Shown: piece by piece, positions 1 through 58,286 of the stretch | How positions within the stretch are numbered: the first letter of the stretch is position 1 | How the letters are laid out: every line of letters starts with the position of its first letter | NCBI GenBank assembly: GCA_001275005.1 | Contig: JWZX01003336.1 | Location: 1 to 58,286, forward strand | DNA length: 58,286 nt | Reading direction: 5' to 3' | From: Chrysochromulina tobinii | Taxonomy: Eukaryota | Notes under the pieces: generated by a model | Databases searched by the model: none | What the model saw: only the letters and a program-made list of their open reading frames with translations | Told to the model about the DNA's origin: nothing | Translations under genes and position numbers: made by a program

Positions 1-860
1 CGCGAACCGCTCCGCGGTTCACCCCAGCGACACCAGCGCAGCGGACGATCGAGCTCTGACAAGATGTGACATGACGACGTCTTCGCGCAAAAAAAAAAGA
101 AAAACAAAATCCGCAAAAATCGTTGCAGGATTGCAGTCTCTGATTTTTGATGAATTTCGCGGAATCCTGATTGACACCCCGAATCCATCGATTAAGTAAC
201 TGACACCCTGCAACCGATACCCGCGCAGGAACTTAACTAACCGTTAACTAACCCAATCTCGTCACCGCCCTCCCCCTCAGGGGGTGGGTGCGGCCGGCTC
301 CTCATAAGGGGTCGGTCATGACGAGGACCACCACGACACCGTCGCCCTACGGCGCGACGCCCCCCCATCCGGGGGCGGGCCGTGAAACGCATCGAAAAAT
401 CCTCCCCGGGGTGGATGGTTTTTCTACAACCTCCCGAACTTCCCCTACGGAAAAGGGGGGTTCGATGTGTCGGGAGGGGGGGGGTAAGGGGTCACCGGGT
501 GTCATCACACTGATGAACCCCGGACCGTATTGGCCGTTATACTTGTGGGGGTTCCACTTAGGGGGGGATCAACGAACCGCCCCCTGCCAAGGGGGAGTTC
601 TAGCCGCCCGAAGGTTACCCGCCTCGTTAGGTACGGTCCGGTGAGACAAAACAAACTTTTCTGAAGCTCATACTCAGTTTCTACGACATCCTCTCTCTCG
701 CTCTCGTCAGCCGCGCGGTCTCAGTGTCCCATACGACTACGTTCCCAATACATGACACTCGAGAGAGCGAAGTCCAAGAGCGAGTGAAGCGAGCGCGTGT
801 TGCTGCCACACGCCCTGCCGTCCGCTAACTGAATTGCCGTGCAGTCCTGCGGGTGAGGTT

Positions 861-2291
861 TTATCGGAATTGGACGTGCACGTGCTGGCCACCGTGGTGC
901 ATCCAGTGGCCCTGCTGCTGTTGCTGCTGACCCTCGCCTGGGTTGCCCGTCACGTCCTCGCCCGCATCGTACTTCTTGCGCAGGTCCTCGTCTGAAAGAA
1001 CCTCGTACGCCAGCGCGATCGCCTTGAACTTGATCTCCGCCTCCTCATCGCCCTTGTTCTTGTCGGGATGCCACTCGACGGCGAGCTTGTGATAGGCACG
1101 CTTGATCTCGCGTGCGGAGGCGCCGCGCGTCACGTTGAGTAGCTTGTAGTAGTCGACCTCCTTAGAGCGCTTGAAGAGCTTTTCCGCCTGCTCGAGCCCC
1201 TTGCGCGCGTCCTGTGAGTGCTCGTCCATCTCGAGGACCTGCTTGAAGCCGGCGATCGCCTCCTCAAACCTCTCGGCGAGCATGAGCGCCTCGGAGTGGA
1301 GCAGCCTCGAGGACATCGAGCCCGAGTCATGCTGCGTGTGCTGCTCGCACACCTTGAGAGCGTCCTCCGTCCGTCGCAGCCTGATGTTGCACGTGCAGAG
1401 ATCCCTATAAAGTGTGGAGCGGTACACGTTGGGAGGTGCGAGCGCGAGCGCCTCGTCGAGCAGCACGCGCGCCTCTTCGTACTGCTCCTCGCGTTCGAGC
1501 TGCTTCATGCGCCCCTTGCCCTCCACGTCCTTGCCCATCACCGCCTCAATCTTCTCGAGCACCTTGGCGACCTTTTTGGCATGCTTGTAGTCGGCTTTGC
1601 ACTTGGTGTGCTCGGGGTCGAGCTTGAGCGCCTCGCGGAAGTGGCGCAGCGCGAGCTCGGTGTTGCCCATCACCCAGAACTGCTTGCCACGCTTGTAAAG
1701 CTGGTTCAGTGCATCGTCCGCACTGAACTCCTCCTCCTTCTTCTCCTCCGCTCTGCCGCTCGGCTGCCGGTTGGCGCGCTGCTCGCGCAGCCAGCGCCAC
1801 TGCTGCTCGCAGCGGTCGTTGCACGTGAACTCCTCGTGCTCGCAGCTGGACTCGGCTGCGCGTACACCGCCTTCGCACTCGCAGTAGCCGCTCCAGCCGT
1901 GCTTGATCCGCACGTGGCAGTCTTGGTCCGACTGTGGCTGCCGTTTGCCGCTCGCGGAACAGTCGCCCGTCTGCCGCCACTTGACGCACTTCGTGGTGCC
2001 GGCACTAGCCGTGTCTCCCGCGGCCGCGCTCGTGCCATCGCACCGGCCGCACGTCATCTTGCACTCGGTCCACACCGCCGAGCTGCCGAGGCCCGGCGGC
2101 GGCGTCCGCCACACATCGCTGAAGGCTCGGTTGCAGTCGTTCTTGAGCTGTGGGCACGTGACCGACGGGCTCGGGCAGCCGTCCTCGTTGCACGGCCACG
2201 GGCCGCCGTCTTCGCACCCGGCGGCCGCCGCCAGGTCCGCGTAGAGGCCCGACGCGAGAAGAGCCAGCCTCGTAAGTACAGAGCCGGCCAT
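861..2291 (-). CDS. ER-type DnaJ/TPR co-chaperone (DNAJC3/P58IPK-like) with Cys-rich N-terminal modules
   Basis: Intronless 476-aa ORF. Hydrophobic signal peptide, Cys-rich region, TPR repeats ([15 protein letters not shown]), and a C-terminal J domain (DYYKLLNV...[13 protein letters not shown]...AYEVLSD) with intact HPD. Confidence 0.88.
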
Positions 2292-2651
2292 GACACGTCA
2301 GCAAGAACCGCACCCATTTCTGAATCTTCGCGCGTTGTGTTGAACAGAACTGAGCTCTGCCATTATAGCGCCCGTGCGGCCCCCGTGCTTGGCGGGACCT
2401 CAAGTGTGTAGTGTCAGTGTAGTGTCTAGACGGACTGTCCTTCAAGCAGCAGCGCAACTCGGCACGTCCGCGTGGGCGCTCATCTACGGCGGCGGGCCGC
2501 CGCCGGACTCGCTGAGCAAGTTCCAGGAGATGGAGGAGTGTGAGATTGGCCAGGCTCTGTGTAGCTCTTCAAGTTACGATGTGCCCAATAAAACGCCTGA
2601 ATAAAACGCCCCCGTTTGTCGTTCTGACTTTTACTCGCTGCGAGCGCCAGG

Positions 2652-5600
2652 ATGCCAGCCATCAAGCCTGTCGGCCTGGGCGGTGACCCGGCCTCGTGGC
2701 CTGCTGGCAAGGCGTCCTCGTTGGTCAAGTCGCTGCGCGCTGACAGGCCAGCGCCGCTGTCGCGCGCCGAGCGCATCCGGCGCTTTGGCGTCGACTGCGG
2801 CGACGGCCTGGTCTGGCAGCCGACCTGGGTGCCCGGCGGTGAGTACACGAAGACACTCACTGTCAAGAACGTATCCAAGCAGGCCGTCACCGTCAAGTAT
2901 AAGCTGCCGGACAGCAAATTCTTTAGCATGGCCTTTCCAGAGAAGATCATGCTCAATGCTGGCTTGTCGAAGACGGTGGAGGTTAGCTTCCGGCCGCAGC
3001 TGCTGGAGCCGTACGATGAAGTCATCGAATTCACGACGGACACGGGCTCGTTCGTCGTGCCCATCCGCGCGATGATTCCGACCGTCGCGTGCCACGTACC
3101 CACGCACCTCGACTTTGGTTTCTGCCCGGTGAATGACGTTGAGACGCGCTCCTTCCACGTGACCAACGATGGCGAGCTGCCCATCGAGTTTAGCCTGAGC
3201 TGCGAGGCGCCATTCACGCTGAAGCCCACGAGCGGCACGGTGCAACCGCGCCAGCACGCGAGCATTGAGGTCACCTTTATTCCCAAGGATGCGTCGGTCT
3301 TCGTCGCGCAGTGCGTGTGCACCGTGGCTGGCGACAGGTCGCACACGATCAAGATCGGCGGCATCGGCAAGTACCCGTTCCTCACGTGCTCATCGGAGCG
3401 CATCGACTGCGGCGCGGTGCTCACCAGCAACACGTTGACGAAGCACTTCAAGCTGCGCAACACGTCGCTCGTCTTCGCGCGCTTCGAGCTCGTGCGCGTC
3501 GACAACGACGTAGAGCCCAGCTTCGTCTTCCACCCGACGAGCGGCATCATCCCGCCCGACGGCGAGCTCGACGTAGGCGTGCAGTTCCGGCCCAAGGTGA
3601 CGGGCACGTTCACGTGCGACCACTACGAGGTGCGCACGCCCGGCGGCAACACGGTGCCCATCGAGTGCTCCGGCGAGGCCGTCGGGCCCGAGCTCGTCCT
3701 CTCCAAGGAGGTGATCAATTTCAACGACGTGATCATCCAGCTGCCGCGCCAGAGCTCGTCGCGCATCTTCGAGATCCACAACAAGTCGGAGATCCCGGTG
3801 CCGTTCCAGCTGCACTCGATCGAACCCAACGGACTCTTCACGCTCGAGCCCGCACACGGCGTCGTGCCCCCCAACCTCTCCGCGCATGTCACCTTCACCT
3901 TCTCGCCGCCGGAGCCGGGCAACTACTACCGGCGCGTCTACGTGCTCTTCCACAACGCGGCGCCCAAAGCGGTGGACCTGATCGGCTCGGGCTACACGGA
4001 GAAGCGGCGGCCCATGCCGATCGCGCCGCGCTTCGTGGCCGAGTACCTGCACCGCGAGCTGCGTAACCAGCATAGGCTGACACCGGACGAGCTGCAGGCC
4101 AAGGCGGACTTGCGCCGGATGGCGATGGCGTCGGGCGCCGTGGCCGACGACGATGGCGAGCTCTTTGACCCAACGGTCTCGGAGATGTCGACGATGGTGA
4201 CCGACCCGCGCTCCGAGGTGGCGCTCATGCGCGGCCTCTTCCGCGGCGCGTGCTGGCGCCAGGGCGCCGTCTACTTCGAGGAGGATAGGGTTGCCTTCGG
4301 CGAGGGCTCCCGCATCAAAATCTCCGAAGCGCGTACGGTGCGCCTGGTCAACCGGACCAACGGCAAGCTCACGGTGCAGTGGGCCGTGCCCAACGGCTAC
4401 GTCAACGGTGGGCCCAAGGACCTCAAGGCCGCCGTCTTCGCCGTCACGCCCGCGCAGTGCGACGTGGGACCCAACTCAACGGCCGAGTTCGCGGTCCAGT
4501 TTCGGCCGCAGTCGGATCAGCAATACTACGTGCAGTCCCTAGAGTGTTACTGCTCCTTCAAGTCGATGCGCACGTTCCGGCTGGTGACCGAGGACAGCTT
4601 TGCGCTGCCCTGGTGCCTCTCGCTCACCGCCTCAGGGTACACCTTCGCGGCGGGCGCTGAGCAGTTCATCCCGCGGGGGATCCTCTCTCACTCCTTGCTC
4701 ACCTTCCCCGCGGTGCACTGCGGCGACGCCTCCTTCCAAACGATCTCGATTCGAAACGACAACGACACGCCGATGCTCTTCGAGGTGTCCGACCTGGCCT
4801 CCTCCTTTGCCATCCTGCCCGCCGTCGGCGTCGTCCCGGCGGGAGAGACCCAGCTGCTCGCTGTGCGCTTCCAACCTGCCGATGCGAGGCGCTACCGCAC
4901 CACCGCGATGCTCACGCTCAACAACGACGGCGGCGCGGCCATCCCGCTTCAGCTCGTGGGCACCGGGTGCAAGGCTGCGCTCACGATGCCCTCGAAGCTC
5001 TACATGCCAACCGCGTGCGTGGGCGCCGCGTCGCATGCGAAGCTCACCTTGACGAACCCGAGCCGGCTGCCCCTCGCGTACGAATGGGATATCCCCGAGA
5101 AGCTCGTCGGGCTGCTCACCGTCGACTGCCCCGCGGGTGTGCTGCGTGGGCGCGAGTCCATCGAGCTCGACTGGAGGTTTGCGCCCAACGCAGACCGGAC
5201 GTACCTTGCCAAGGTGCCCTGCCTCGTCTCGCCCCTCGATGACGGCGTCGACGGCGGCAACCACGAGATCGTCAAGCAGATCTTGCACGTGAGCGGAGTC
5301 GGCTCGTCGGGCGTCATCCAAGCGGATCCGCCCGTAGTCGACTTCAAGACGGTGCTCGTGGGCAACTCGCACCGGCGCACGCTCACGCTGATCAACTCGA
5401 GCCCTGTCGACCTGTGGTACTCCCTCTCGTTCACGCGCGAGGGCGACCCGGCCTTGCACGTGTCTGGCCTGCGAGCGGACGAGCTGATCCACTGCGAGCA
5501 GAACGAGGGCCTCGTGCCCGCACGCAACACGATGGACGTGAAGCTGGTGCTGAAGCCGCCGCGGCGCGAGACGTTCGAGTTCTCGGTGCGCTGCACGCTG

Positions 5601-8162
5601 CGGCCGGGCAAGTCGGCCGGGCTCGGCAACTCGACACGGACCGCGGGCGGCGTGCCTCTGTCGCCTGAGCCTCCAGAGCACCACCCGTCGCTGCCGCTCG
5701 GGCTTGGTGAGCTGCTCGGCCCGCCGCGCGAGCTGTGCCGCGTGACGGCGATGGCCGACTTTCCGCAGCTGCAGGTCTGCGACGTGCGGCTCGCGGGCGT
5801 TTCGCAGGAGATCTTGTGGCAGCAGCTGCGAGTGCCCGAGCTCAACGCCGAGCTGCGCAGTATCTTGTCCGAGGCAGAGCTCAAGGTGATGAGCTCTGAG
5901 GGCGCCTCGAGCATGGGCGACATTGCGTCGCTTCAGGCGACGCTGCCGGTGGTCGATATGATGATGCCGCCCGCGCTGCCCGGCGACCCGACCATGACGC
6001 TCCACCTGCTCGTGCGCAACGTGGGCGAGCTCGGCGCCTCCTTCCGTCTGCGCTACCCGACCGAGATGGAGCTGCAGATCGAGCACTGGGCCGACAAGGG
6101 CGAGCCGACGGCCCGGGAGCTCAAGCAGCATCTGATCGTTGACAAGGGCGTGCTCGCGGTCTCTCCCAAGATGGCGGAGCTCGCGCCCGGCGAGGATGTC
6201 GAGCTGCTTGTCAAGATGCGTCACTTCCGCGCCGACGACTACGAGCTGCCCGTGCTGCTCCAGATCACGTCGGGACGGCAGCTCACGCTCAACATCAAGG
6301 GTCGGACGCTCGCGCTCGGCGAAAAGTACCTGCACATCCCGCTGCGCGAAGTCGTCCTTCCACCGACCCCGATCGGGCTGCAGACGCCGCAGCGGCACAC
6401 ATTCGAGCTGCCCAACTATTCGGACGTGCCGTTGCCTTTCGAGGTCCAGCTGCAGCAGGTGTATAACCTCAACGCGTCCAATTTCAACTTCCCCATCCTC
6501 GTGTGCGAGAACCCGTCGGGCATCATCCCGCCTGGCGGCGTGGCGCACGTCGCCTTCCGATTCAACCCACTCGAGGTTAAAGATTATCACGTGGCGCTGC
6601 CCGTCGCACTCGGCGCTGCGGGCACGCGCACGTTCGTGCTGCTTGCCTCGGGCTACCACCCACGCGAGCCCACGGAGTACGAGGCCTTCTTGAGCCGGCA
6701 GCGCGAGCTGATGCCGCCCGCGCAGCAGCTGATCCCCGAGAGGCAGCCTATGCGCCTCTCTTTTGATCGCGCGCTCTTTGGGCAGGTGCCGCAGGGTGCG
6801 ACCTTGCGCAAGCTGCTCGTGCTGCGCAACGTGCACTCAATGCCGTGCGACTTTGCTTGGGATACCACCCATCCCCTGTGGGGCACCATCCTCTCCATCT
6901 ACCCCTCCTCGGGCACCGTGGGCGCGGGCAAGCACCTGTGCTGCAAGTTGTCCCTCAACGGTATCGGGCCGCCCGAGGAGCTCCGCACGCACCTCACGTG
7001 CATGCTCTCGCCGCACATCGACCCGAACGCGCTCACTGAGACCGAGCGGCTCGCAGCTGCCAACGCCTTCGCCACGGGCACGCTTGGGCTGCTGCCAGCG
7101 ACCCACCCGCTCGCGGCGGGGACCGCGCTGCGCCCGCGATCAGACTCGCGCATCCCTGTGACCGAGCTTCAGCCCAAGCTGCGCGGGCTGCAGGCGCTCA
7201 TTCACATCGAGGAGCGAGAATCGCGCCGGCAGGCGGCCGCTGCGGGCATGACCGCGCAGGAGTACGCGATGACAGCCGCTGCGTCGCAGGTGCAGCAGGT
7301 GACGCTGCCGCCCTCGCAGGCGGGCGACCTCGGCCCAGCGCCGCCGCCGCCGCCGCCGCAGCTCCTGCTCGATGTGCGCGCGTGCATCTCACCGACCGAA
7401 GTGCTCGCAGCCGGCGGCGTCGACATGACGCGCTTCTACCTGCCGCGTGCGCTGCAGCCGACCGAGTTCCCGCCGCCGCCCTCGGCTGGCACTGCCACCT
7501 CGAGCCCGAGGACGCTGCCACCCGTGCAGGCGGAGCAACGCGAGACCGTCGAGGTGCTCGTCGCGATGATGCTTGATGAGGTGCTCAACGACAATACCAT
7601 CCGGCGCGCCATCAACTCCGTCGATGTCGAGCCCACGCCCTGGTTCCGCCAGATCACCGAGTCGCGCTTGCCCGGCGCCGCCGCGGCCGCGGCCGCAGTC
7701 GCAGCGGCCGAAGAGGACGCAGCGGAGGACGCAGCGGCCGCAGCCTCGCGCAGGCAATCTCGCAGGCCGAGCACGGAGGTCGTCAACGCGCCGACGGCGC
7801 AGGGCTTCGCCGCCGTCGCGGGTGCGACCGGCCAGGGCTTTGGAGCCGCCGTGCCGCCGCCCGCCGCCCCAGCGTCGGTGGCAGACGTGGACATTGCCGA
7901 CCAGACCCTCGAAGCTCAGATTGAGGCGGCCGATCGGCTCGCGCGCGCGCAGCGTCGAGCGGCGGAGGTGGAGCGCAGGCGTCGCGAGGCCGAGACGTCG
8001 GCGCGCGTGCGCGGCGGCGCCGAGTTCCAGGAGCTCGTGGCGTACGTGCTCGAGGGGACGCTCTTCAATCTCGTATCCGAGGTGTCGCTCGGCGAGTTCC
8101 CGCTCGACACGGTGCCGCGCCAGATAGTGAGATCCGTCGAGATCGCGCCGGAGGGGCCGTGA
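2652..8162 (+). CDS. CFAP65: Cilia- and flagella-associated protein 65 (CCDC108)-like, multiple ASH/MSP Ig-like domains
   Basis: 1836-aa intronless ORF with repeated ASH-type motifs (LDFG...VTNDG...F.P..G...P....I.V.F.P). N-terminus FGVDC...W.PGGEYTKTLTVKNV resembles CFAP65 family members as I recall them. Confidence 0.8.
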   Translation: MPAIKPVGLGGDPASWPAGKASSLVKSLRADRPAPLSRAERIRRFGVDCGDGLVWQPTWVPGGEYTKTLTVKNVSKQAVTVKYKLPDSKFFSMAFPEKIMLNAGLSKTVEVSFRPQLLEPYDEVIEFTTDTGSFVVPIRAMIPTVACHVPTHLDFGFCPVNDVETRSFHVTNDGELPIEFSLSCEAPFTLKPTSGTVQPRQHASIEVTFIPKDASVFVAQCVCTVAGDRSHTIKIGGIGKYPFLTCSSERIDCGAVLTSNTLTKHFKLRNTSLVFARFELVRVDNDVEPSFVFHPTSGIIPPDGELDVGVQFRPKVTGTFTCDHYEVRTPGGNTVPIECSGEAVGPELVLSKEVINFNDVIIQLPRQSSSRIFEIHNKSEIPVPFQLHSIEPNGLFTLEPAHGVVPPNLSAHVTFTFSPPEPGNYYRRVYVLFHNAAPKAVDLIGSGYTEKRRPMPIAPRFVAEYLHRELRNQHRLTPDELQAKADLRRMAMASGAVADDDGELFDPTVSEMSTMVTDPRSEVALMRGLFRGACWRQGAVYFEEDRVAFGEGSRIKISEARTVRLVNRTNGKLTVQWAVPNGYVNGGPKDLKAAVFAVTPAQCDVGPNSTAEFAVQFRPQSDQQYYVQSLECYCSFKSMRTFRLVTEDSFALPWCLSLTASGYTFAAGAEQFIPRGILSHSLLTFPAVHCGDASFQTISIRNDNDTPMLFEVSDLASSFAILPAVGVVPAGETQLLAVRFQPADARRYRTTAMLTLNNDGGAAIPLQLVGTGCKAALTMPSKLYMPTACVGAASHAKLTLTNPSRLPLAYEWDIPEKLVGLLTVDCPAGVLRGRESIELDWRFAPNADRTYLAKVPCLVSPLDDGVDGGNHEIVKQILHVSGVGSSGVIQADPPVVDFKTVLVGNSHRRTLTLINSSPVDLWYSLSFTREGDPALHVSGLRADELIHCEQNEGLVPARNTMDVKLVLKPPRRETFEFSVRCTLRPGKSAGLGNSTRTAGGVPLSPEPPEHHPSLPLGLGELLGPPRELCRVTAMADFPQLQVCDVRLAGVSQEILWQQLRVPELNAELRSILSEAELKVMSSEGASSMGDIASLQATLPVVDMMMPPALPGDPTMTLHLLVRNVGELGASFRLRYPTEMELQIEHWADKGEPTARELKQHLIVDKGVLAVSPKMAELAPGEDVELLVKMRHFRADDYELPVLLQITSGRQLTLNIKGRTLALGEKYLHIPLREVVLPPTPIGLQTPQRHTFELPNYSDVPLPFEVQLQQVYNLNASNFNFPILVCENPSGIIPPGGVAHVAFRFNPLEVKDYHVALPVALGAAGTRTFVLLASGYHPREPTEYEAFLSRQRELMPPAQQLIPERQPMRLSFDRALFGQVPQGATLRKLLVLRNVHSMPCDFAWDTTHPLWGTILSIYPSSGTVGAGKHLCCKLSLNGIGPPEELRTHLTCMLSPHIDPNALTETERLAAANAFATGTLGLLPATHPLAAGTALRPRSDSRIPVTELQPKLRGLQALIHIEERESRRQAAAAGMTAQEYAMTAAASQVQQVTLPPSQAGDLGPAPPPPPPQLLLDVRACISPTEVLAAGGVDMTRFYLPRALQPTEFPPPPSAGTATSSPRTLPPVQAEQRETVEVLVAMMLDEVLNDNTIRRAINSVDVEPTPWFRQITESRLPGAAAAAAAVAAAEEDAAEDAAAAASRRQSRRPSTEVVNAPTAQGFAAVAGATGQGFGAAVPPPAAPASVADVDIADQTLEAQIEAADRLARAQRRAAEVERRRREAETSARVRGGAEFQELVAYVLEGTLFNLVSEVSLGEFPLDTVPRQIVRSVEIAPEGP

Positions 8163-8630
8163 CGAGCGACACAGGAGCCGTGCTGTGTGCGTGAGTGATG
8201 ACGGTGGTCGAGTGCTGTGTCCCAGTGATGTCTCATGAGTGTGACCGACCGAGTCGACCTACGATGTCGCCGGCGCAACGCGCTGCATGCGTCAAGTTGT
8301 TGAGTGTACCAGTCTCTGTGAGTCGCGCGTTTTAAGTTAACCGTTTATGGTTTATGATGAGTCGCCTGTCCGCGCAGGGCTCGAGCCCGCACACGCGCAC
8401 GACGTACGAGAGTCGCGGACTCAGTCTCAGAACGTCCTCAGAAGCGAGAAGGCAGCTGTCCACCTGACCACCTCGTCCAAACCTCGTCCATTCTCGTACG
8501 TGAGCTCGTTAATGGATATATTTTGAATGCCGCAGACGCTCGCCAGGATGTACAAATCAAAAATATCGAAATGTGGAATTTGCATGCGCGTGCGCGTGCA
8601 CCGGCCACAAAACAACAATCAAGATTCAAG

Positions 8631-10106
8631 ATGAAGCTGGTCATCCTTGTCGGGATCGCACTTGTATCTGCACAAGATGTATATAGATTGCACGACGCTG
8701 CGAGAGAAGGCGACGTTGATAAATTGAAGGCTCTGGTGGCGGCGGGTGCATCGCTTGAAGCGCAGGCTGATAACGAAGCCACGCCACTGCACTTGGCTGC
8801 GATGCACGGCCAGACAGAGTCGATCAAGGCGCTGGTGGAGGCGGGTGCGTTGGTTGATGCGCAGGCTCGTGACAAATACACGCCACTGCACTTGGCTGCG
8901 GAGCACGGCCATACAGAATCGGTCGAGGCGCTACTCGCGGTAGGTGCGTCAGTTCATGCGCGGGCAGACCGTGGAACCACGGCGCTGCACAAGGCAGCGA
9001 TGAACGGCCACTCTGAGTCCACCAAAGCGCTGTTGGCAGCAGGCGCATCAGTCAATGCGCAGGGCGACAACAGAGCCCTGCCGCTGCACTGGGCTGCATT
9101 TCAGGGCCATTCGCATACTATCCTTGTGTTGCTGGAGGCGGGCGCATCGGCCGAGGCGCAGGATGACCAGAAAATCACCCCGCTGCACTGGGCTGCGGGG
9201 GGAGACCATACAGAGTCGATCAAGGTGCTGTTGGCGGCGGGTGCGGCTGTGGATATGCAGGATAAGAACAATGCGACGCCGCTACACTGGGCTGCGAAGA
9301 AAGGCCATACCCAGTCGATCATAGTATTGGTGTCGGCGGGTGCATATGTGGATGCGCAGGGCGGCGGCGCTTCGCTCGAGGCGCACGGTGACAAGAAGGC
9401 GACGCCCCTTCACATGGCCGCAATGCACGGCCACTCGGAGTCGATCAAGGCGCTGGTGGCGGCGGGTGCAACGGTGGATGCGCGCGACGACGAGAACGCC
9501 ACGCCACTGCACTGGGCTGCTGGGACGGGTGATCTCAACACTGATTCTCTCTGAGTCCGTCTGACTGAATCCGTCTCATCGCAGGCCTTTGTTGGTGTCT
9601 GTTGGTGTGACTGATTGCCTCCCTCATCAAGTAGCAGGTACCAAGGAGCACCTGATGACCTCTGATGACCTATGATGACCTCTGATGACCTCTGACGGCC
9701 TTATTCCTCAGGTACCCCGGAGTGGTCCAGCAATGCGGAGTCGATCGAGGCGCTCGTGGTGGCGGGTGCGCCGCTCGAGGCGCACAACGACAAGAAAGCC
9801 ACCCCGTTGCACTTGGCGGCGATGCACGGCTATCCTGACTCAGTCAAGGCACTGGTGGCAGCGGGTGCGTCGCTGGGGTCGCAGGGTGACAAGAAAGCCA
9901 CCCCGTTGCACTTGGCGGCGATGCACGGCAGACTGGATTCGATCATTGTGCTCCTCGCGGCAGGTGCGTCGGTCGATGCGCTGGACGACGAAAATTCCAC
10001 GCCGCTTCACATGGCCACGGAGCAGGGCCGTTCGGAGTCGATCGAGGTGCTGGTGGCGGCGCGTGCGGCGCTTGAGACTCGAACCGACGAAAAAGACGAA
10101 GTGTGA
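8631..10106 (+). CDS. Secreted/ER ankyrin-repeat protein, 2 exons (approx. 8631-9528, 9712-10106)
   Basis: Signal peptide MKLVILVGIALVSA; >10 TPLH.AA..G ankyrin repeats. A GT(9529)...CCTCAG(9711) intron rejoins the two ORFs in frame. Confidence 0.85.
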
Positions 10107-10382
10107 TCGCAACTGCGTCGCGCCACGTCCGCGCCTCTGAAGCAACGTGAGCGAGGGGAGAGAGATGGAGGTTCACTCGACCGGTAGGAAACGAAAGTTT
10201 GCTTTGGGTGACCGGACCATACCCCCCCGGTACCTAGTACACGCACGCACCCTAGGGTCAGCATGCCTTCTCGAACATGATGGGCGCGTAGTATGAACTT
10301 ACAGGTGTTGAGACCAGACAGTATGGTACGCATGATGGTACGGTCTGCGGTGATACATGCACAGACTCTTTAGCCGCTCTCA

Positions 10383-11835
10383 CTAAGAGGGCGGCGACTG
10401 GCCGGGCGTGAGCAGCGTCAAGGCTGCTGGGAGCACAGTCGTCTTGAGGGGCGTAACTCCTATGATATCGCCGTCAACCATCAGCTCCAGTGGCGGCTGC
10501 CCAGCCGCCGTCGCGAGCTCGATTGAGGAGGTCGCGAACTTGTACGACACGAGCTTGTCGTGGATGTGCTTACCGCCGGCCTTGATCATGCCATCGAGCT
10601 TGAGCGCCTTGAGCACACCAATATGGCTGGGCGTGTACATGATGTCGATCTTGCCATCGTCGAGCTGCGCCCTCGGGCACACGCGGATCGAGGCGCCCGT
10701 GTGCTTGTTGTTCATCATGCAAATGACGAAACAGCCAAACTCGTGTTTCTCGCCGTCGATGGTGAACGTACACGGAGGGGACTTGCGACCAAATGCGAGC
10801 TTCACGATCTCGAGCGTCTGGGTGAACGAGTACCTGGTTCATCAGAGGCCATCAGAGGTCATCAGGTCCTCAGAGCAATCAGATGATGGGTGAACGAGTA
10901 CCTGGTTCATCAGAGGTCATCAGAGGTCATCAGGTCATCAGAGCAATCAGATGATGGGTGAACGAGTACCTGGCGGGGCCCATCCAGCGGCGCGTCTCGG
11001 CCTTGGCATTGATGACGACGCCAAAGCCCGCGGTCACAATGTTGATCGAGTACCGGGTGAGAGGCGTCGTGCCGTCCGGTCCGAAGCACTCCAGCCTGGA
11101 CAAGTCCACCTTGCGCGTGAGACCGCCCATGATGACGGCGACGGCCGCGCGCACGGCTGCCTCGCCGCGCTGCTTCTTGCCCATCACGTCGTGCATGAAC
11201 GTGTTGCCGGTGCCGCCGGGCAGGAAGCCGATGGCGCAAGATGGTTGCGGCTCGCGGCGCATGAAACCGTTGATTACCTCGGAGAGCGTGCCGTCGCCTC
11301 CAAGTGCGCAGAGAGCGTCCACTCCGGTCAAGTCCGCGGTTTCAGCGAGGCCCACGCCGTGGCCGGAGTGCTGTGTGGCCAGTGCAACCACCTCGACGCC
11401 GGCCTCCTTGAATGCAGGGTTCACCACGTTGTCCATGAGCTTCTGGCCGCGCTTGCCACCTGATACAGGGTTGTAAATGACAACGACCTTTTTAACCGAG
11501 ATGGCCTCGCTCGCCGCCGTAGTGAATGGCGCGAGTAGCGGCGGCTTGCCCTTTGTTGAAGCTGGTGGAGCTTCAGGAGGTCCCGGTGGTGGTGAAGCGG
11601 GCGTCACCGCCACCACCTCCGGGATCTCAACCGCCACCGCCGGGATCTCAACCGCCTCGGGTGTCACCGGCGCCGGAACCTCCTTCATCTCAGTTGAAGT
11701 GGGCATATCAACTACCGCCGCCGAACCCTCCTGAGCCTCGGTTGAAGCGGGTGGTGGTGGCGGATACTCCGGAGCCTCGGTTGAAGCGGGCGTGTCGACC
11801 ACTGCCACTGCGACTTCTCCAACCTCGGATGCCAT
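10383..11835 (-). CDS. Diacylglycerol/sphingosine kinase (YegS/DAGKc) family protein, 2 exons (11835-10970, 10833-10383)
   Basis: Motifs NPVSG, GGDGTLSEVING, LPGGTGN, AQLDDG and VDGD. Intron 10834-10969 restores ...GPARYSFTQTLEIVK... Confidence 0.9.
10834..10969 (-). mobile_element. Introner-like intron made of two 68-nt units, each starting with a copy of the downstream exon start
   Basis: CCAG|GTACTCGTTCACCCA occurs 3 times (donor, internal, acceptor), separated by (CTGATGACCT)-type repeats. Confidence 0.75.
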
Positions 11836-12130
11836 TGCGACACAGGGGCGGATCGGAATCAAATTCGGAATGGGGAGGAATCTTGCACAGGAATCTCCGG
11901 TTTTGAGGTCGTGCCCACAACCGCGCTCAAATTGCAAGAAAGCTCCGCTGCGTACGGTCAACGCTAGTACTGAGTACATTGTAATCGCTCTCGTGGGCTA
12001 GGGACCCTCGTAGGTCCCTTGGCTCGACTCGATCCCTACACGTTTCACAGGTCCTACGCATTCGAGCCCTGGGCGGGAACCTGACCCCACAGGATTGAAA
12101 CGACACGTCTCAGTCGCTGCGCCGGCAAAA

Positions 12131-15100
12131 CTAACAACTGCCACCAGGCTCCCATCCCAGCACCATAGCGAGCTGCCGGGCACCCATAGCCGCGTCCTCC
12201 CGCGTCGGCAGCCTGCCGTGCACGCGCGCATACTCGTGCCCCCAGGCCGAGAGGGCGGCCTCCAGATTGACTGACGCGCTGCTACTTGGCGAGAGGAGGA
12301 GCGTATCGGGCAGTGGGTCCTCGAGGGAAGGCCATGGCTCGGGGCGTATCTCGGGGCGTATCTCGGGGCGTATCTCGGGGCGTATCTCGGGGCGTATCTC
12401 GGGGCGTATAGGCTCGAAACTCACGACGGGTACACCCCCGACTCCTGCAGCGAGCTGAAGTCGGTGTCGTGCAGGTTGTCGCAAGGGATGGAGATCATGG
12501 CCAGGTACTCGTCGCGCACGATCCTGTAGTTGCACAGGCCTCATCCAATGCGCCATCCGGTACGCCATCGTGCGCTCGAAGATGAATCGCATCTCCACCT
12601 TGCTCAGACGGTACTGCACGCCGGCCATGTAGCGTGCGCGCGCATCAGGGTCGCTCGCCGCTGAGTCCGTACCGAGGGTGGAGCCGCGGGGCTGCTCGTC
12701 GATTGCATCATGGCTGCCTGGGCGGAGCGTGAGAAGAGTCCAGAAGCCCTCGCCGCCCAGCGCCTCGTTCCATAGGTAGACACGCGTGTGGATGCGCTTG
12801 TTCATCACACGGCGCATCTCATAGACGGCACCAAAGTCGGACGCGTCGGACTGAAGGAAGCGGCAGTTGCGACCAATGGCCTGGACCCTCGTGAAGCCGT
12901 TGAGCCGATAGAAACCCTCCGAGATCCAGACGAGGGGTGCATCCTCACCTCGCATGTCGGAGATCGAGATTCCAACCTGAGAGGCATGAAGCGCTGTCGT
13001 GAGCGCCGTGAGGAAGTTCTTGCCGCCAAACCAGCGCCACGACCTGGGCACGCAGTGGATGAAACGGTCGGCCAGCTCTGTCCGTGGCTGCGGGCCGCTG
13101 CGCCTGCTGTTCGCGTCCGCCGCCGGGTCCGACGTCGTGAGAGACGAGGTCTACAGGTGGCTTGCGTCCTTCAAAGTCGACATTGTGGAGTACGAGGTCG
13201 TCGCTCACGTCGGAGAGGAAAACGGAGAAGTAGTGGCGACGCTCGAAGACGAATGGGGCCAGATCGAGGACGTACACGCGGCCTGGCGACTGGTTGGTCG
13301 CCGGCTGCGCGGGGGCCTCCCCCCCATTGCCCTCGGCGCCCTGAGGGGCGCCATGGGGGGCGCCATGAGGGGCGCCCTGGGGGGTGCCGTTGGGGGAGAC
13401 GTGGGGAGCTTCGCTGGGCGCCGTCGCGTTGGCATCCTCGCCCGACATGTGCGCCTCGAAGACGCATCGAAAGGGCTCGCCACGCGCCACTGCCTCTGCG
13501 AGACCCTCGGCCACAGCAGGGCCCGTCGTGGTGGACGAGAGGGCTTGTGAGAGGATCTTGCAGAGGTCGGCGCGGAGAAGCTTATCGGCAGGACGGTGGA
13601 GAATGCGGGCAAACGCGTTCGAGCAGAGGATGATCGAGGTCTGCACGTCTGGTGTCAGCTCGGGACTACTTCTCTCTTGACTTTTGGTCTCGGCACTCAT
13701 GTCGTCGATAGGATCGCTCTGAGTTCTCGGCAGTAGCACGGCCGGTACATGTGGTACGGCCGACACCTCGCGACTACTTCCATTGTGCCCTTCGATCAAG
13801 CAGAAGCCGTCCGTGGAGAATTCGGCGACGAGCCCAACCATTTTGCTCGCAAAGTACTCTTCCATCGTCTCCATCATCTCGAGCTCGATATACGAATAAC
13901 GCGGAGCTGTGACGATCACGGGCCGGACCATGGCGCCGACGGCCACGTCACCGCCCCCAAGCTGCCTACGCACCGTTAGGTAGAGTTGCACGATGATCGG
14001 GCTGTTATTTGACGCGCGGTTATCAAGGGCGCGGCGCACGATGGAGCGCGTGTCGCGCCCACGCGAGCCCGTCGTCTTGAGCTCGAGCTGAGCTCGGATG
14101 GCGGCTTCGTCATAAAAGACGCTGTGGTCGACGATCTTGCCATGCGCCGAGAAGACGTCGACCGAGACGCCGTGCGTGTGCACCCGCGCACCGCTCGGTG
14201 GCATTTCGACCTCGTCGTCGTCCTCATTCTGGGCCCCGATGGTGTAAGGCCCAAGATGGGTTCCCGCCCACTGCCACGAGGTGAACACTGTTGTGCGCTC
14301 ACCCTCCGTTTTGGTCGTCTGCTCGAACATATTGAAATGGAGGTCGGGGAAGGCGATAAGCAGCACGCGACGCCGTTCGAGGTACGCACGCGCCCCAGAT
14401 GAGATCTTCGCAGAGGAGATCTCCGCGCTGCCTCCCGTCGGGAGGCTGCCCGATGGGCTGCGCGCGCGGCGCCCGACGGGCTGGTGCACCGACTTTTTGG
14501 ACACCTCATAAAGATGTGGATCCGCATGGGCGTGGAAGAACTCGATCAGGTCACTGTCCGGTACCTTGAGGTTGTACGCGAGCTCGTACCGCCGACGGAC
14601 GATCTCCTTCCTCCCCTCGGGCATCGTCACGTCGCGCATGTCCATCACCACGAGCCCTGCCGGCCCTCCAGTGTCAACTGCAAAGCTCGACTCAAGGGCA
14701 ACCACTTCAAAGGAAGCCTGAACGCACATGCGCCCGCCAACTGCTGTCCGGAGCCACACGGTTACCTCGCTCGTCACGGCCAGGTACTCGCGGGTATTGC
14801 GACCCTCGCGTCGCTCATCGCGACTCTCCTTGCCAGGCTCCTTGCCCTGCTTTTGCGCCACTTGCGCGAGACAATCGTCAAGCGCCTCGCGTGCCTTTTC
14901 AAACGCGTCGACGAACTTTTCGAGGTCCGCCGCCTCCACGAGTGATGCGCCCTGGTCGTCGAGCATGGAGCGGCCGAGCAGCTGCTGCTTACCTAGCTGA
15001 TTGTATCCGAGCGCGCGCACGAGCGAGTTCGAGATCGCCCAGATCGCACCTCGGCTCGTGAGCTCAAGCCGAAGCGCGCTGCTGCTCGTCCCTAGCGTCT

Positions 15101-17268
15101 CCCTGCTGTCCCTATCCGATCGCGGCCCGATAGACCCGTTCGAGGACCTCTCAGAGCTCTCGAGGTTCAATCCATGGACCTTTTCGGAGCCCAGCCCGAG
15201 CTCGAGCACTTCCTCGTCCGCGCCCACGTACGTCGTAAACTCGGCCTGCAGCCGGTCCACGCGCTGCTCGCGCGTGCTTGCTTTCGGAAGTGGCATCTCC
15301 GAGAACATCTCCCCGAGCGCACAAGGAGATGGCACCTCCTTGCGCAGCAGAGCTTCCCAGTCGAGCGCGTTGAAGAATGGGTGCTCCTTCATGCGCGCCG
15401 GCCCACCTGATGAGGGGTGGTGCGATCAGCGGTCATCAGCGGCCATCAGCGGCCATCAGCGGTCATCAGAGGTCATCAGAGGTCATCACTGGCATGTGCG
15501 GGCCCACCTGATGAGGGGTGCAATCAGATGCCATGAGGGAGGCAATCAGTGGCAGTTACCCAAGTTGGCACTCCCAAGCCGCGCGCTTGGATCGACAGTC
15601 ATGAGCTTGTGCAGCAGGTCCTGGAGCGTGGCGGAGCAACACTCGTCGTCGAAGGTGATCTTGCACTTCTTGATCATGTTGATGAGGGAGCCCATGTCGA
15701 CGGAGCGAAAGGGGCGCTTTCCGTGCACCATCTCGTACAGGACGCACCTGATGAGGCAGGCCATCAGACGCAATCAGCACGCACCCAGTGGCAATCAGCA
15801 TACACTCAGACGCACTCAGCTCGCACCCAGACGCAATCAGCATGCCCACGCAATCAGCCACGCACCCAAAGGTCCACCAGTCGACCTCATAGCTGTACTC
15901 TCGGCCCATGAGGACCTCGGGCGCTATGTACTCGGGTGTGCCGCAGATCGTCGCCGTGCCCCGCTTCTTTTGCTTCTCGCCGTCGGCGTTCACATCGCCG
16001 AGCTGCTTCGAGAGCCCAAAATCGGTCAGCTTCAGGTGGCCGTCCACCCCGATCATCACGTTCTCGGGCTTGAGGTCGCGGAAGATGACGCCGTGCGCAT
16101 GCACATGCTCGAGCGCGAGCGCAATCTCAGCGGCGTAGACAACGACCCAGGCCTCACGCAGTCTCCCTTTGGCCTCAAGCAGGTTATGCAGGTCGCCGCC
16201 GCCCATAAAGTCCATGACCAGGAAGATATTCTCATCCGTCTGGAAGGCGAAGCGCAGAGAGATCACATACGGATGCGGCCTGGCTGCCATCTGCTGCATC
16301 ACCTGCTTCTCGGCGATGGCCTGCGTCACGCGCGTCGCGTCGCTGTAGAGCAGCTCCTTTCGGATCACCTTCATCGCGTACACCTTCTGCGTGTCGATCT
16401 TGGTCGCCATCATGACCTTCCCAAACGTGCCCTCGCCGCACAGGCCGTGCACCTGAAAGTGGTCGAGCCCCACCGTCGTGTCCAGAGGCGTCGTGGGCCT
16501 GGCACGACGCGTAGCCAGGTTCTCGGGCGGGCTCGAATGCGGCGAGAGAGCCTCCAGCTCCTCTCTCGACGTGCGCAGTTCTCTCGACCTTAGCTCCTTC
16601 GAGTGATTCCTGGACGGTGTCCTGGACGGTGTCCTGAACGGCAACTCGCTCGTGGCTTCTGGGGCTGAGTCGCTGTCGTGGCTGGTCGAGGCACCTGCAG
16701 CACCATCCACGTGGCTGCGCGGCTTGATCTTCCTCAAATGCAAATGCCCAGGGTAGGCCGCGAGTTTATTCCACGTCAGGCCGCGCGTCGCAACCTGAGC
16801 TTGCGCCTCGCCCAGCTGCTGGAAGAACTCGGACTTTACCAAGCCACGCTCCTCCTGGTAGTGCGATTCGGTGTACCAGAGAGCATCGGCGCCTGCCATC
16901 TCGCCTGTGTCGAGCGCAACGAGAGCCGACGGGATATAGCTCTCTTCCAGATCCAGGAAGCTAGAGTAGCCTTTTGATCCATGCGCTTCAAAGTCTCGCC
17001 ATCGTACACTCTTACCCTTGGGGCGCTCTTTGGGTTGGGGGGGCGGTTCGTTGAGCGCCATGGGCGGGTGCTCGCTGCCATCCCAGCCCGAGCGTACGCG
17101 CCGACGGCCGTTGAGCTGCATGACGTGTGTGTAATGACGATCACGCGGTGACGTCCACTCGCAAATGATGTCACGGAAGGATCGAAGCGAAGAGAAGGGA
17201 GTCTTCTGTGAATGCGCTGACGCTTTTTCGTGAAGGAGACGTAACGACGTTACTGAAAAAGCACACAT
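12131..17268 (-). CDS. Multi-exon AGC Ser/Thr kinase fused to PAS, SnoaL-like, PAS-like and C-terminal LOV domains (start codon and last junction uncertain)
   Basis: Kinase motifs GEGTFGKV, YAMK, FRDLKPEN, DFG, CGTPEYIAPE, HPFF..LDW. Introns 15748-15865 and 15407-15559 keep the frame. SnoaL-like AFPDLHF...GTHLG...GKIVDH. LOV signature GRNCRFLQ at 12851-12874. A frame change between ~13050 and ~13210 needs an intron or indel. Confidence 0.72.
12339..12408 (-). repeat. 12-nt coding tandem repeat (RPEI)n in the tail of the LOV-containing ORF
   Basis: (tcggggcgtatc) about 5.5 copies. Confidence 0.9.
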
Positions 17269-17404
17269 GCGACGTCACCTGACTCAAGACACACTGTCCT
17301 GATCGACGCGATGATATGCGCTCCCCGCGCTCGGGTTGCCTCAGCTCGAGATCGAGATCGCGAAATCCACTTTTGCATTGGCACATGTGAACCTGAACCC
17401 TGGT

Positions 17405-19018
17405 CTATGCGGCTGCCGCGGTGCCCGGGCGCTCGTAGACAGCATACAGGTTGTAGCGGATGCCAGCGGTCAAGCAAGAGACGCCGTGCACGATGCGGCA
17501 GTCGTGTGCTGTCGCGCTTCCGGCGCGCCGAGTCGGGCACACGATCCTTCCATCGAGAGCAAACAGAAGGTGTGCGCCTTCAAAGTCGTCGTTGAGTGCG
17601 ACGTTGACGACGACGAGGCTCGAGTCCCGGTGGAAGGGGACCACCTCATCGTGCGTACCCTCGAGCGCAGCACGCCGGCGCAGCTTGAATGTGGCGCGAA
17701 CCGCAGCAGGGTCAGCACCGAGGGCCTGTAGCTGTTGCTCGCCCAGTTCGAGCATGTTTCGTATCGCATCGGTGCCCACGAGGGCGCCGAGCTCATCGTC
17801 GGCAATGTCAAGCTTCAGATCACGCGGCGCATCGGGCGAGGCGCTCGATTTGAGCTGGAGCTCAACGTGATCGACCAGCTTGGCGCGCTGCATGCCGTCC
17901 AGCAGCGGCGTGCCCAGCTCGAGGAACGGGGCGATGCCGCCAGTAGCAAGTGGCTTGGCGAAGGGCGGTGGCGGTGGGCCAGCAGCGGCAGCGACCACCT
18001 TGGCGACGTCAGTCGGAGAGGCGTTGGTAGCTGCGTGAGCGTCTACCAGTAGGTGGCGCTCGACGTCAGAGGGCGGCAGCCACTCGCCGATGTCGCCGCG
18101 CATCTTCAAAGTTGCATGAAGCATGCTGTCTGGCTCGATGTTGTAGTCTGCGAGCGTGCGCTCGTCCTCGTGCATGTCAGACCTATCTGGTTTCCCCGAG
18201 CCAAGGAGTCGCCCTCCTCCGATTAGATTAAGTTGATCTGGTGGCACGCCCTCCTTGTACATGTACTTGGCCTTGACGTTGCCGATCGTGTCAGACGGCT
18301 CGACCTCGAGGGTGATCGTCTTGCCGGTGAATGTCTTGACAAAGATCTTTTTGCCGCGCACTCTGAGGACCAGATGAAGCGTCGCCTCCTTCTGTATTTT
18401 GTAGTCCGAGAGGGTGCAGCCGTCCTCGAGCTCCTTGCCCGCGTAGATCAGGCTCTGCTCGTCGGGCGGGATGCCCGCCTCGTCCTGGATCTTGGCCTTG
18501 ACGTTGTCGATCGACATAGAAGGCCTGACATCGAGGGTGATCGTCTTGCCGGTGAGCGTCTTGACAAAGATCTGCATACCACTGCGCAGTCTGAGGACAT
18601 GATGAAGCGTCGACCCCCGCTGGATGTTGTAGTCCGAGAGGGTGCAGCCGTCCTCGAGCTCCTTGCCTGCGAACATCAGGCGGTTCTGGTCGGGCGGGAT
18701 GCCCACCTTGTCCTGGAACTTGACCTTGACGCTGTCAATCGACTCAGACGGCTCGACCTCGAGGGTGAGCGTCCTGCCGGTGAGCGTCTTGACAAAGATT
18801 TTCATGAGTGCGTTGGGCCTGTTTGCTGCGATGGCGCGGGGCTGAAGCTCGCCATCCTGCGCAGTCGCCGATACCGCGTTCATGAGCGCGCCCCTCGGAC
18901 TGGTCAGGCCGAGAAGCACCTCGACTGCCGCCTCGACATTGCCGTTGCAGCTATCGAGGACGGCTTGCAGCGCATCCCGATCCATGTCTGGAAACATGGC
19001 GAGAAGAATTAACGCCAT
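17405..19018 (-). CDS. CUE-domain / three ubiquitin-like units / 2OG-Fe(II) oxygenase fusion protein
   Basis: MFPDMD...VEAAVEVLL (CUE); three [19 protein letters not shown] units; C-terminal HRD...[11 protein letters not shown]...HGV...G.RY (HxD...H triad plus 2OG-binding Arg). Confidence 0.85.
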
Positions 19019-19697
19019 GAGCGAGGGCGAGGGCCAAGAGCGAGCGAGAAGAAGCGAGCGTGAAAAGCGAGCATAACGCGTGTGAACCCTTTTTTTCTCA
19101 CCCGTTCACGTTAATTGGCCTTCACGGCGAGACGCACAGCCACAGGTCCCGTGGAGACCCATCGTGGGGGGCGCAAAGCGCGGCACACACACACATGGAG
19201 AGAGTTTTTTCTCACCCGAGCCAAAAGCAAGCGAGCGGTCCGCTTCCCGAATCTAAAGAGGTTTGTCGTGTTTGGCATGTTTTCGCGCCTGTGAGTGTTG
19301 GAGTTGGTTCTAGCAGGGGTTGATCGGCGCAGATTTTGACCTTGTTGCTCCTTGGGGCGGGAGGGTTTCACATGGGGTTTCAACAGAACACTTACGTACG
19401 TGGGGTTTCAACACTTACGTAATTACCCTTTGGTATTTCTCAACATAGTGTCGATGTGAAATAATGAAAACAGCAAGTTCCCTTTTCGCGTAAGAACAGT
19501 TCCGCTCGCCTGCCCCGGGCGATCGAGGCTCCTGCCTCCAAGCGTATGAGTTATTTCGTATGCAGGTATGCCGCGTACCCACCTGCGCGTAACTCGGGCT
19601 TACTTCATAGTTACTACGTAGTGGTTCCAGTAAGCCGTACGGTATGTCCGGTGTTCTCCGATGCACACCGGGGCCGTCAAGCGTCATCATTCCGTCA

Positions 19698-19834
19698 TCA
19701 TTCCGCATCCTCCTCATCCTCCTCATAGTCCTCATCCTCCTCGCTCTCGAAGTACGAGCCCAAATCGTCCGACTCGGACGCATCGTCCGAGCCCCAGTTG
19801 CACAGCTGCCACGCCTCGTCGTCGTACTCGCGCG

Positions 19835-19865
<31 letters not shown>

Positions 19866-22800
19866 CGCGTACGCGCCGTCGGCGGCGCCGATGGCACCGT
19901 CGGCGAGCTCAGTTTCGTCATCTTCAGAGGAATCCGACGACTCATCGAGCAGCGCCGCCTCGCGCCCGGCGCCATCAGCCGCCTCGCCGCTCGCACCCTC
20001 GACACCGCCCGCGCCGCCCGCGTCGCCCGCACCGCCCGCGCCGGACGTGCCGGACGCGCCCTTCCGCCGTCGCTGCCGGCAGATCTCATCGAGCTTGCGG
20101 AGTAGCTCGAGCGCCGAGCCTCCCTTGCGCCGGAGCAAGCTCATGGGTGAGTCCGTGCCACCTACCCCTACATAGAGCTCTGCGCCCGCCCGGACCAGTA
20201 AGCAGGCCACCTCCTCAAACTCGCGCCCGCACGCGAGGTGGAGCGCGGTCCGTTTCGTCGCCGAGAGAGCGTTCGGACGCGCACCTGTGGGGAGGAGGAG
20301 TCAGGGCGCCGTGGTGAGCGTATGCATGCATTCGAGAGAGCGTTCGGGCGCGCACCTGGCTCAAGGAGCCATCAGAGGCAATGAGGGTGGCAATCAGTGG
20401 CCCTCAGTGGCAATGAGGGTGGCACTCAGGGTGGCACTCAGTGGCAATGAGGGTGGCAATCAGGGGCACTCAGTGACAATCAGTGGCCATGCGAGCACAT
20501 GCGGCCACGCGCCTGCGCCGAGGTCATCAGTGATCATCAGAGGTCATCAGTGATCATCAATGGCCACGCGCCTGCGTCGAGGAGCCGTTGGCACACGGCC
20601 GCATGCCCGCCCGCGGCCGCCGCATGCAACGGCGTGCAGTCCGAGAGCATCCCCACACAAGAGACGAGCGCGCCTGCCTCGAGGAGTTTCGTCAAGAGCG
20701 GCTCCTCCCCGTGGTACGCAGCGCAATGGAGGAGCGTCTCGCCGTACGGCGGCGTCGACTCATCCGCATTGATCGAGCGGAACGTGAGCGGATCGCGCCG
20801 ACGCCAGCGCGCCGCCACCGCGAGGTCATGTGGCTCAAGCTCGGCGACGAGTTTCGTCAACCCCGACGCATCGCGCTCCATTAGGCAGCGCCAGAGCGTC
20901 TCGGCGCGCTGTGCCGAGCACCGCTTGAGCTCGCGCGCCGTCTCGAGCATCTCGCGCGTCGAGGCGAAGGGCGAGGCGCGGTGGCGTGCGCCGAGCGGCG
21001 GCTGTAAGCACTTGGGAGCGCTCGCGATTGCGTCCTCCATCAGAAGCTCGTGCAGCATCGCCGACTCGGCGCGCACCTGCTCGCGCTCAAAGAGGCGATC
21101 AGAGAGGCAATCGGAGAGGCAATCAGAGAGGCGATCAGTGAGGTGATCAATGGCCATCAAGTGGCACGCACCTGAACGCGGTCGAGCATCCGGTTGTGCA
21201 CGCTCACCGAGCGCAGGTAGTAGTCGAATTCGAGGGCGGGTACTGGCTGCGAGTGCGCGTAGAAGACAGCGAGGCGCCCCTTGAGCGCATGCTGCCCGTC
21301 CTTGCACACCTGATGAGGGGACCGCAATCAGACACGATCAGCCGCGAGCAGCCGCAATCAGCCGCAATCAGCCATCTGTTGATGGACGCAATCAGACACC
21401 ATCAGAGAATAGCGGCACACTTTCAGACGGCACCTGCCGTCCGTCCCCCGTACAAATTTGCCTCGTCGGTCTCGCAATCAGTCGCAATCAGTGGCCATCC
21501 ATCACCATCCATCACCATCAGGGGCACCTTTGCCTCCTTGATCTCGGCCACTTCCACACCGTCGATGTAGGTTCGCATCACGCCGGCGATCGCATCGACG
21601 ACGCACGAGATCGCATGCCAGCTCGTGGGCTCGCACCTGATTAGGGAGGCACTCGCACGCAATCAAGACCCCATCGAGATCGCACGAGATCTCATGAGAT
21701 CGTACGAGATCGTACGAGATCGTACGAGATAGCAGATCGTGTGCTCGCACCGTGGCGATGTCGCGTCTCCGAAGATGCCATGAGCTCCGACGCCCCCCTC
21801 GTCGTCCACGAAGAGCTGCGCGTCGTCATCGCCCTCCTGCGTCCAGTGGGCCCCGATCAGAGGTCATCAGAAGCTATCAGAGGACGTCAGAGGTCATCAG
21901 AGGTCATCAGAGGCCATCAGAGGCCATCAGAGGCCATCAGAGGCCATCAGAGGGCGTCAGAGGTCGTCAGAGGTCGTCAGAGGTCATCAGACGCCAACAA
22001 AGGCCATAAAAGGCCATCAGAGGCCATCAGAGACACTCAGAGGTCATCAGAGGCACTCGGAGGCAATCAGTAGCACTCACCTGCATCGCATTCCATTGAT
22101 CCCAGCCTGCCGTGCACAGGAGGCCACGCATCCGAACCGCCGAGAGCTTGCAAAAGAGGGTGGCCGTGTACTGGTTCAGGTGCAGGCCGCCCCCATTCTT
22201 GCGAAAGGGCACACGCAGCACCACGAAGGTGGAGCCGTAGCCCTTGTAACATGGGACCCGGGCCGAGCCCTGACGCACATACAGCCACTTGCCGCGCCCT
22301 TCCATCCACATCGGCGCGCCTTCCTGGGTACCTGATGAGGGAGGCCGTCAGGGGCAATCAGAGGCCATCTGCCACTCCTGGGTGCCTGATGAGGGAGGCA
22401 CTCGAGCCGCAATTCGGGGCATTCATGATGGTCTACATAGCTCCCGTGCCGTGAACGCGCCCTCCCCACAGCGTACCCAGCTCGCCGCGTGTGAAGTCGT
22501 AGAAGCAGCTCGTGCGCGTCGTGCGCGGGTTGAGGCCTTTGTGCAGTTTCGTCAATCGCATCCACCCAAAGTCGGACTCGAGCATGTGCGCCTCGAGGTG
22601 CTTGCGTGCCTGCTTGGCGAGCGTTGCAATCAGTCGCAATCAGTCGCAATCGGTCGCAATCAGTCGCAATCAGTCGCAATTAGTCGCAGTCAGTCGCAAT
22701 CAGGGGCACTCGCCTGCTCGGCGAGCTCCGCCTCCGTCCGCACGAGCGCCGTCTCGAGCGCTCGTTCCGCTTCGAGCTGCGACGAGAGCAGTGATTGCAG

Positions 22801-25800
22801 CTCCACCTCTCCCTTGGGTATCACACGCGTCTGAGTGCGTCTGATGACGTCGGATTGCAGCTCCGCCTCTCCCATGGGCGCCATGTCGAGCGGCGCGGCG
22901 GCGAGTGCGACGACGTCGTCAGGGTTAGTCTCGGGCGAGGCGAGCAGCTCGATGAACTCGGAGTACGTCAGGTGAGGCTCATGCCCAATCGCACGCACGA
23001 AGAAGAGCACGTCGCGTGGCGTGACGCCGGGCACCTGATGAGGAAGGCAATCAGAGGTCATCAGAGGTCATCTAAGCACGTCGCGTGACGTGACAATCAG
23101 AGGTCATCAGAGCCCATCGAGCGGCACTCACCTGTAACCACTCAAGCGCGCCGTACACCTCCGCGAGAGAGAGTAGGCCGTTGCGATCGTAGTCGAACAT
23201 CAAGAACGCGTCGTGCAGCTGCAGGCCGCGTTGCAGGATCGCCTCGCGCACGCGTACCTGTGGGGAGGAGGAGGTCAGGGCGCCGTGGTGAGCGTATGCA
23301 TGCATTCGAGCGCAATGCCTCTCGCTGCGGCCGATCGCCTCGTCCCCAACGCGTACCGCCTGGGCACGCTGTAGCAGCATCGACCATTCATCATCGAGTG
23401 TGAACAGCTTCGCGACGGGCGTCTGCTCCCAACGCTTGGCGAGCCGCCGACGACACGCGACGATCGTGTTGAAGTAGAGCCGGCGCTGCACCGGCGGCGC
23501 CGGCAGTGAGCGCAGCAGCACCTGCATGCAATTGAAGGGGGCCATCAGCATGCAATCGGGGGAGCATCATCATGCAATCGGGGTCCATCCGGGCTAGAGC
23601 ACACATTGAGCTCATCGGGGCGGAAGTGCATGGAAGAGTCAAAGAATCGGAACGACGTGTGGGAGACGGTGCATTGGTATGCGGAGGCTGTGGGGAAGTT
23701 CGGGGTGCAGTCGAAGACGGCGTCGTGCGCAGGGATGCAGCGCAAGGCGATCGCGACGTCGGCCCCCGGGATGAGTGGTTTGCCCTGGCGCATGTGCAGG
23801 ATGCATCGGACCGTCTCGGCCTCGGCGAGGGAGAGGAGCACAAAGTAACGACCTCCATCCTCGAGGCGATACGCTCCGGATGTGAGGACCTGATGAGGGG
23901 CGCAATTGAATGCACTCAGAGACGATCAAAGGCGATGCGCTCCGAACGTGAGGGCCTGATGAAGGTGCACTCCGCGCTCATCGTCGCTCATCAGAGGCAA
24001 TCGGTCGCAATCAGTTCGATCTCCCCGAGCGAGCACTGATCGAAGTTGGTCGACGGACAGCGAGCTACGGCCACCGCTCGCGCTTCGCATGAGCTCGTTC
24101 AGCTCGGCTTCCGTCAGCGATGCATCCTCCGCCGCCCGCAGCGCCTCTCGCAGTGCATGCGCCCCCGTACTGGCCGTTGCCACTCAGGTCCAGGAGCGCG
24201 AGCGCCTTACGCAAGCGCGCCTCCTGCGCGGATGAGAGGGAAGCACTCAGGGACACACTGTGGCAATCAGGTACCATCGGGTGCACTCAGGTGCACTCAG
24301 TGGCGCACTCAAGTACCATCAGGTGCACTCAGGTGCACTCAGGTGCACACTCAGTGGCAATCAGAGGCACTCAGTGGCACTCGCCTGCTCGGAAGAGAGT
24401 GTGCGCGCGAGCGGGGAGGTGCGCCGGAGCTGCGCGACAGACGGCACCCACTCGAGCACCATGACAGCATTCTTCAACCGTCGCTCGCCCATCCATTCGA
24501 GATTGAAGTGGTTACGGCTGATGGCCAGACTTGGCGGGAAGGGGAGCGGCGCGCGCGAGTGCACACGAAACTCACTTGCCGGGTAGAACGTGCCGTCGCC
24601 AAAGAGTGGCAGCGCCCAACACGGCGCCCTCGAGGCTCGGGCGGCGGCCGTGCTGACGGTGGCGGCGTCGGCGGCGTCGGCGGCATCCGTTTTGGGCAGC
24701 TGGCCGAGCGTACAGAAGGCCCATCGCCGGGGCTCCTCGCCGTCGCGTTGGTACGCCATGTCGACGTAGCGCTCCATCTCGATCTCTTGCTCCTGCTCCT
24801 GCTCCTGCTCCTTCTCTTGCTCCTGCTCGCGGCACTGCTCGGTCTCGATGTCCGAGACGCCGCTGCTCGAGTTGAGCCCGGAGGAGATCGGAGGAGATCG
24901 GAGGAGATCGGAGGAGATCAGAGGAGATCAGAGGCAGTTTGGGGCCATCGAAGGCGCTCAGGCACTCAGGGGCACTCAGTGGCACTCGATGGCAATGAGA
25001 GGCAACTAGAGGAAGTGAATGGCACACTCCGGGACGCTCGCCTGTTCGAGTCGGAGACCATGGAAAGGATGCGCGCGCGTCGAGAGATGTCCTCCTCCGA
25101 GCAAATGAACGGGAGAAAGCGAGCGCAGTGCTCCTCGAGCACCTTGGCAAACGAACGATGGCGCGGCACGCTCGCCAGGACACTTGTGTCCACCGGCTCC
25201 ACGAAGGTGCGTAGGGCGCGCCGTAGCCGCTCTGGCAACCCGTCGTCCGTGGCAGGCTGAGACGGCTGGGGTGTTGCAATGGCCGACTGCACTGGCTGCC
25301 CGTCGGGCTGCTGCCCCTTCGGTGGCGATCCTTTGGCCGCCGGCTGCGGCGGATGCCCTTTGGCCGCCGGCTGCGGCGGATGACCCTTTTGCGCCGACTT
25401 GGGTGCCGATCCCTTGCTTGGCAGCTGTCCTGGATCCGGTGCTTGGGGCGGCGGGCTGTGCGGGCGGGGCGGCGGCAGCCGCTTGGCCGGCTGCGCTTCC
25501 GGTGCGGCGTGTGGCGAAGCCGCTTCTGCCGCCCCTTCGTCTGACGCAGCCTGCTTGGCAAGCTGCTGGGGCTGCTGGCGCTGCCATGCCTCCTCGGCGC
25601 ACAGCAGGTCGCGCAGCTCGATCGCCTGATGAAGGAGGTCATCCGAGCTCATCAAGGCCAACCAGCGGCCATCAAGGCCAATCAGGGGCGCTCACCTCGA
25701 AGAAGACACGCGAGTTGCGCTTGGTGAGCCCGTTCGACTCACACATGTCGATCAGCTTCGTCAGCTGTGGAAGCTCGCGCAGCCCGATGGCCTGACGAAG

Positions 25801-28800
25801 CTCATCCTCGCATTTGGAGCGCGGGCCGAAGGCGGCCTCCCAAGGAAAGTGGCACCATGGCTGCTCAAAGGCGAAGGGATCGCGTCGGAAGGAATGGAGA
25901 GGCATTCGTGCACCATCAGCGACATCAGGGGCGATTTGTGGCACTCAGAGGCACTCAGAGGCCATCGGGGCCATTTCAGAGGCACTCAGAGGCCATCGGG
26001 GGGAATGGGGTGGCATTCAAGTGGCACTCAGAGGCCCTCTGACCTGCTCAGCGGGGAAGAGGTCCATGGGCACGTTGAGCTTCGCGGCCCGTTCTGTTAT
26101 GACGAGCCGCTCCTCGAGCAGCTCCTTCTCGAGGTCGCGGGTCTTCTGCGCGAGTCGACGCTCGAGAAGGATCACCTTTTGCTCCTGGGGCTCAAGCTGT
26201 TTGCGCCGCTCAAAGTGCTCGCACACGGTGTGCACCCAGCGCAGCAGCAGCCTCTCTGCGCGGGAGATGAGCATCTCGTTCGCCTTCTTGTCTTGCTGGC
26301 TCGACGAAACTCTGAGGTCCTCTTTTGGGCCGCGCTTGGCACTCGAAGGTGGAGATGGCACACCGAGCACGTCGCTGCTGTCGATCTCGTCCTCGTCGTC
26401 CTCGTCGTCCTCGTCGTCCTCATCCTCGGCGTCGTCCTCATCCTCGTCCTCGTCCTCGTCCTCATCCTCGTCCTCGTCTTCCATGTCCTCTTCAAAATCG
26501 AACAACTCCTCCTCCTCTTCTTCGTCCTCGTCCTCGTCCTCGTCCTCCTCCTCGTCCTCCTCCTCCTCCTCCTCCTCCTCCTCCTCCTCCTCAGCATACC
26601 TCGGCGCCCTCCGAGCACCTCCTCGGCGCTTCTGGAGTACCGGACGCATCACCTGGGCACGACGCTTGATGGAGAAGCCGTTGCTGCGCGTGAGCCCCCC
26701 GGTGCGCCCCCCCCCGGTGCGTCCTCCTCCCTTGCGTGCTCTGCGCGAGTTTCCAAATTTGGACGAGGCTCCATGGCGCCTCTCCTCCTCACTTTCATCT
26801 TCACTGCCCTCACTCACACCCCTGCCTCCCTTGGCACCACCCTCGTCGTCGTCGTCCTCCTCCTCCTCCTCCTCCTCTTCGTCGTCGTCGTCGTCCTCCT
26901 CGATCGTGGTGTCACCGCCATCGCTCCCGCTCTTGCCAGCGTCGCTCGTCTCGCGTGACGAGAGTGCCTCCTCCTCAACGAGCTTCTCGACGAGCTCCTT
27001 GACGCCCTCTAAGCGCAATGCTGTCCGCACTTTGCGAACCTGTCGCGCGGCGCCCACATGCTGCCATCAGTGACACCCCTCCCTCGCAATCCCTGCAAGG
27101 CACTCAATAACACTCCGATGCAGTCCGAGGCACTCCGAGGATCAGAGGCAATTTGAGCCAAGGAGCGCACCTGCGCAGCCGTGACGCTCCCCAACTTCTC
27201 GCCCACAAACCCCTTGAGCAACCCTGGAGAGCGAAGGTACTCGAGCGCCAGCCGCGCGCTCGGCTGGCATGTGATCATCTCGACCGCGACCGACTCGTGT
27301 CCGTGGGAGCGCTTGAGAGCGAAGACGGCCTGCTCGCGCCGTACCTGATGAGGGAGGCGCTCAAGCCGCGATCAGTCGCAATCAGTCGCAATCAGCCGCA
27401 ATTCGGGCATTCATTCACAGGCGATCACGGCCTGCTCGCGCCGTACCGACGCGCCCGCCTCCCGCGCTGCCTTCATCACGGACTTGATGAGGGTCGGCGA
27501 GATCCCATCTGGCGGCTCGTCGCGGTCGAGGACCTCATCAAGCTCCTTCTGTGCCACTTGGAGCTCCTTCTTGAGAGCATCGTACTGCTTCTTCTTGGCC
27601 GTCAGCTCCGTAGAGAGCTCGTGATAGCCCGCCGCGGCGACGATCCACTCACACAGGTACGCGCACAGCTGCGAGCCCGCCCGGAAGCGATGCCCCTTGG
27701 CGTTCTGCGCGAGGTGGTCGGCGAGCCCTTTGACCTTTGACCAATCCTCCGGCTTGGTGCGCCCCTCGTTAATCTCCAGCTCGAGGCCGCGCACAGCCGC
27801 GTAGAACTTGTCCCATACCTGATGAGGGAGGCACTCGAGCCGCAATCAGCCGCAATCAGCCGCAATCAGCCGCAATCAGCCGCAATCAGCCGCAATCAAC
27901 CGCAATCAGCATGCAATGAGGGAGGCACTCAAGCCGCAATTAGGGCATTCATCAAGGCGATCACGGCGTCCCATACCTCGCGCTTCATCGGGTTCATCCA
28001 GCTCGCCGCAGCCTTGAACACGTCGCTCTCCTTGGCGAGAGCGTCCGAGTTGAGCATGAGCAGCAGGGCGGTGAGAGCTGCCTTAAAGAGGTCGTCGCCC
28101 ATGTTGCCGGAGAGCGCCGTGTTGAACGTATACCGGTCGTTCAGGTAGCTCACCTTCGTGCGCATATCGTCGCGCTTGGCGGAGGCGGCTGCTGAGGAAG
28201 CTTCGAGATCTTTATGGAGGATGAGCAGGAACTGCTTGAGTCGATAGACCTTCTGCTGTTGCCCTTGAGCTGCTGCTCCTGCTGCTCCTCCGCATTCGCC
28301 TGAGGAGGGAGGCCATCAGAGGTCATCAGCGGTCATCAGCGGACATCAGAGGTCATCAGAGGTCATCAGAGGTCATCAGAGGTCACCAGAGGTCCATCAG
28401 AGGTCATCAGAGGTCCATCAGAGGTCATCAGAGGTCATCAGCTCCTCCTCCTCGGCACTCGCCTTCTGCGCCGCCTCATCCACCTCTTTCGCCGCCTCCG
28501 CCACCTTCTTCGCCGCCTCCGCCGCCTCCGCCGCCTTCTTCGCCGTCGCCTCCTCCCTCGCCGCCTCCGCCGCCTTGTCCGCAGCTGCCTTCACCTTCTT
28601 GCCCTTCGCCGCAGCCTTCCCCGCCGCCGTCGCCGCTGCCCTCGCCGCCGCCGCCTTCGCCGCCGCCTCATCCGCCGCCCTCTTCGCGGCATCTGCCGCC
28701 GCCGCCGCCGTCTCCGCCTCCTTCTGCACCTCCAGCGAGGGGTACTTGGCGGCCATCTGCAGCACGCCCCGCAAGTCCTCCTCGATTGCATGCAGCCCGC

Positions 28801-31800
28801 ACAGGTCGCACAAGCACTCACACGCGGTTTGCATCGCCACGGTGCACGCATGCTGTTCCACTCTCATACGCGCCTCCTCACGCGCCAGGTCGTGCTGCAG
28901 CACCGCCGCTGCCCACTGGCGCAGCGCCGCTGCCACAGGCTCCAGCTCGGGCGGCGGCGCCGGCTGCTCGAGATAGCGCCGCAGCCGGCTCGGCGCCGTC
29001 TTGGGCACCGCGTCCAAATCGAGCGAGAGCATGCGGCGAATCAGCGCACTGGAGGATCCTAATTTGGATCCTAACTTGGATCCGAATTCGGCTTCAGATT
29101 TGGACGCGCTCGACAAGGCGCCATCTTGGGCGCGTGACGAGACGCGCATCAGGCGGTTCTGTACGGACGCAAAGTCGGGCTTCGTGTCGAGGAGCACGGC
29201 CACGGCCTCGACAGCCGCTCGCAACGGGTCGGACGGAGTGTCGGTGGTGCGCATCTCCTCGAGCGCCGTCTCGGGCAGCTGGCCAAGCGCCGTCTTGGCG
29301 GTCTCGAGCTCAGTGAGCGCCTGCTGCAGCGCCGCCTCGGTCGCACGCGCCGGCTGCGGCTCCATGATGAAGTCCTCGATCTCGGCGATCTCGGACGGGC
29401 GGAGCTTGGCGAGCTTGGCGGAGATATGGCCCAACTGCTTCTCGAGCGGACGGAGCGCGTGCATCAGCTCGTGGAGCTTCCCACGCTCTTTGTGCGCCTG
29501 TTCACGCTCCTCCCCGAACTCCTTCTCCTTCTTCGCCTTGGCTTTGAGAGAGCTCGAGCAGGCGTATGCGATCTCGAACAAATCTCGCGCCTCGCGCGTG
29601 ATCGTGTGCCCCTCGGGCGAGATGAGCACCACCTGATGAGGTACGCAATCAGTCGCAATCAGCACCAATCAGCTCGCCTTGCGCGTGATCTTGTGCCCTC
29701 AGGCGAGACGAGCAAACAGACGAGCAATCAGACGAGCAAACAGACGAGCGATCAGACGAGCACCTGTGTCGAGCTCGCGTCGAGCTCAAATAGTTGACGA
29801 AGCCGCGCGCGCCTCTGCGTGTGTGTGAACGGGATGGCTAGCCACGGCATCTCTCGGAAGCAGGCGGTGAACTCCTCGCTTGAGCTCGCGGACGAGATCG
29901 CGATCACCTGATGAGAGAGGCGATCAGTCGCTATCAGTGGCACTCATCGGCCATCTTTGGGACGTTCAGCCGACGAGATTGCGATCACCTCAAAGTCGCG
30001 GTCGGCACGGCCCTCGTGCACCTCCCGCAGTGCACGCAACACGTCCCCCGACTGGTCCCCCGAGTGGCAAAAGTAGAGCCCCAGCGCCTTCCCGTCCAGC
30101 TTGGCACGGCCCACCGCCCCTTCTCGATTCGAGAGGAAGGCCTCGCCCAACGCCTGATGCACGTAGGACGCGGCCACCTCTTTTGGCACTCTGAAGAGCG
30201 TGTGGCCCGCGAGGAGCTGCTCGTGAGCGCGCTGCCGCCAGATGTTGCACAGGTTCTGATGGCAAAGCTGGTCAAACTGAACCCGCTCGCTCTTCATGGC
30301 ATTGATCACGAGCCATGCTGCCACGTCGCGCAGCATGCGTTGCAGCTGCGCGCGCGTCGTCGTGGCCGCAGGGCGCGCCGTCATGGGCAGCGCCGCGGGC
30401 GGTAGGGTTTCGTCACGATTGAGCGCCGTCATGGGCAGCGCCGCGGGCGGCAGGGTTTCGTCACGCTTGAGCGCTGCCACGAGCACATTCGTCTCCGAGT
30501 CGATGTGGCCAGCCTTGGCGAGCTGACGACCCATCAGCTCGAGCACCTGGCCATCAGAGGTCATCAGAGGCGCAAACAGAGGAGTGAGGAGCAAACAGAC
30601 AGGCAAAAAAGGGGCCGTCAGAGGTCATCAGAGAGGCCAGCAGCGGATGAACACCTCGGGGATGATGAGGAGCGTAATTTGTTGGCCGTCAGAGATCCCA
30701 CGCATCCGAAAGGCGCCTTGTGCGAGGTCACGGAAGACCTGCCAAATAAAGGATATCATTAGGGGATATCGTTAGGGAGGTCATTAGCATCCAGAGAGCT
30801 TAATATTAGGGAAGGTCATTCGGGGAGGTCATTCGGTACTCACCATATCCTTGCCAAGCGTGAGGGCGGCTCTGGCCGAGAGGCAGTGCTTGATGTCCAT
30901 GCCGGTCGTGTGGATCTGGTCGTAGAAGGCGAAGCGCTGCTCGACGGCGATGCCGCACTGCGAGAGCTTGAGCACGCGCCCAGTCGCCCGGACCAGAATC
31001 ATCTTCTCATCATTCTCGTCGAGAAAAACGACACCCTCGCACCTAAATAGGGATGCACTTGCACGCCATCAGAAGCCATCAGAGGCAATCAAGGACAATT
31101 CGGGGCCTTCGCACCAGCGGCCTAATCCATTGGCGAGCAGATAGCGCGAGGCCATCACAGGCAATCAAGGACAATTGGGGGCCTTCGCACCAACGGCCTA
31201 ATCCATTGGCGAGCAGATAGCGCGAGGCCATCACAGGCAATCAAGGACAAATGGGGGCCTTCGCACCAACGGCCTAACCCATTGGCGAGCAGATAGCGCG
31301 CAACGGCTCGATTGGAGAGACCAGTGATGAGCGCCCCCGTGTCGATGAGCGCATGCAATCGGGGCTCGGCCGAAGCCACGTGGCGCAGCAGTGACGAGAC
31401 CGTCCAGCCCACGCGCGCAATCTCGACGCTCACCACGTCGGGGTCGGTGAGCACGTGGAGCATCTTACCATCGGAGCCCTTTTCGTACCCGCACCGGCCC
31501 AGGTCGAGCGGCAGCAGGTCCGAGGGCGTGCCGCTGAACCCGATGCGCTGGCCAAAGAGCATCTCGCCACCGAGGTCCTGGCCCGAAGCGGAGAGCTTGA
31601 GCAGCTGGTGCTGCATGAAGGACGGGAAGACGACCTGCTCGAGCAGCCAGTGCAGGCACGCGGGCAGCTTGCGCAGCAGCTCGTACAGCTTATTCATCTG
31701 CTCGTCGTTCGACTGCTTTAGGAGCCAGAGAGGCACGACCACACGCTCGTCCAAATTAGGATCGTCGTCCATCTCGACGACGGGCGCCGTGTCGGCGTCG

Positions 31801-34800
31801 GTCGCGCCCGCCCCGGCGCTCGCCACGGCGCCCGCCGCCGTGCCGACACCGCGCTGTGCTGAGCGCCCCTTGATCAGCCCACCCGCTTGACGAACCCACG
31901 ACTCGTACAGCAGCGAGCTCTTTCGTAACGGAAACGGACCCACTTCCTTTTCAAAGTCGGCGCGCAGCAGTGCGATCACGTCCTGCTCGAAGTCCACCTT
32001 GCGCAGCCCCTCGTACCGGTAGGCGAGCACCGTGAGACCTATGATGATGTCCGGGTGCGCAAACTCGGAAGCGCGGCTTGGTACGTCCTTCCCGACGAAG
32101 GGGATCGCGAGCTTAAATCTCGATCTCGGCATGTGAGGTTCGGTCTTTAGCAGCCGCTCGTACTCATGCGTCGAGAGCAGCCCGAAGCTCACCCGATCAA
32201 TCTTTTGCAGCGTGTGCGGCAGAAAGGTGCGCAGCCACTCGGTTGCCAAATTTAGCATCTTGAACGCCTTCGGGTCGAGTCGCGCCTCCATGTACGCCAG
32301 CAGCCGCTCGAAGGCGCGCGCGCTGGACGCTGATTGCCTTTGATGGTCGGCTGATTGCCCCTGATGAGGGCCGGCCGCTGCTCGGGCCGCCTCCCTCTTG
32401 GCGGCCGCCTCAAGCACCCAAGGCTCCCATTCGGTGTCTGCGAGCACATCGCCCTTGCCCGTAACGTACGCCTCGATCTGCTCGATCGCCAGCCCGGCGA
32501 CGTGGTTCGCCTCGAGCCAGAGCATCATCCACTGAGCCATCACGGGGCGCATGCATTCATGGTACCACTCGACGTTGAGCAGCACCAAATGGGGCGATCG
32601 CTGCAGCGCGCGCTTCGCGTAGCCACTCTCGATCACGCTCTGCAGCTGCTCCAAGATACGGTGCGCGCGACCCGACTGGTGGAAGGGCACGGCCATCGAC
32701 TGGCGTTCGACAAAGAAGACGGCGTCGAGGCAGTGGATGGCGCAAGTCCAGCGCTCAGGGCTGAAGTCGAGAGGGTGCTTGGCGCCGATAGGAAAGTTGA
32801 GCTCCGCCTTCAGTGGGTGCAACAGCAGGTCGACTTCGTCCATGATCAGGCAACCCGACTTGAAGAGCTTGATAACCCGAGCGAGGGCTCGCACGTCGTG
32901 CTCAATGGAGCGGTCGACGAGCTGCCCGTTGGGCTCGACCATCATCTCCATCTTCTCGAGCAGCTTGAGCTGCAACGACTTGATCGTGGACGCGGTGCAG
33001 AGCACGACACCATTGTTGCGCATCGCGCTCTGCAGCTTCTCGACCGTGGACCAGCGGAGCGCGGACGAGCGCTCGAACGAAAGCGTGAACACGCGCTTGC
33101 GTACGATCGACGAGAAGGTGGCGCGCAGCGTCGCCTTCGATTGCTCAAGGAGCGCAGGTGGCATCGTCTGCACCACAAGCGTCCGACCGTCCCCCAACAT
33201 GAGCGCAAGCATCGGCCCAACCACAGTCGTCTTGCCACCCCCCATGAGCATTTGCTTGACGAGCGGCCGGCCACCGCGCACCGCGTCCACGAACTCGCGT
33301 ACGAGCGCCACCTGCGCCTCGCGCAGCACAAGGTTGTGCGTGAACTCGAAGAGCAGAAAGCGCGGGTCGTATGCACGGTCCGTGCCTACGTAATGCCTGC
33401 CAGTGACCAGCTGCTCGGCAAATGTCTGCGCCTTGAGCGTGATCGCCGAGGCGGCCTGCACGGGGGGCGCCAGGGGGGCGCCAGGGGGGCGCCAGGGGGG
33501 CGATGGGGAGGCCATCGGACACTCAGACAAAAAAAAGTAGCACTCAGGCGCACACAATCGCATCAGGCGCTCTCAGGGAGGCCACCAAGTGCAATCACGC
33601 ACCTCTCGGAGCGCCGTCTCGGTCGTCCCGAAAGAGGGACCCGGCAGCGGCGGCCGAAGAAGACGGAGCAATCCATGCGCCTCCGAAAGGCATCGGTTGA
33701 TCTGCCCGACGCGTGAGGCATGCAAGATGGACGCGACGACGAGATCGAAGAGCTGCTCGACCTCTTCCGTTACCAGGAATGGTTAGCCATCCGTACATCC
33801 TCGGCCGAGCGCGCCGAGATGAGCAGGCAGAAGAGGAAGTCGAGCGCCGCCGTGGGCTCCTGCTCGGCCACTTGACGAAGCACGAAGAGCTCGCGCTCGC
33901 GCCGCTCGTGCGGCTGAAGCGACTTGAGATCTACCTCCACGAAGTTTGCGCGCTTCATGAGCTGTGGCAGCGCCTCGCGTACATAGGCCGCGTCGCGGTC
34001 TCGCTGCCTGATGAGGTCCGCCATCAGCGCGCCCAGAGCTTCCTCGGCCGCCTTGCACTTGGCCACATCGGCCAACAGAAGACCACCAGCGCCACCGCTA
34101 CCGCCGCCGCCGCCACCGCCGGTGCGCACGAGCTCATCCGCATCCATCACGAAGAGGCAGCGAGGCGCCGTGGCAATGGCGAGCTGACGGGCGTGCTCCT
34201 CAGCATCCATCTTGAGACGCTCTTGCATGTCGCGTGCCACCTTGGAGCGGGCGTCAGGGTGCGCCGACACATCGAAGCCGATCGCGGCGCCGTGCTGAGC
34301 ACTTGCATGCACGTCGATCGCGGCCCCAGAGTGGAGCTCCGACGTGTCTTCCTGCTGGCGCGCTACGAGGCGTGTGCTCGCATCGCGAAGGGCTGCGCTG
34401 ACTGCGAGTGGCACTCGCGCGACGACACGCGACAAGTCGAGCACATCGAGCGGAACGGTGCAGAAGCTCTGGAGCTGCGAGGCGGTGACGCCTGGCCCAA
34501 ATTCTTGGCGGGTGAACGGGCAGGTGGGCGGTTTCTCCTCGCGGCGCGCAGCGTCAAGGAGCTGCTCAAAGGCTTCGACGGCGATCAGGTGACCTCCCGG
34601 CAAGCGACGAACCTTTTCACCCTCCTCAAAATCCGTGAGTGAGATCGGGCACGAGGTATTGTACGCAGCGCAGGAGGAGCTGAAGGTCAGTTCGGGGCAC
34701 GACTCGACGGGTCGCATGGTGCGTGAGGCGCACGAGTGGTCACTCGTCGTCATTCCGCCGACCGGCACACCCATATCGGCACCGGCACCACCGCCAGGAC

Positions 34801-37800
34801 CGCCGCCAGCGCCGCTGCCATCACCGCCGCCAGCACCGCTGCCAGCACGGCCATTCGCGTCGCTGCCGACCGACGAGCGGCGGCCGTTGCCACGACCTGT
34901 GGGGAAAATGTACGTCGTCGGTGCGTCCAACCACGTGGCGGACGGCGGTGTCATCAATTCGAGCGATCTCCAGTCGGCGAGCTCGATCAGCTCCTCCGCG
35001 CACTGGCGCTCCGTCTCGACTGCAAGCTCCTCCATTCGTGCATACGACGCCTGCCCCCAGCCGCCGTCGCCCCAGCCGCCAGTATGGCCCCAGCCTCCGC
35101 GGCTCGCGTCGCCCCAGCCGCCGCCCCCCAAGCCTCCCCACATGCGCTCCTTCGTCAGTGCATCCACGCGCCGCTGGAGCATCGCCCGGGTCACCTGTGG
35201 GGTGATGGCGCCGTGGTGAGCACTGGCATGCAAGGCGCTCCCTTTGACATTCGATGGCACTTCGAGGCACTCAGGAAGCACCCAGGAAGCACTCAGGAGG
35301 GCACTCAGTAGTCACCTCCTCATGCCGACGCGCCGGCACGCTGATCATACAGCCCTGGTGGCGATCCCAGATGAGCTGTGACGAACCCAGATCCTGTAGC
35401 TCGCGCAGCGCCGTGCTGATCAGCTTGCCCAGCGGCGCCTCGGCCTCGTCAGGCAGCGGCAGGCCCGTGAAGACGTCGCGACGCTTGTACTTTCGCGTGT
35501 CGACGAATTCAGCCATGAACGGTCCGAGGAGGGGCTTGCGCGCGAGCGTGAGCAGCAGTGAGCCCAGCAGCGACGGCTCCTTGAGCTCGTTGGAAAAGAA
35601 GGGGAGCAGCAGCGTGGCGAAGGACTGCGGGCGAGTCGCTCGCATGCATGCACTCAGCAGGTACAATTGGTGGTACTCGGCTTCGCATGCAAAACAATCA
35701 GCAGGTCAATTGGTGGTACTCCGTGGCCATCAGTATGGTGGTGCACACCTGCGAGCAGTTGGATGAGTGCAAGCGGCACTGCGTCGCGCCCTGGAGCATG
35801 TTGTACAGCAAAAGGAAGCCTCCGGACGCGATGGACATGCCCGAGGGCAGCGCACCCTTGGCGTTGAGGGTCGTGAGCAGCGCGAGCATCCCATCAAGCT
35901 CGATACGGCGCGTGTGCACGTACTTTTGGGCGACTTCGGCGATGAGCGCCTCGAGCTGCGCGCTCGTGTGGTGGACCACCTGCGAGCTCGATGCGGAGAT
36001 CCACGGATGAGGGAGGCCATCAAAGACGTTTAAAGGCCATCAAAGGCCATCAAAGGCCATCAAAGACCACCTGCGAGCTCCAGGCGTAGATCCAACGGTT
36101 CTCCTCTGGGCGTGGCGGTAGCTCGACCGCGCACGAGAGGGAGCCCGCCTGCCGCGCACGGAGCGCCGAGCGCCGGTTCTTGCAGAGCAGCACCGAATGG
36201 ACCGAATGGAGTGCCTGCGAAGAGGAGCGGGCGCCGTGGTGAGCACTAACGCCGTGGTGAGCACTAACGCCGGGTGAGCACTGGCATGCATCGGTCGGCC
36301 TTCCGTACGCCTCCGAGCACTCTGTCTCTGTGTCTCTCTGGCGCGCGCGCGCGGCGCGCTCTCTGGCGCGCGTTCAGCCCCAACAGGGTCTGCCTTTGGC
36401 CGAGAGCGCGAGATGAGCAGTGGGGAGCGCACACCTCATCGAATCGACGGTCGGACGGATCGCACACGCAGCGGGAGAGCAGCGTGAGCTCTTCGTCGAC
36501 GGAGAGACGGCAGTTTGCGCTCACGTGTTGCAGCTTGCGCACGTAAGACGCCATCTCGACGGACAGGTCCCAGCCGGGCGAGACGGGCGAGTCGAGCATC
36601 ACCTGATGAGGGAGGCAATCAGGCACGCAATCAGGGAGGCTATCAGAGGCGCCATCAGGCGAGACGGGAGAACTTCGGGTGAGACCTCACCAACGAGATC
36701 TTGAGCCGGCATGCATGCGCATCTGGGTGGCCGTCGGCCGAATTCTTCGGGCTCGTCATGAACTGGAGCGAGGCGTTCTCCTCGAGTGTCAGGTTTGTGT
36801 CCGAGCTCACCTGCCAAATTTGGGGGAAGTACTCAGCCGCAATCAGACACTCATTGAGCGTCAGGTTTGTGTCCGAGCTCACCTGCCAAATTAGGGGGAA
36901 GTATTCAGTCGCAATCAGACACTCATTGAGCGTCAGGTTTGTGTCCGAGCTCTCCTGGTGAGGAGGCCATCAAGGGCAATCATGACCATCAGAGGCGTTC
37001 TCCTCAAGCGCCATATAAATCTGACCGAGCTCACCGTGTTTACGAGCTGCAGATGAGGCAGGCAATCAGAGGCCATCAGAGGTCATCAGAGCTCACCGTG
37101 TCCACGAGCTGCACCACGGAGCGATAATTCCTATTCAGGTACCGGAGCAGCAGCAGATAGAGAGCCGAGGCGAGCGTGGTCGAGTACCTGATGAGGAAGG
37201 CAATCAGGCGCCATCAGAGGTCACCAGAGGTCATCAGAGGTCATCAGTGGTCATCAGTGGCAAGCAACGTACAGAAAAGAGAGCGACACGTGCACTGGGT
37301 AGATGTAGAACGGGTTCTCGAGGTTGCTCAGCCATCGCTTATCCGAGCGCTCGAGCACGAGTTCCGTCGCGAAGGGCACGCTCGCGATCGAGGGGCGGAC
37401 GGGCGGCAAGGAGGGCACGAGGACGGACATCTCGCCTGAGGAGGCAGAAAATCAGGCATACTCAGGCGTACTCAGGACATACTCGGGCGCAATCACACGT
37501 CATTAGGAGGTCATCAGGTGATTACCGTTCGAGTTGGAGAGGAGCAATGAGTGCGGGATGCCCGCGAGCAGCTCGGTCGTCATCGAGTTGCGCTCGTTGG
37601 TGATGAACAGGTCGGCATGGTCGACCGAGTAGAGCCGCACCTGATGAGGGAGGCAATCAGGCACACTCAGGCACACTCTCAGGCGCCATCGGCCGCAATC
37701 ACAGGATCGGCATGGTCGACGGAGGAGAGCCGCGCTGATCCCTTACCTCCCGCGCAATCACCCGTCATCAGGAGTTCATCAGGAGGTCATCAGGAGGAGA

Positions 37801-40800
37801 GCCGCACCGATCCCTTCACCTCCCGCGCTTGGAAGGTCAGCTTGAGCCGCGGGAGAGAGACCAGGCACAGGTCGGACTGCGCGACCGATCCCGGCTTCGT
37901 TAAGTCGGTGGCGTCATCCCAGCGGGCCCACGCAAGCACCTGCGAGAGCGTCTCGAGGCGCGCCATCACGTCATCAAAGGTCATCAGAGGTCATCAGAGG
38001 CCATCAGCGTACCTGCGAGAGCGTCTCAATGCGCGCCATCACCGTCGCGAGAGAGTACAGGTACGAGTCAGCGGGCGCATGCAGCAGGTCGAGCAGCACG
38101 AGCTCCTCATCCTCGAGATCGGAAGCGGACATGGCGCGAGATCGCTCGAGATCGGGGGCGGCGGGGGCGACGCCTGACGAAACTGATGAAACTGACGGGC
38201 CTGACGAAACTGATGAAACTGACGGGCCTGACGAAACTGATGAAACCGACGGCGCGGCCGATGAAGGGGTGGCGACTGTCGCGTCCGAGGCGGGAGATGC
38301 GGGAGATGCCGCAGCCGCGGCCACCAAGCCGGCAGCTGCAGCCCGCTCCTCGTCTGCCTTTGCCATCAGCGCTGCCAGCGAGTCGAGGAGCATCGGCAGC
38401 ACCACGGCTGAGATGCGATGACGACGGCGGCGCCGCCGAAAGCCGTTCAAGTCGAGCAGCTCTAGCAGTGCTCGGAACGGCGCGAGCTCGGCGGCATTTG
38501 CGGCGATGACGGCGCTCGTCGTCGTCGACGACGACGATGAGGAGGTCGCTTGCCTGGGAGTGGCCTGATGACGAGCGCTCGTATCGCCGGCGGCGCCGCC
38601 GAGCGCCGAGCCCGATGGCGCCGTACTGGGCGTCCTGCCGGGCACCGCACCGGGGCCGTTCCCTTGAGTTGCATTCGCGGCCGCCTTGCGGAACGCGGGG
38701 TGCCCTTGGCGAGAGAGCAGCTGGCCGAGTGCCCGGCAGACCTGATGCGTGGGCTCAAACGGCCCGACGATGAGCTCCTCGTCGCGCACGAAGCGCTCGA
38801 GGGTCTTGAGAGCGCCCAGGACGACGTCCCGCTGCCTCGTGAGGCGTGCCGCCTTGAGTCGCAGGATGCATGCGCGCGCCGGAGGGAGCGCGTGGTCCCC
38901 AGGGCGCACCTGATGAGGGAGTCAATCGGGGGCAATATTTAGGGGCCATACGGGGCAAGTAGGGACACTTGGCACTCGGACGCAATCACAGGTTCGGCAT
39001 GGTCTCCGGACGCACGCGATCGAAGCGAGCGCCGTGGAAGGCGACGTGAGCGCCCGCGAAGAGCTGGATGAGGAGGATGCTCGAGCAGCTCGACACGTCC
39101 CGTGGGTAGCCGCGCACCTGTGGGGAGAGAGGGGCGGTCTCGCGCCGTGGTGAGCACTTGCATGCGGCGGGGGCCATCCCGCGGGGAGAGCCGCGCACAT
39201 GATCGTCCTCATCCTGCCAGAAGGCATGCGTGTCGAGGAGTGCCTGCGGTACGAGCCCGTAGAGGAGGCGCGAGGGGAGGTACGTCTCCCGCCCGAGCGA
39301 CAGATTGGCCTCGACCATCCAGTCTCGCGTAATCACGGCGGATTTCGTCTGGTTGTGCGAGTCGCCATAGGGATGGCCCGCGCCGTGCCGCTCCCACTCC
39401 GGCCACATGCCTTCGCGGTGCGCCGTGGACGGCTGCATGTCGCGACAGGCAGTAGCGCGCGTCGCTGCAGTACTCGAGAGAGCGGTAGAAGCGTCGGCCG
39501 TGCGTACTCAATGCGGTACTACGTGCTACCATACGCCGTGCGCGGTACACGAACAGCTCGCGCCACACGCCTGCCTGATCCGGTTGCTTGCCCACGAGGT
39601 ACGCGACCTGCGCGTCCTCATGTAACGGCTCCTCAGGGGCCATCAGGGCCATCAGGGCCATCAGGGGGGGCATCAAGCGCACTCACCTGCGCGTCCTCGG
39701 CTAACGGTTCTTCGGGCAGGTAGACCTCGAGCGGGCGCGGGAAGAGCAGGTACGTGCGCCGTACCGGCTCGAAGACGGACGGGAGCCATATCTTTTCGGA
39801 TGGGAAGAGCTCGTCGGGGTAGTACGCACGGTGGTGGTCGAGCAGCGGCAGCTTCGGATCCTTATTAGGCCAGTGCTCAATGTCGTGTGAGCGGCCGACG
39901 AGACGGTAGCACGAGCGCCAGGTACTCTGCTCCGTCAGGCACGCTTGCATGCTCACCTCTCCGAAGATGTCCACCACGTCCTTCAGCCGAGCGACATCTG
40001 TCGGTAGAGCCTGTGGGTGCGACGCACGCAGCGTGAGCTGCATCAGCTGAGCATCGACCTCGACGGCGAGCTCGGAATCTGCCATCAGAATGATCCTCTC
40101 GGGCTCCTCGGCCGGTGTCGCCGCGCTCATCGCCGGCACGATGCTCGGCACGACGCTCGACCTGCTCACTATCGGCGGCACCGGCGCGTGCTCCGCGGCG
40201 GCACTCGGCTGGCGGCTCAGAGCGGGCGCGCTCGCATCGCTTGCCTGTCGACTGAGCCCGGGCGCCGGAGTGGGCACAGCGGCCGCCGCCGCCGCCACCG
40301 CCGCCGCCGACGACAGCTGCTGCTGCGTCTTCGAACGCGACGAGTGCAGCGCAAAGCGCCCGTGATTCTGCTCGCCAGCCACGTAGGCCCACCGGTGGGG
40401 CACCTCGTCACTCGTCGGCTTGAGAGCGCCCGTCGAAGCGGACACACGAACGACCGAGTCCATGACCAGATCGAGCTGTCGCTGGTCGGCGCGCTCGCGG
40501 AGCCACGTCACCACCTTGCGCCGCAGCACGTGCACCGCCTCGTACACCTCCGTCTCGGGGATGCGCCACCCGCCGTATGACGAAACTCCGTCCTTGCGGT
40601 CGAGCAGCGCCATGTTCCACTCGTGACGGGTCGAGAGGAAGACGACTGCCGTCACCACCGTCGTGACGCGGCCCTCGGTGAGCGCCGTCGTGGGCACGTT
40701 GCGCAGCGTGAGCAGCAGGTGTGCATGGAGGCTGCACATGTGCTTCGTGTTCGTGTCGAGCACCTGCTCGTCGTCGGACGAATCGCTCGCAAGGTCGCGT

Positions 40801-43800
40801 CAATTGCAATCAGTAGCGATCCACAGCAATCAATAGCCATCCACAGCAATCAATAGCAGTTCGTCAGACAGCAGATGGAGTAAAGGACAGCAAGCAACAG
40901 CGCACCTGGTCGTCTTCGGACGAGTCGCACTCCTTCACGAGCTTATGGTACCACGCCTGGATGAGTCTCGTCATCTCTCCCCACAGGACATGGCGCAAGT
41001 GCTCCTGAGCGACGCGAAGCCGCGCCGCAACGCCCGGCGCGCAGCGCAGCCCCCGGAAAGGCTTGCCACAGATGCAGTCGTGCGTGCCCTCCTCGTACGC
41101 GAGCACAAAGGAGATGTAGTTCTCGAGGCGGCAGCACAGGCGCGCCACGTACAGGATGACGGTCGAGGTGGACGACTTGAGCGTGCCAGTGTCAAGGTCG
41201 CACGCCTGGAGCGAGGCCATTTGGGCCCATTCAGAGGCACTCAGCGGCCGTCCATCGCAATCAGTGGCCATTTGGGCCCATCGCAATCATCGTAATCAGA
41301 GGCCATTTGGGCCCATCGCAATCAACGCAATCAGTGGCCATTTGGGCCCATCGCAATCAACGCAATCAGTGGCCATTTGGGCCCATCGCAATCAACGTGT
41401 CTGACGGTGTCATATCTTCATATCTAATAGTGTCTGACGGTGGAGATCGCACCTGGCGTAGCAGCCGAAGCACCGAGTTGAGCAGCGTATCAGGCGATCG
41501 ACACAGCTCATTGAGGAGCAGATGATGCGCTGTGCCGAGCAGCTCGGGCGCCGAGGTGGGCACATCCACCGGCTCCATGGCCGCCGACGCGTGGGGCAGG
41601 TGCGCTCCGGGCTCGAAGAGGACAGCGTCGAAGAGCGCCTGGAGCTGTGGGGACTGGAGCGAATGGCACCGGTCGTCGGAGGCGAAGAAGGACGCGACGA
41701 GCGGGATGCGCAGGTAAGGGACCGTCAGGTAACTGAGCAGCAGCTCGGAGTCCTGCTGGCCAAGCGCGCGCGCGTGGGCCACGTCCAGCTCGCCAAAGTC
41801 GGGCAGCTCCCACCTGATGAGGGAGGCGACCAGAGGTCATCAGTCGCAATCATTGGCAATCAGAGGTCATCAGAGGCCACCCGAAGCAATCAGATGCCAT
41901 CAGTTGCCATCAGCGCTCATCAGCGCTCATTAGCGCTCATCAGCGCTCATCAGCGCCCTTGAGAAGAGCGAGAGGCAGGCAGCTCCACGCATGTGAAGCA
42001 CTCAGAGGTCATCAGAGGTCATCAGAGGTCATCAGAGGTCATCAGAGGGCAGCTCCCCACATGTGAAGCACGTCATCCTCGCTCTCAATGAAGTACGGGC
42101 GGGTGTACTCCGAGGGATGTGCCAGCGACGCAAACCGATGAACCGGGGGCATCTCGCCGCGCTTGACACGCGGGCGGCACGAAAGGGTCGAGTCCTGGAA
42201 CCCGGTCACGTAGAAGCGCTCCGATCCGTCATCATAGTGGAAGATGAGCTCGGCGTCTTTCTGGGTCCAAGGGTGCTTTGCGGGGAAGCGCCGGATGTCG
42301 GGGTTGAGGAAGAGCTTAAAATAGTACGCGATGTCGCGGTAGCCTGCAGCAGTTGATGAGCAGTTGATGAGCAGTTGATGAGCGAGAGGCAGTCAGACGC
42401 CATCAGACACAATCAGGCGCCATCAGGGGCGATTACATCGGAACTCGGGGTAGTTCTTGATCACGAGCTCGCGCGAGTCGGAGATGTAGCGCGGCGTGTT
42501 GTACCCGTCCGACGGGAAGGCGAGATCGGCGCAGATGAGCCCGAGCCACTTGGTCGTGCCCGACTCGAGCCGCTCGGTCTTCTCCCAATTATAGATGCGC
42601 GTGAGCGATGACTGGCAGTTGAAGTAGTCGAGCACGCATGCGCGCGCCGTATTGAGCTCGGGCGTGTGTACCGGTACGACGGCCGCCTGGAGAGCCAGCG
42701 CCGCCGCACCGAGCGTAAAGCCCTTGACGGGCCTCTCCTTGGTGCCCGTTACGGCGCCTGGCCTCGACGCGTCGGTGGCAGCGGCCGCGGTGGCAGTGGC
42801 CGCGGTGGGCGTCGCGCAGCTGCCGCCTGGCTCCTTCGCGCTGGTGGTGCTGGCGGTCGTGGGTGCGGCGGCTGTGGACGCGTTCGAGGCCATCGCCGCC
42901 GCGATAACGGCCGCGCGACTCGCCGCACGACTCGCCTTACTGCCTTTCGCATCTCTGCCGCCACCGCCGCTGCTGCCACCGCCGCTGCCGCCGCCGCCGC
43001 TGCCGCTGCCGCTGCCGCTGCCGCTGCCGCTGCCGCTGCTGCCGCCGCTGCTGCCGCCGCCGCTGCTGCTGCTTCGGCCGCTGAGGTGGATGCAAACCTC
43101 GGATGGCAGATCCACCGCAATCTGGCGCATGATGCAATCCGCGACCGCCGCGATGCATGCCGGCACGACCATCCGAACTGCATCGAGAGAGCGCGTGTGG
43201 TCGACGCCAAAGACAGATGCGGCGAAGTGCTCGACGAGCCGCTGCAGCAAGAGCATGGCGTCTAACTGCTGCGCGTAGAGCATCGGCGAGCGCCATACGC
43301 ACTCCTTCGCCGTCGGGTCGCCCTCGGGCCGCGGCAAAGGCAAGAGCACCGTCATCGTGTGCTGGATCATCGCGATCTTGAGGAAGTTCGTGTTCTTGAC
43401 GCAGTGCACCTGCACCGCGATCAGGGTGCACAGACGGTCGCAATGGCGCAGTGCGTTGACGGCCTCGTCAAGTGTGCGTACGATCGCGGGCTGCTGGAGC
43501 ATGTCGATTGGCGTGTACCGGGGCAGCCCGTGGGCGGTGCCCGCATCGACCGGCTCGCGGCGTAACAGGCGCTCGAGCAGAGGGTGGTGGTGCGCCGTCT
43601 CGGGCGGCTTGACGGACGACCACGGGAAGGAGCGCGCGTGCTTGCGCATCAGGCGCACGCCGTCCGTTGAGATGACGGAGCCATCTGAGGCGAGGAGCAC
43701 CTGTGGGGAAGCGAGGGCGCCATGGTGAGCACTCGCATGCAGGGCATGATGCAGGGCATGTCCAAGGCATGTTTCGAGGCACATGGGAGGGCGCCATGGT

Positions 43801-46800
43801 GAGCACTCGCATGCAGGGCATGATGCAGGGCATGTCCAAGGCATGTTTCGAGGCACATGGGAGGGCGCCATGGTGAGCACTCGCATGCAGGGCATGATGC
43901 AGGGCATGTCCAAGGCATGTTTCGAGGCACATGGGAGTACCAGGCACGGCATCGCGCCGACGTGGAAGACCTCGGCGAGCAGCGCAGGGTACGCTCCGCC
44001 GTGCGGCAGCGCAGGCCACGGCATCGCACGCCGGTAGACGTCAAAGTCGCTCTCGGACGCATCCTGCGAGACGAGGAGAATCTGAAGCCCCTTGCCGCGG
44101 TGACGAAGCGCATTGTAAGTGGAGGCGAGGAGCGGCGTCGTCGAGCGGCATGATGGACACCACGAAGCGGCAAAGTAAAGCCCGATCACCTGATGAGGGA
44201 GGCAATCAGAGGTCGTCAGAGGCCGTCCGAGGCAATCAGAGGTCTTCAGAGGTCATCAGCGGCCAAAGGAAAGAGCCCGATCACCTTCATCCCCTCGAGC
44301 GGTCATGAGAGGTCATCAGCGGTCATCAGAGGTCATCAGCGGTCATCAGAGGTCATCAGCGGTCATCACCTCCATCCCCTCGAGCGCCTCTTCGATCGAG
44401 ATCGAGGCGAGCTCACCACCGGCCGCGCCGTCCGCGCTCGACTGCGAGAGGGCGGCGATGCGCCGCTGGCGCTCCTGTGCCGTGATCTGGCCGCTCGCCT
44501 CGAGAGAGTATGCCTCGCGCACCGCAGCGGCAGCGCTGCCCACCGGCTGAGCCGAGGTTGACGAAACTGACGAGCCTGCCGAAACTGACGAGGCTCGCGC
44601 GCCGGCGGCCGCCGACGCGCCGCTGCCACCGGCCGGTGCGTGTGGGCTCCCTGGAGGCGCAACGTCCGCGCCGCCGCTCTCGCCGCCCGTGGTTGCACTG
44701 CTTGGTAGCAGCGGCCGCCCAGCTGCGCCCAGGAGTGCGGCTAGCGACGGGCGGCCGAGATGTGCATCGCTCTCGCAGAGGATGAGTGGAGGGGGGGCGG
44801 TCGATGAGGGCGCGGCGCCTGGCTTGGAGAGGAGAGTCGTTTGAAGCTTTTGAATGCGCTCGCGAGTGGCAGCGAGCTCTGCCACGCTGAGCGGCAGCCC
44901 CGCAGCGGCGGCGGCGGCGGCAGCAGCAGCAGCACCAGCAGCAGTAGCACCGGCAGCGGCAGGGGCGGCTCGCTCCTCGCCACCCTCGCATCCCAGCTTG
45001 GCCGCCTTGTACGCGAGCTGCCGGCACGCAATGTTCAAGATCGAGCGCTCCGCCGGCGAGACGTGTGGCACAAAGCCCAAGTCATGCTGTGCCATCTGGA
45101 GCAGCTCGGCACGCAGCAGGAGAGAGAGGCGTTTCCACTCAGGGACGCTCACGCCAAAGCCGCGTAGCAGGAAGCGCAGCGTGTGGCGCACGCAGCCGTA
45201 GTGAGCCGAGCCCGAGCGGCGCGCTGTGCGCATCTCGGGCGGCTCGTCGGCACGTGCGTTCGATCGCAAGAGGGCTTGCTCAAGAGAGTCCTGCGCCACA
45301 GACGAGAGAGCCATCAGAGGCGAGGCCGAGGCGATCAGAGGCCATGAGAGGCGATCAAGGCTCATGAGAGGCGATGAGAGGCGATCAGAGGCCATGAGAG
45401 GAGATCAAGGCTCAGGAGGGGCCATCAGGCGAGATCTCACCTCCGCCACAAACGAGAGGAGCAACTGATAGAGCACCTGGTGCGCCGAGAGCTTGCCGCC
45501 GTTGTCCACGCTGGCGGCGTACCAGAGGACGGCCCAGAAGGCTTCGTCACGGAGCCGCGCGAGGCGCACGTCGCGCAGCGTCAGGCAGGTGGCGAAGCGG
45601 ATCTTGGGCGGCGTGGCCGCGGCCTCGTGGTGCGCGAGAGCCTCTGGATCACAGGAGACCACGGTGAGCTGGCACAGCGCCTCGTGGGGGGTGCGCTGCC
45701 GCTCGACGAGCAGGATCAGAGGCCCACCTGATGAGGGAGGCAATCAGAGGTCATCAGAGGCCGTCCGAGGCAATCAGAGGTCATCAGAGGCGTCATCAGC
45801 GGCGTCATCAGCGGCAGCCCACTGGCATGCGATGAGGGGAAGCATCAGCGAGGCCATCCGAGTCATCACATGCACTCGCAGGCAATCGCAGGCGCTCAGC
45901 GGCCCACCGCCGACGGCACAGGGCAGCACGAGCATGCCGCCAGGCTCGAGGGATTCGAGAGCCTTGAGGGCCTTGGATAAGTACATGCGCTGCTGCCCCT
46001 GGTGGCCCATTGCATGCGCCAGCTTATGCGCGAGCTTCTTTGCGTCTTCGAGCAGCGTACACGTCGTGTTGAGTGCGGCGCGCTGCGCGTGCGGCAGCGA
46101 ACAGGCGGCGCCGTGCGGCTCGGCGAGCAGCCGCTGCAGCGTCAGCACGACCACCTCGAGCGAGATGTGCAGCGAGCCACCGTCGAGGCCCGTCCCAGCG
46201 ATGAACGCGTCGCCCACTTCGGCCGCGAAGGCGGGGTGCAGCCAGACGGGCGGCGGCTTGGCATAGAGCGGCTGGAGAGAGAGCTGCTGCGAGCGCGCCG
46301 CCTCGGCCTCGTCAAGGAGCTCGGCCTCCTCATCCTTTCCTCGCAGGCTGTGAAGCTCCTCGCGTACCTGTGGGGGGAGGGCGCCGTGGTGAGCACTTGC
46401 ATGCATGCAGGGCCTGATGCTTTCCTCGCAGGCGGTGAAGCTCCTCGCATACTTGCTCTTCAGTCCAGACGCTTGAGACGAGCTTCACGTACCTGTGGGG
46501 GGAGGGCGCCGTGGTGAGCACTTGCATGCAGGGCCTCCTGCAGTCCAGACGCTCGAGACGAGCTTGACGTACCGCACCGCCAGGCCGCGCTCGCTGCCGC
46601 CGTCTTCTCCGCCGCTCAGCAGCGCCGCGCTCATCAGCGAGGCGCCGTGCTGGGCGAGACCCGCCGAGACGCCGGCCGCCGCGCCGCCCGCCGTCGCCGC
46701 CGAGGAGGCGAAGGCGCTCGACACGGCGCTCGAAGATGCCCCGCCGGAGGACGCGGCGCCCAGCACGGCGCCTCCCCGCGCGGCGAAGAGCGCCACGTGC

Positions 46801-48104
46801 TGCGGATCGAGGCAGAAACGCTCCGGAGGGGGGGCGCCGTGTTGGGCGCCGTCTTTGCCGCCCTTGCCGCCGCCGCCGCCCTTGCCCTCCTTATCCACCT
46901 CCTTCTCCACCCCCTCCTCGGCCGCGCGCGCCGTGCCGGCGGGCTTGAGCTTGGACTTGTCGAGCAGCTTGGCCGACTCGAGTTTGATCTCCGCGCACAG
47001 CCGGCCGTTGACGTACGTCTTGAGCTCGCCTTTCTTGCGGGTGACTGCCACCCAGGCCCAACGCTCGGCACGGACCGTCGCGTCCTGGCTGCACGCACGA
47101 AACGCGAGCGAGCACTCAGGGCGCACTCAGGATGCACTCAGGGCGCAATCAGGACGCAATCAGGACGCACTCATGACGCACTCATGACGCAATCAGGGCG
47201 CAATCAGGGCGCAATCAGGACGCAATCATGACGCAATCATGATGCACTCATGACGCAATCAGGGCGCACTCATGACGCAATCAGGGTCATCAGCGTACCT
47301 GCCCATCTGGCCCAGCGCGCCGACGCCGCCATTCTTGTACACCTGCACCTGGTCGAGCTGCTCGCCCTGGGTCGGCGGGCCGCCGCCGTGGAAGAGCGGC
47401 AGCGTCGCCGTGGGCAGCCGGTCAAGCCGCAGCGCGAGCAGCAGCGAGTACCGATGCAGCTTGCCATCGTCTTCGAGCGTCCACGCGTTGACGTAGGGCA
47501 TGCTGAGCTTGAGGTAGCCGCCCTCGGGCATCACGAGCGCGGCGCTGCCGTCCTCCTGCTCCTCGAAGCTCGCGTCGCCGCCGATGACCTCGAGCCCCTC
47601 GGGCAGCTGGCTCTGGCTCTGGCGCAGGTCAGCAGTCACGAGGGTCAGGGTCTGGCCGCTGCCACTGCCGCCCCACTCCATATCCCTGCCGCTGCCGCCG
47701 CTTCCACGCCCGTTGCGGCCGGTCGGCTCGCCGGCGCGGCCCTTGCCGTTGCCGCAGCTGCGCTGCTGCTCTGCCTCTCGCACGTGGTCTTCGCTCGTGC
47801 CGCCGGCTCCGTTGCGGCCCGGTGAGGTGGCGGCCGCGCGCATCAGCGCCGTCGTGGTCGTGTCATCGTCGTCGTCGTCAAAGCCGAAGCCATCGGTCCA
47901 GATGGAGAGGCCACCGATCCCGCCGAGTCCGCCGAGCCGGCCCTGCCGGCGCGACATCTTAGAGTCCGCCGCGTTGTCGAAGGCCGAGCGCTCCTCCCGG
48001 TTGGTCGGTTCGAAGGGCTTCTCGTCCTTCTGCCTGCCGCGAGGCGTGTCCTCCAGCTCGTCCTCGTCGTCGTCGAAGTCGCCTCCGTGTTTGCGTCCCG
48101 GCAT
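19698..48104 (-). CDS. Giant multi-exon protein (roughly 7,000 aa, estimated): LamG-like, nucleoredoxin-type thioredoxin, U-box/RING-like, DUF3638/DUF3645 P-loop region, inactive Trx-like, dynein-stalk-like helices, EF-hands, LamG-like, ankyrins, acidic tail
   Basis: ATG at 48104 and TGA at 19698. The many junctions checked by eye join in frame. Motifs: YFAASWCPSC (~44150), CPISL...CPFTRQ (~34500-34650), QMLMGGGKTT, IMDEVD, LAIPFVGKDVPSRASEFAHPDI, GFSGT, FYDQIHTTGMD, QGAFRMRG, EQEQEQEIE, DYDRNGLLSLAE, GETLLHCAA. Not every junction was verified, so this could be more than one gene. Confidence 0.7.
20285..20571 (-). mobile_element. Three stacked introner-like units (20513-20571, 20356-20512, 20285-20355)
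   Basis: Internal CAG|GY junctions. The last unit carries the family-B cassette and an ~22-nt copy of the downstream exon start. Removing all three gives LLDAG|ARPNALS. Confidence 0.7.
26380..26592 (-). repeat. Coding GAG/GAC triplet tract (poly-E/D)
   Basis: (tcc/tcg)n on the + strand inside a giant-gene exon. Confidence 0.9.
27345..27446 (-). mobile_element. Family-A introner-like intron with exact 20-nt exon duplication
   Basis: Both the intron and the next exon begin GTACGGCGCGAGCAGGCCGT; the intron ends CCTCCCTCATCAG. Confidence 0.8.
31267..33455 (-). CDS. Largest exon of the giant gene: DUF3638 (Walker A/B) + DUF3645
   Basis: DPRFLLFEFTHNLVLR.AQ, MGGGKT, DEVD, A.PF.GKD.PS..SEF.HPD..I.LT.LAY. 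Bounded by AG at 33456 and GT at 31266. Confidence 0.85.
37940..38012 (-). mobile_element. Mirror-type intron whose 3' end duplicates 30 nt of the upstream exon
   Basis: GTGATGGCGCGC(ATT/CTC)GAGACGCTCTCGCAG ends both exon and intron; body of CTGATGACCT repeats. Confidence 0.78.
43701..43940 (-). repeat. Intron containing 3 x 74-nt tandem repeat of a family-B cassette variant
   Basis: Units start at 43713, 43787 and 43861; the intron interrupts the thioredoxin domain (MPCL|VLLASDG). Confidence 0.85.
46368..46572 (-). mobile_element. Two family-B introns (46493-46572, 46368-46452) flanking a 40-nt exon
   Basis: Each intron is an ~32-nt copy of the downstream exon start followed by an identical TGCATGCAAGTGCTCACCACGGCGCCCTCCCCCCACAG. 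Confidence 0.82.
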
Positions 48105-48459
48105 CTTCGCCGCGCGGGAGTGCTCGAGAACCGCGGTTCACACCTCCTAACACCCCCAAAAAGTGAGGGATAGGAGGACTTTCTTGTAGGGGTGACACAT
48201 GATGAGGTGATTGACGATTTGGGGAGCAGGAGTCACGGCCGCCGGCTACATGCGTGTTTTCATACATGTACCAAAAGCACACCGCACACAAAGTCGCTGC
48301 TCGGTCGCTCGCACCGTCGCGCCGAAAGGGTTACTGTATCCACGTGTTGGACGGGAAAAGTGTGGTTGACTGATTGTCCTGATTGCCAGATCGCCCTCCT
48401 GATTGGAGAGCGAGGAGAACTGCGAGGAGGTCGGACGCACGCACACGTGGAGTCCATCT

Positions 48460-50172
48460 ATGCGCCGCCTTCTGCTCCTGACGCTCGCGGTCGTCTCCGG
48501 GTGGCAAGCTGCGCCCCGCGTCCGTTCTCCCGTCGGCCCGTCACGAACGGCATCACCGCTGCTCAAGCTGCCCGTCTCTTCGGGCGTCCGGCTGACCACA
48601 GCCACCGGGGTGGTCGCACCCAAATTTCAGCGCCCGGCAACGGCGCCGGGCGGCGTGAGCACCATCCTGCCGACGGGCACGCCGACGGGCACGCTCAACG
48701 CGACGGCGCTCTACGCGCAGGCCAGCCTGTTGCTGCAGATGCACTCCGACAAGGAAGCCGCCGTGCTGCTGCAGCGCCTGACTTTGCTGACCCCCGAGAA
48801 CGGCAAGGTGTGGATGAAGCTCGCGAACGTGTACCGCAACCAGCGCGATTACAAGATGGGCGAGCGCACCCTGCGGCGCGCCATCGACGCGTGCCCCACC
48901 AATGCGCTCCTCCGCCAGGCCCTCGCCGACCTGTGCCGCGAGAGCAGGCGCTACCCCGAGGCGCGCTCGCACTACCGCGAGGCGATGAAACTCGAGCCAG
49001 CCCTATCGTCAGTGTACGACTCGTGGGGGCGCATGGAGGCGCAGCTCGGTCACTCGGCGGCGGCGGCGGCGCTCTACGAGCGCGGCCTCAAGCACGCTCC
49101 CAACGCACGCCTCTGCCACGCCCTCGGCGTGCTACTCGACCGGCAGGGCGCCGCAGAAAAGGCGCGCTCCGTACTCAAGCGCGGGCTGGGCCTGCCTAAT
49201 GAGGACCGCAACCCGCAGCTGCTGCACGCGCTCGCGATGGTGGACGTGCGCGCGGGCGACATGGGCTCAGCGCGCAAGCTCCTAAGCGCCGTGCTCGAGC
49301 ACCACCCGCGCTTCACCCTCGCGTACCTCTCGCTCGGCCAGCTCGAGGAGCGCTTAGGCAACCTGCAGGCGGCCCGGCGACACTACGAGGCGGGCGCGAT
49401 CACGCCGCAGCCTGGCGGCAACCTGGGCGCCGTGCAGCTCTGGCAGTCGTGGGCGCGCATCGAGCAGCGGCTCGAGCGTCCCGCCCTCGCCCTCGCCACA
49501 TACAAGCGCGCCACCCAGCTGTACAAGGACGACGCGCAGCTTCTCGTCGGCTGGGCAAAGCTCGAAGGCGAGCACGGCGACGTGGGCACGAGCCGCGCCC
49601 TCTTCGCGCGCGCCGTGAGCTCCGTCGCCAAGCACTCTCCGTACGCGTACCAGTGCGCCGCCGCGCTCGAGGTGCGCTGTGGGGAAGTCCAGGCCGCGCG
49701 GGCGCTGTACGCGGCGGGCGCGGCGGTGCGAGTGCTGCCTCAAGGGCCGACGGCGACCGAGCGCATGCCGCTGCTGCATGCGTGGGCCGTGCTCGAGTGG
49801 CGCCATGGCGAGCGCCGCGAGGCACGCCGCCTCTTCGATGAGGCCGAGGCCGCGTCCGACTCGGCCTGCGGATGGCTGCTGCAGTGGCGCGCACGGTTCG
49901 AGTCAGAGTCGTCGCTCGTGCTCGCGCGCCACTACTACGGGCGCGCGGTGAACGCGGCGCCCATGGACAGCTCGGCATGGTCCATGTGGGCCGAGCTGGA
50001 GGCCGAGCACGGCAACGAGGAGCGCGCTACCGCGCTCTCTCGCCACGCGCAGCAGGTCGAGACGAAGGCCCTCCTCGCGAATGCTCTCGGTGGCGGTGCA
50101 CGCACCCGTGGGAGCCCTCTCTCGGCCGCCGACATGTACCAATGGGCCAACCCGCCCAGCAACCGCCAGTAG
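48460..50172 (+). CDS. Plastid-targeted HAT/TPR RNA-binding protein (HCF107/Mbb1-like)
   Basis: Signal peptide MRRLLLLTLAVVSG followed by an S/T/P/R-rich transit-like segment; many half-a-TPR repeats (LWQSWARIE, LLHAWAVLE, AWSMWAELE). Confidence 0.75.
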   Translation: MRRLLLLTLAVVSGWQAAPRVRSPVGPSRTASPLLKLPVSSGVRLTTATGVVAPKFQRPATAPGGVSTILPTGTPTGTLNATALYAQASLLLQMHSDKEAAVLLQRLTLLTPENGKVWMKLANVYRNQRDYKMGERTLRRAIDACPTNALLRQALADLCRESRRYPEARSHYREAMKLEPALSSVYDSWGRMEAQLGHSAAAAALYERGLKHAPNARLCHALGVLLDRQGAAEKARSVLKRGLGLPNEDRNPQLLHALAMVDVRAGDMGSARKLLSAVLEHHPRFTLAYLSLGQLEERLGNLQAARRHYEAGAITPQPGGNLGAVQLWQSWARIEQRLERPALALATYKRATQLYKDDAQLLVGWAKLEGEHGDVGTSRALFARAVSSVAKHSPYAYQCAAALEVRCGEVQAARALYAAGAAVRVLPQGPTATERMPLLHAWAVLEWRHGERREARRLFDEAEAASDSACGWLLQWRARFESESSLVLARHYYGRAVNAAPMDSSAWSMWAELEAEHGNEERATALSRHAQQVETKALLANALGGGARTRGSPLSAADMYQWANPPSNRQ

Positions 50173-50358
50173 ACGGGGGGACACATCCGCCTCGATGTAC
50201 AGTATGAACTACATTGTATGAAGTGGGAGCGTGGGAGCGTCGCGGCGGTCAAGCGGAATCATCTCAGAGAGCCGCGGAGAGACGAGGCATGCTCCATGGG
50301 CGTCATGCCGCCGCGCCGACGACTCTAGAGTTCTAGACACCAAGATTTTGATTGGGGT

Positions 50359-50395
50359 ACTTGTACTTGACTTGACTTGACTTGACTTGACTTGA
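50359..50395. repeat. (ACTTG)n pentanucleotide microsatellite, intergenic
   Basis: About 7 copies; a second tract at ~55516-55539. Confidence 0.85.
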
Positions 50396-50453
50396 TTAGA
50401 TTCTTGATGTCATCACGCGTTGGAGCTGCCGCCCGCGAGGACGGGCATCGGCC

Positions 50454-51182
50454 ATGCGCACCACAGCCTTGCTTCTTCTGATCATCCCCTTGGCGATTGC
50501 CGCCGACGCGCCACCGACGCTGCCAAAGAGCGCTGCCTCACGCAAGCCCGCCTCGCGTCCGGTGCTCAAGCGCGGCGGAGTGCTATCCGCCGCTGATGCC
50601 GCTGCTGCTGCTGCTCTTGCAGATGCCAAAGCAGAGGAGCCGGCCGTCGTCATCGTCGACGGCGACGCGACGGACGCTGCACCCCTCCCCAAACCTGTAG
50701 GGAGTGGAGGCTGGATCCCCGGCGGTCCGGTCGTGCAGCAGCTCGTGCTGTTGGCCGTGTAGGTCCTCATGCGTGTTGGGCTGGCCCTATGGAAATCGCA
50801 TTTCAAAGGCCGTGCACTGCCCTTTGCTTCCGCGCTAGAAAGCGTTCCGTTGCTCGGCAACGCGCTCCGCCTGGTCCAGCAGGCGCAGGCCAAATTTGCG
50901 GAGCTCGCGCGGTCGCCGCAGGGTGCACCGGTCATGATGGTCTTGCTCATCATCGCCACCAAGCTCGTGTCGCGCGCGGACGCACGTGCGATGGACGCCG
51001 AGGCAGCAGCAGCAGAGGAGCCGGGCGTGGAGGAAGTGACGGACGCCGAGAGTGCAGCCGAGCGCGAGGCGGACGCCGACGCAGACGTCGGTGGCGCCAA
51101 TGTGTTGCTGCCAGATGCAGAGCAGGAGGCTGAGGACGAGGGCGAGGGCGAGGGCGAGGACGAGGCTGATCCCTACGAATGA
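50454..51182 (+). pseudogene. Signal-peptide membrane protein interrupted by a single in-frame TAG (50760-50762)
   Basis: ORFs 50454-50762 and 50769-51182 are in the same frame; the stop falls inside a hydrophobic helix (LVLLAV*VLMRVGLAL). Confidence 0.55.
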
Positions 51183-51557
51183 CCTCAGGTGGCCGTGGTT
51201 GGGCTCTGGACGGCGGTGCGATCAGCTTGCTCGCGCCACATGGACCTGGGCGGGCGAGCTTGCTTGAGCCTCGAGGAGGAACGACAATTCTATAATCGTA
51301 AATGCACATCGGCAGCCGAGCATGAAGGTTTGCGCGTAGGTTTCCCCCCTTTTATACGTTTTATATACGTTTTAAGTTCGACTAAAGTACCAAACCTAGT
51401 ATAGAGCACCAAACAGTCTGCCGCAACATCGACGACGACGTGCAATCTGCAAAGGCCAAAGCCAGTGCACGCGGCACTGCCGGTCTACCGACAAGTTCTA
51501 CTCGATCATGACTCGGCGGGGTCGCCGCGCACAATCCATCTAGCGCCGACTGGCGAC

Positions 51558-52547
51558 TCACTCCTCAGAATCTGCAGCCAGCTGCCCCGCCTCCTGCTGC
51601 TGCGCTCGAAACCGCTCGTTGCGCTCGCGGGTCAGCTGGTCACGTAGCAGAGCCTCGAGCTGCTCGGTCCGTGGCGGACGGTCGAAGCGGCCCGCGTAGC
51701 GCCACGGGCGCGTCGGCTTTGCCGGCGCCCCTGCACCCTCACGCCCGCCAGCCCCAATTGACGAACCCGGAGGTTCGAAGAGGACTTGCCATTCGTGGGG
51801 GTAGCAGCGCAGGACACACGCTCGGACACGGGCGACCTTATCGGCATATTGATCCTCGAGAAAGGCGAGCGAGAGCGGGCGCATTAGGTAGGCCGGCTCG
51901 AAACTGTCGAGCAGCAGCGGATTCGCGCCCAGCTGCGGGTTGATGAGTACCACGAGCCTCCCCGCCGCCTGCTGCAGCAGCTGTTCGACTGCCGCGTTCG
52001 CGGCCGCTTCCGAAGGCAGCGTCTCGTCATTCGTGCTGGGCGCGACGATGACAAAGGCGCCGTCGCGCGGACCGACGGCGTTCGGATGGCCCAGCATTGA
52101 GACGGGCAGCCGCGTGTCGAATATGGACGCGCCAGCAAACGTTGCGTCCGCCGGCGATGAAAACAAGAGCTTGACCATCGGAAGGCTGGCCGGCAGGAGT
52201 CCTGAGGTGAGAATGGGTTGTGCGACGTCCAGCGCGAAGCGTGTCAGCTCGGGTAGCTTGCATCGTCCAGAGGCTGGGTCCAGCTCGGGCGCCACGGCCT
52301 GCACCAGCACGCGCCGGTGGCCACCTTGCCGTGCCGCGCCAAGGACTGAGCGGCGTGTCTGCTCAGCGAGCGACTCGAATGAGGTTGGAACGCTCACGTA
52401 CCACTGCTCCGCGGCGGCTGCGCGTGCTGGCGGCGGTGCTGATGCTGGCCCTATTTGCATTACGACCGCACTGCGCATTGTGCCGGAGCGCAAACCTAGC
52501 CCGAGGCCGCACAGAAGTGCGCCTGATGAGATGAAGAGCAGCGACAT
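51558..52547 (-). CDS. Plastid-targeted DUF1995 (LPA3-like) protein
   Basis: Hydrophobic leader plus transit-like segment; VVLINPQL, F.PAY...PL and LRCYP..WQV motifs typical of DUF1995. Confidence 0.65.
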   Translation of the reverse strand: MSLLFISSGALLCGLGLGLRSGTMRSAVVMQIGPASAPPPARAAAAEQWYVSVPTSFESLAEQTRRSVLGAARQGGHRRVLVQAVAPELDPASGRCKLPELTRFALDVAQPILTSGLLPASLPMVKLLFSSPADATFAGASIFDTRLPVSMLGHPNAVGPRDGAFVIVAPSTNDETLPSEAAANAAVEQLLQQAAGRLVVLINPQLGANPLLLDSFEPAYLMRPLSLAFLEDQYADKVARVRACVLRCYPHEWQVLFEPPGSSIGAGGREGAGAPAKPTRPWRYAGRFDRPPRTEQLEALLRDQLTRERNERFRAQQQEAGQLAADSEE

Positions 52548-52682
52548 GGTGTAAAGTAGAGTTGCCGTTGCCACGTGTTTCGTCGCGGGGCGCCATGCCG
52601 GGCATGAACGTGCCGTGAAAAAGGGCTATTACCGTTACGCGGAGAGAAGCCCCTCAACCGTGTATGCGCACCTGCACGCAGT

Positions 52683-54197
52683 TCAGCTGAACCCGGCGGT
52701 CACACCAAGCTGCAACCCGTTTCCAACGCTGGCGTCGCTCGGCGCCTTGCGCAGCACGTGCACCATGTTGAGCTCGAGCCGACCGAGCGGGGTGGGCAGC
52801 GCAACGCCTGCGCCCACGCTGGCCCGCAGGGACGGCACCACGCTACCCGCCGCGCGCACGGCGGCGAGCCCCTGCAGCCCGCCCACGGACGCGAATATGT
52901 GCGCATGGCCATCGGACTTGGCTAAGTTTCCTGGAAGGGTTGTCGAGAGAGAGGCAGTGGCGACGCCGAGGAGGTCTCCTCCGAGCGCGTCGTGCGACGA
53001 GATGCTCGGCGGCTTCTTGGGCGCCGCGGCCGTGGGCTCAGCCGCCGACGCCGCCGGCGATGCGAGGCTATGACGTTCATCACGTGGCCCAACGCCGCGC
53101 GTGCGGAATCCCCACAGAGAGCCAGGCCCGCCGCAGAAGAAGCGGTCACAGATGTGGCTCTCGGTCGGCCCGCCGAGCAGCCCGCCGAAGAGCCCGCCCA
53201 GCGGCAGCAGCACGCCCGCGTGCACCTGCACGCTGGCAGTGAGCCGACCATTCGCCATCAGCGGTGTGAACGCTGCGGCGGTGAACGTGCTCTTGACGAA
53301 GCGCGCGTCGCCGAGCGGGAACGGCGCGAGGCCTGCGAGCTCCGTGTGCAGGCGCAGCAGCGCGCCGCTCGTGGGCACCAGTGGATGGTCCACCTGATGA
53401 GGGAAGCAATCAAGGGCGTCATCAGAGGTCATCAGAGGTCATCAGAGGTCATCAGAGGTCGTGGGCACCAGTGGATGGTCCACCGTCGAGCGTGCGTAGC
53501 TATGAGAGAGGCTACTCTTCAGGCTCTGCCCACGTTGCTGCAGGATTGCCCACGAGGCGGTGTGGGGTGTGAGCCGGCAGACGTCGCGCAGCTCGAGCGC
53601 GTACGTGAGCTCGTGCCGACCGCCGGCCGCGCCGGCCGATCCCACGCGCACGCTCGCGCTCGCGCCGAGCAGCTTCTGCACGAAGGACGAGTGTTTGATG
53701 TGCGAGATCGCCTGCTTGCTCACATCGGCGCTGAGCTGCGCGTCCTGGCCCATCCAACGCGGGCGCACGGCGCTCAGCTTGAAGGAAGAGCTCTTTTGCT
53801 GGCCCATCTCCATTTGCGCCTCGAAGATCTCCGCGCGTCCGAGCTGGTTGCGCACCGCCACCTTGGCCTCCATTGTGTTCTCCGACGACTGCGTCGCTAC
53901 CATCGTGCTCGCACTGGTCAGCCGCTTCTTCTCGGTGACAGTACACACGATGTCGACGAGCGCCGCGCCGTGGGGAGTCGCGCCCTGCGCCGTGTCCATA
54001 AGCAGGTCCGCCGAGTCGAAGATGCCGAGCGACTGCAGCGCACCCGCCACGGCGAGGCAGCCCTGGTGGAGCTCACCGAGCGTGCGTGCCTTGTTGAGGC
54101 TGGCAAGCTCCTGCCGAACGACGCTCTCGTGCGTCTTCTGCAGCCCGCGCACGCGCATGCGGCGCACAGCGACCGGATGCTCGAGTTGGGTACCCAT
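52683..54197 (-). CDS. SAM50: Mitochondrial SAM50 (Omp85/BamA family), 2 exons
   Basis: Single POTRA (V.G...T...V...EL), barrel motifs NQLGRAE, DRFFCGGPGSL.GF...GVGP, DALGG, TPLGRLELN. Intron 53394-53483. Confidence 0.88.
53394..53483 (-). mobile_element. Family-A introner-like intron in SAM50 with exact 25-nt exon duplication
   Basis: 53369-53393 is identical to 53459-53483; body (CTGATGACCT)n; end GATTGCTTCCCTCATCAG. Confidence 0.85.
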
Positions 54198-54379
54198 GAT
54201 CCAGCCCTTCGTCTACCGCGGGAGCACCGCCGCGAAGAGCACGCGTGTCTTCACGCGTGGAAGCGACCGCCCCTCAGGTCCAAACTCCCAACCTTGTTCG
54301 TTAGGGTGAAGCTCGAACCCAAACCGCCGCAAACGCCCACTTGGTCGGTCTGTCGTTCACAGACCACTCCTGCCGCCCA

Positions 54380-55171
54380 ATGTTCGGCAGCTCTCTCGCT
54401 TTCACTCTGCTGTTCGTGCTTTTCGGCAGCTCTCTCGCTTTCACGTCGCACGCACGCACACCAGCTTTTCATCATGGCTTTGAGACACGCATGTGCGGTC
54501 CAGTAGTAGAAGAGAGCACAGAGTGGCAGCAGGTGCTCAGGGATCTTAACTCTGCGCCTGTGTTTGTGCTCACGGACGCCGCCGGCCTGCCACTCCACCA
54601 GCGAATGCGCGACGATGGGCAGAAGCTGGTGATCTTTTACGCAGAGATTGACCGAGCAATGGACGAGCTGGCGGCTGCTCGTCGGAAGAGTGCCGAGCTC
54701 AATCTGCAGCTTGCGCCTGTGGGGCTGGGCGTAGCGTATGCCGAGGTGAGCAAGGGAACGGCTCTGCTCGTCCCAGGCTTTCAAGAACTGGCCAGTGCGC
54801 AAGGCATGCAGCTAGCCGCCCCTACGGAAGCAGCAGCTATGCTCGCGAGTGCCGGCGTCGACAGCCCCAGCCTCGACTGGCCGAGCGACGTGCTTCCGGT
54901 CTTTGGGTGCTTCGAGATGGTGCGGCGGCGCGCTGACGGCAGCGTGTTCACTCCCGTCTTCATGAGCTGCGCGGACGCGCAGGCGGCCTTGGACAAGGCC
55001 AGGGCGGCCGACCCGGAGCGCGCGGCCAACTTTGAGGTCGACGTCGTGCCGCTGCCCGAGCTCCTCAAGATCGCAGTCAGTGGCGAAGCCAAGGTCCCGC
55101 CGCGCGTCGTCCCGCCGAGCTCGAGCATGCTCTTCCTGCAGGGCAAGGGCAAGCACCACCCAGCGCTGTGA
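54380..55171 (+). CDS. TIC22: Tic22-family plastid import chaperone
   Basis: Bipartite leader (SLA|F); L...PVF..T...G.P, PV.LG.AY, PVF...P.F....D pseudo-repeat pattern of Tic22. Confidence 0.75.
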   Translation: MFGSSLAFTLLFVLFGSSLAFTSHARTPAFHHGFETRMCGPVVEESTEWQQVLRDLNSAPVFVLTDAAGLPLHQRMRDDGQKLVIFYAEIDRAMDELAAARRKSAELNLQLAPVGLGVAYAEVSKGTALLVPGFQELASAQGMQLAAPTEAAAMLASAGVDSPSLDWPSDVLPVFGCFEMVRRRADGSVFTPVFMSCADAQAALDKARAADPERAANFEVDVVPLPELLKIAVSGEAKVPPRVVPPSSSMLFLQGKGKHHPAL

Positions 55172-55515
55172 GAGCTCGAGTGCGGACAGATGAGCGGTGA
55201 GGAAAATATGGGTCTTGCGTGCGTGCCGCACTCTCTTTTTTCGGGATACCTTATACCCTTTGTAGCTTTGTTATAAGACCACCACAGATTGCCTCCTTTT
55301 TTCTCTCAATGTAGCCTGTTTTTCGCCGGCGTCTCCGCCAGGGCCAGCGCCGCCTGTGCCGCGCCGTTACATTATTCTCGTTCGTCCTCGTGGGGACCTC
55401 CCCCTGTGGCTTTCCTGTGGCTTTCCTGTGGCTTTCCATTTTTATACGGATTTATGGGATGGAAGGGATTAAACGGAGATTGGCGGAGGGTGTTCATCTA
55501 TTTGACTTTATTGAA

Positions 55516-55549
55516 CTTGACTTGACTTGACTTGACTTGTGTGTGTGTG
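55516..55549. repeat. (ACTTG)n plus (GT)n microsatellite upstream of the glycoprotein gene
   Basis: acttg x~5 followed by gtgtgtgtgtg. Confidence 0.85.
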
Positions 55550-55576
55550 AATTGACTAAACTTTCCATTGCGTGAC

Positions 55577-58186
55577 ATGCGCAGGTTCAGCTTGGAATTG
55601 GTAATTGTCGTCGTTCTCCTCGCGCGTCAAGCTGCGGGGCAGGGATGCACCGACTCCTGCTTCGCCTCCGACGGAAACTGCGACGATGGTGGCTTTGGCG
55701 CGACTCCGTTTGCGGACGGCGAGCGTCGTGAGACGTGCCTCTCGTTCAACCAGCTTCGCACCTTTTCGATCGCCACGAGCGGCAGTTCGAACGCGACCCT
55801 CCACGTGTCGCTCAACAAGCCCATCTCCGCCATCTACGCCCGGCGCGACTCGCTGCCTGACGTGGCCAACCGCCTGTACGACGCGTCGATCACGATGGCA
55901 AACACCGTGCGCTGGGGCTGTGCGGACGCCCTGTGTGCACAGCCACGCACCGCCTTCGCGCTCACCGCCTCCAGCTGCATGCCCGAGGTGCCCGGCTTTT
56001 GGTACGTGTCACTCGCACTTCATAGCGCTGCGCAGACGGCTCTCGAATCGGAGATTGCCAGTGCGGCTGGGGCGAACGGGACAGAGCCCGTCCGCGTGCA
56101 GCCGGCGCGCTTCCACGTGACGATGGTCCTCTTCCCTTCTATCCCAGACGAGCTCGTGCCCCGTGCCGAGAACTCGAGCGCGCCGCCCACCACGGCGGCG
56201 CCGCCGCCGCCCACGGGCACGCTGTTCACACTGCCCACGCTGTTCACACTGCCGGCCGCGCAACTGCTCGGCAAGCTCGGCGCCGACGCCGACGCGGCCG
56301 CGGCCACCCATGCCGACGTGTACGCAGCCGCCGTCGCGGGGCGCACCTTCCTCGGAGGTGGCGCCATCCGGCACCTGCGCTTGTCAGGCATCCCGCGCTC
56401 GCTCGCGCCGCGCGTCTCCGTGCATCTGAGCGCGGGCACGCTGCGCGCAATCTACCTGCAGCCAGGCCGATGTGCCACGAGCTCCACGGGACTCAACGAC
56501 GCCGGGACCGCCGAGTCCATGCTTTGCGGTGCCGCCAACGACGCCGACTGCCAGATGGCGTGGATGACACGCTTCAATCCCTTCGACCACACTGCACGCC
56601 TGTATGAGGGACAAGCGGTGGTGCAAGCTCAGGCCCTCTCCGAGCTCGCCGCGGCCGCGCTGCCGCCGGTCGATTGGTGGATCGCGATCGAATCGACGAC
56701 GGAGGATGTGGCCGACGTCAATCTGACCATCTCACTGCTCCGGCGCCCTGCCGTACCCGCGTCGCCCCCGCCGCCCGACACGACGGTCAATGACACGATG
56801 GTCAATGACACGACGGTCAACGTCACAACGGTCAATGACACGATGGTCAATGACACGACGGTCAATGACACGACGGTCAATGACACGATGGTCAATGACA
56901 CGACAGTCAACGTCACGACGCCATGCATGGTCAACGACACGACGCCGCCCCCGCCGCCCAGCCCCCCCTCACTCCCCACGTACAACCCGCAGATCTGCAT
57001 GGGGAACGTCACGACGCCGTGCTTAGTCAACGGCACGACGCCGTGCATGGGCAACGACACGACGCCGTGCTTGGTCAACGGCACGACGCCGTGCTTGGTC
57101 AACGGCACGTCGCCACCACCGCCCTCGCCGTCACCACCGCCGCCGCACTGGCCTCCGGCGCCGCCGCAAACGCCTCCACACCAGCGCCCGCCACCGGCGC
57201 CGCCCGCACCACCCGTGCCGACATCGCCTTTCGGCTCATGCTGGATGCGGCACCCGCATGGCTGTCCGTGTGCGGCTGGCAGCAACTGCACCAGCTTCGG
57301 CGGACACCCGTACTACCCACCACCAGGGTGGAACCGCGACTATTATAACGAGACGAACAGCTCGTTCCCGGATTTTTCGCACACGTACGACGACTGCATG
57401 GCGCGTGGTGCGAACGAGAACGCGTGGTGTGGCACGACGGACATAGCGACGCACTACGTGCCGTTCCCGCCGCCGCGGCCACCGCCCTCGCCTCCGCCTC
57501 CGTCACCGTCGCCGCCACCGCCCTTGCTGCCACCGCCGCCGCCCTTGCTGCCGCTCTCCGTACCGAGCGGCCTCTCCGCTGGCGCTGGTGGAGGTGTTGG
57601 GGCCGGGGCTGCCGTCGTCGCCACCGTGCTGGTGCTCGCCCTGCTGGGCGCCGTCGTGAGTGCGCTCCTGTTTCGCCGCCGCCGCCTTCGCCTCGTCAAG
57701 CTGCGCGAGCGCGTCGAGAGCGCCACCGCAGCCGCCTCGTTCTACGGCGGCCGCAGCTCCACCTCAGGCTCCATCGAAGTGTCCCTCGGCACGCGCCGCT
57801 CTCGCAGCCAACGCACAGCGGAATGGGGACAGGAGCTCGGGGGGAGTGCCATCGCTCGCGCCGCTGCAATGAGAGCTCCCGGCCCACGCCTCTTCAAGAA
57901 GCCAGGCTTCTCCCAACTCGAACCGAAGACGATGTCAGAGAAGGTCGCGTTCATAGCATCGGAGCTTGGGCTCGAAGAAGGGCTACCCGTCGCGAAGGTG
58001 GTAGCTGCTGCCAACGAGTCGTTGGGCATTGTCGCGCGTCCAGATTTGACGATGGCCGCACAGGTGGCGAGGCTGATGACTGAGCTCGGGCGGAGCGGCG
58101 ATGGCGCCCGGAGGAGCGGCGATGGCGTCGAAATTTCGAGGGAAACAGGCCTGAACTCGGGTCTTCTAGCGATGAGAGATTTGTGA
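55577..58186 (+). CDS. Type-I transmembrane surface glycoprotein with Cys motif, N-glycan repeat tract and Pro-rich stalk
   Basis: Signal peptide; CTDSC...DG.CDDGG; (VNDTT)n; SPPPP tracts; TM helix followed by RRRR; cytosolic tail. Confidence 0.75.
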   Translation: MRRFSLELVIVVVLLARQAAGQGCTDSCFASDGNCDDGGFGATPFADGERRETCLSFNQLRTFSIATSGSSNATLHVSLNKPISAIYARRDSLPDVANRLYDASITMANTVRWGCADALCAQPRTAFALTASSCMPEVPGFWYVSLALHSAAQTALESEIASAAGANGTEPVRVQPARFHVTMVLFPSIPDELVPRAENSSAPPTTAAPPPPTGTLFTLPTLFTLPAAQLLGKLGADADAAAATHADVYAAAVAGRTFLGGGAIRHLRLSGIPRSLAPRVSVHLSAGTLRAIYLQPGRCATSSTGLNDAGTAESMLCGAANDADCQMAWMTRFNPFDHTARLYEGQAVVQAQALSELAAAALPPVDWWIAIESTTEDVADVNLTISLLRRPAVPASPPPPDTTVNDTMVNDTTVNVTTVNDTMVNDTTVNDTTVNDTMVNDTTVNVTTPCMVNDTTPPPPPSPPSLPTYNPQICMGNVTTPCLVNGTTPCMGNDTTPCLVNGTTPCLVNGTSPPPPSPSPPPPHWPPAPPQTPPHQRPPPAPPAPPVPTSPFGSCWMRHPHGCPCAAGSNCTSFGGHPYYPPPGWNRDYYNETNSSFPDFSHTYDDCMARGANENAWCGTTDIATHYVPFPPPRPPPSPPPPSPSPPPPLLPPPPPLLPLSVPSGLSAGAGGGVGAGAAVVATVLVLALLGAVVSALLFRRRRLRLVKLRERVESATAAASFYGGRSSTSGSIEVSLGTRRSRSQRTAEWGQELGGSAIARAAAMRAPGPRLFKKPGFSQLEPKTMSEKVAFIASELGLEEGLPVAKVVAAANESLGIVARPDLTMAAQVARLMTELGRSGDGARRSGDGVEISRETGLNSGLLAMRDL
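56777..57110 (+). repeat. 15-nt then 24-nt coding tandem repeats encoding N-X-T sequons
   Basis: (gacacga(c/t)ggtcaat)n followed by (acgacgccgtgcttggtcaacggc)-like units. Confidence 0.9.
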
Positions 58187-58286
58187 CTGGACAAGTTCGG
58201 CTACACGACAGTACAGGAGCGGAAATAGAAACTGCTCTCTGTAATCTGGAATCTCTCCCTACGTTGGTAAGTCCCTAGGTATGGAC

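What the first reader, a model, noticed from the sequence alone, without database searches (positions are those of the whole stretch)
9529..53483. Candidate intron-generating system: exon duplication + repeat body + stereotyped 3' splice-site cassette
Seen: five unrelated genes (ankyrin, DAG kinase, AGC-LOV, giant gene, SAM50) contain short introns, always in the gene's sense orientation, many ending in a shared cassette YTGATTGCCTCCCTCATCAG. Acceptors on the - strand include 15407, 15748, 21310, 22332, 23035, 23890, 27345, 27819, 29633, 29908, 36603, 37188, 37641, 38910, 41814, 44190, 45728 and 53394. Many BEGIN with a copy of the first 5-33 nt of the downstream exon: 25 nt exact in SAM50, 20 nt exact at 27345, 17 nt at 29908, 9 nt at 27819. 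The donor GT is thus an exonic GT recycled by duplication, and splicing restores the protein exactly. Known: introners create introns in other algae, typically as DNA-transposon derivatives with TIRs and short fixed TSDs. Inference: long variable duplications, no TIRs and a repeat body point to a different mechanism, such as staggered-break repair or TPRT-like templated addition of a splice cassette.
Basis: partly seen in the sequence, partly recalled or inferred. Interest (0 to 1): 0.92.

Follow-up and report, generated by a model that had tools for sequence, protein, structure and literature searches.

The report
Introns born from duplicated exon edges
In a freshwater haptophyte alga, many introns begin or end with a copy of up to 40 bases of the neighbouring exon around a filler shared with other introns, a footprint that likely records new introns being made by copying pieces of old ones into duplicated sites rather than by a standard transposon.

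Summary
Real. The window is Chrysochromulina tobinii. I curated 54 introns. In 14 the start copies the next exon; in 7 the end copies the previous exon. Shuffled pairings average about 0.05 of each. RNA contigs remove four introns exactly, copy included. Homologous proteins run uninterrupted across 26 of the first 26 giant-gene positions, so these positions are likely lineage-specific gains. Best reading: duplication-plus-templated-insertion (staggered-break repair or template switching) copies ends of existing introns, and selection keeps those that splice exactly. No enzyme, template RNA or DNA-level empty allele was found; SAM50 polymorphism rests on protein calls. It works like TSD-recycling introners and Daphnia break-repair gains, but lacks a fixed TSD length and inverted ends. 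A published introner screen lists zero families for this genome. The scan noted the same footprint earlier on another piece of this genome (e1-2577349).

The parts
19698..48104 (-). Giant DUF3638/DUF3645 + thioredoxin-like + ankyrin gene, about 21.4 kb of exons, 49 curated introns (G1-G49, numbered from the 5' end)
   Evidence: frame check, homologue ranking; Pfam
53394..53483 (-). SAM50/Omp85 intron: 25-nt exact copy of the next exon start, 10-nt repeats, cassette A acceptor
   Evidence: uninterrupted conspecific proteins; same sequence in L001/L002
15748..15865 (-). AGC-kinase intron 1: 6-nt start copy, cassette A
   Evidence: boundaries by frame only
15407..15559 (-). AGC-kinase intron 2: two cassettes, inner one followed by a decayed copy of the next exon start
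   Evidence: boundaries by frame only
10834..10969 (-). DAG-kinase intron: 19-nt duplication (4 nt before, 15 nt after the junction) gives both AG and GT; whole 68-nt unit doubled; no cassette
   Evidence: relatives uninterrupted, conspecific calls read into it
9529..9711 (+). Ankyrin-gene intron: internal degenerate cassette A, 10-nt repeats; boundaries least certain
46493..46572 (-). G2: 35-nt start copy (3 mismatches), cassette B
46368..46452 (-). G3: 40-nt start copy (4 mismatches), cassette B; closest relative of G2
45728..45907 (-). G4: 12-nt start copy, cassette A; last 45 nt near-identical to G6
45291..45440 (-). G5: mirror type, 18-nt copy of the previous exon end
44190..44369 (-). 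G6: 5-nt start copy, internal 44-nt junction-spanning copy, cassette A
43701..43940 (-). G7: cassette B in a 76-nt unit, three copies here and two in L001/L002
41814..42060 (-). G9: start copy, internal junction-spanning copy, cassette A
40764..40905 (-). G11: mirror type, 23-nt end copy plus 4-nt start copy
39608..39686 (-). G12: mirror type, end copy 12 nt exact (about 30 nt decayed); spliced in RNA contigs
39118..39198 (-). G13: 10-nt exact start copy, cassette B
38910..39015 (-). G14: short start copy, then a stretch matching G16 including part of G16's exon copy, cassette A
37940..38012 (-). G15: mirror type, 30-nt end copy (2 mismatches)
37641..37807 (-). G16: 14-nt start copy, internal 55-nt junction-spanning copy, cassette A
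37188..37272 (-). G18: 4-nt start copy, cassette A; exact RNA joint in three runs
36811..37096 (-). G19: 8-nt start copy, several nested copies, cassette C
36603..36690 (-). G20: 4-nt start copy, exact cassette A
35980..36070 (-). G22: 24-nt end copy plus 6-nt start copy; a truncated cassette A sits just before the end copy and is not the acceptor
35195..35315 (-). G24: 5-nt start copy, cassette B
31043..31266 (-). G26: 6-nt start copy, tandem 74-nt units holding a junction-spanning copy
29908..29988 (-). G29: 17-nt start copy, cassette A; removal matches RNA contig length exactly
29633..29763 (-). G30: decayed 40-nt copy of the next exon with 12-nt repeats, cassette A; removal matches RNA contig length exactly
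28300..28462 (-). G31: GC donor inside a 21-nt start copy; no homologue cover
27819..27976 (-). G32: 9-nt exact start copy, cassette A; closest relative of G33
27345..27446 (-). G33: 20-nt exact start copy, cassette A; RNA contig leaves the genome at the end of the copy
23890..24036 (-). G39: inner cassette followed by a copy of the next exon start, then cassette A
23258..23356 (-). G41: 8-nt exact start copy, cassette B; closest relative of G49
23035..23131 (-). G42: internal 20-nt copy of the next exon, cassette A
22332..22476 (-). G44: 4-nt start copy, two cassettes A; no homologue cover
21637..21750 (-). G46: 18-nt start copy; its 10-nt repeat unit resembles the next exon's own sequence
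21310..21527 (-). G47: 3-nt start copy, degenerate cassette A
20285..20571 (-). G49: GC donor, nested copies, cassette B
21077..47298 (-). Remaining giant-gene introns: 47089-47298, 42344-42436, 41206-41452, 37436-37525, 36215-36434, 35625-35748, 33456-33602, 30739-30843, 30547-30654, 27040-27170 (acceptor uncertain), 25861-26043, 25626-25695, 24863-25041, 24224-24384, 23522-23604, 22610-22713, 21837-22080, 21077-21171

Best explanation
These spliced introns carry copies of their own exon edges and were likely gained when a break-repair or template-switch event duplicated up to about 40 bases of exon and inserted, between the two copies, a filler likely copied from the end of an existing intron. 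If the duplicate starts with GT (or GC) and the filler brings a branch-point-like motif, pyrimidines and AG (cassette A, B or C), the first copy serves as donor and splicing restores the protein exactly. In the mirror case the duplicate ends in AG and the donor comes from the filler or the duplicate. Insertions that cannot be spliced out cleanly would be purged, which would explain the sense orientation and the splice-site rule. Later 10-11-nt tandem duplications and further duplication-plus-filler events at the same site would lengthen and scramble the intron. Shown: anatomy, enrichment, splicing of four introns, shared ends between introns. Inferred: gain rather than loss, the templating, the repair pathway, and the role of selection.
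For: Edge copies: 14 of 54 at the start, 7 of 54 at the end; null mean 0.05 and 0.06, maximum 2 in 5000 permutations. Own-flank matches scoring >=12 in 21 of 54 introns against 11 of 2862 foreign pairs. All 54 have AG at the previous exon end or GT/GC at the next exon start; exonic background is GT 4.3%, AG 6.3%. Cassette introns: next exon starts with the donor dinucleotide in 28 of 31, previous exon ends AG in 11 of 31; cassette-less introns 12 of 23 and 18 of 23 (Fisher p 0.004 and 0.002). So 20 of 31 cassette introns had no exonic AG at that point to recycle. Recycled GTs are donor-like: GTR in 35 of 39 against 53% (p 1e-6). RNA contigs remove G12, G18, G29 and G30 exactly. G1-G26 are each spanned without a gap by homologues; P0331, one 4111-aa JGI/ENA reading frame, spans 23 of them. 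Duplication lengths vary continuously and no consistent inverted ends exist. Eleven of 54 introns hold further internal copies of their own flanks. The best-matching intron lies within two positions for 12 of 49, about 4 expected.
Against: No empty allele was seen as DNA: both metagenome loci for SAM50 carry the intron and match the window. Whether the uninterrupted homologues come from DNA or from transcripts is not recorded; only contig lengths of 23-39 kb suggest DNA. Absence in relatives at 35-65% identity could be loss. Local templating is weak overall: lag-1 p 0.04 by rare words and 0.11 by alignment, nothing at lags 2-5. Sibling introns share next-exon starts barely or not at all (p 0.04 to 0.5 over six tests). 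The G14/G16 flank match scores 13, which 11 of 2862 unrelated pairs approach. About half of the cassette introns have a copy of 6 nt or less, which alone would not mark a duplication. Boundaries were picked by eye with the copies in view; 14 of 49 did not rank first against homologues (12 have little or no cover; G37 and G38 have cover and ranked 2nd and 4th). No repair enzyme was identified.
Confidence: 0.5

Rival explanations
1. A non-LTR reverse transcriptase inserts copies of a short RNA, possibly the spliced-out intron itself, by target-primed reverse transcription: fixed 3' end at the AG, variable 5' truncation, variable-length target duplication.
For: Cassette introns have a fixed 3' end, variable 5' start and variable duplications, the pattern recalled for LINE/SINE insertions. 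Non-LTR introners make up about 5% of classified families (PMC12130899, section read). In G22 a truncated cassette abuts the second copy without being the acceptor.
Against: The mirror class (7 end copies, none with a cassette) and the nested junction-spanning copies are not explained by a fixed 3' end. No poly(A) or simple tail is seen. No RT gene was noticed in the window, which was not scanned gene by gene, and there is no Rfam match.
Confidence: 0.25
2. Decayed MITE-type introners with a short fixed duplication made the introns; the long copies and the repeats are later local duplications.
For: The repeat unit CTGATGA is the reverse complement of the cassette end TCATCAG; 4 of 21 cassette-A fillers match it at 7 of 9 positions near their start, G16 from the first base. 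Polarella classes 4/5 and 6/8/10 recycle the donor from a 4- or 8-nt duplication and carry the acceptor (bioRxiv 10.1101/2020.10.14.339549).
Against: The most intact cases have exact copies of 25, 20, 15, 10 and 9 nt, not one length. 17 of 21 fillers lack the inverted match. Four of five start-copy introns folded no better than shuffles by z-score (z -1.5 to +0.1 across all five). Filler lengths run 59-239 nt.
Confidence: 0.1
3. Plain tandem duplication across an exonic AG|GT made the introns; shared cassettes and repeats spread later by gene conversion between introns and by a genome-wide 10-11-nt duplication bias.
For: It fits the cassette-less class (previous exon ends AG in 18 of 23; DAG kinase, G11, G12, G15, G22). 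Period-10 arrays have many unrelated units and period-11 arrays also occur outside introns. Tandem genomic duplication is an accepted route (PMC3443670 passages).
Against: In 20 of 31 cassette introns the previous exon does not end in AG, so duplication alone gives no acceptor at that point. The SAM50 intron has a perfect 25-nt copy and a complete cassette together.
Confidence: 0.12
4. The positions are old, relatives lost their introns, and the copies are secondary scars; or the copies are assembly artefacts.
For: Copies have decayed by about 10% (42 of 433 positions). The DAG-kinase intron is shared by alleles down to 89% identity. The window has single-base assembly errors.
Against: Several separate homologue clusters are uninterrupted at all 26 tested positions. 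Seven of 8 introns checked are letter-identical in a second assembly; G7 differs only in unit count. A secondary scar does not put the copy exactly at the donor.
Confidence: 0.03

Closest known systems
Introner-like elements of Symbiodinium and Polarella glacialis, classes 4/5, 6/8/10 and 14 (bioRxiv 10.1101/2020.10.14.339549; parts 1-2 of 4 read)
   Same: Donor recycled from the 5' end of a target duplication, acceptor carried; class 14 recycles both sites; downstream exon starts mirror the donor.
   Different: Those have fixed 3-8-nt duplications per class and, in Symbiodinium, inverted ends. Here duplications vary up to 40 nt, ends are not inverted, and bodies differ in length and are built of 10-nt repeats.
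Intron gain by staggered double-strand-break repair in Daphnia pulex (PMC4202315; abstract, passages and section 19 read)
   Same: Direct repeats at the intron ends; repeated staggered events inside young introns.
   Different: Repeats there are 4-17 nt, and parallel gains at one site are described as unrelated sequences. Here fillers fall into a few shared families with ready-made splice ends.
Tandem genomic duplication of AGGT-bearing exon segments (PMC3443670; passages read)
   Same: An exon duplicate supplies splice sites and leaves the protein unchanged; fits the cassette-less class.
   Different: Needs both sites in the duplicate and no foreign filler; 20 of 31 cassette introns lack the exonic AG.
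Introners of a marine Chrysochromulina sp. MAG (10.1101/2022.06.06.494994; figure legend passage read)
   Same: Same genus, no inverted ends, one splice site co-opted.
   Different: 4-bp duplication; carries the 5' site and co-opts the 3' site, the reverse of the cassette class here.
10-11-bp tandem repeats in Emiliania huxleyi introns (recalled from the 2013 genome paper; not held)
   Same: Period-10/11 repeat load in haptophyte introns.
   Different: I recall no link there to exon-edge duplication or intron birth; not checked.

Membership tests
Spliceosomal intron | GT/GC..AG ends, removed from the RNA, frame restored | tested here: met
   All 54 have such ends; four are removed exactly in RNA contigs; 35 of 49 boundaries rank first against homologues.
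Introner (TE-derived intron family) | Inter-intron similarity reaching both splice boundaries | tested here: not met
   Similarity covers 3' ends and repeat bodies; starts are locus-specific copies. A published screen lists 0 families for this assembly.
Introner (TE-derived intron family) | Target-site duplication that supplies a splice site | tested here: met
Introner (TE-derived intron family) | Recent gain with an empty site in relatives | tested here: inconclusive
   Protein-level only; no empty DNA allele fetched.
MITE / TIR DNA transposon | Terminal inverted repeats | tested here: not met
   4 of 21 cassette-A fillers reach 7 of 9 matches, only through the repeat unit.
MITE / TIR DNA transposon | Fixed duplication length | tested here: not met
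   1-40 nt, continuous.
Non-LTR retrotransposon / SINE insertion | Variable duplication, fixed 3' end, 5' truncation | tested here: met
   Holds for the cassette class, not for the mirror class.
Non-LTR retrotransposon / SINE insertion | Partner RT element sharing the 3' end; tail or small-RNA head | not testable with these tools
   No genome held; no Rfam match in the window.
Staggered-break repair intron gain (Daphnia type) | Direct repeats at the ends plus secondary internal repeats | tested here: met
Staggered-break repair intron gain (Daphnia type) | Presence/absence polymorphism in populations | tested here: inconclusive
   SAM50 read-into-intron calls on 13 and 1 contigs against uninterrupted calls at 99-100% identity; DNA or RNA origin of the latter unknown.
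Tandem genomic duplication | Both AG and GT inside the duplicated segment, no foreign sequence | tested here: not met
   Previous exon lacks AG in 20 of 31 cassette introns; filler present in all.

The most novel reading that the evidence does not exclude
Chrysochromulina has a self-feeding intron factory with no transposon: each intron's splice end is the template for the next, pasted into a freshly duplicated exon site, often nearby in the same gene. Every product again ends in cassette-AG followed by GT, so the cycle renews itself. It is still running (the SAM50 intron segregates) and is invisible to introner screens.
Probability: 0.4. Interest if true: 0.85.

Novelty: new variant of a known kind. 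Interest (0 to 1): 0.68.

Why it matters
Where new spliceosomal introns come from is a long-open question, and mass gain is now credited mostly to transposons. Here one gene holds 49 introns, many with readable birth scars of variable length and no transposon ends, in a genome that a large introner screen scored as zero; the 2022 version of that pipeline filters out repeat-rich families. If the reading holds, break repair or template switching can drive mass gain, and such screens undercount it. The species is cultured and common in lakes, so filled and empty alleles can be compared directly. It also matters for annotation: the public SAM50 model keeps five residues of the copy.

Tried and rejected
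No whole genome was held, so no genome-wide count or RT search; the records behind L001/L002 could not be extended. RNA support is missing for 40500-54300, including SAM50. The metagenome scan gave 2 loci from 119 candidate stretches, both with the intron. Viral collection: cassette A 0 hits, long repeat 0 hits, cassette B 1 hit; two shorter patterns gave 47 and 17 single hits, none repeat-rich. Prokaryote genomes: 5 single hits; the two I viewed were ordinary bacterial context. Rfam: nothing. An automatic exon parse kept the copies as exon and was replaced by hand curation. Shared structure of the introns: 5 of 6 folded no better than shuffles; G12 alone had z -4.2. Antisense insertion into an exon at 32318-32404: rejected as unproven, since the two closest homologues have a segment of similar length there. 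Priming on a sibling intron's next exon: weak or absent. Copy taken from a divergent allele: mismatches fall 13/11/18 over codon positions, which fits plain decay. Homologue spans at G29-G31 and G47 were dropped as wrong-frame or paralogous-domain hits.


Full report
Source. A SAM50 protein of Chrysochromulina tobinii CCMP291 (KOO21762.1) lies on a 58,286-nt contig, the window's length. Pfam confirms ankyrin, DAG-kinase, protein-kinase, DUF3638/DUF3645 and Omp85 genes; the LOV label rests on a motif I recall.

Observation. All 18 listed acceptors exist; the 19-nt cassette is within two mismatches in 15 of 18. I curated 49 introns in the giant gene by hand and 5 in the other four genes. For each giant-gene intron I scored alternative frame-compatible boundary pairs against 164 homologues. 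My pair ranked first in 35 of 49, with weak cover for G29, G30 and G46. Twelve others had little or no cover, and G37 and G38 ranked 2nd and 4th. Contigs from three RNA runs join across 37188-37272 exactly, two listed contigs join across 39608-39686, and two match to the base the length predicted by removing 29633-29763 and 29908-29988. Seven more introns show an RNA piece stopping at one edge. That joint table was cut to 15 rows and crowded by repeats, so most junctions are untested. A second assembly repeats 7 of 8 introns letter for letter.

Anatomy. Fourteen of 54 introns start with a copy of the next exon and 7 of 54 end with a copy of the previous exon (score >=8). Permuted pairings give means of 0.05 and 0.06. 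In the 37 introns with homologue support the counts are 11 and 5. The two types split by cassette. The 31 introns ending in cassette A (CCTCATCAG), B (CTCACCACGGCG ... CAG) or C (AATTTGGCAG-like) give 13 start copies and no end copies; the 23 without give 1 and 7. All 54 have AG before or GT/GC after. The recycled GT is followed by a purine in 35 of 39 cases against 53% in exons. Start copies in cassette introns run 1-40 nt, median 6. The 22 longer edge copies differ at 42 of 433 positions, from 0 of 25 in SAM50 to 6 of 30 in G12, so ages differ. Eleven introns hold further internal copies of their own flanks, several spanning the junction, as repeated events at one site would leave. Intron sequence is periodic at 10, 20, 30 and 40 nt (0.146 at lag 10, at most 0.012 at lags 1-9). 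Units differ widely, and period-11 arrays occur outside introns too. Stops fall in all three frames in 40 of 54 introns.

Gain or old positions. G1-G26 are each spanned without a gap by homologues; P0331, a single 4111-aa frame from JGI/ENA on a 23.6-kb contig, spans 23. SAM50 relatives at about 60% identity on contigs of 42 and 81 kb, and a DAG-kinase relative at about 70% whose calls break at other places, run through the sites. For SAM50, ten listed near-identical proteins from JGI, ENA or Logan contigs of 2-8 kb are uninterrupted, while the read-into-intron frames are on 13 and 1 contigs. For DAG kinase none of the 30 listed near-identical members is long enough to be whole, and those I read end inside the intron. 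The contrast suggests the SAM50 intron segregates. Only 15 of 71 members were listed per call and DNA or RNA origin is not recorded. The one metagenome scan returned two loci, both with the intron.

Templates. Ends are shared across genes. The best-matching intron lies within two positions for 12 of 49 against about 4 expected, with mutual pairs G2/G3, G4/G6, G14/G16, G32/G33 and G37/G38. The lag tests are weak (p 0.04 and 0.11), and siblings do not clearly share next-exon starts. Density is uneven: 49 introns in 21.4 kb of exon against none in the 5.5-kb CFAP65 frame; the genome paper gives about one intron per gene (PMC4580454 passages). In a DNA run, summed depth over repeat-rich bins reaches 25,000-38,000 against about 75 for unique contigs, so the filler is common genome-wide; this is not a copy number.

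Mechanism. I favour duplication with templated filler, by staggered-break repair or template switching, followed by selection for exact splicing (0.5). It covers both mirror classes, variable lengths and nested events. Reverse transcription of a short or intron RNA (0.25) fits only the cassette class. A decayed MITE (0.1) fails on length and ends, though the repeat unit is the reverse complement of the cassette end. Plain AG|GT duplication (0.12) fails for 20 of 31 cassette introns. The pathway and the templating are inferred, not shown.

Known systems. It works like Polarella and Symbiodinium introners that recycle the donor from a 4- or 8-nt duplication (bioRxiv 10.1101/2020.10.14.339549, first two of four parts read, supplements closed) and like Daphnia staggered-break gains (PMC4202315, abstract, passages and one section). 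It fails membership as an introner family or MITE. A 2025 screen lists C. tobinii GCA_001275005.1 with 0 families (PMC12130899, supplement row; two of 14 files not searched; one section read). The 2022 paper filters low-complexity families and describes a different 4-bp type in a marine Chrysochromulina (passages; its supplement was cut when stored). PMC3443670 and PMC11282704 were read as passages. Ten searches showed no description of these introns; subscription papers, including the Emiliania genome paper I recall for 10-11-bp intron repeats, are not held. I did not check its counts; it led me to the Polarella paper.

Verdict. A real and unusual intron-birth footprint, a new variant of known duplication-based gain, with the mechanism open between DNA repair and reverse transcription. 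Interest 0.68.

Noticed in passing
window 32318-32404 and 22810-22869 (+): Intron-type repeat words lie antisense and in frame inside giant-gene exons; for the first, homologues have a segment of similar length, so insertion is unproven.
   Followed up: partly
window 48348-48416 (+): Intron-type repeat words just upstream of a TPR-like gene, in its sense; possibly a 5' UTR intron.
   Followed up: no
window 34267-34330 (-): A cassette-B-like stretch inside a giant-gene exon that RNA contigs run through unspliced.
   Followed up: no
window 39445-39527, about 33790, 28270, 24150: Apparent single-base assembly errors that shift the giant gene's frame; the first four positions are corrected in all four laid runs.
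   Followed up: partly
window 2652-8163 (+): CFAP65-like gene, 1836 codons with no intron, on the same contig as a gene with 49.
   Followed up: partly
L008 4230-4554: The end of a phage-like contig from an environmental sample carries a roughly 38-nt duplication around a 10-nt repeat, then cassette B: the same footprint on other DNA, probably a chimeric contig.
   Followed up: partly
giant gene G31, G37, G38, G43, G49: Five GC-AG introns among 49; four begin GCGAG.
   Followed up: partly
window 17402-19017 (-): Intronless gene with about three ubiquitin-like repeats followed by another domain (read by eye).
   Followed up: no
window 38170-38260 and 44560-44590 (-): Exonic tandem repeats whose reverse complement resembles the intron repeat units.
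   Followed up: no
window 50359-50395 and 55502-55539: Intergenic 5-nt arrays (TTGAC) just past the 3' ends of two + strand genes.
   Followed up: no
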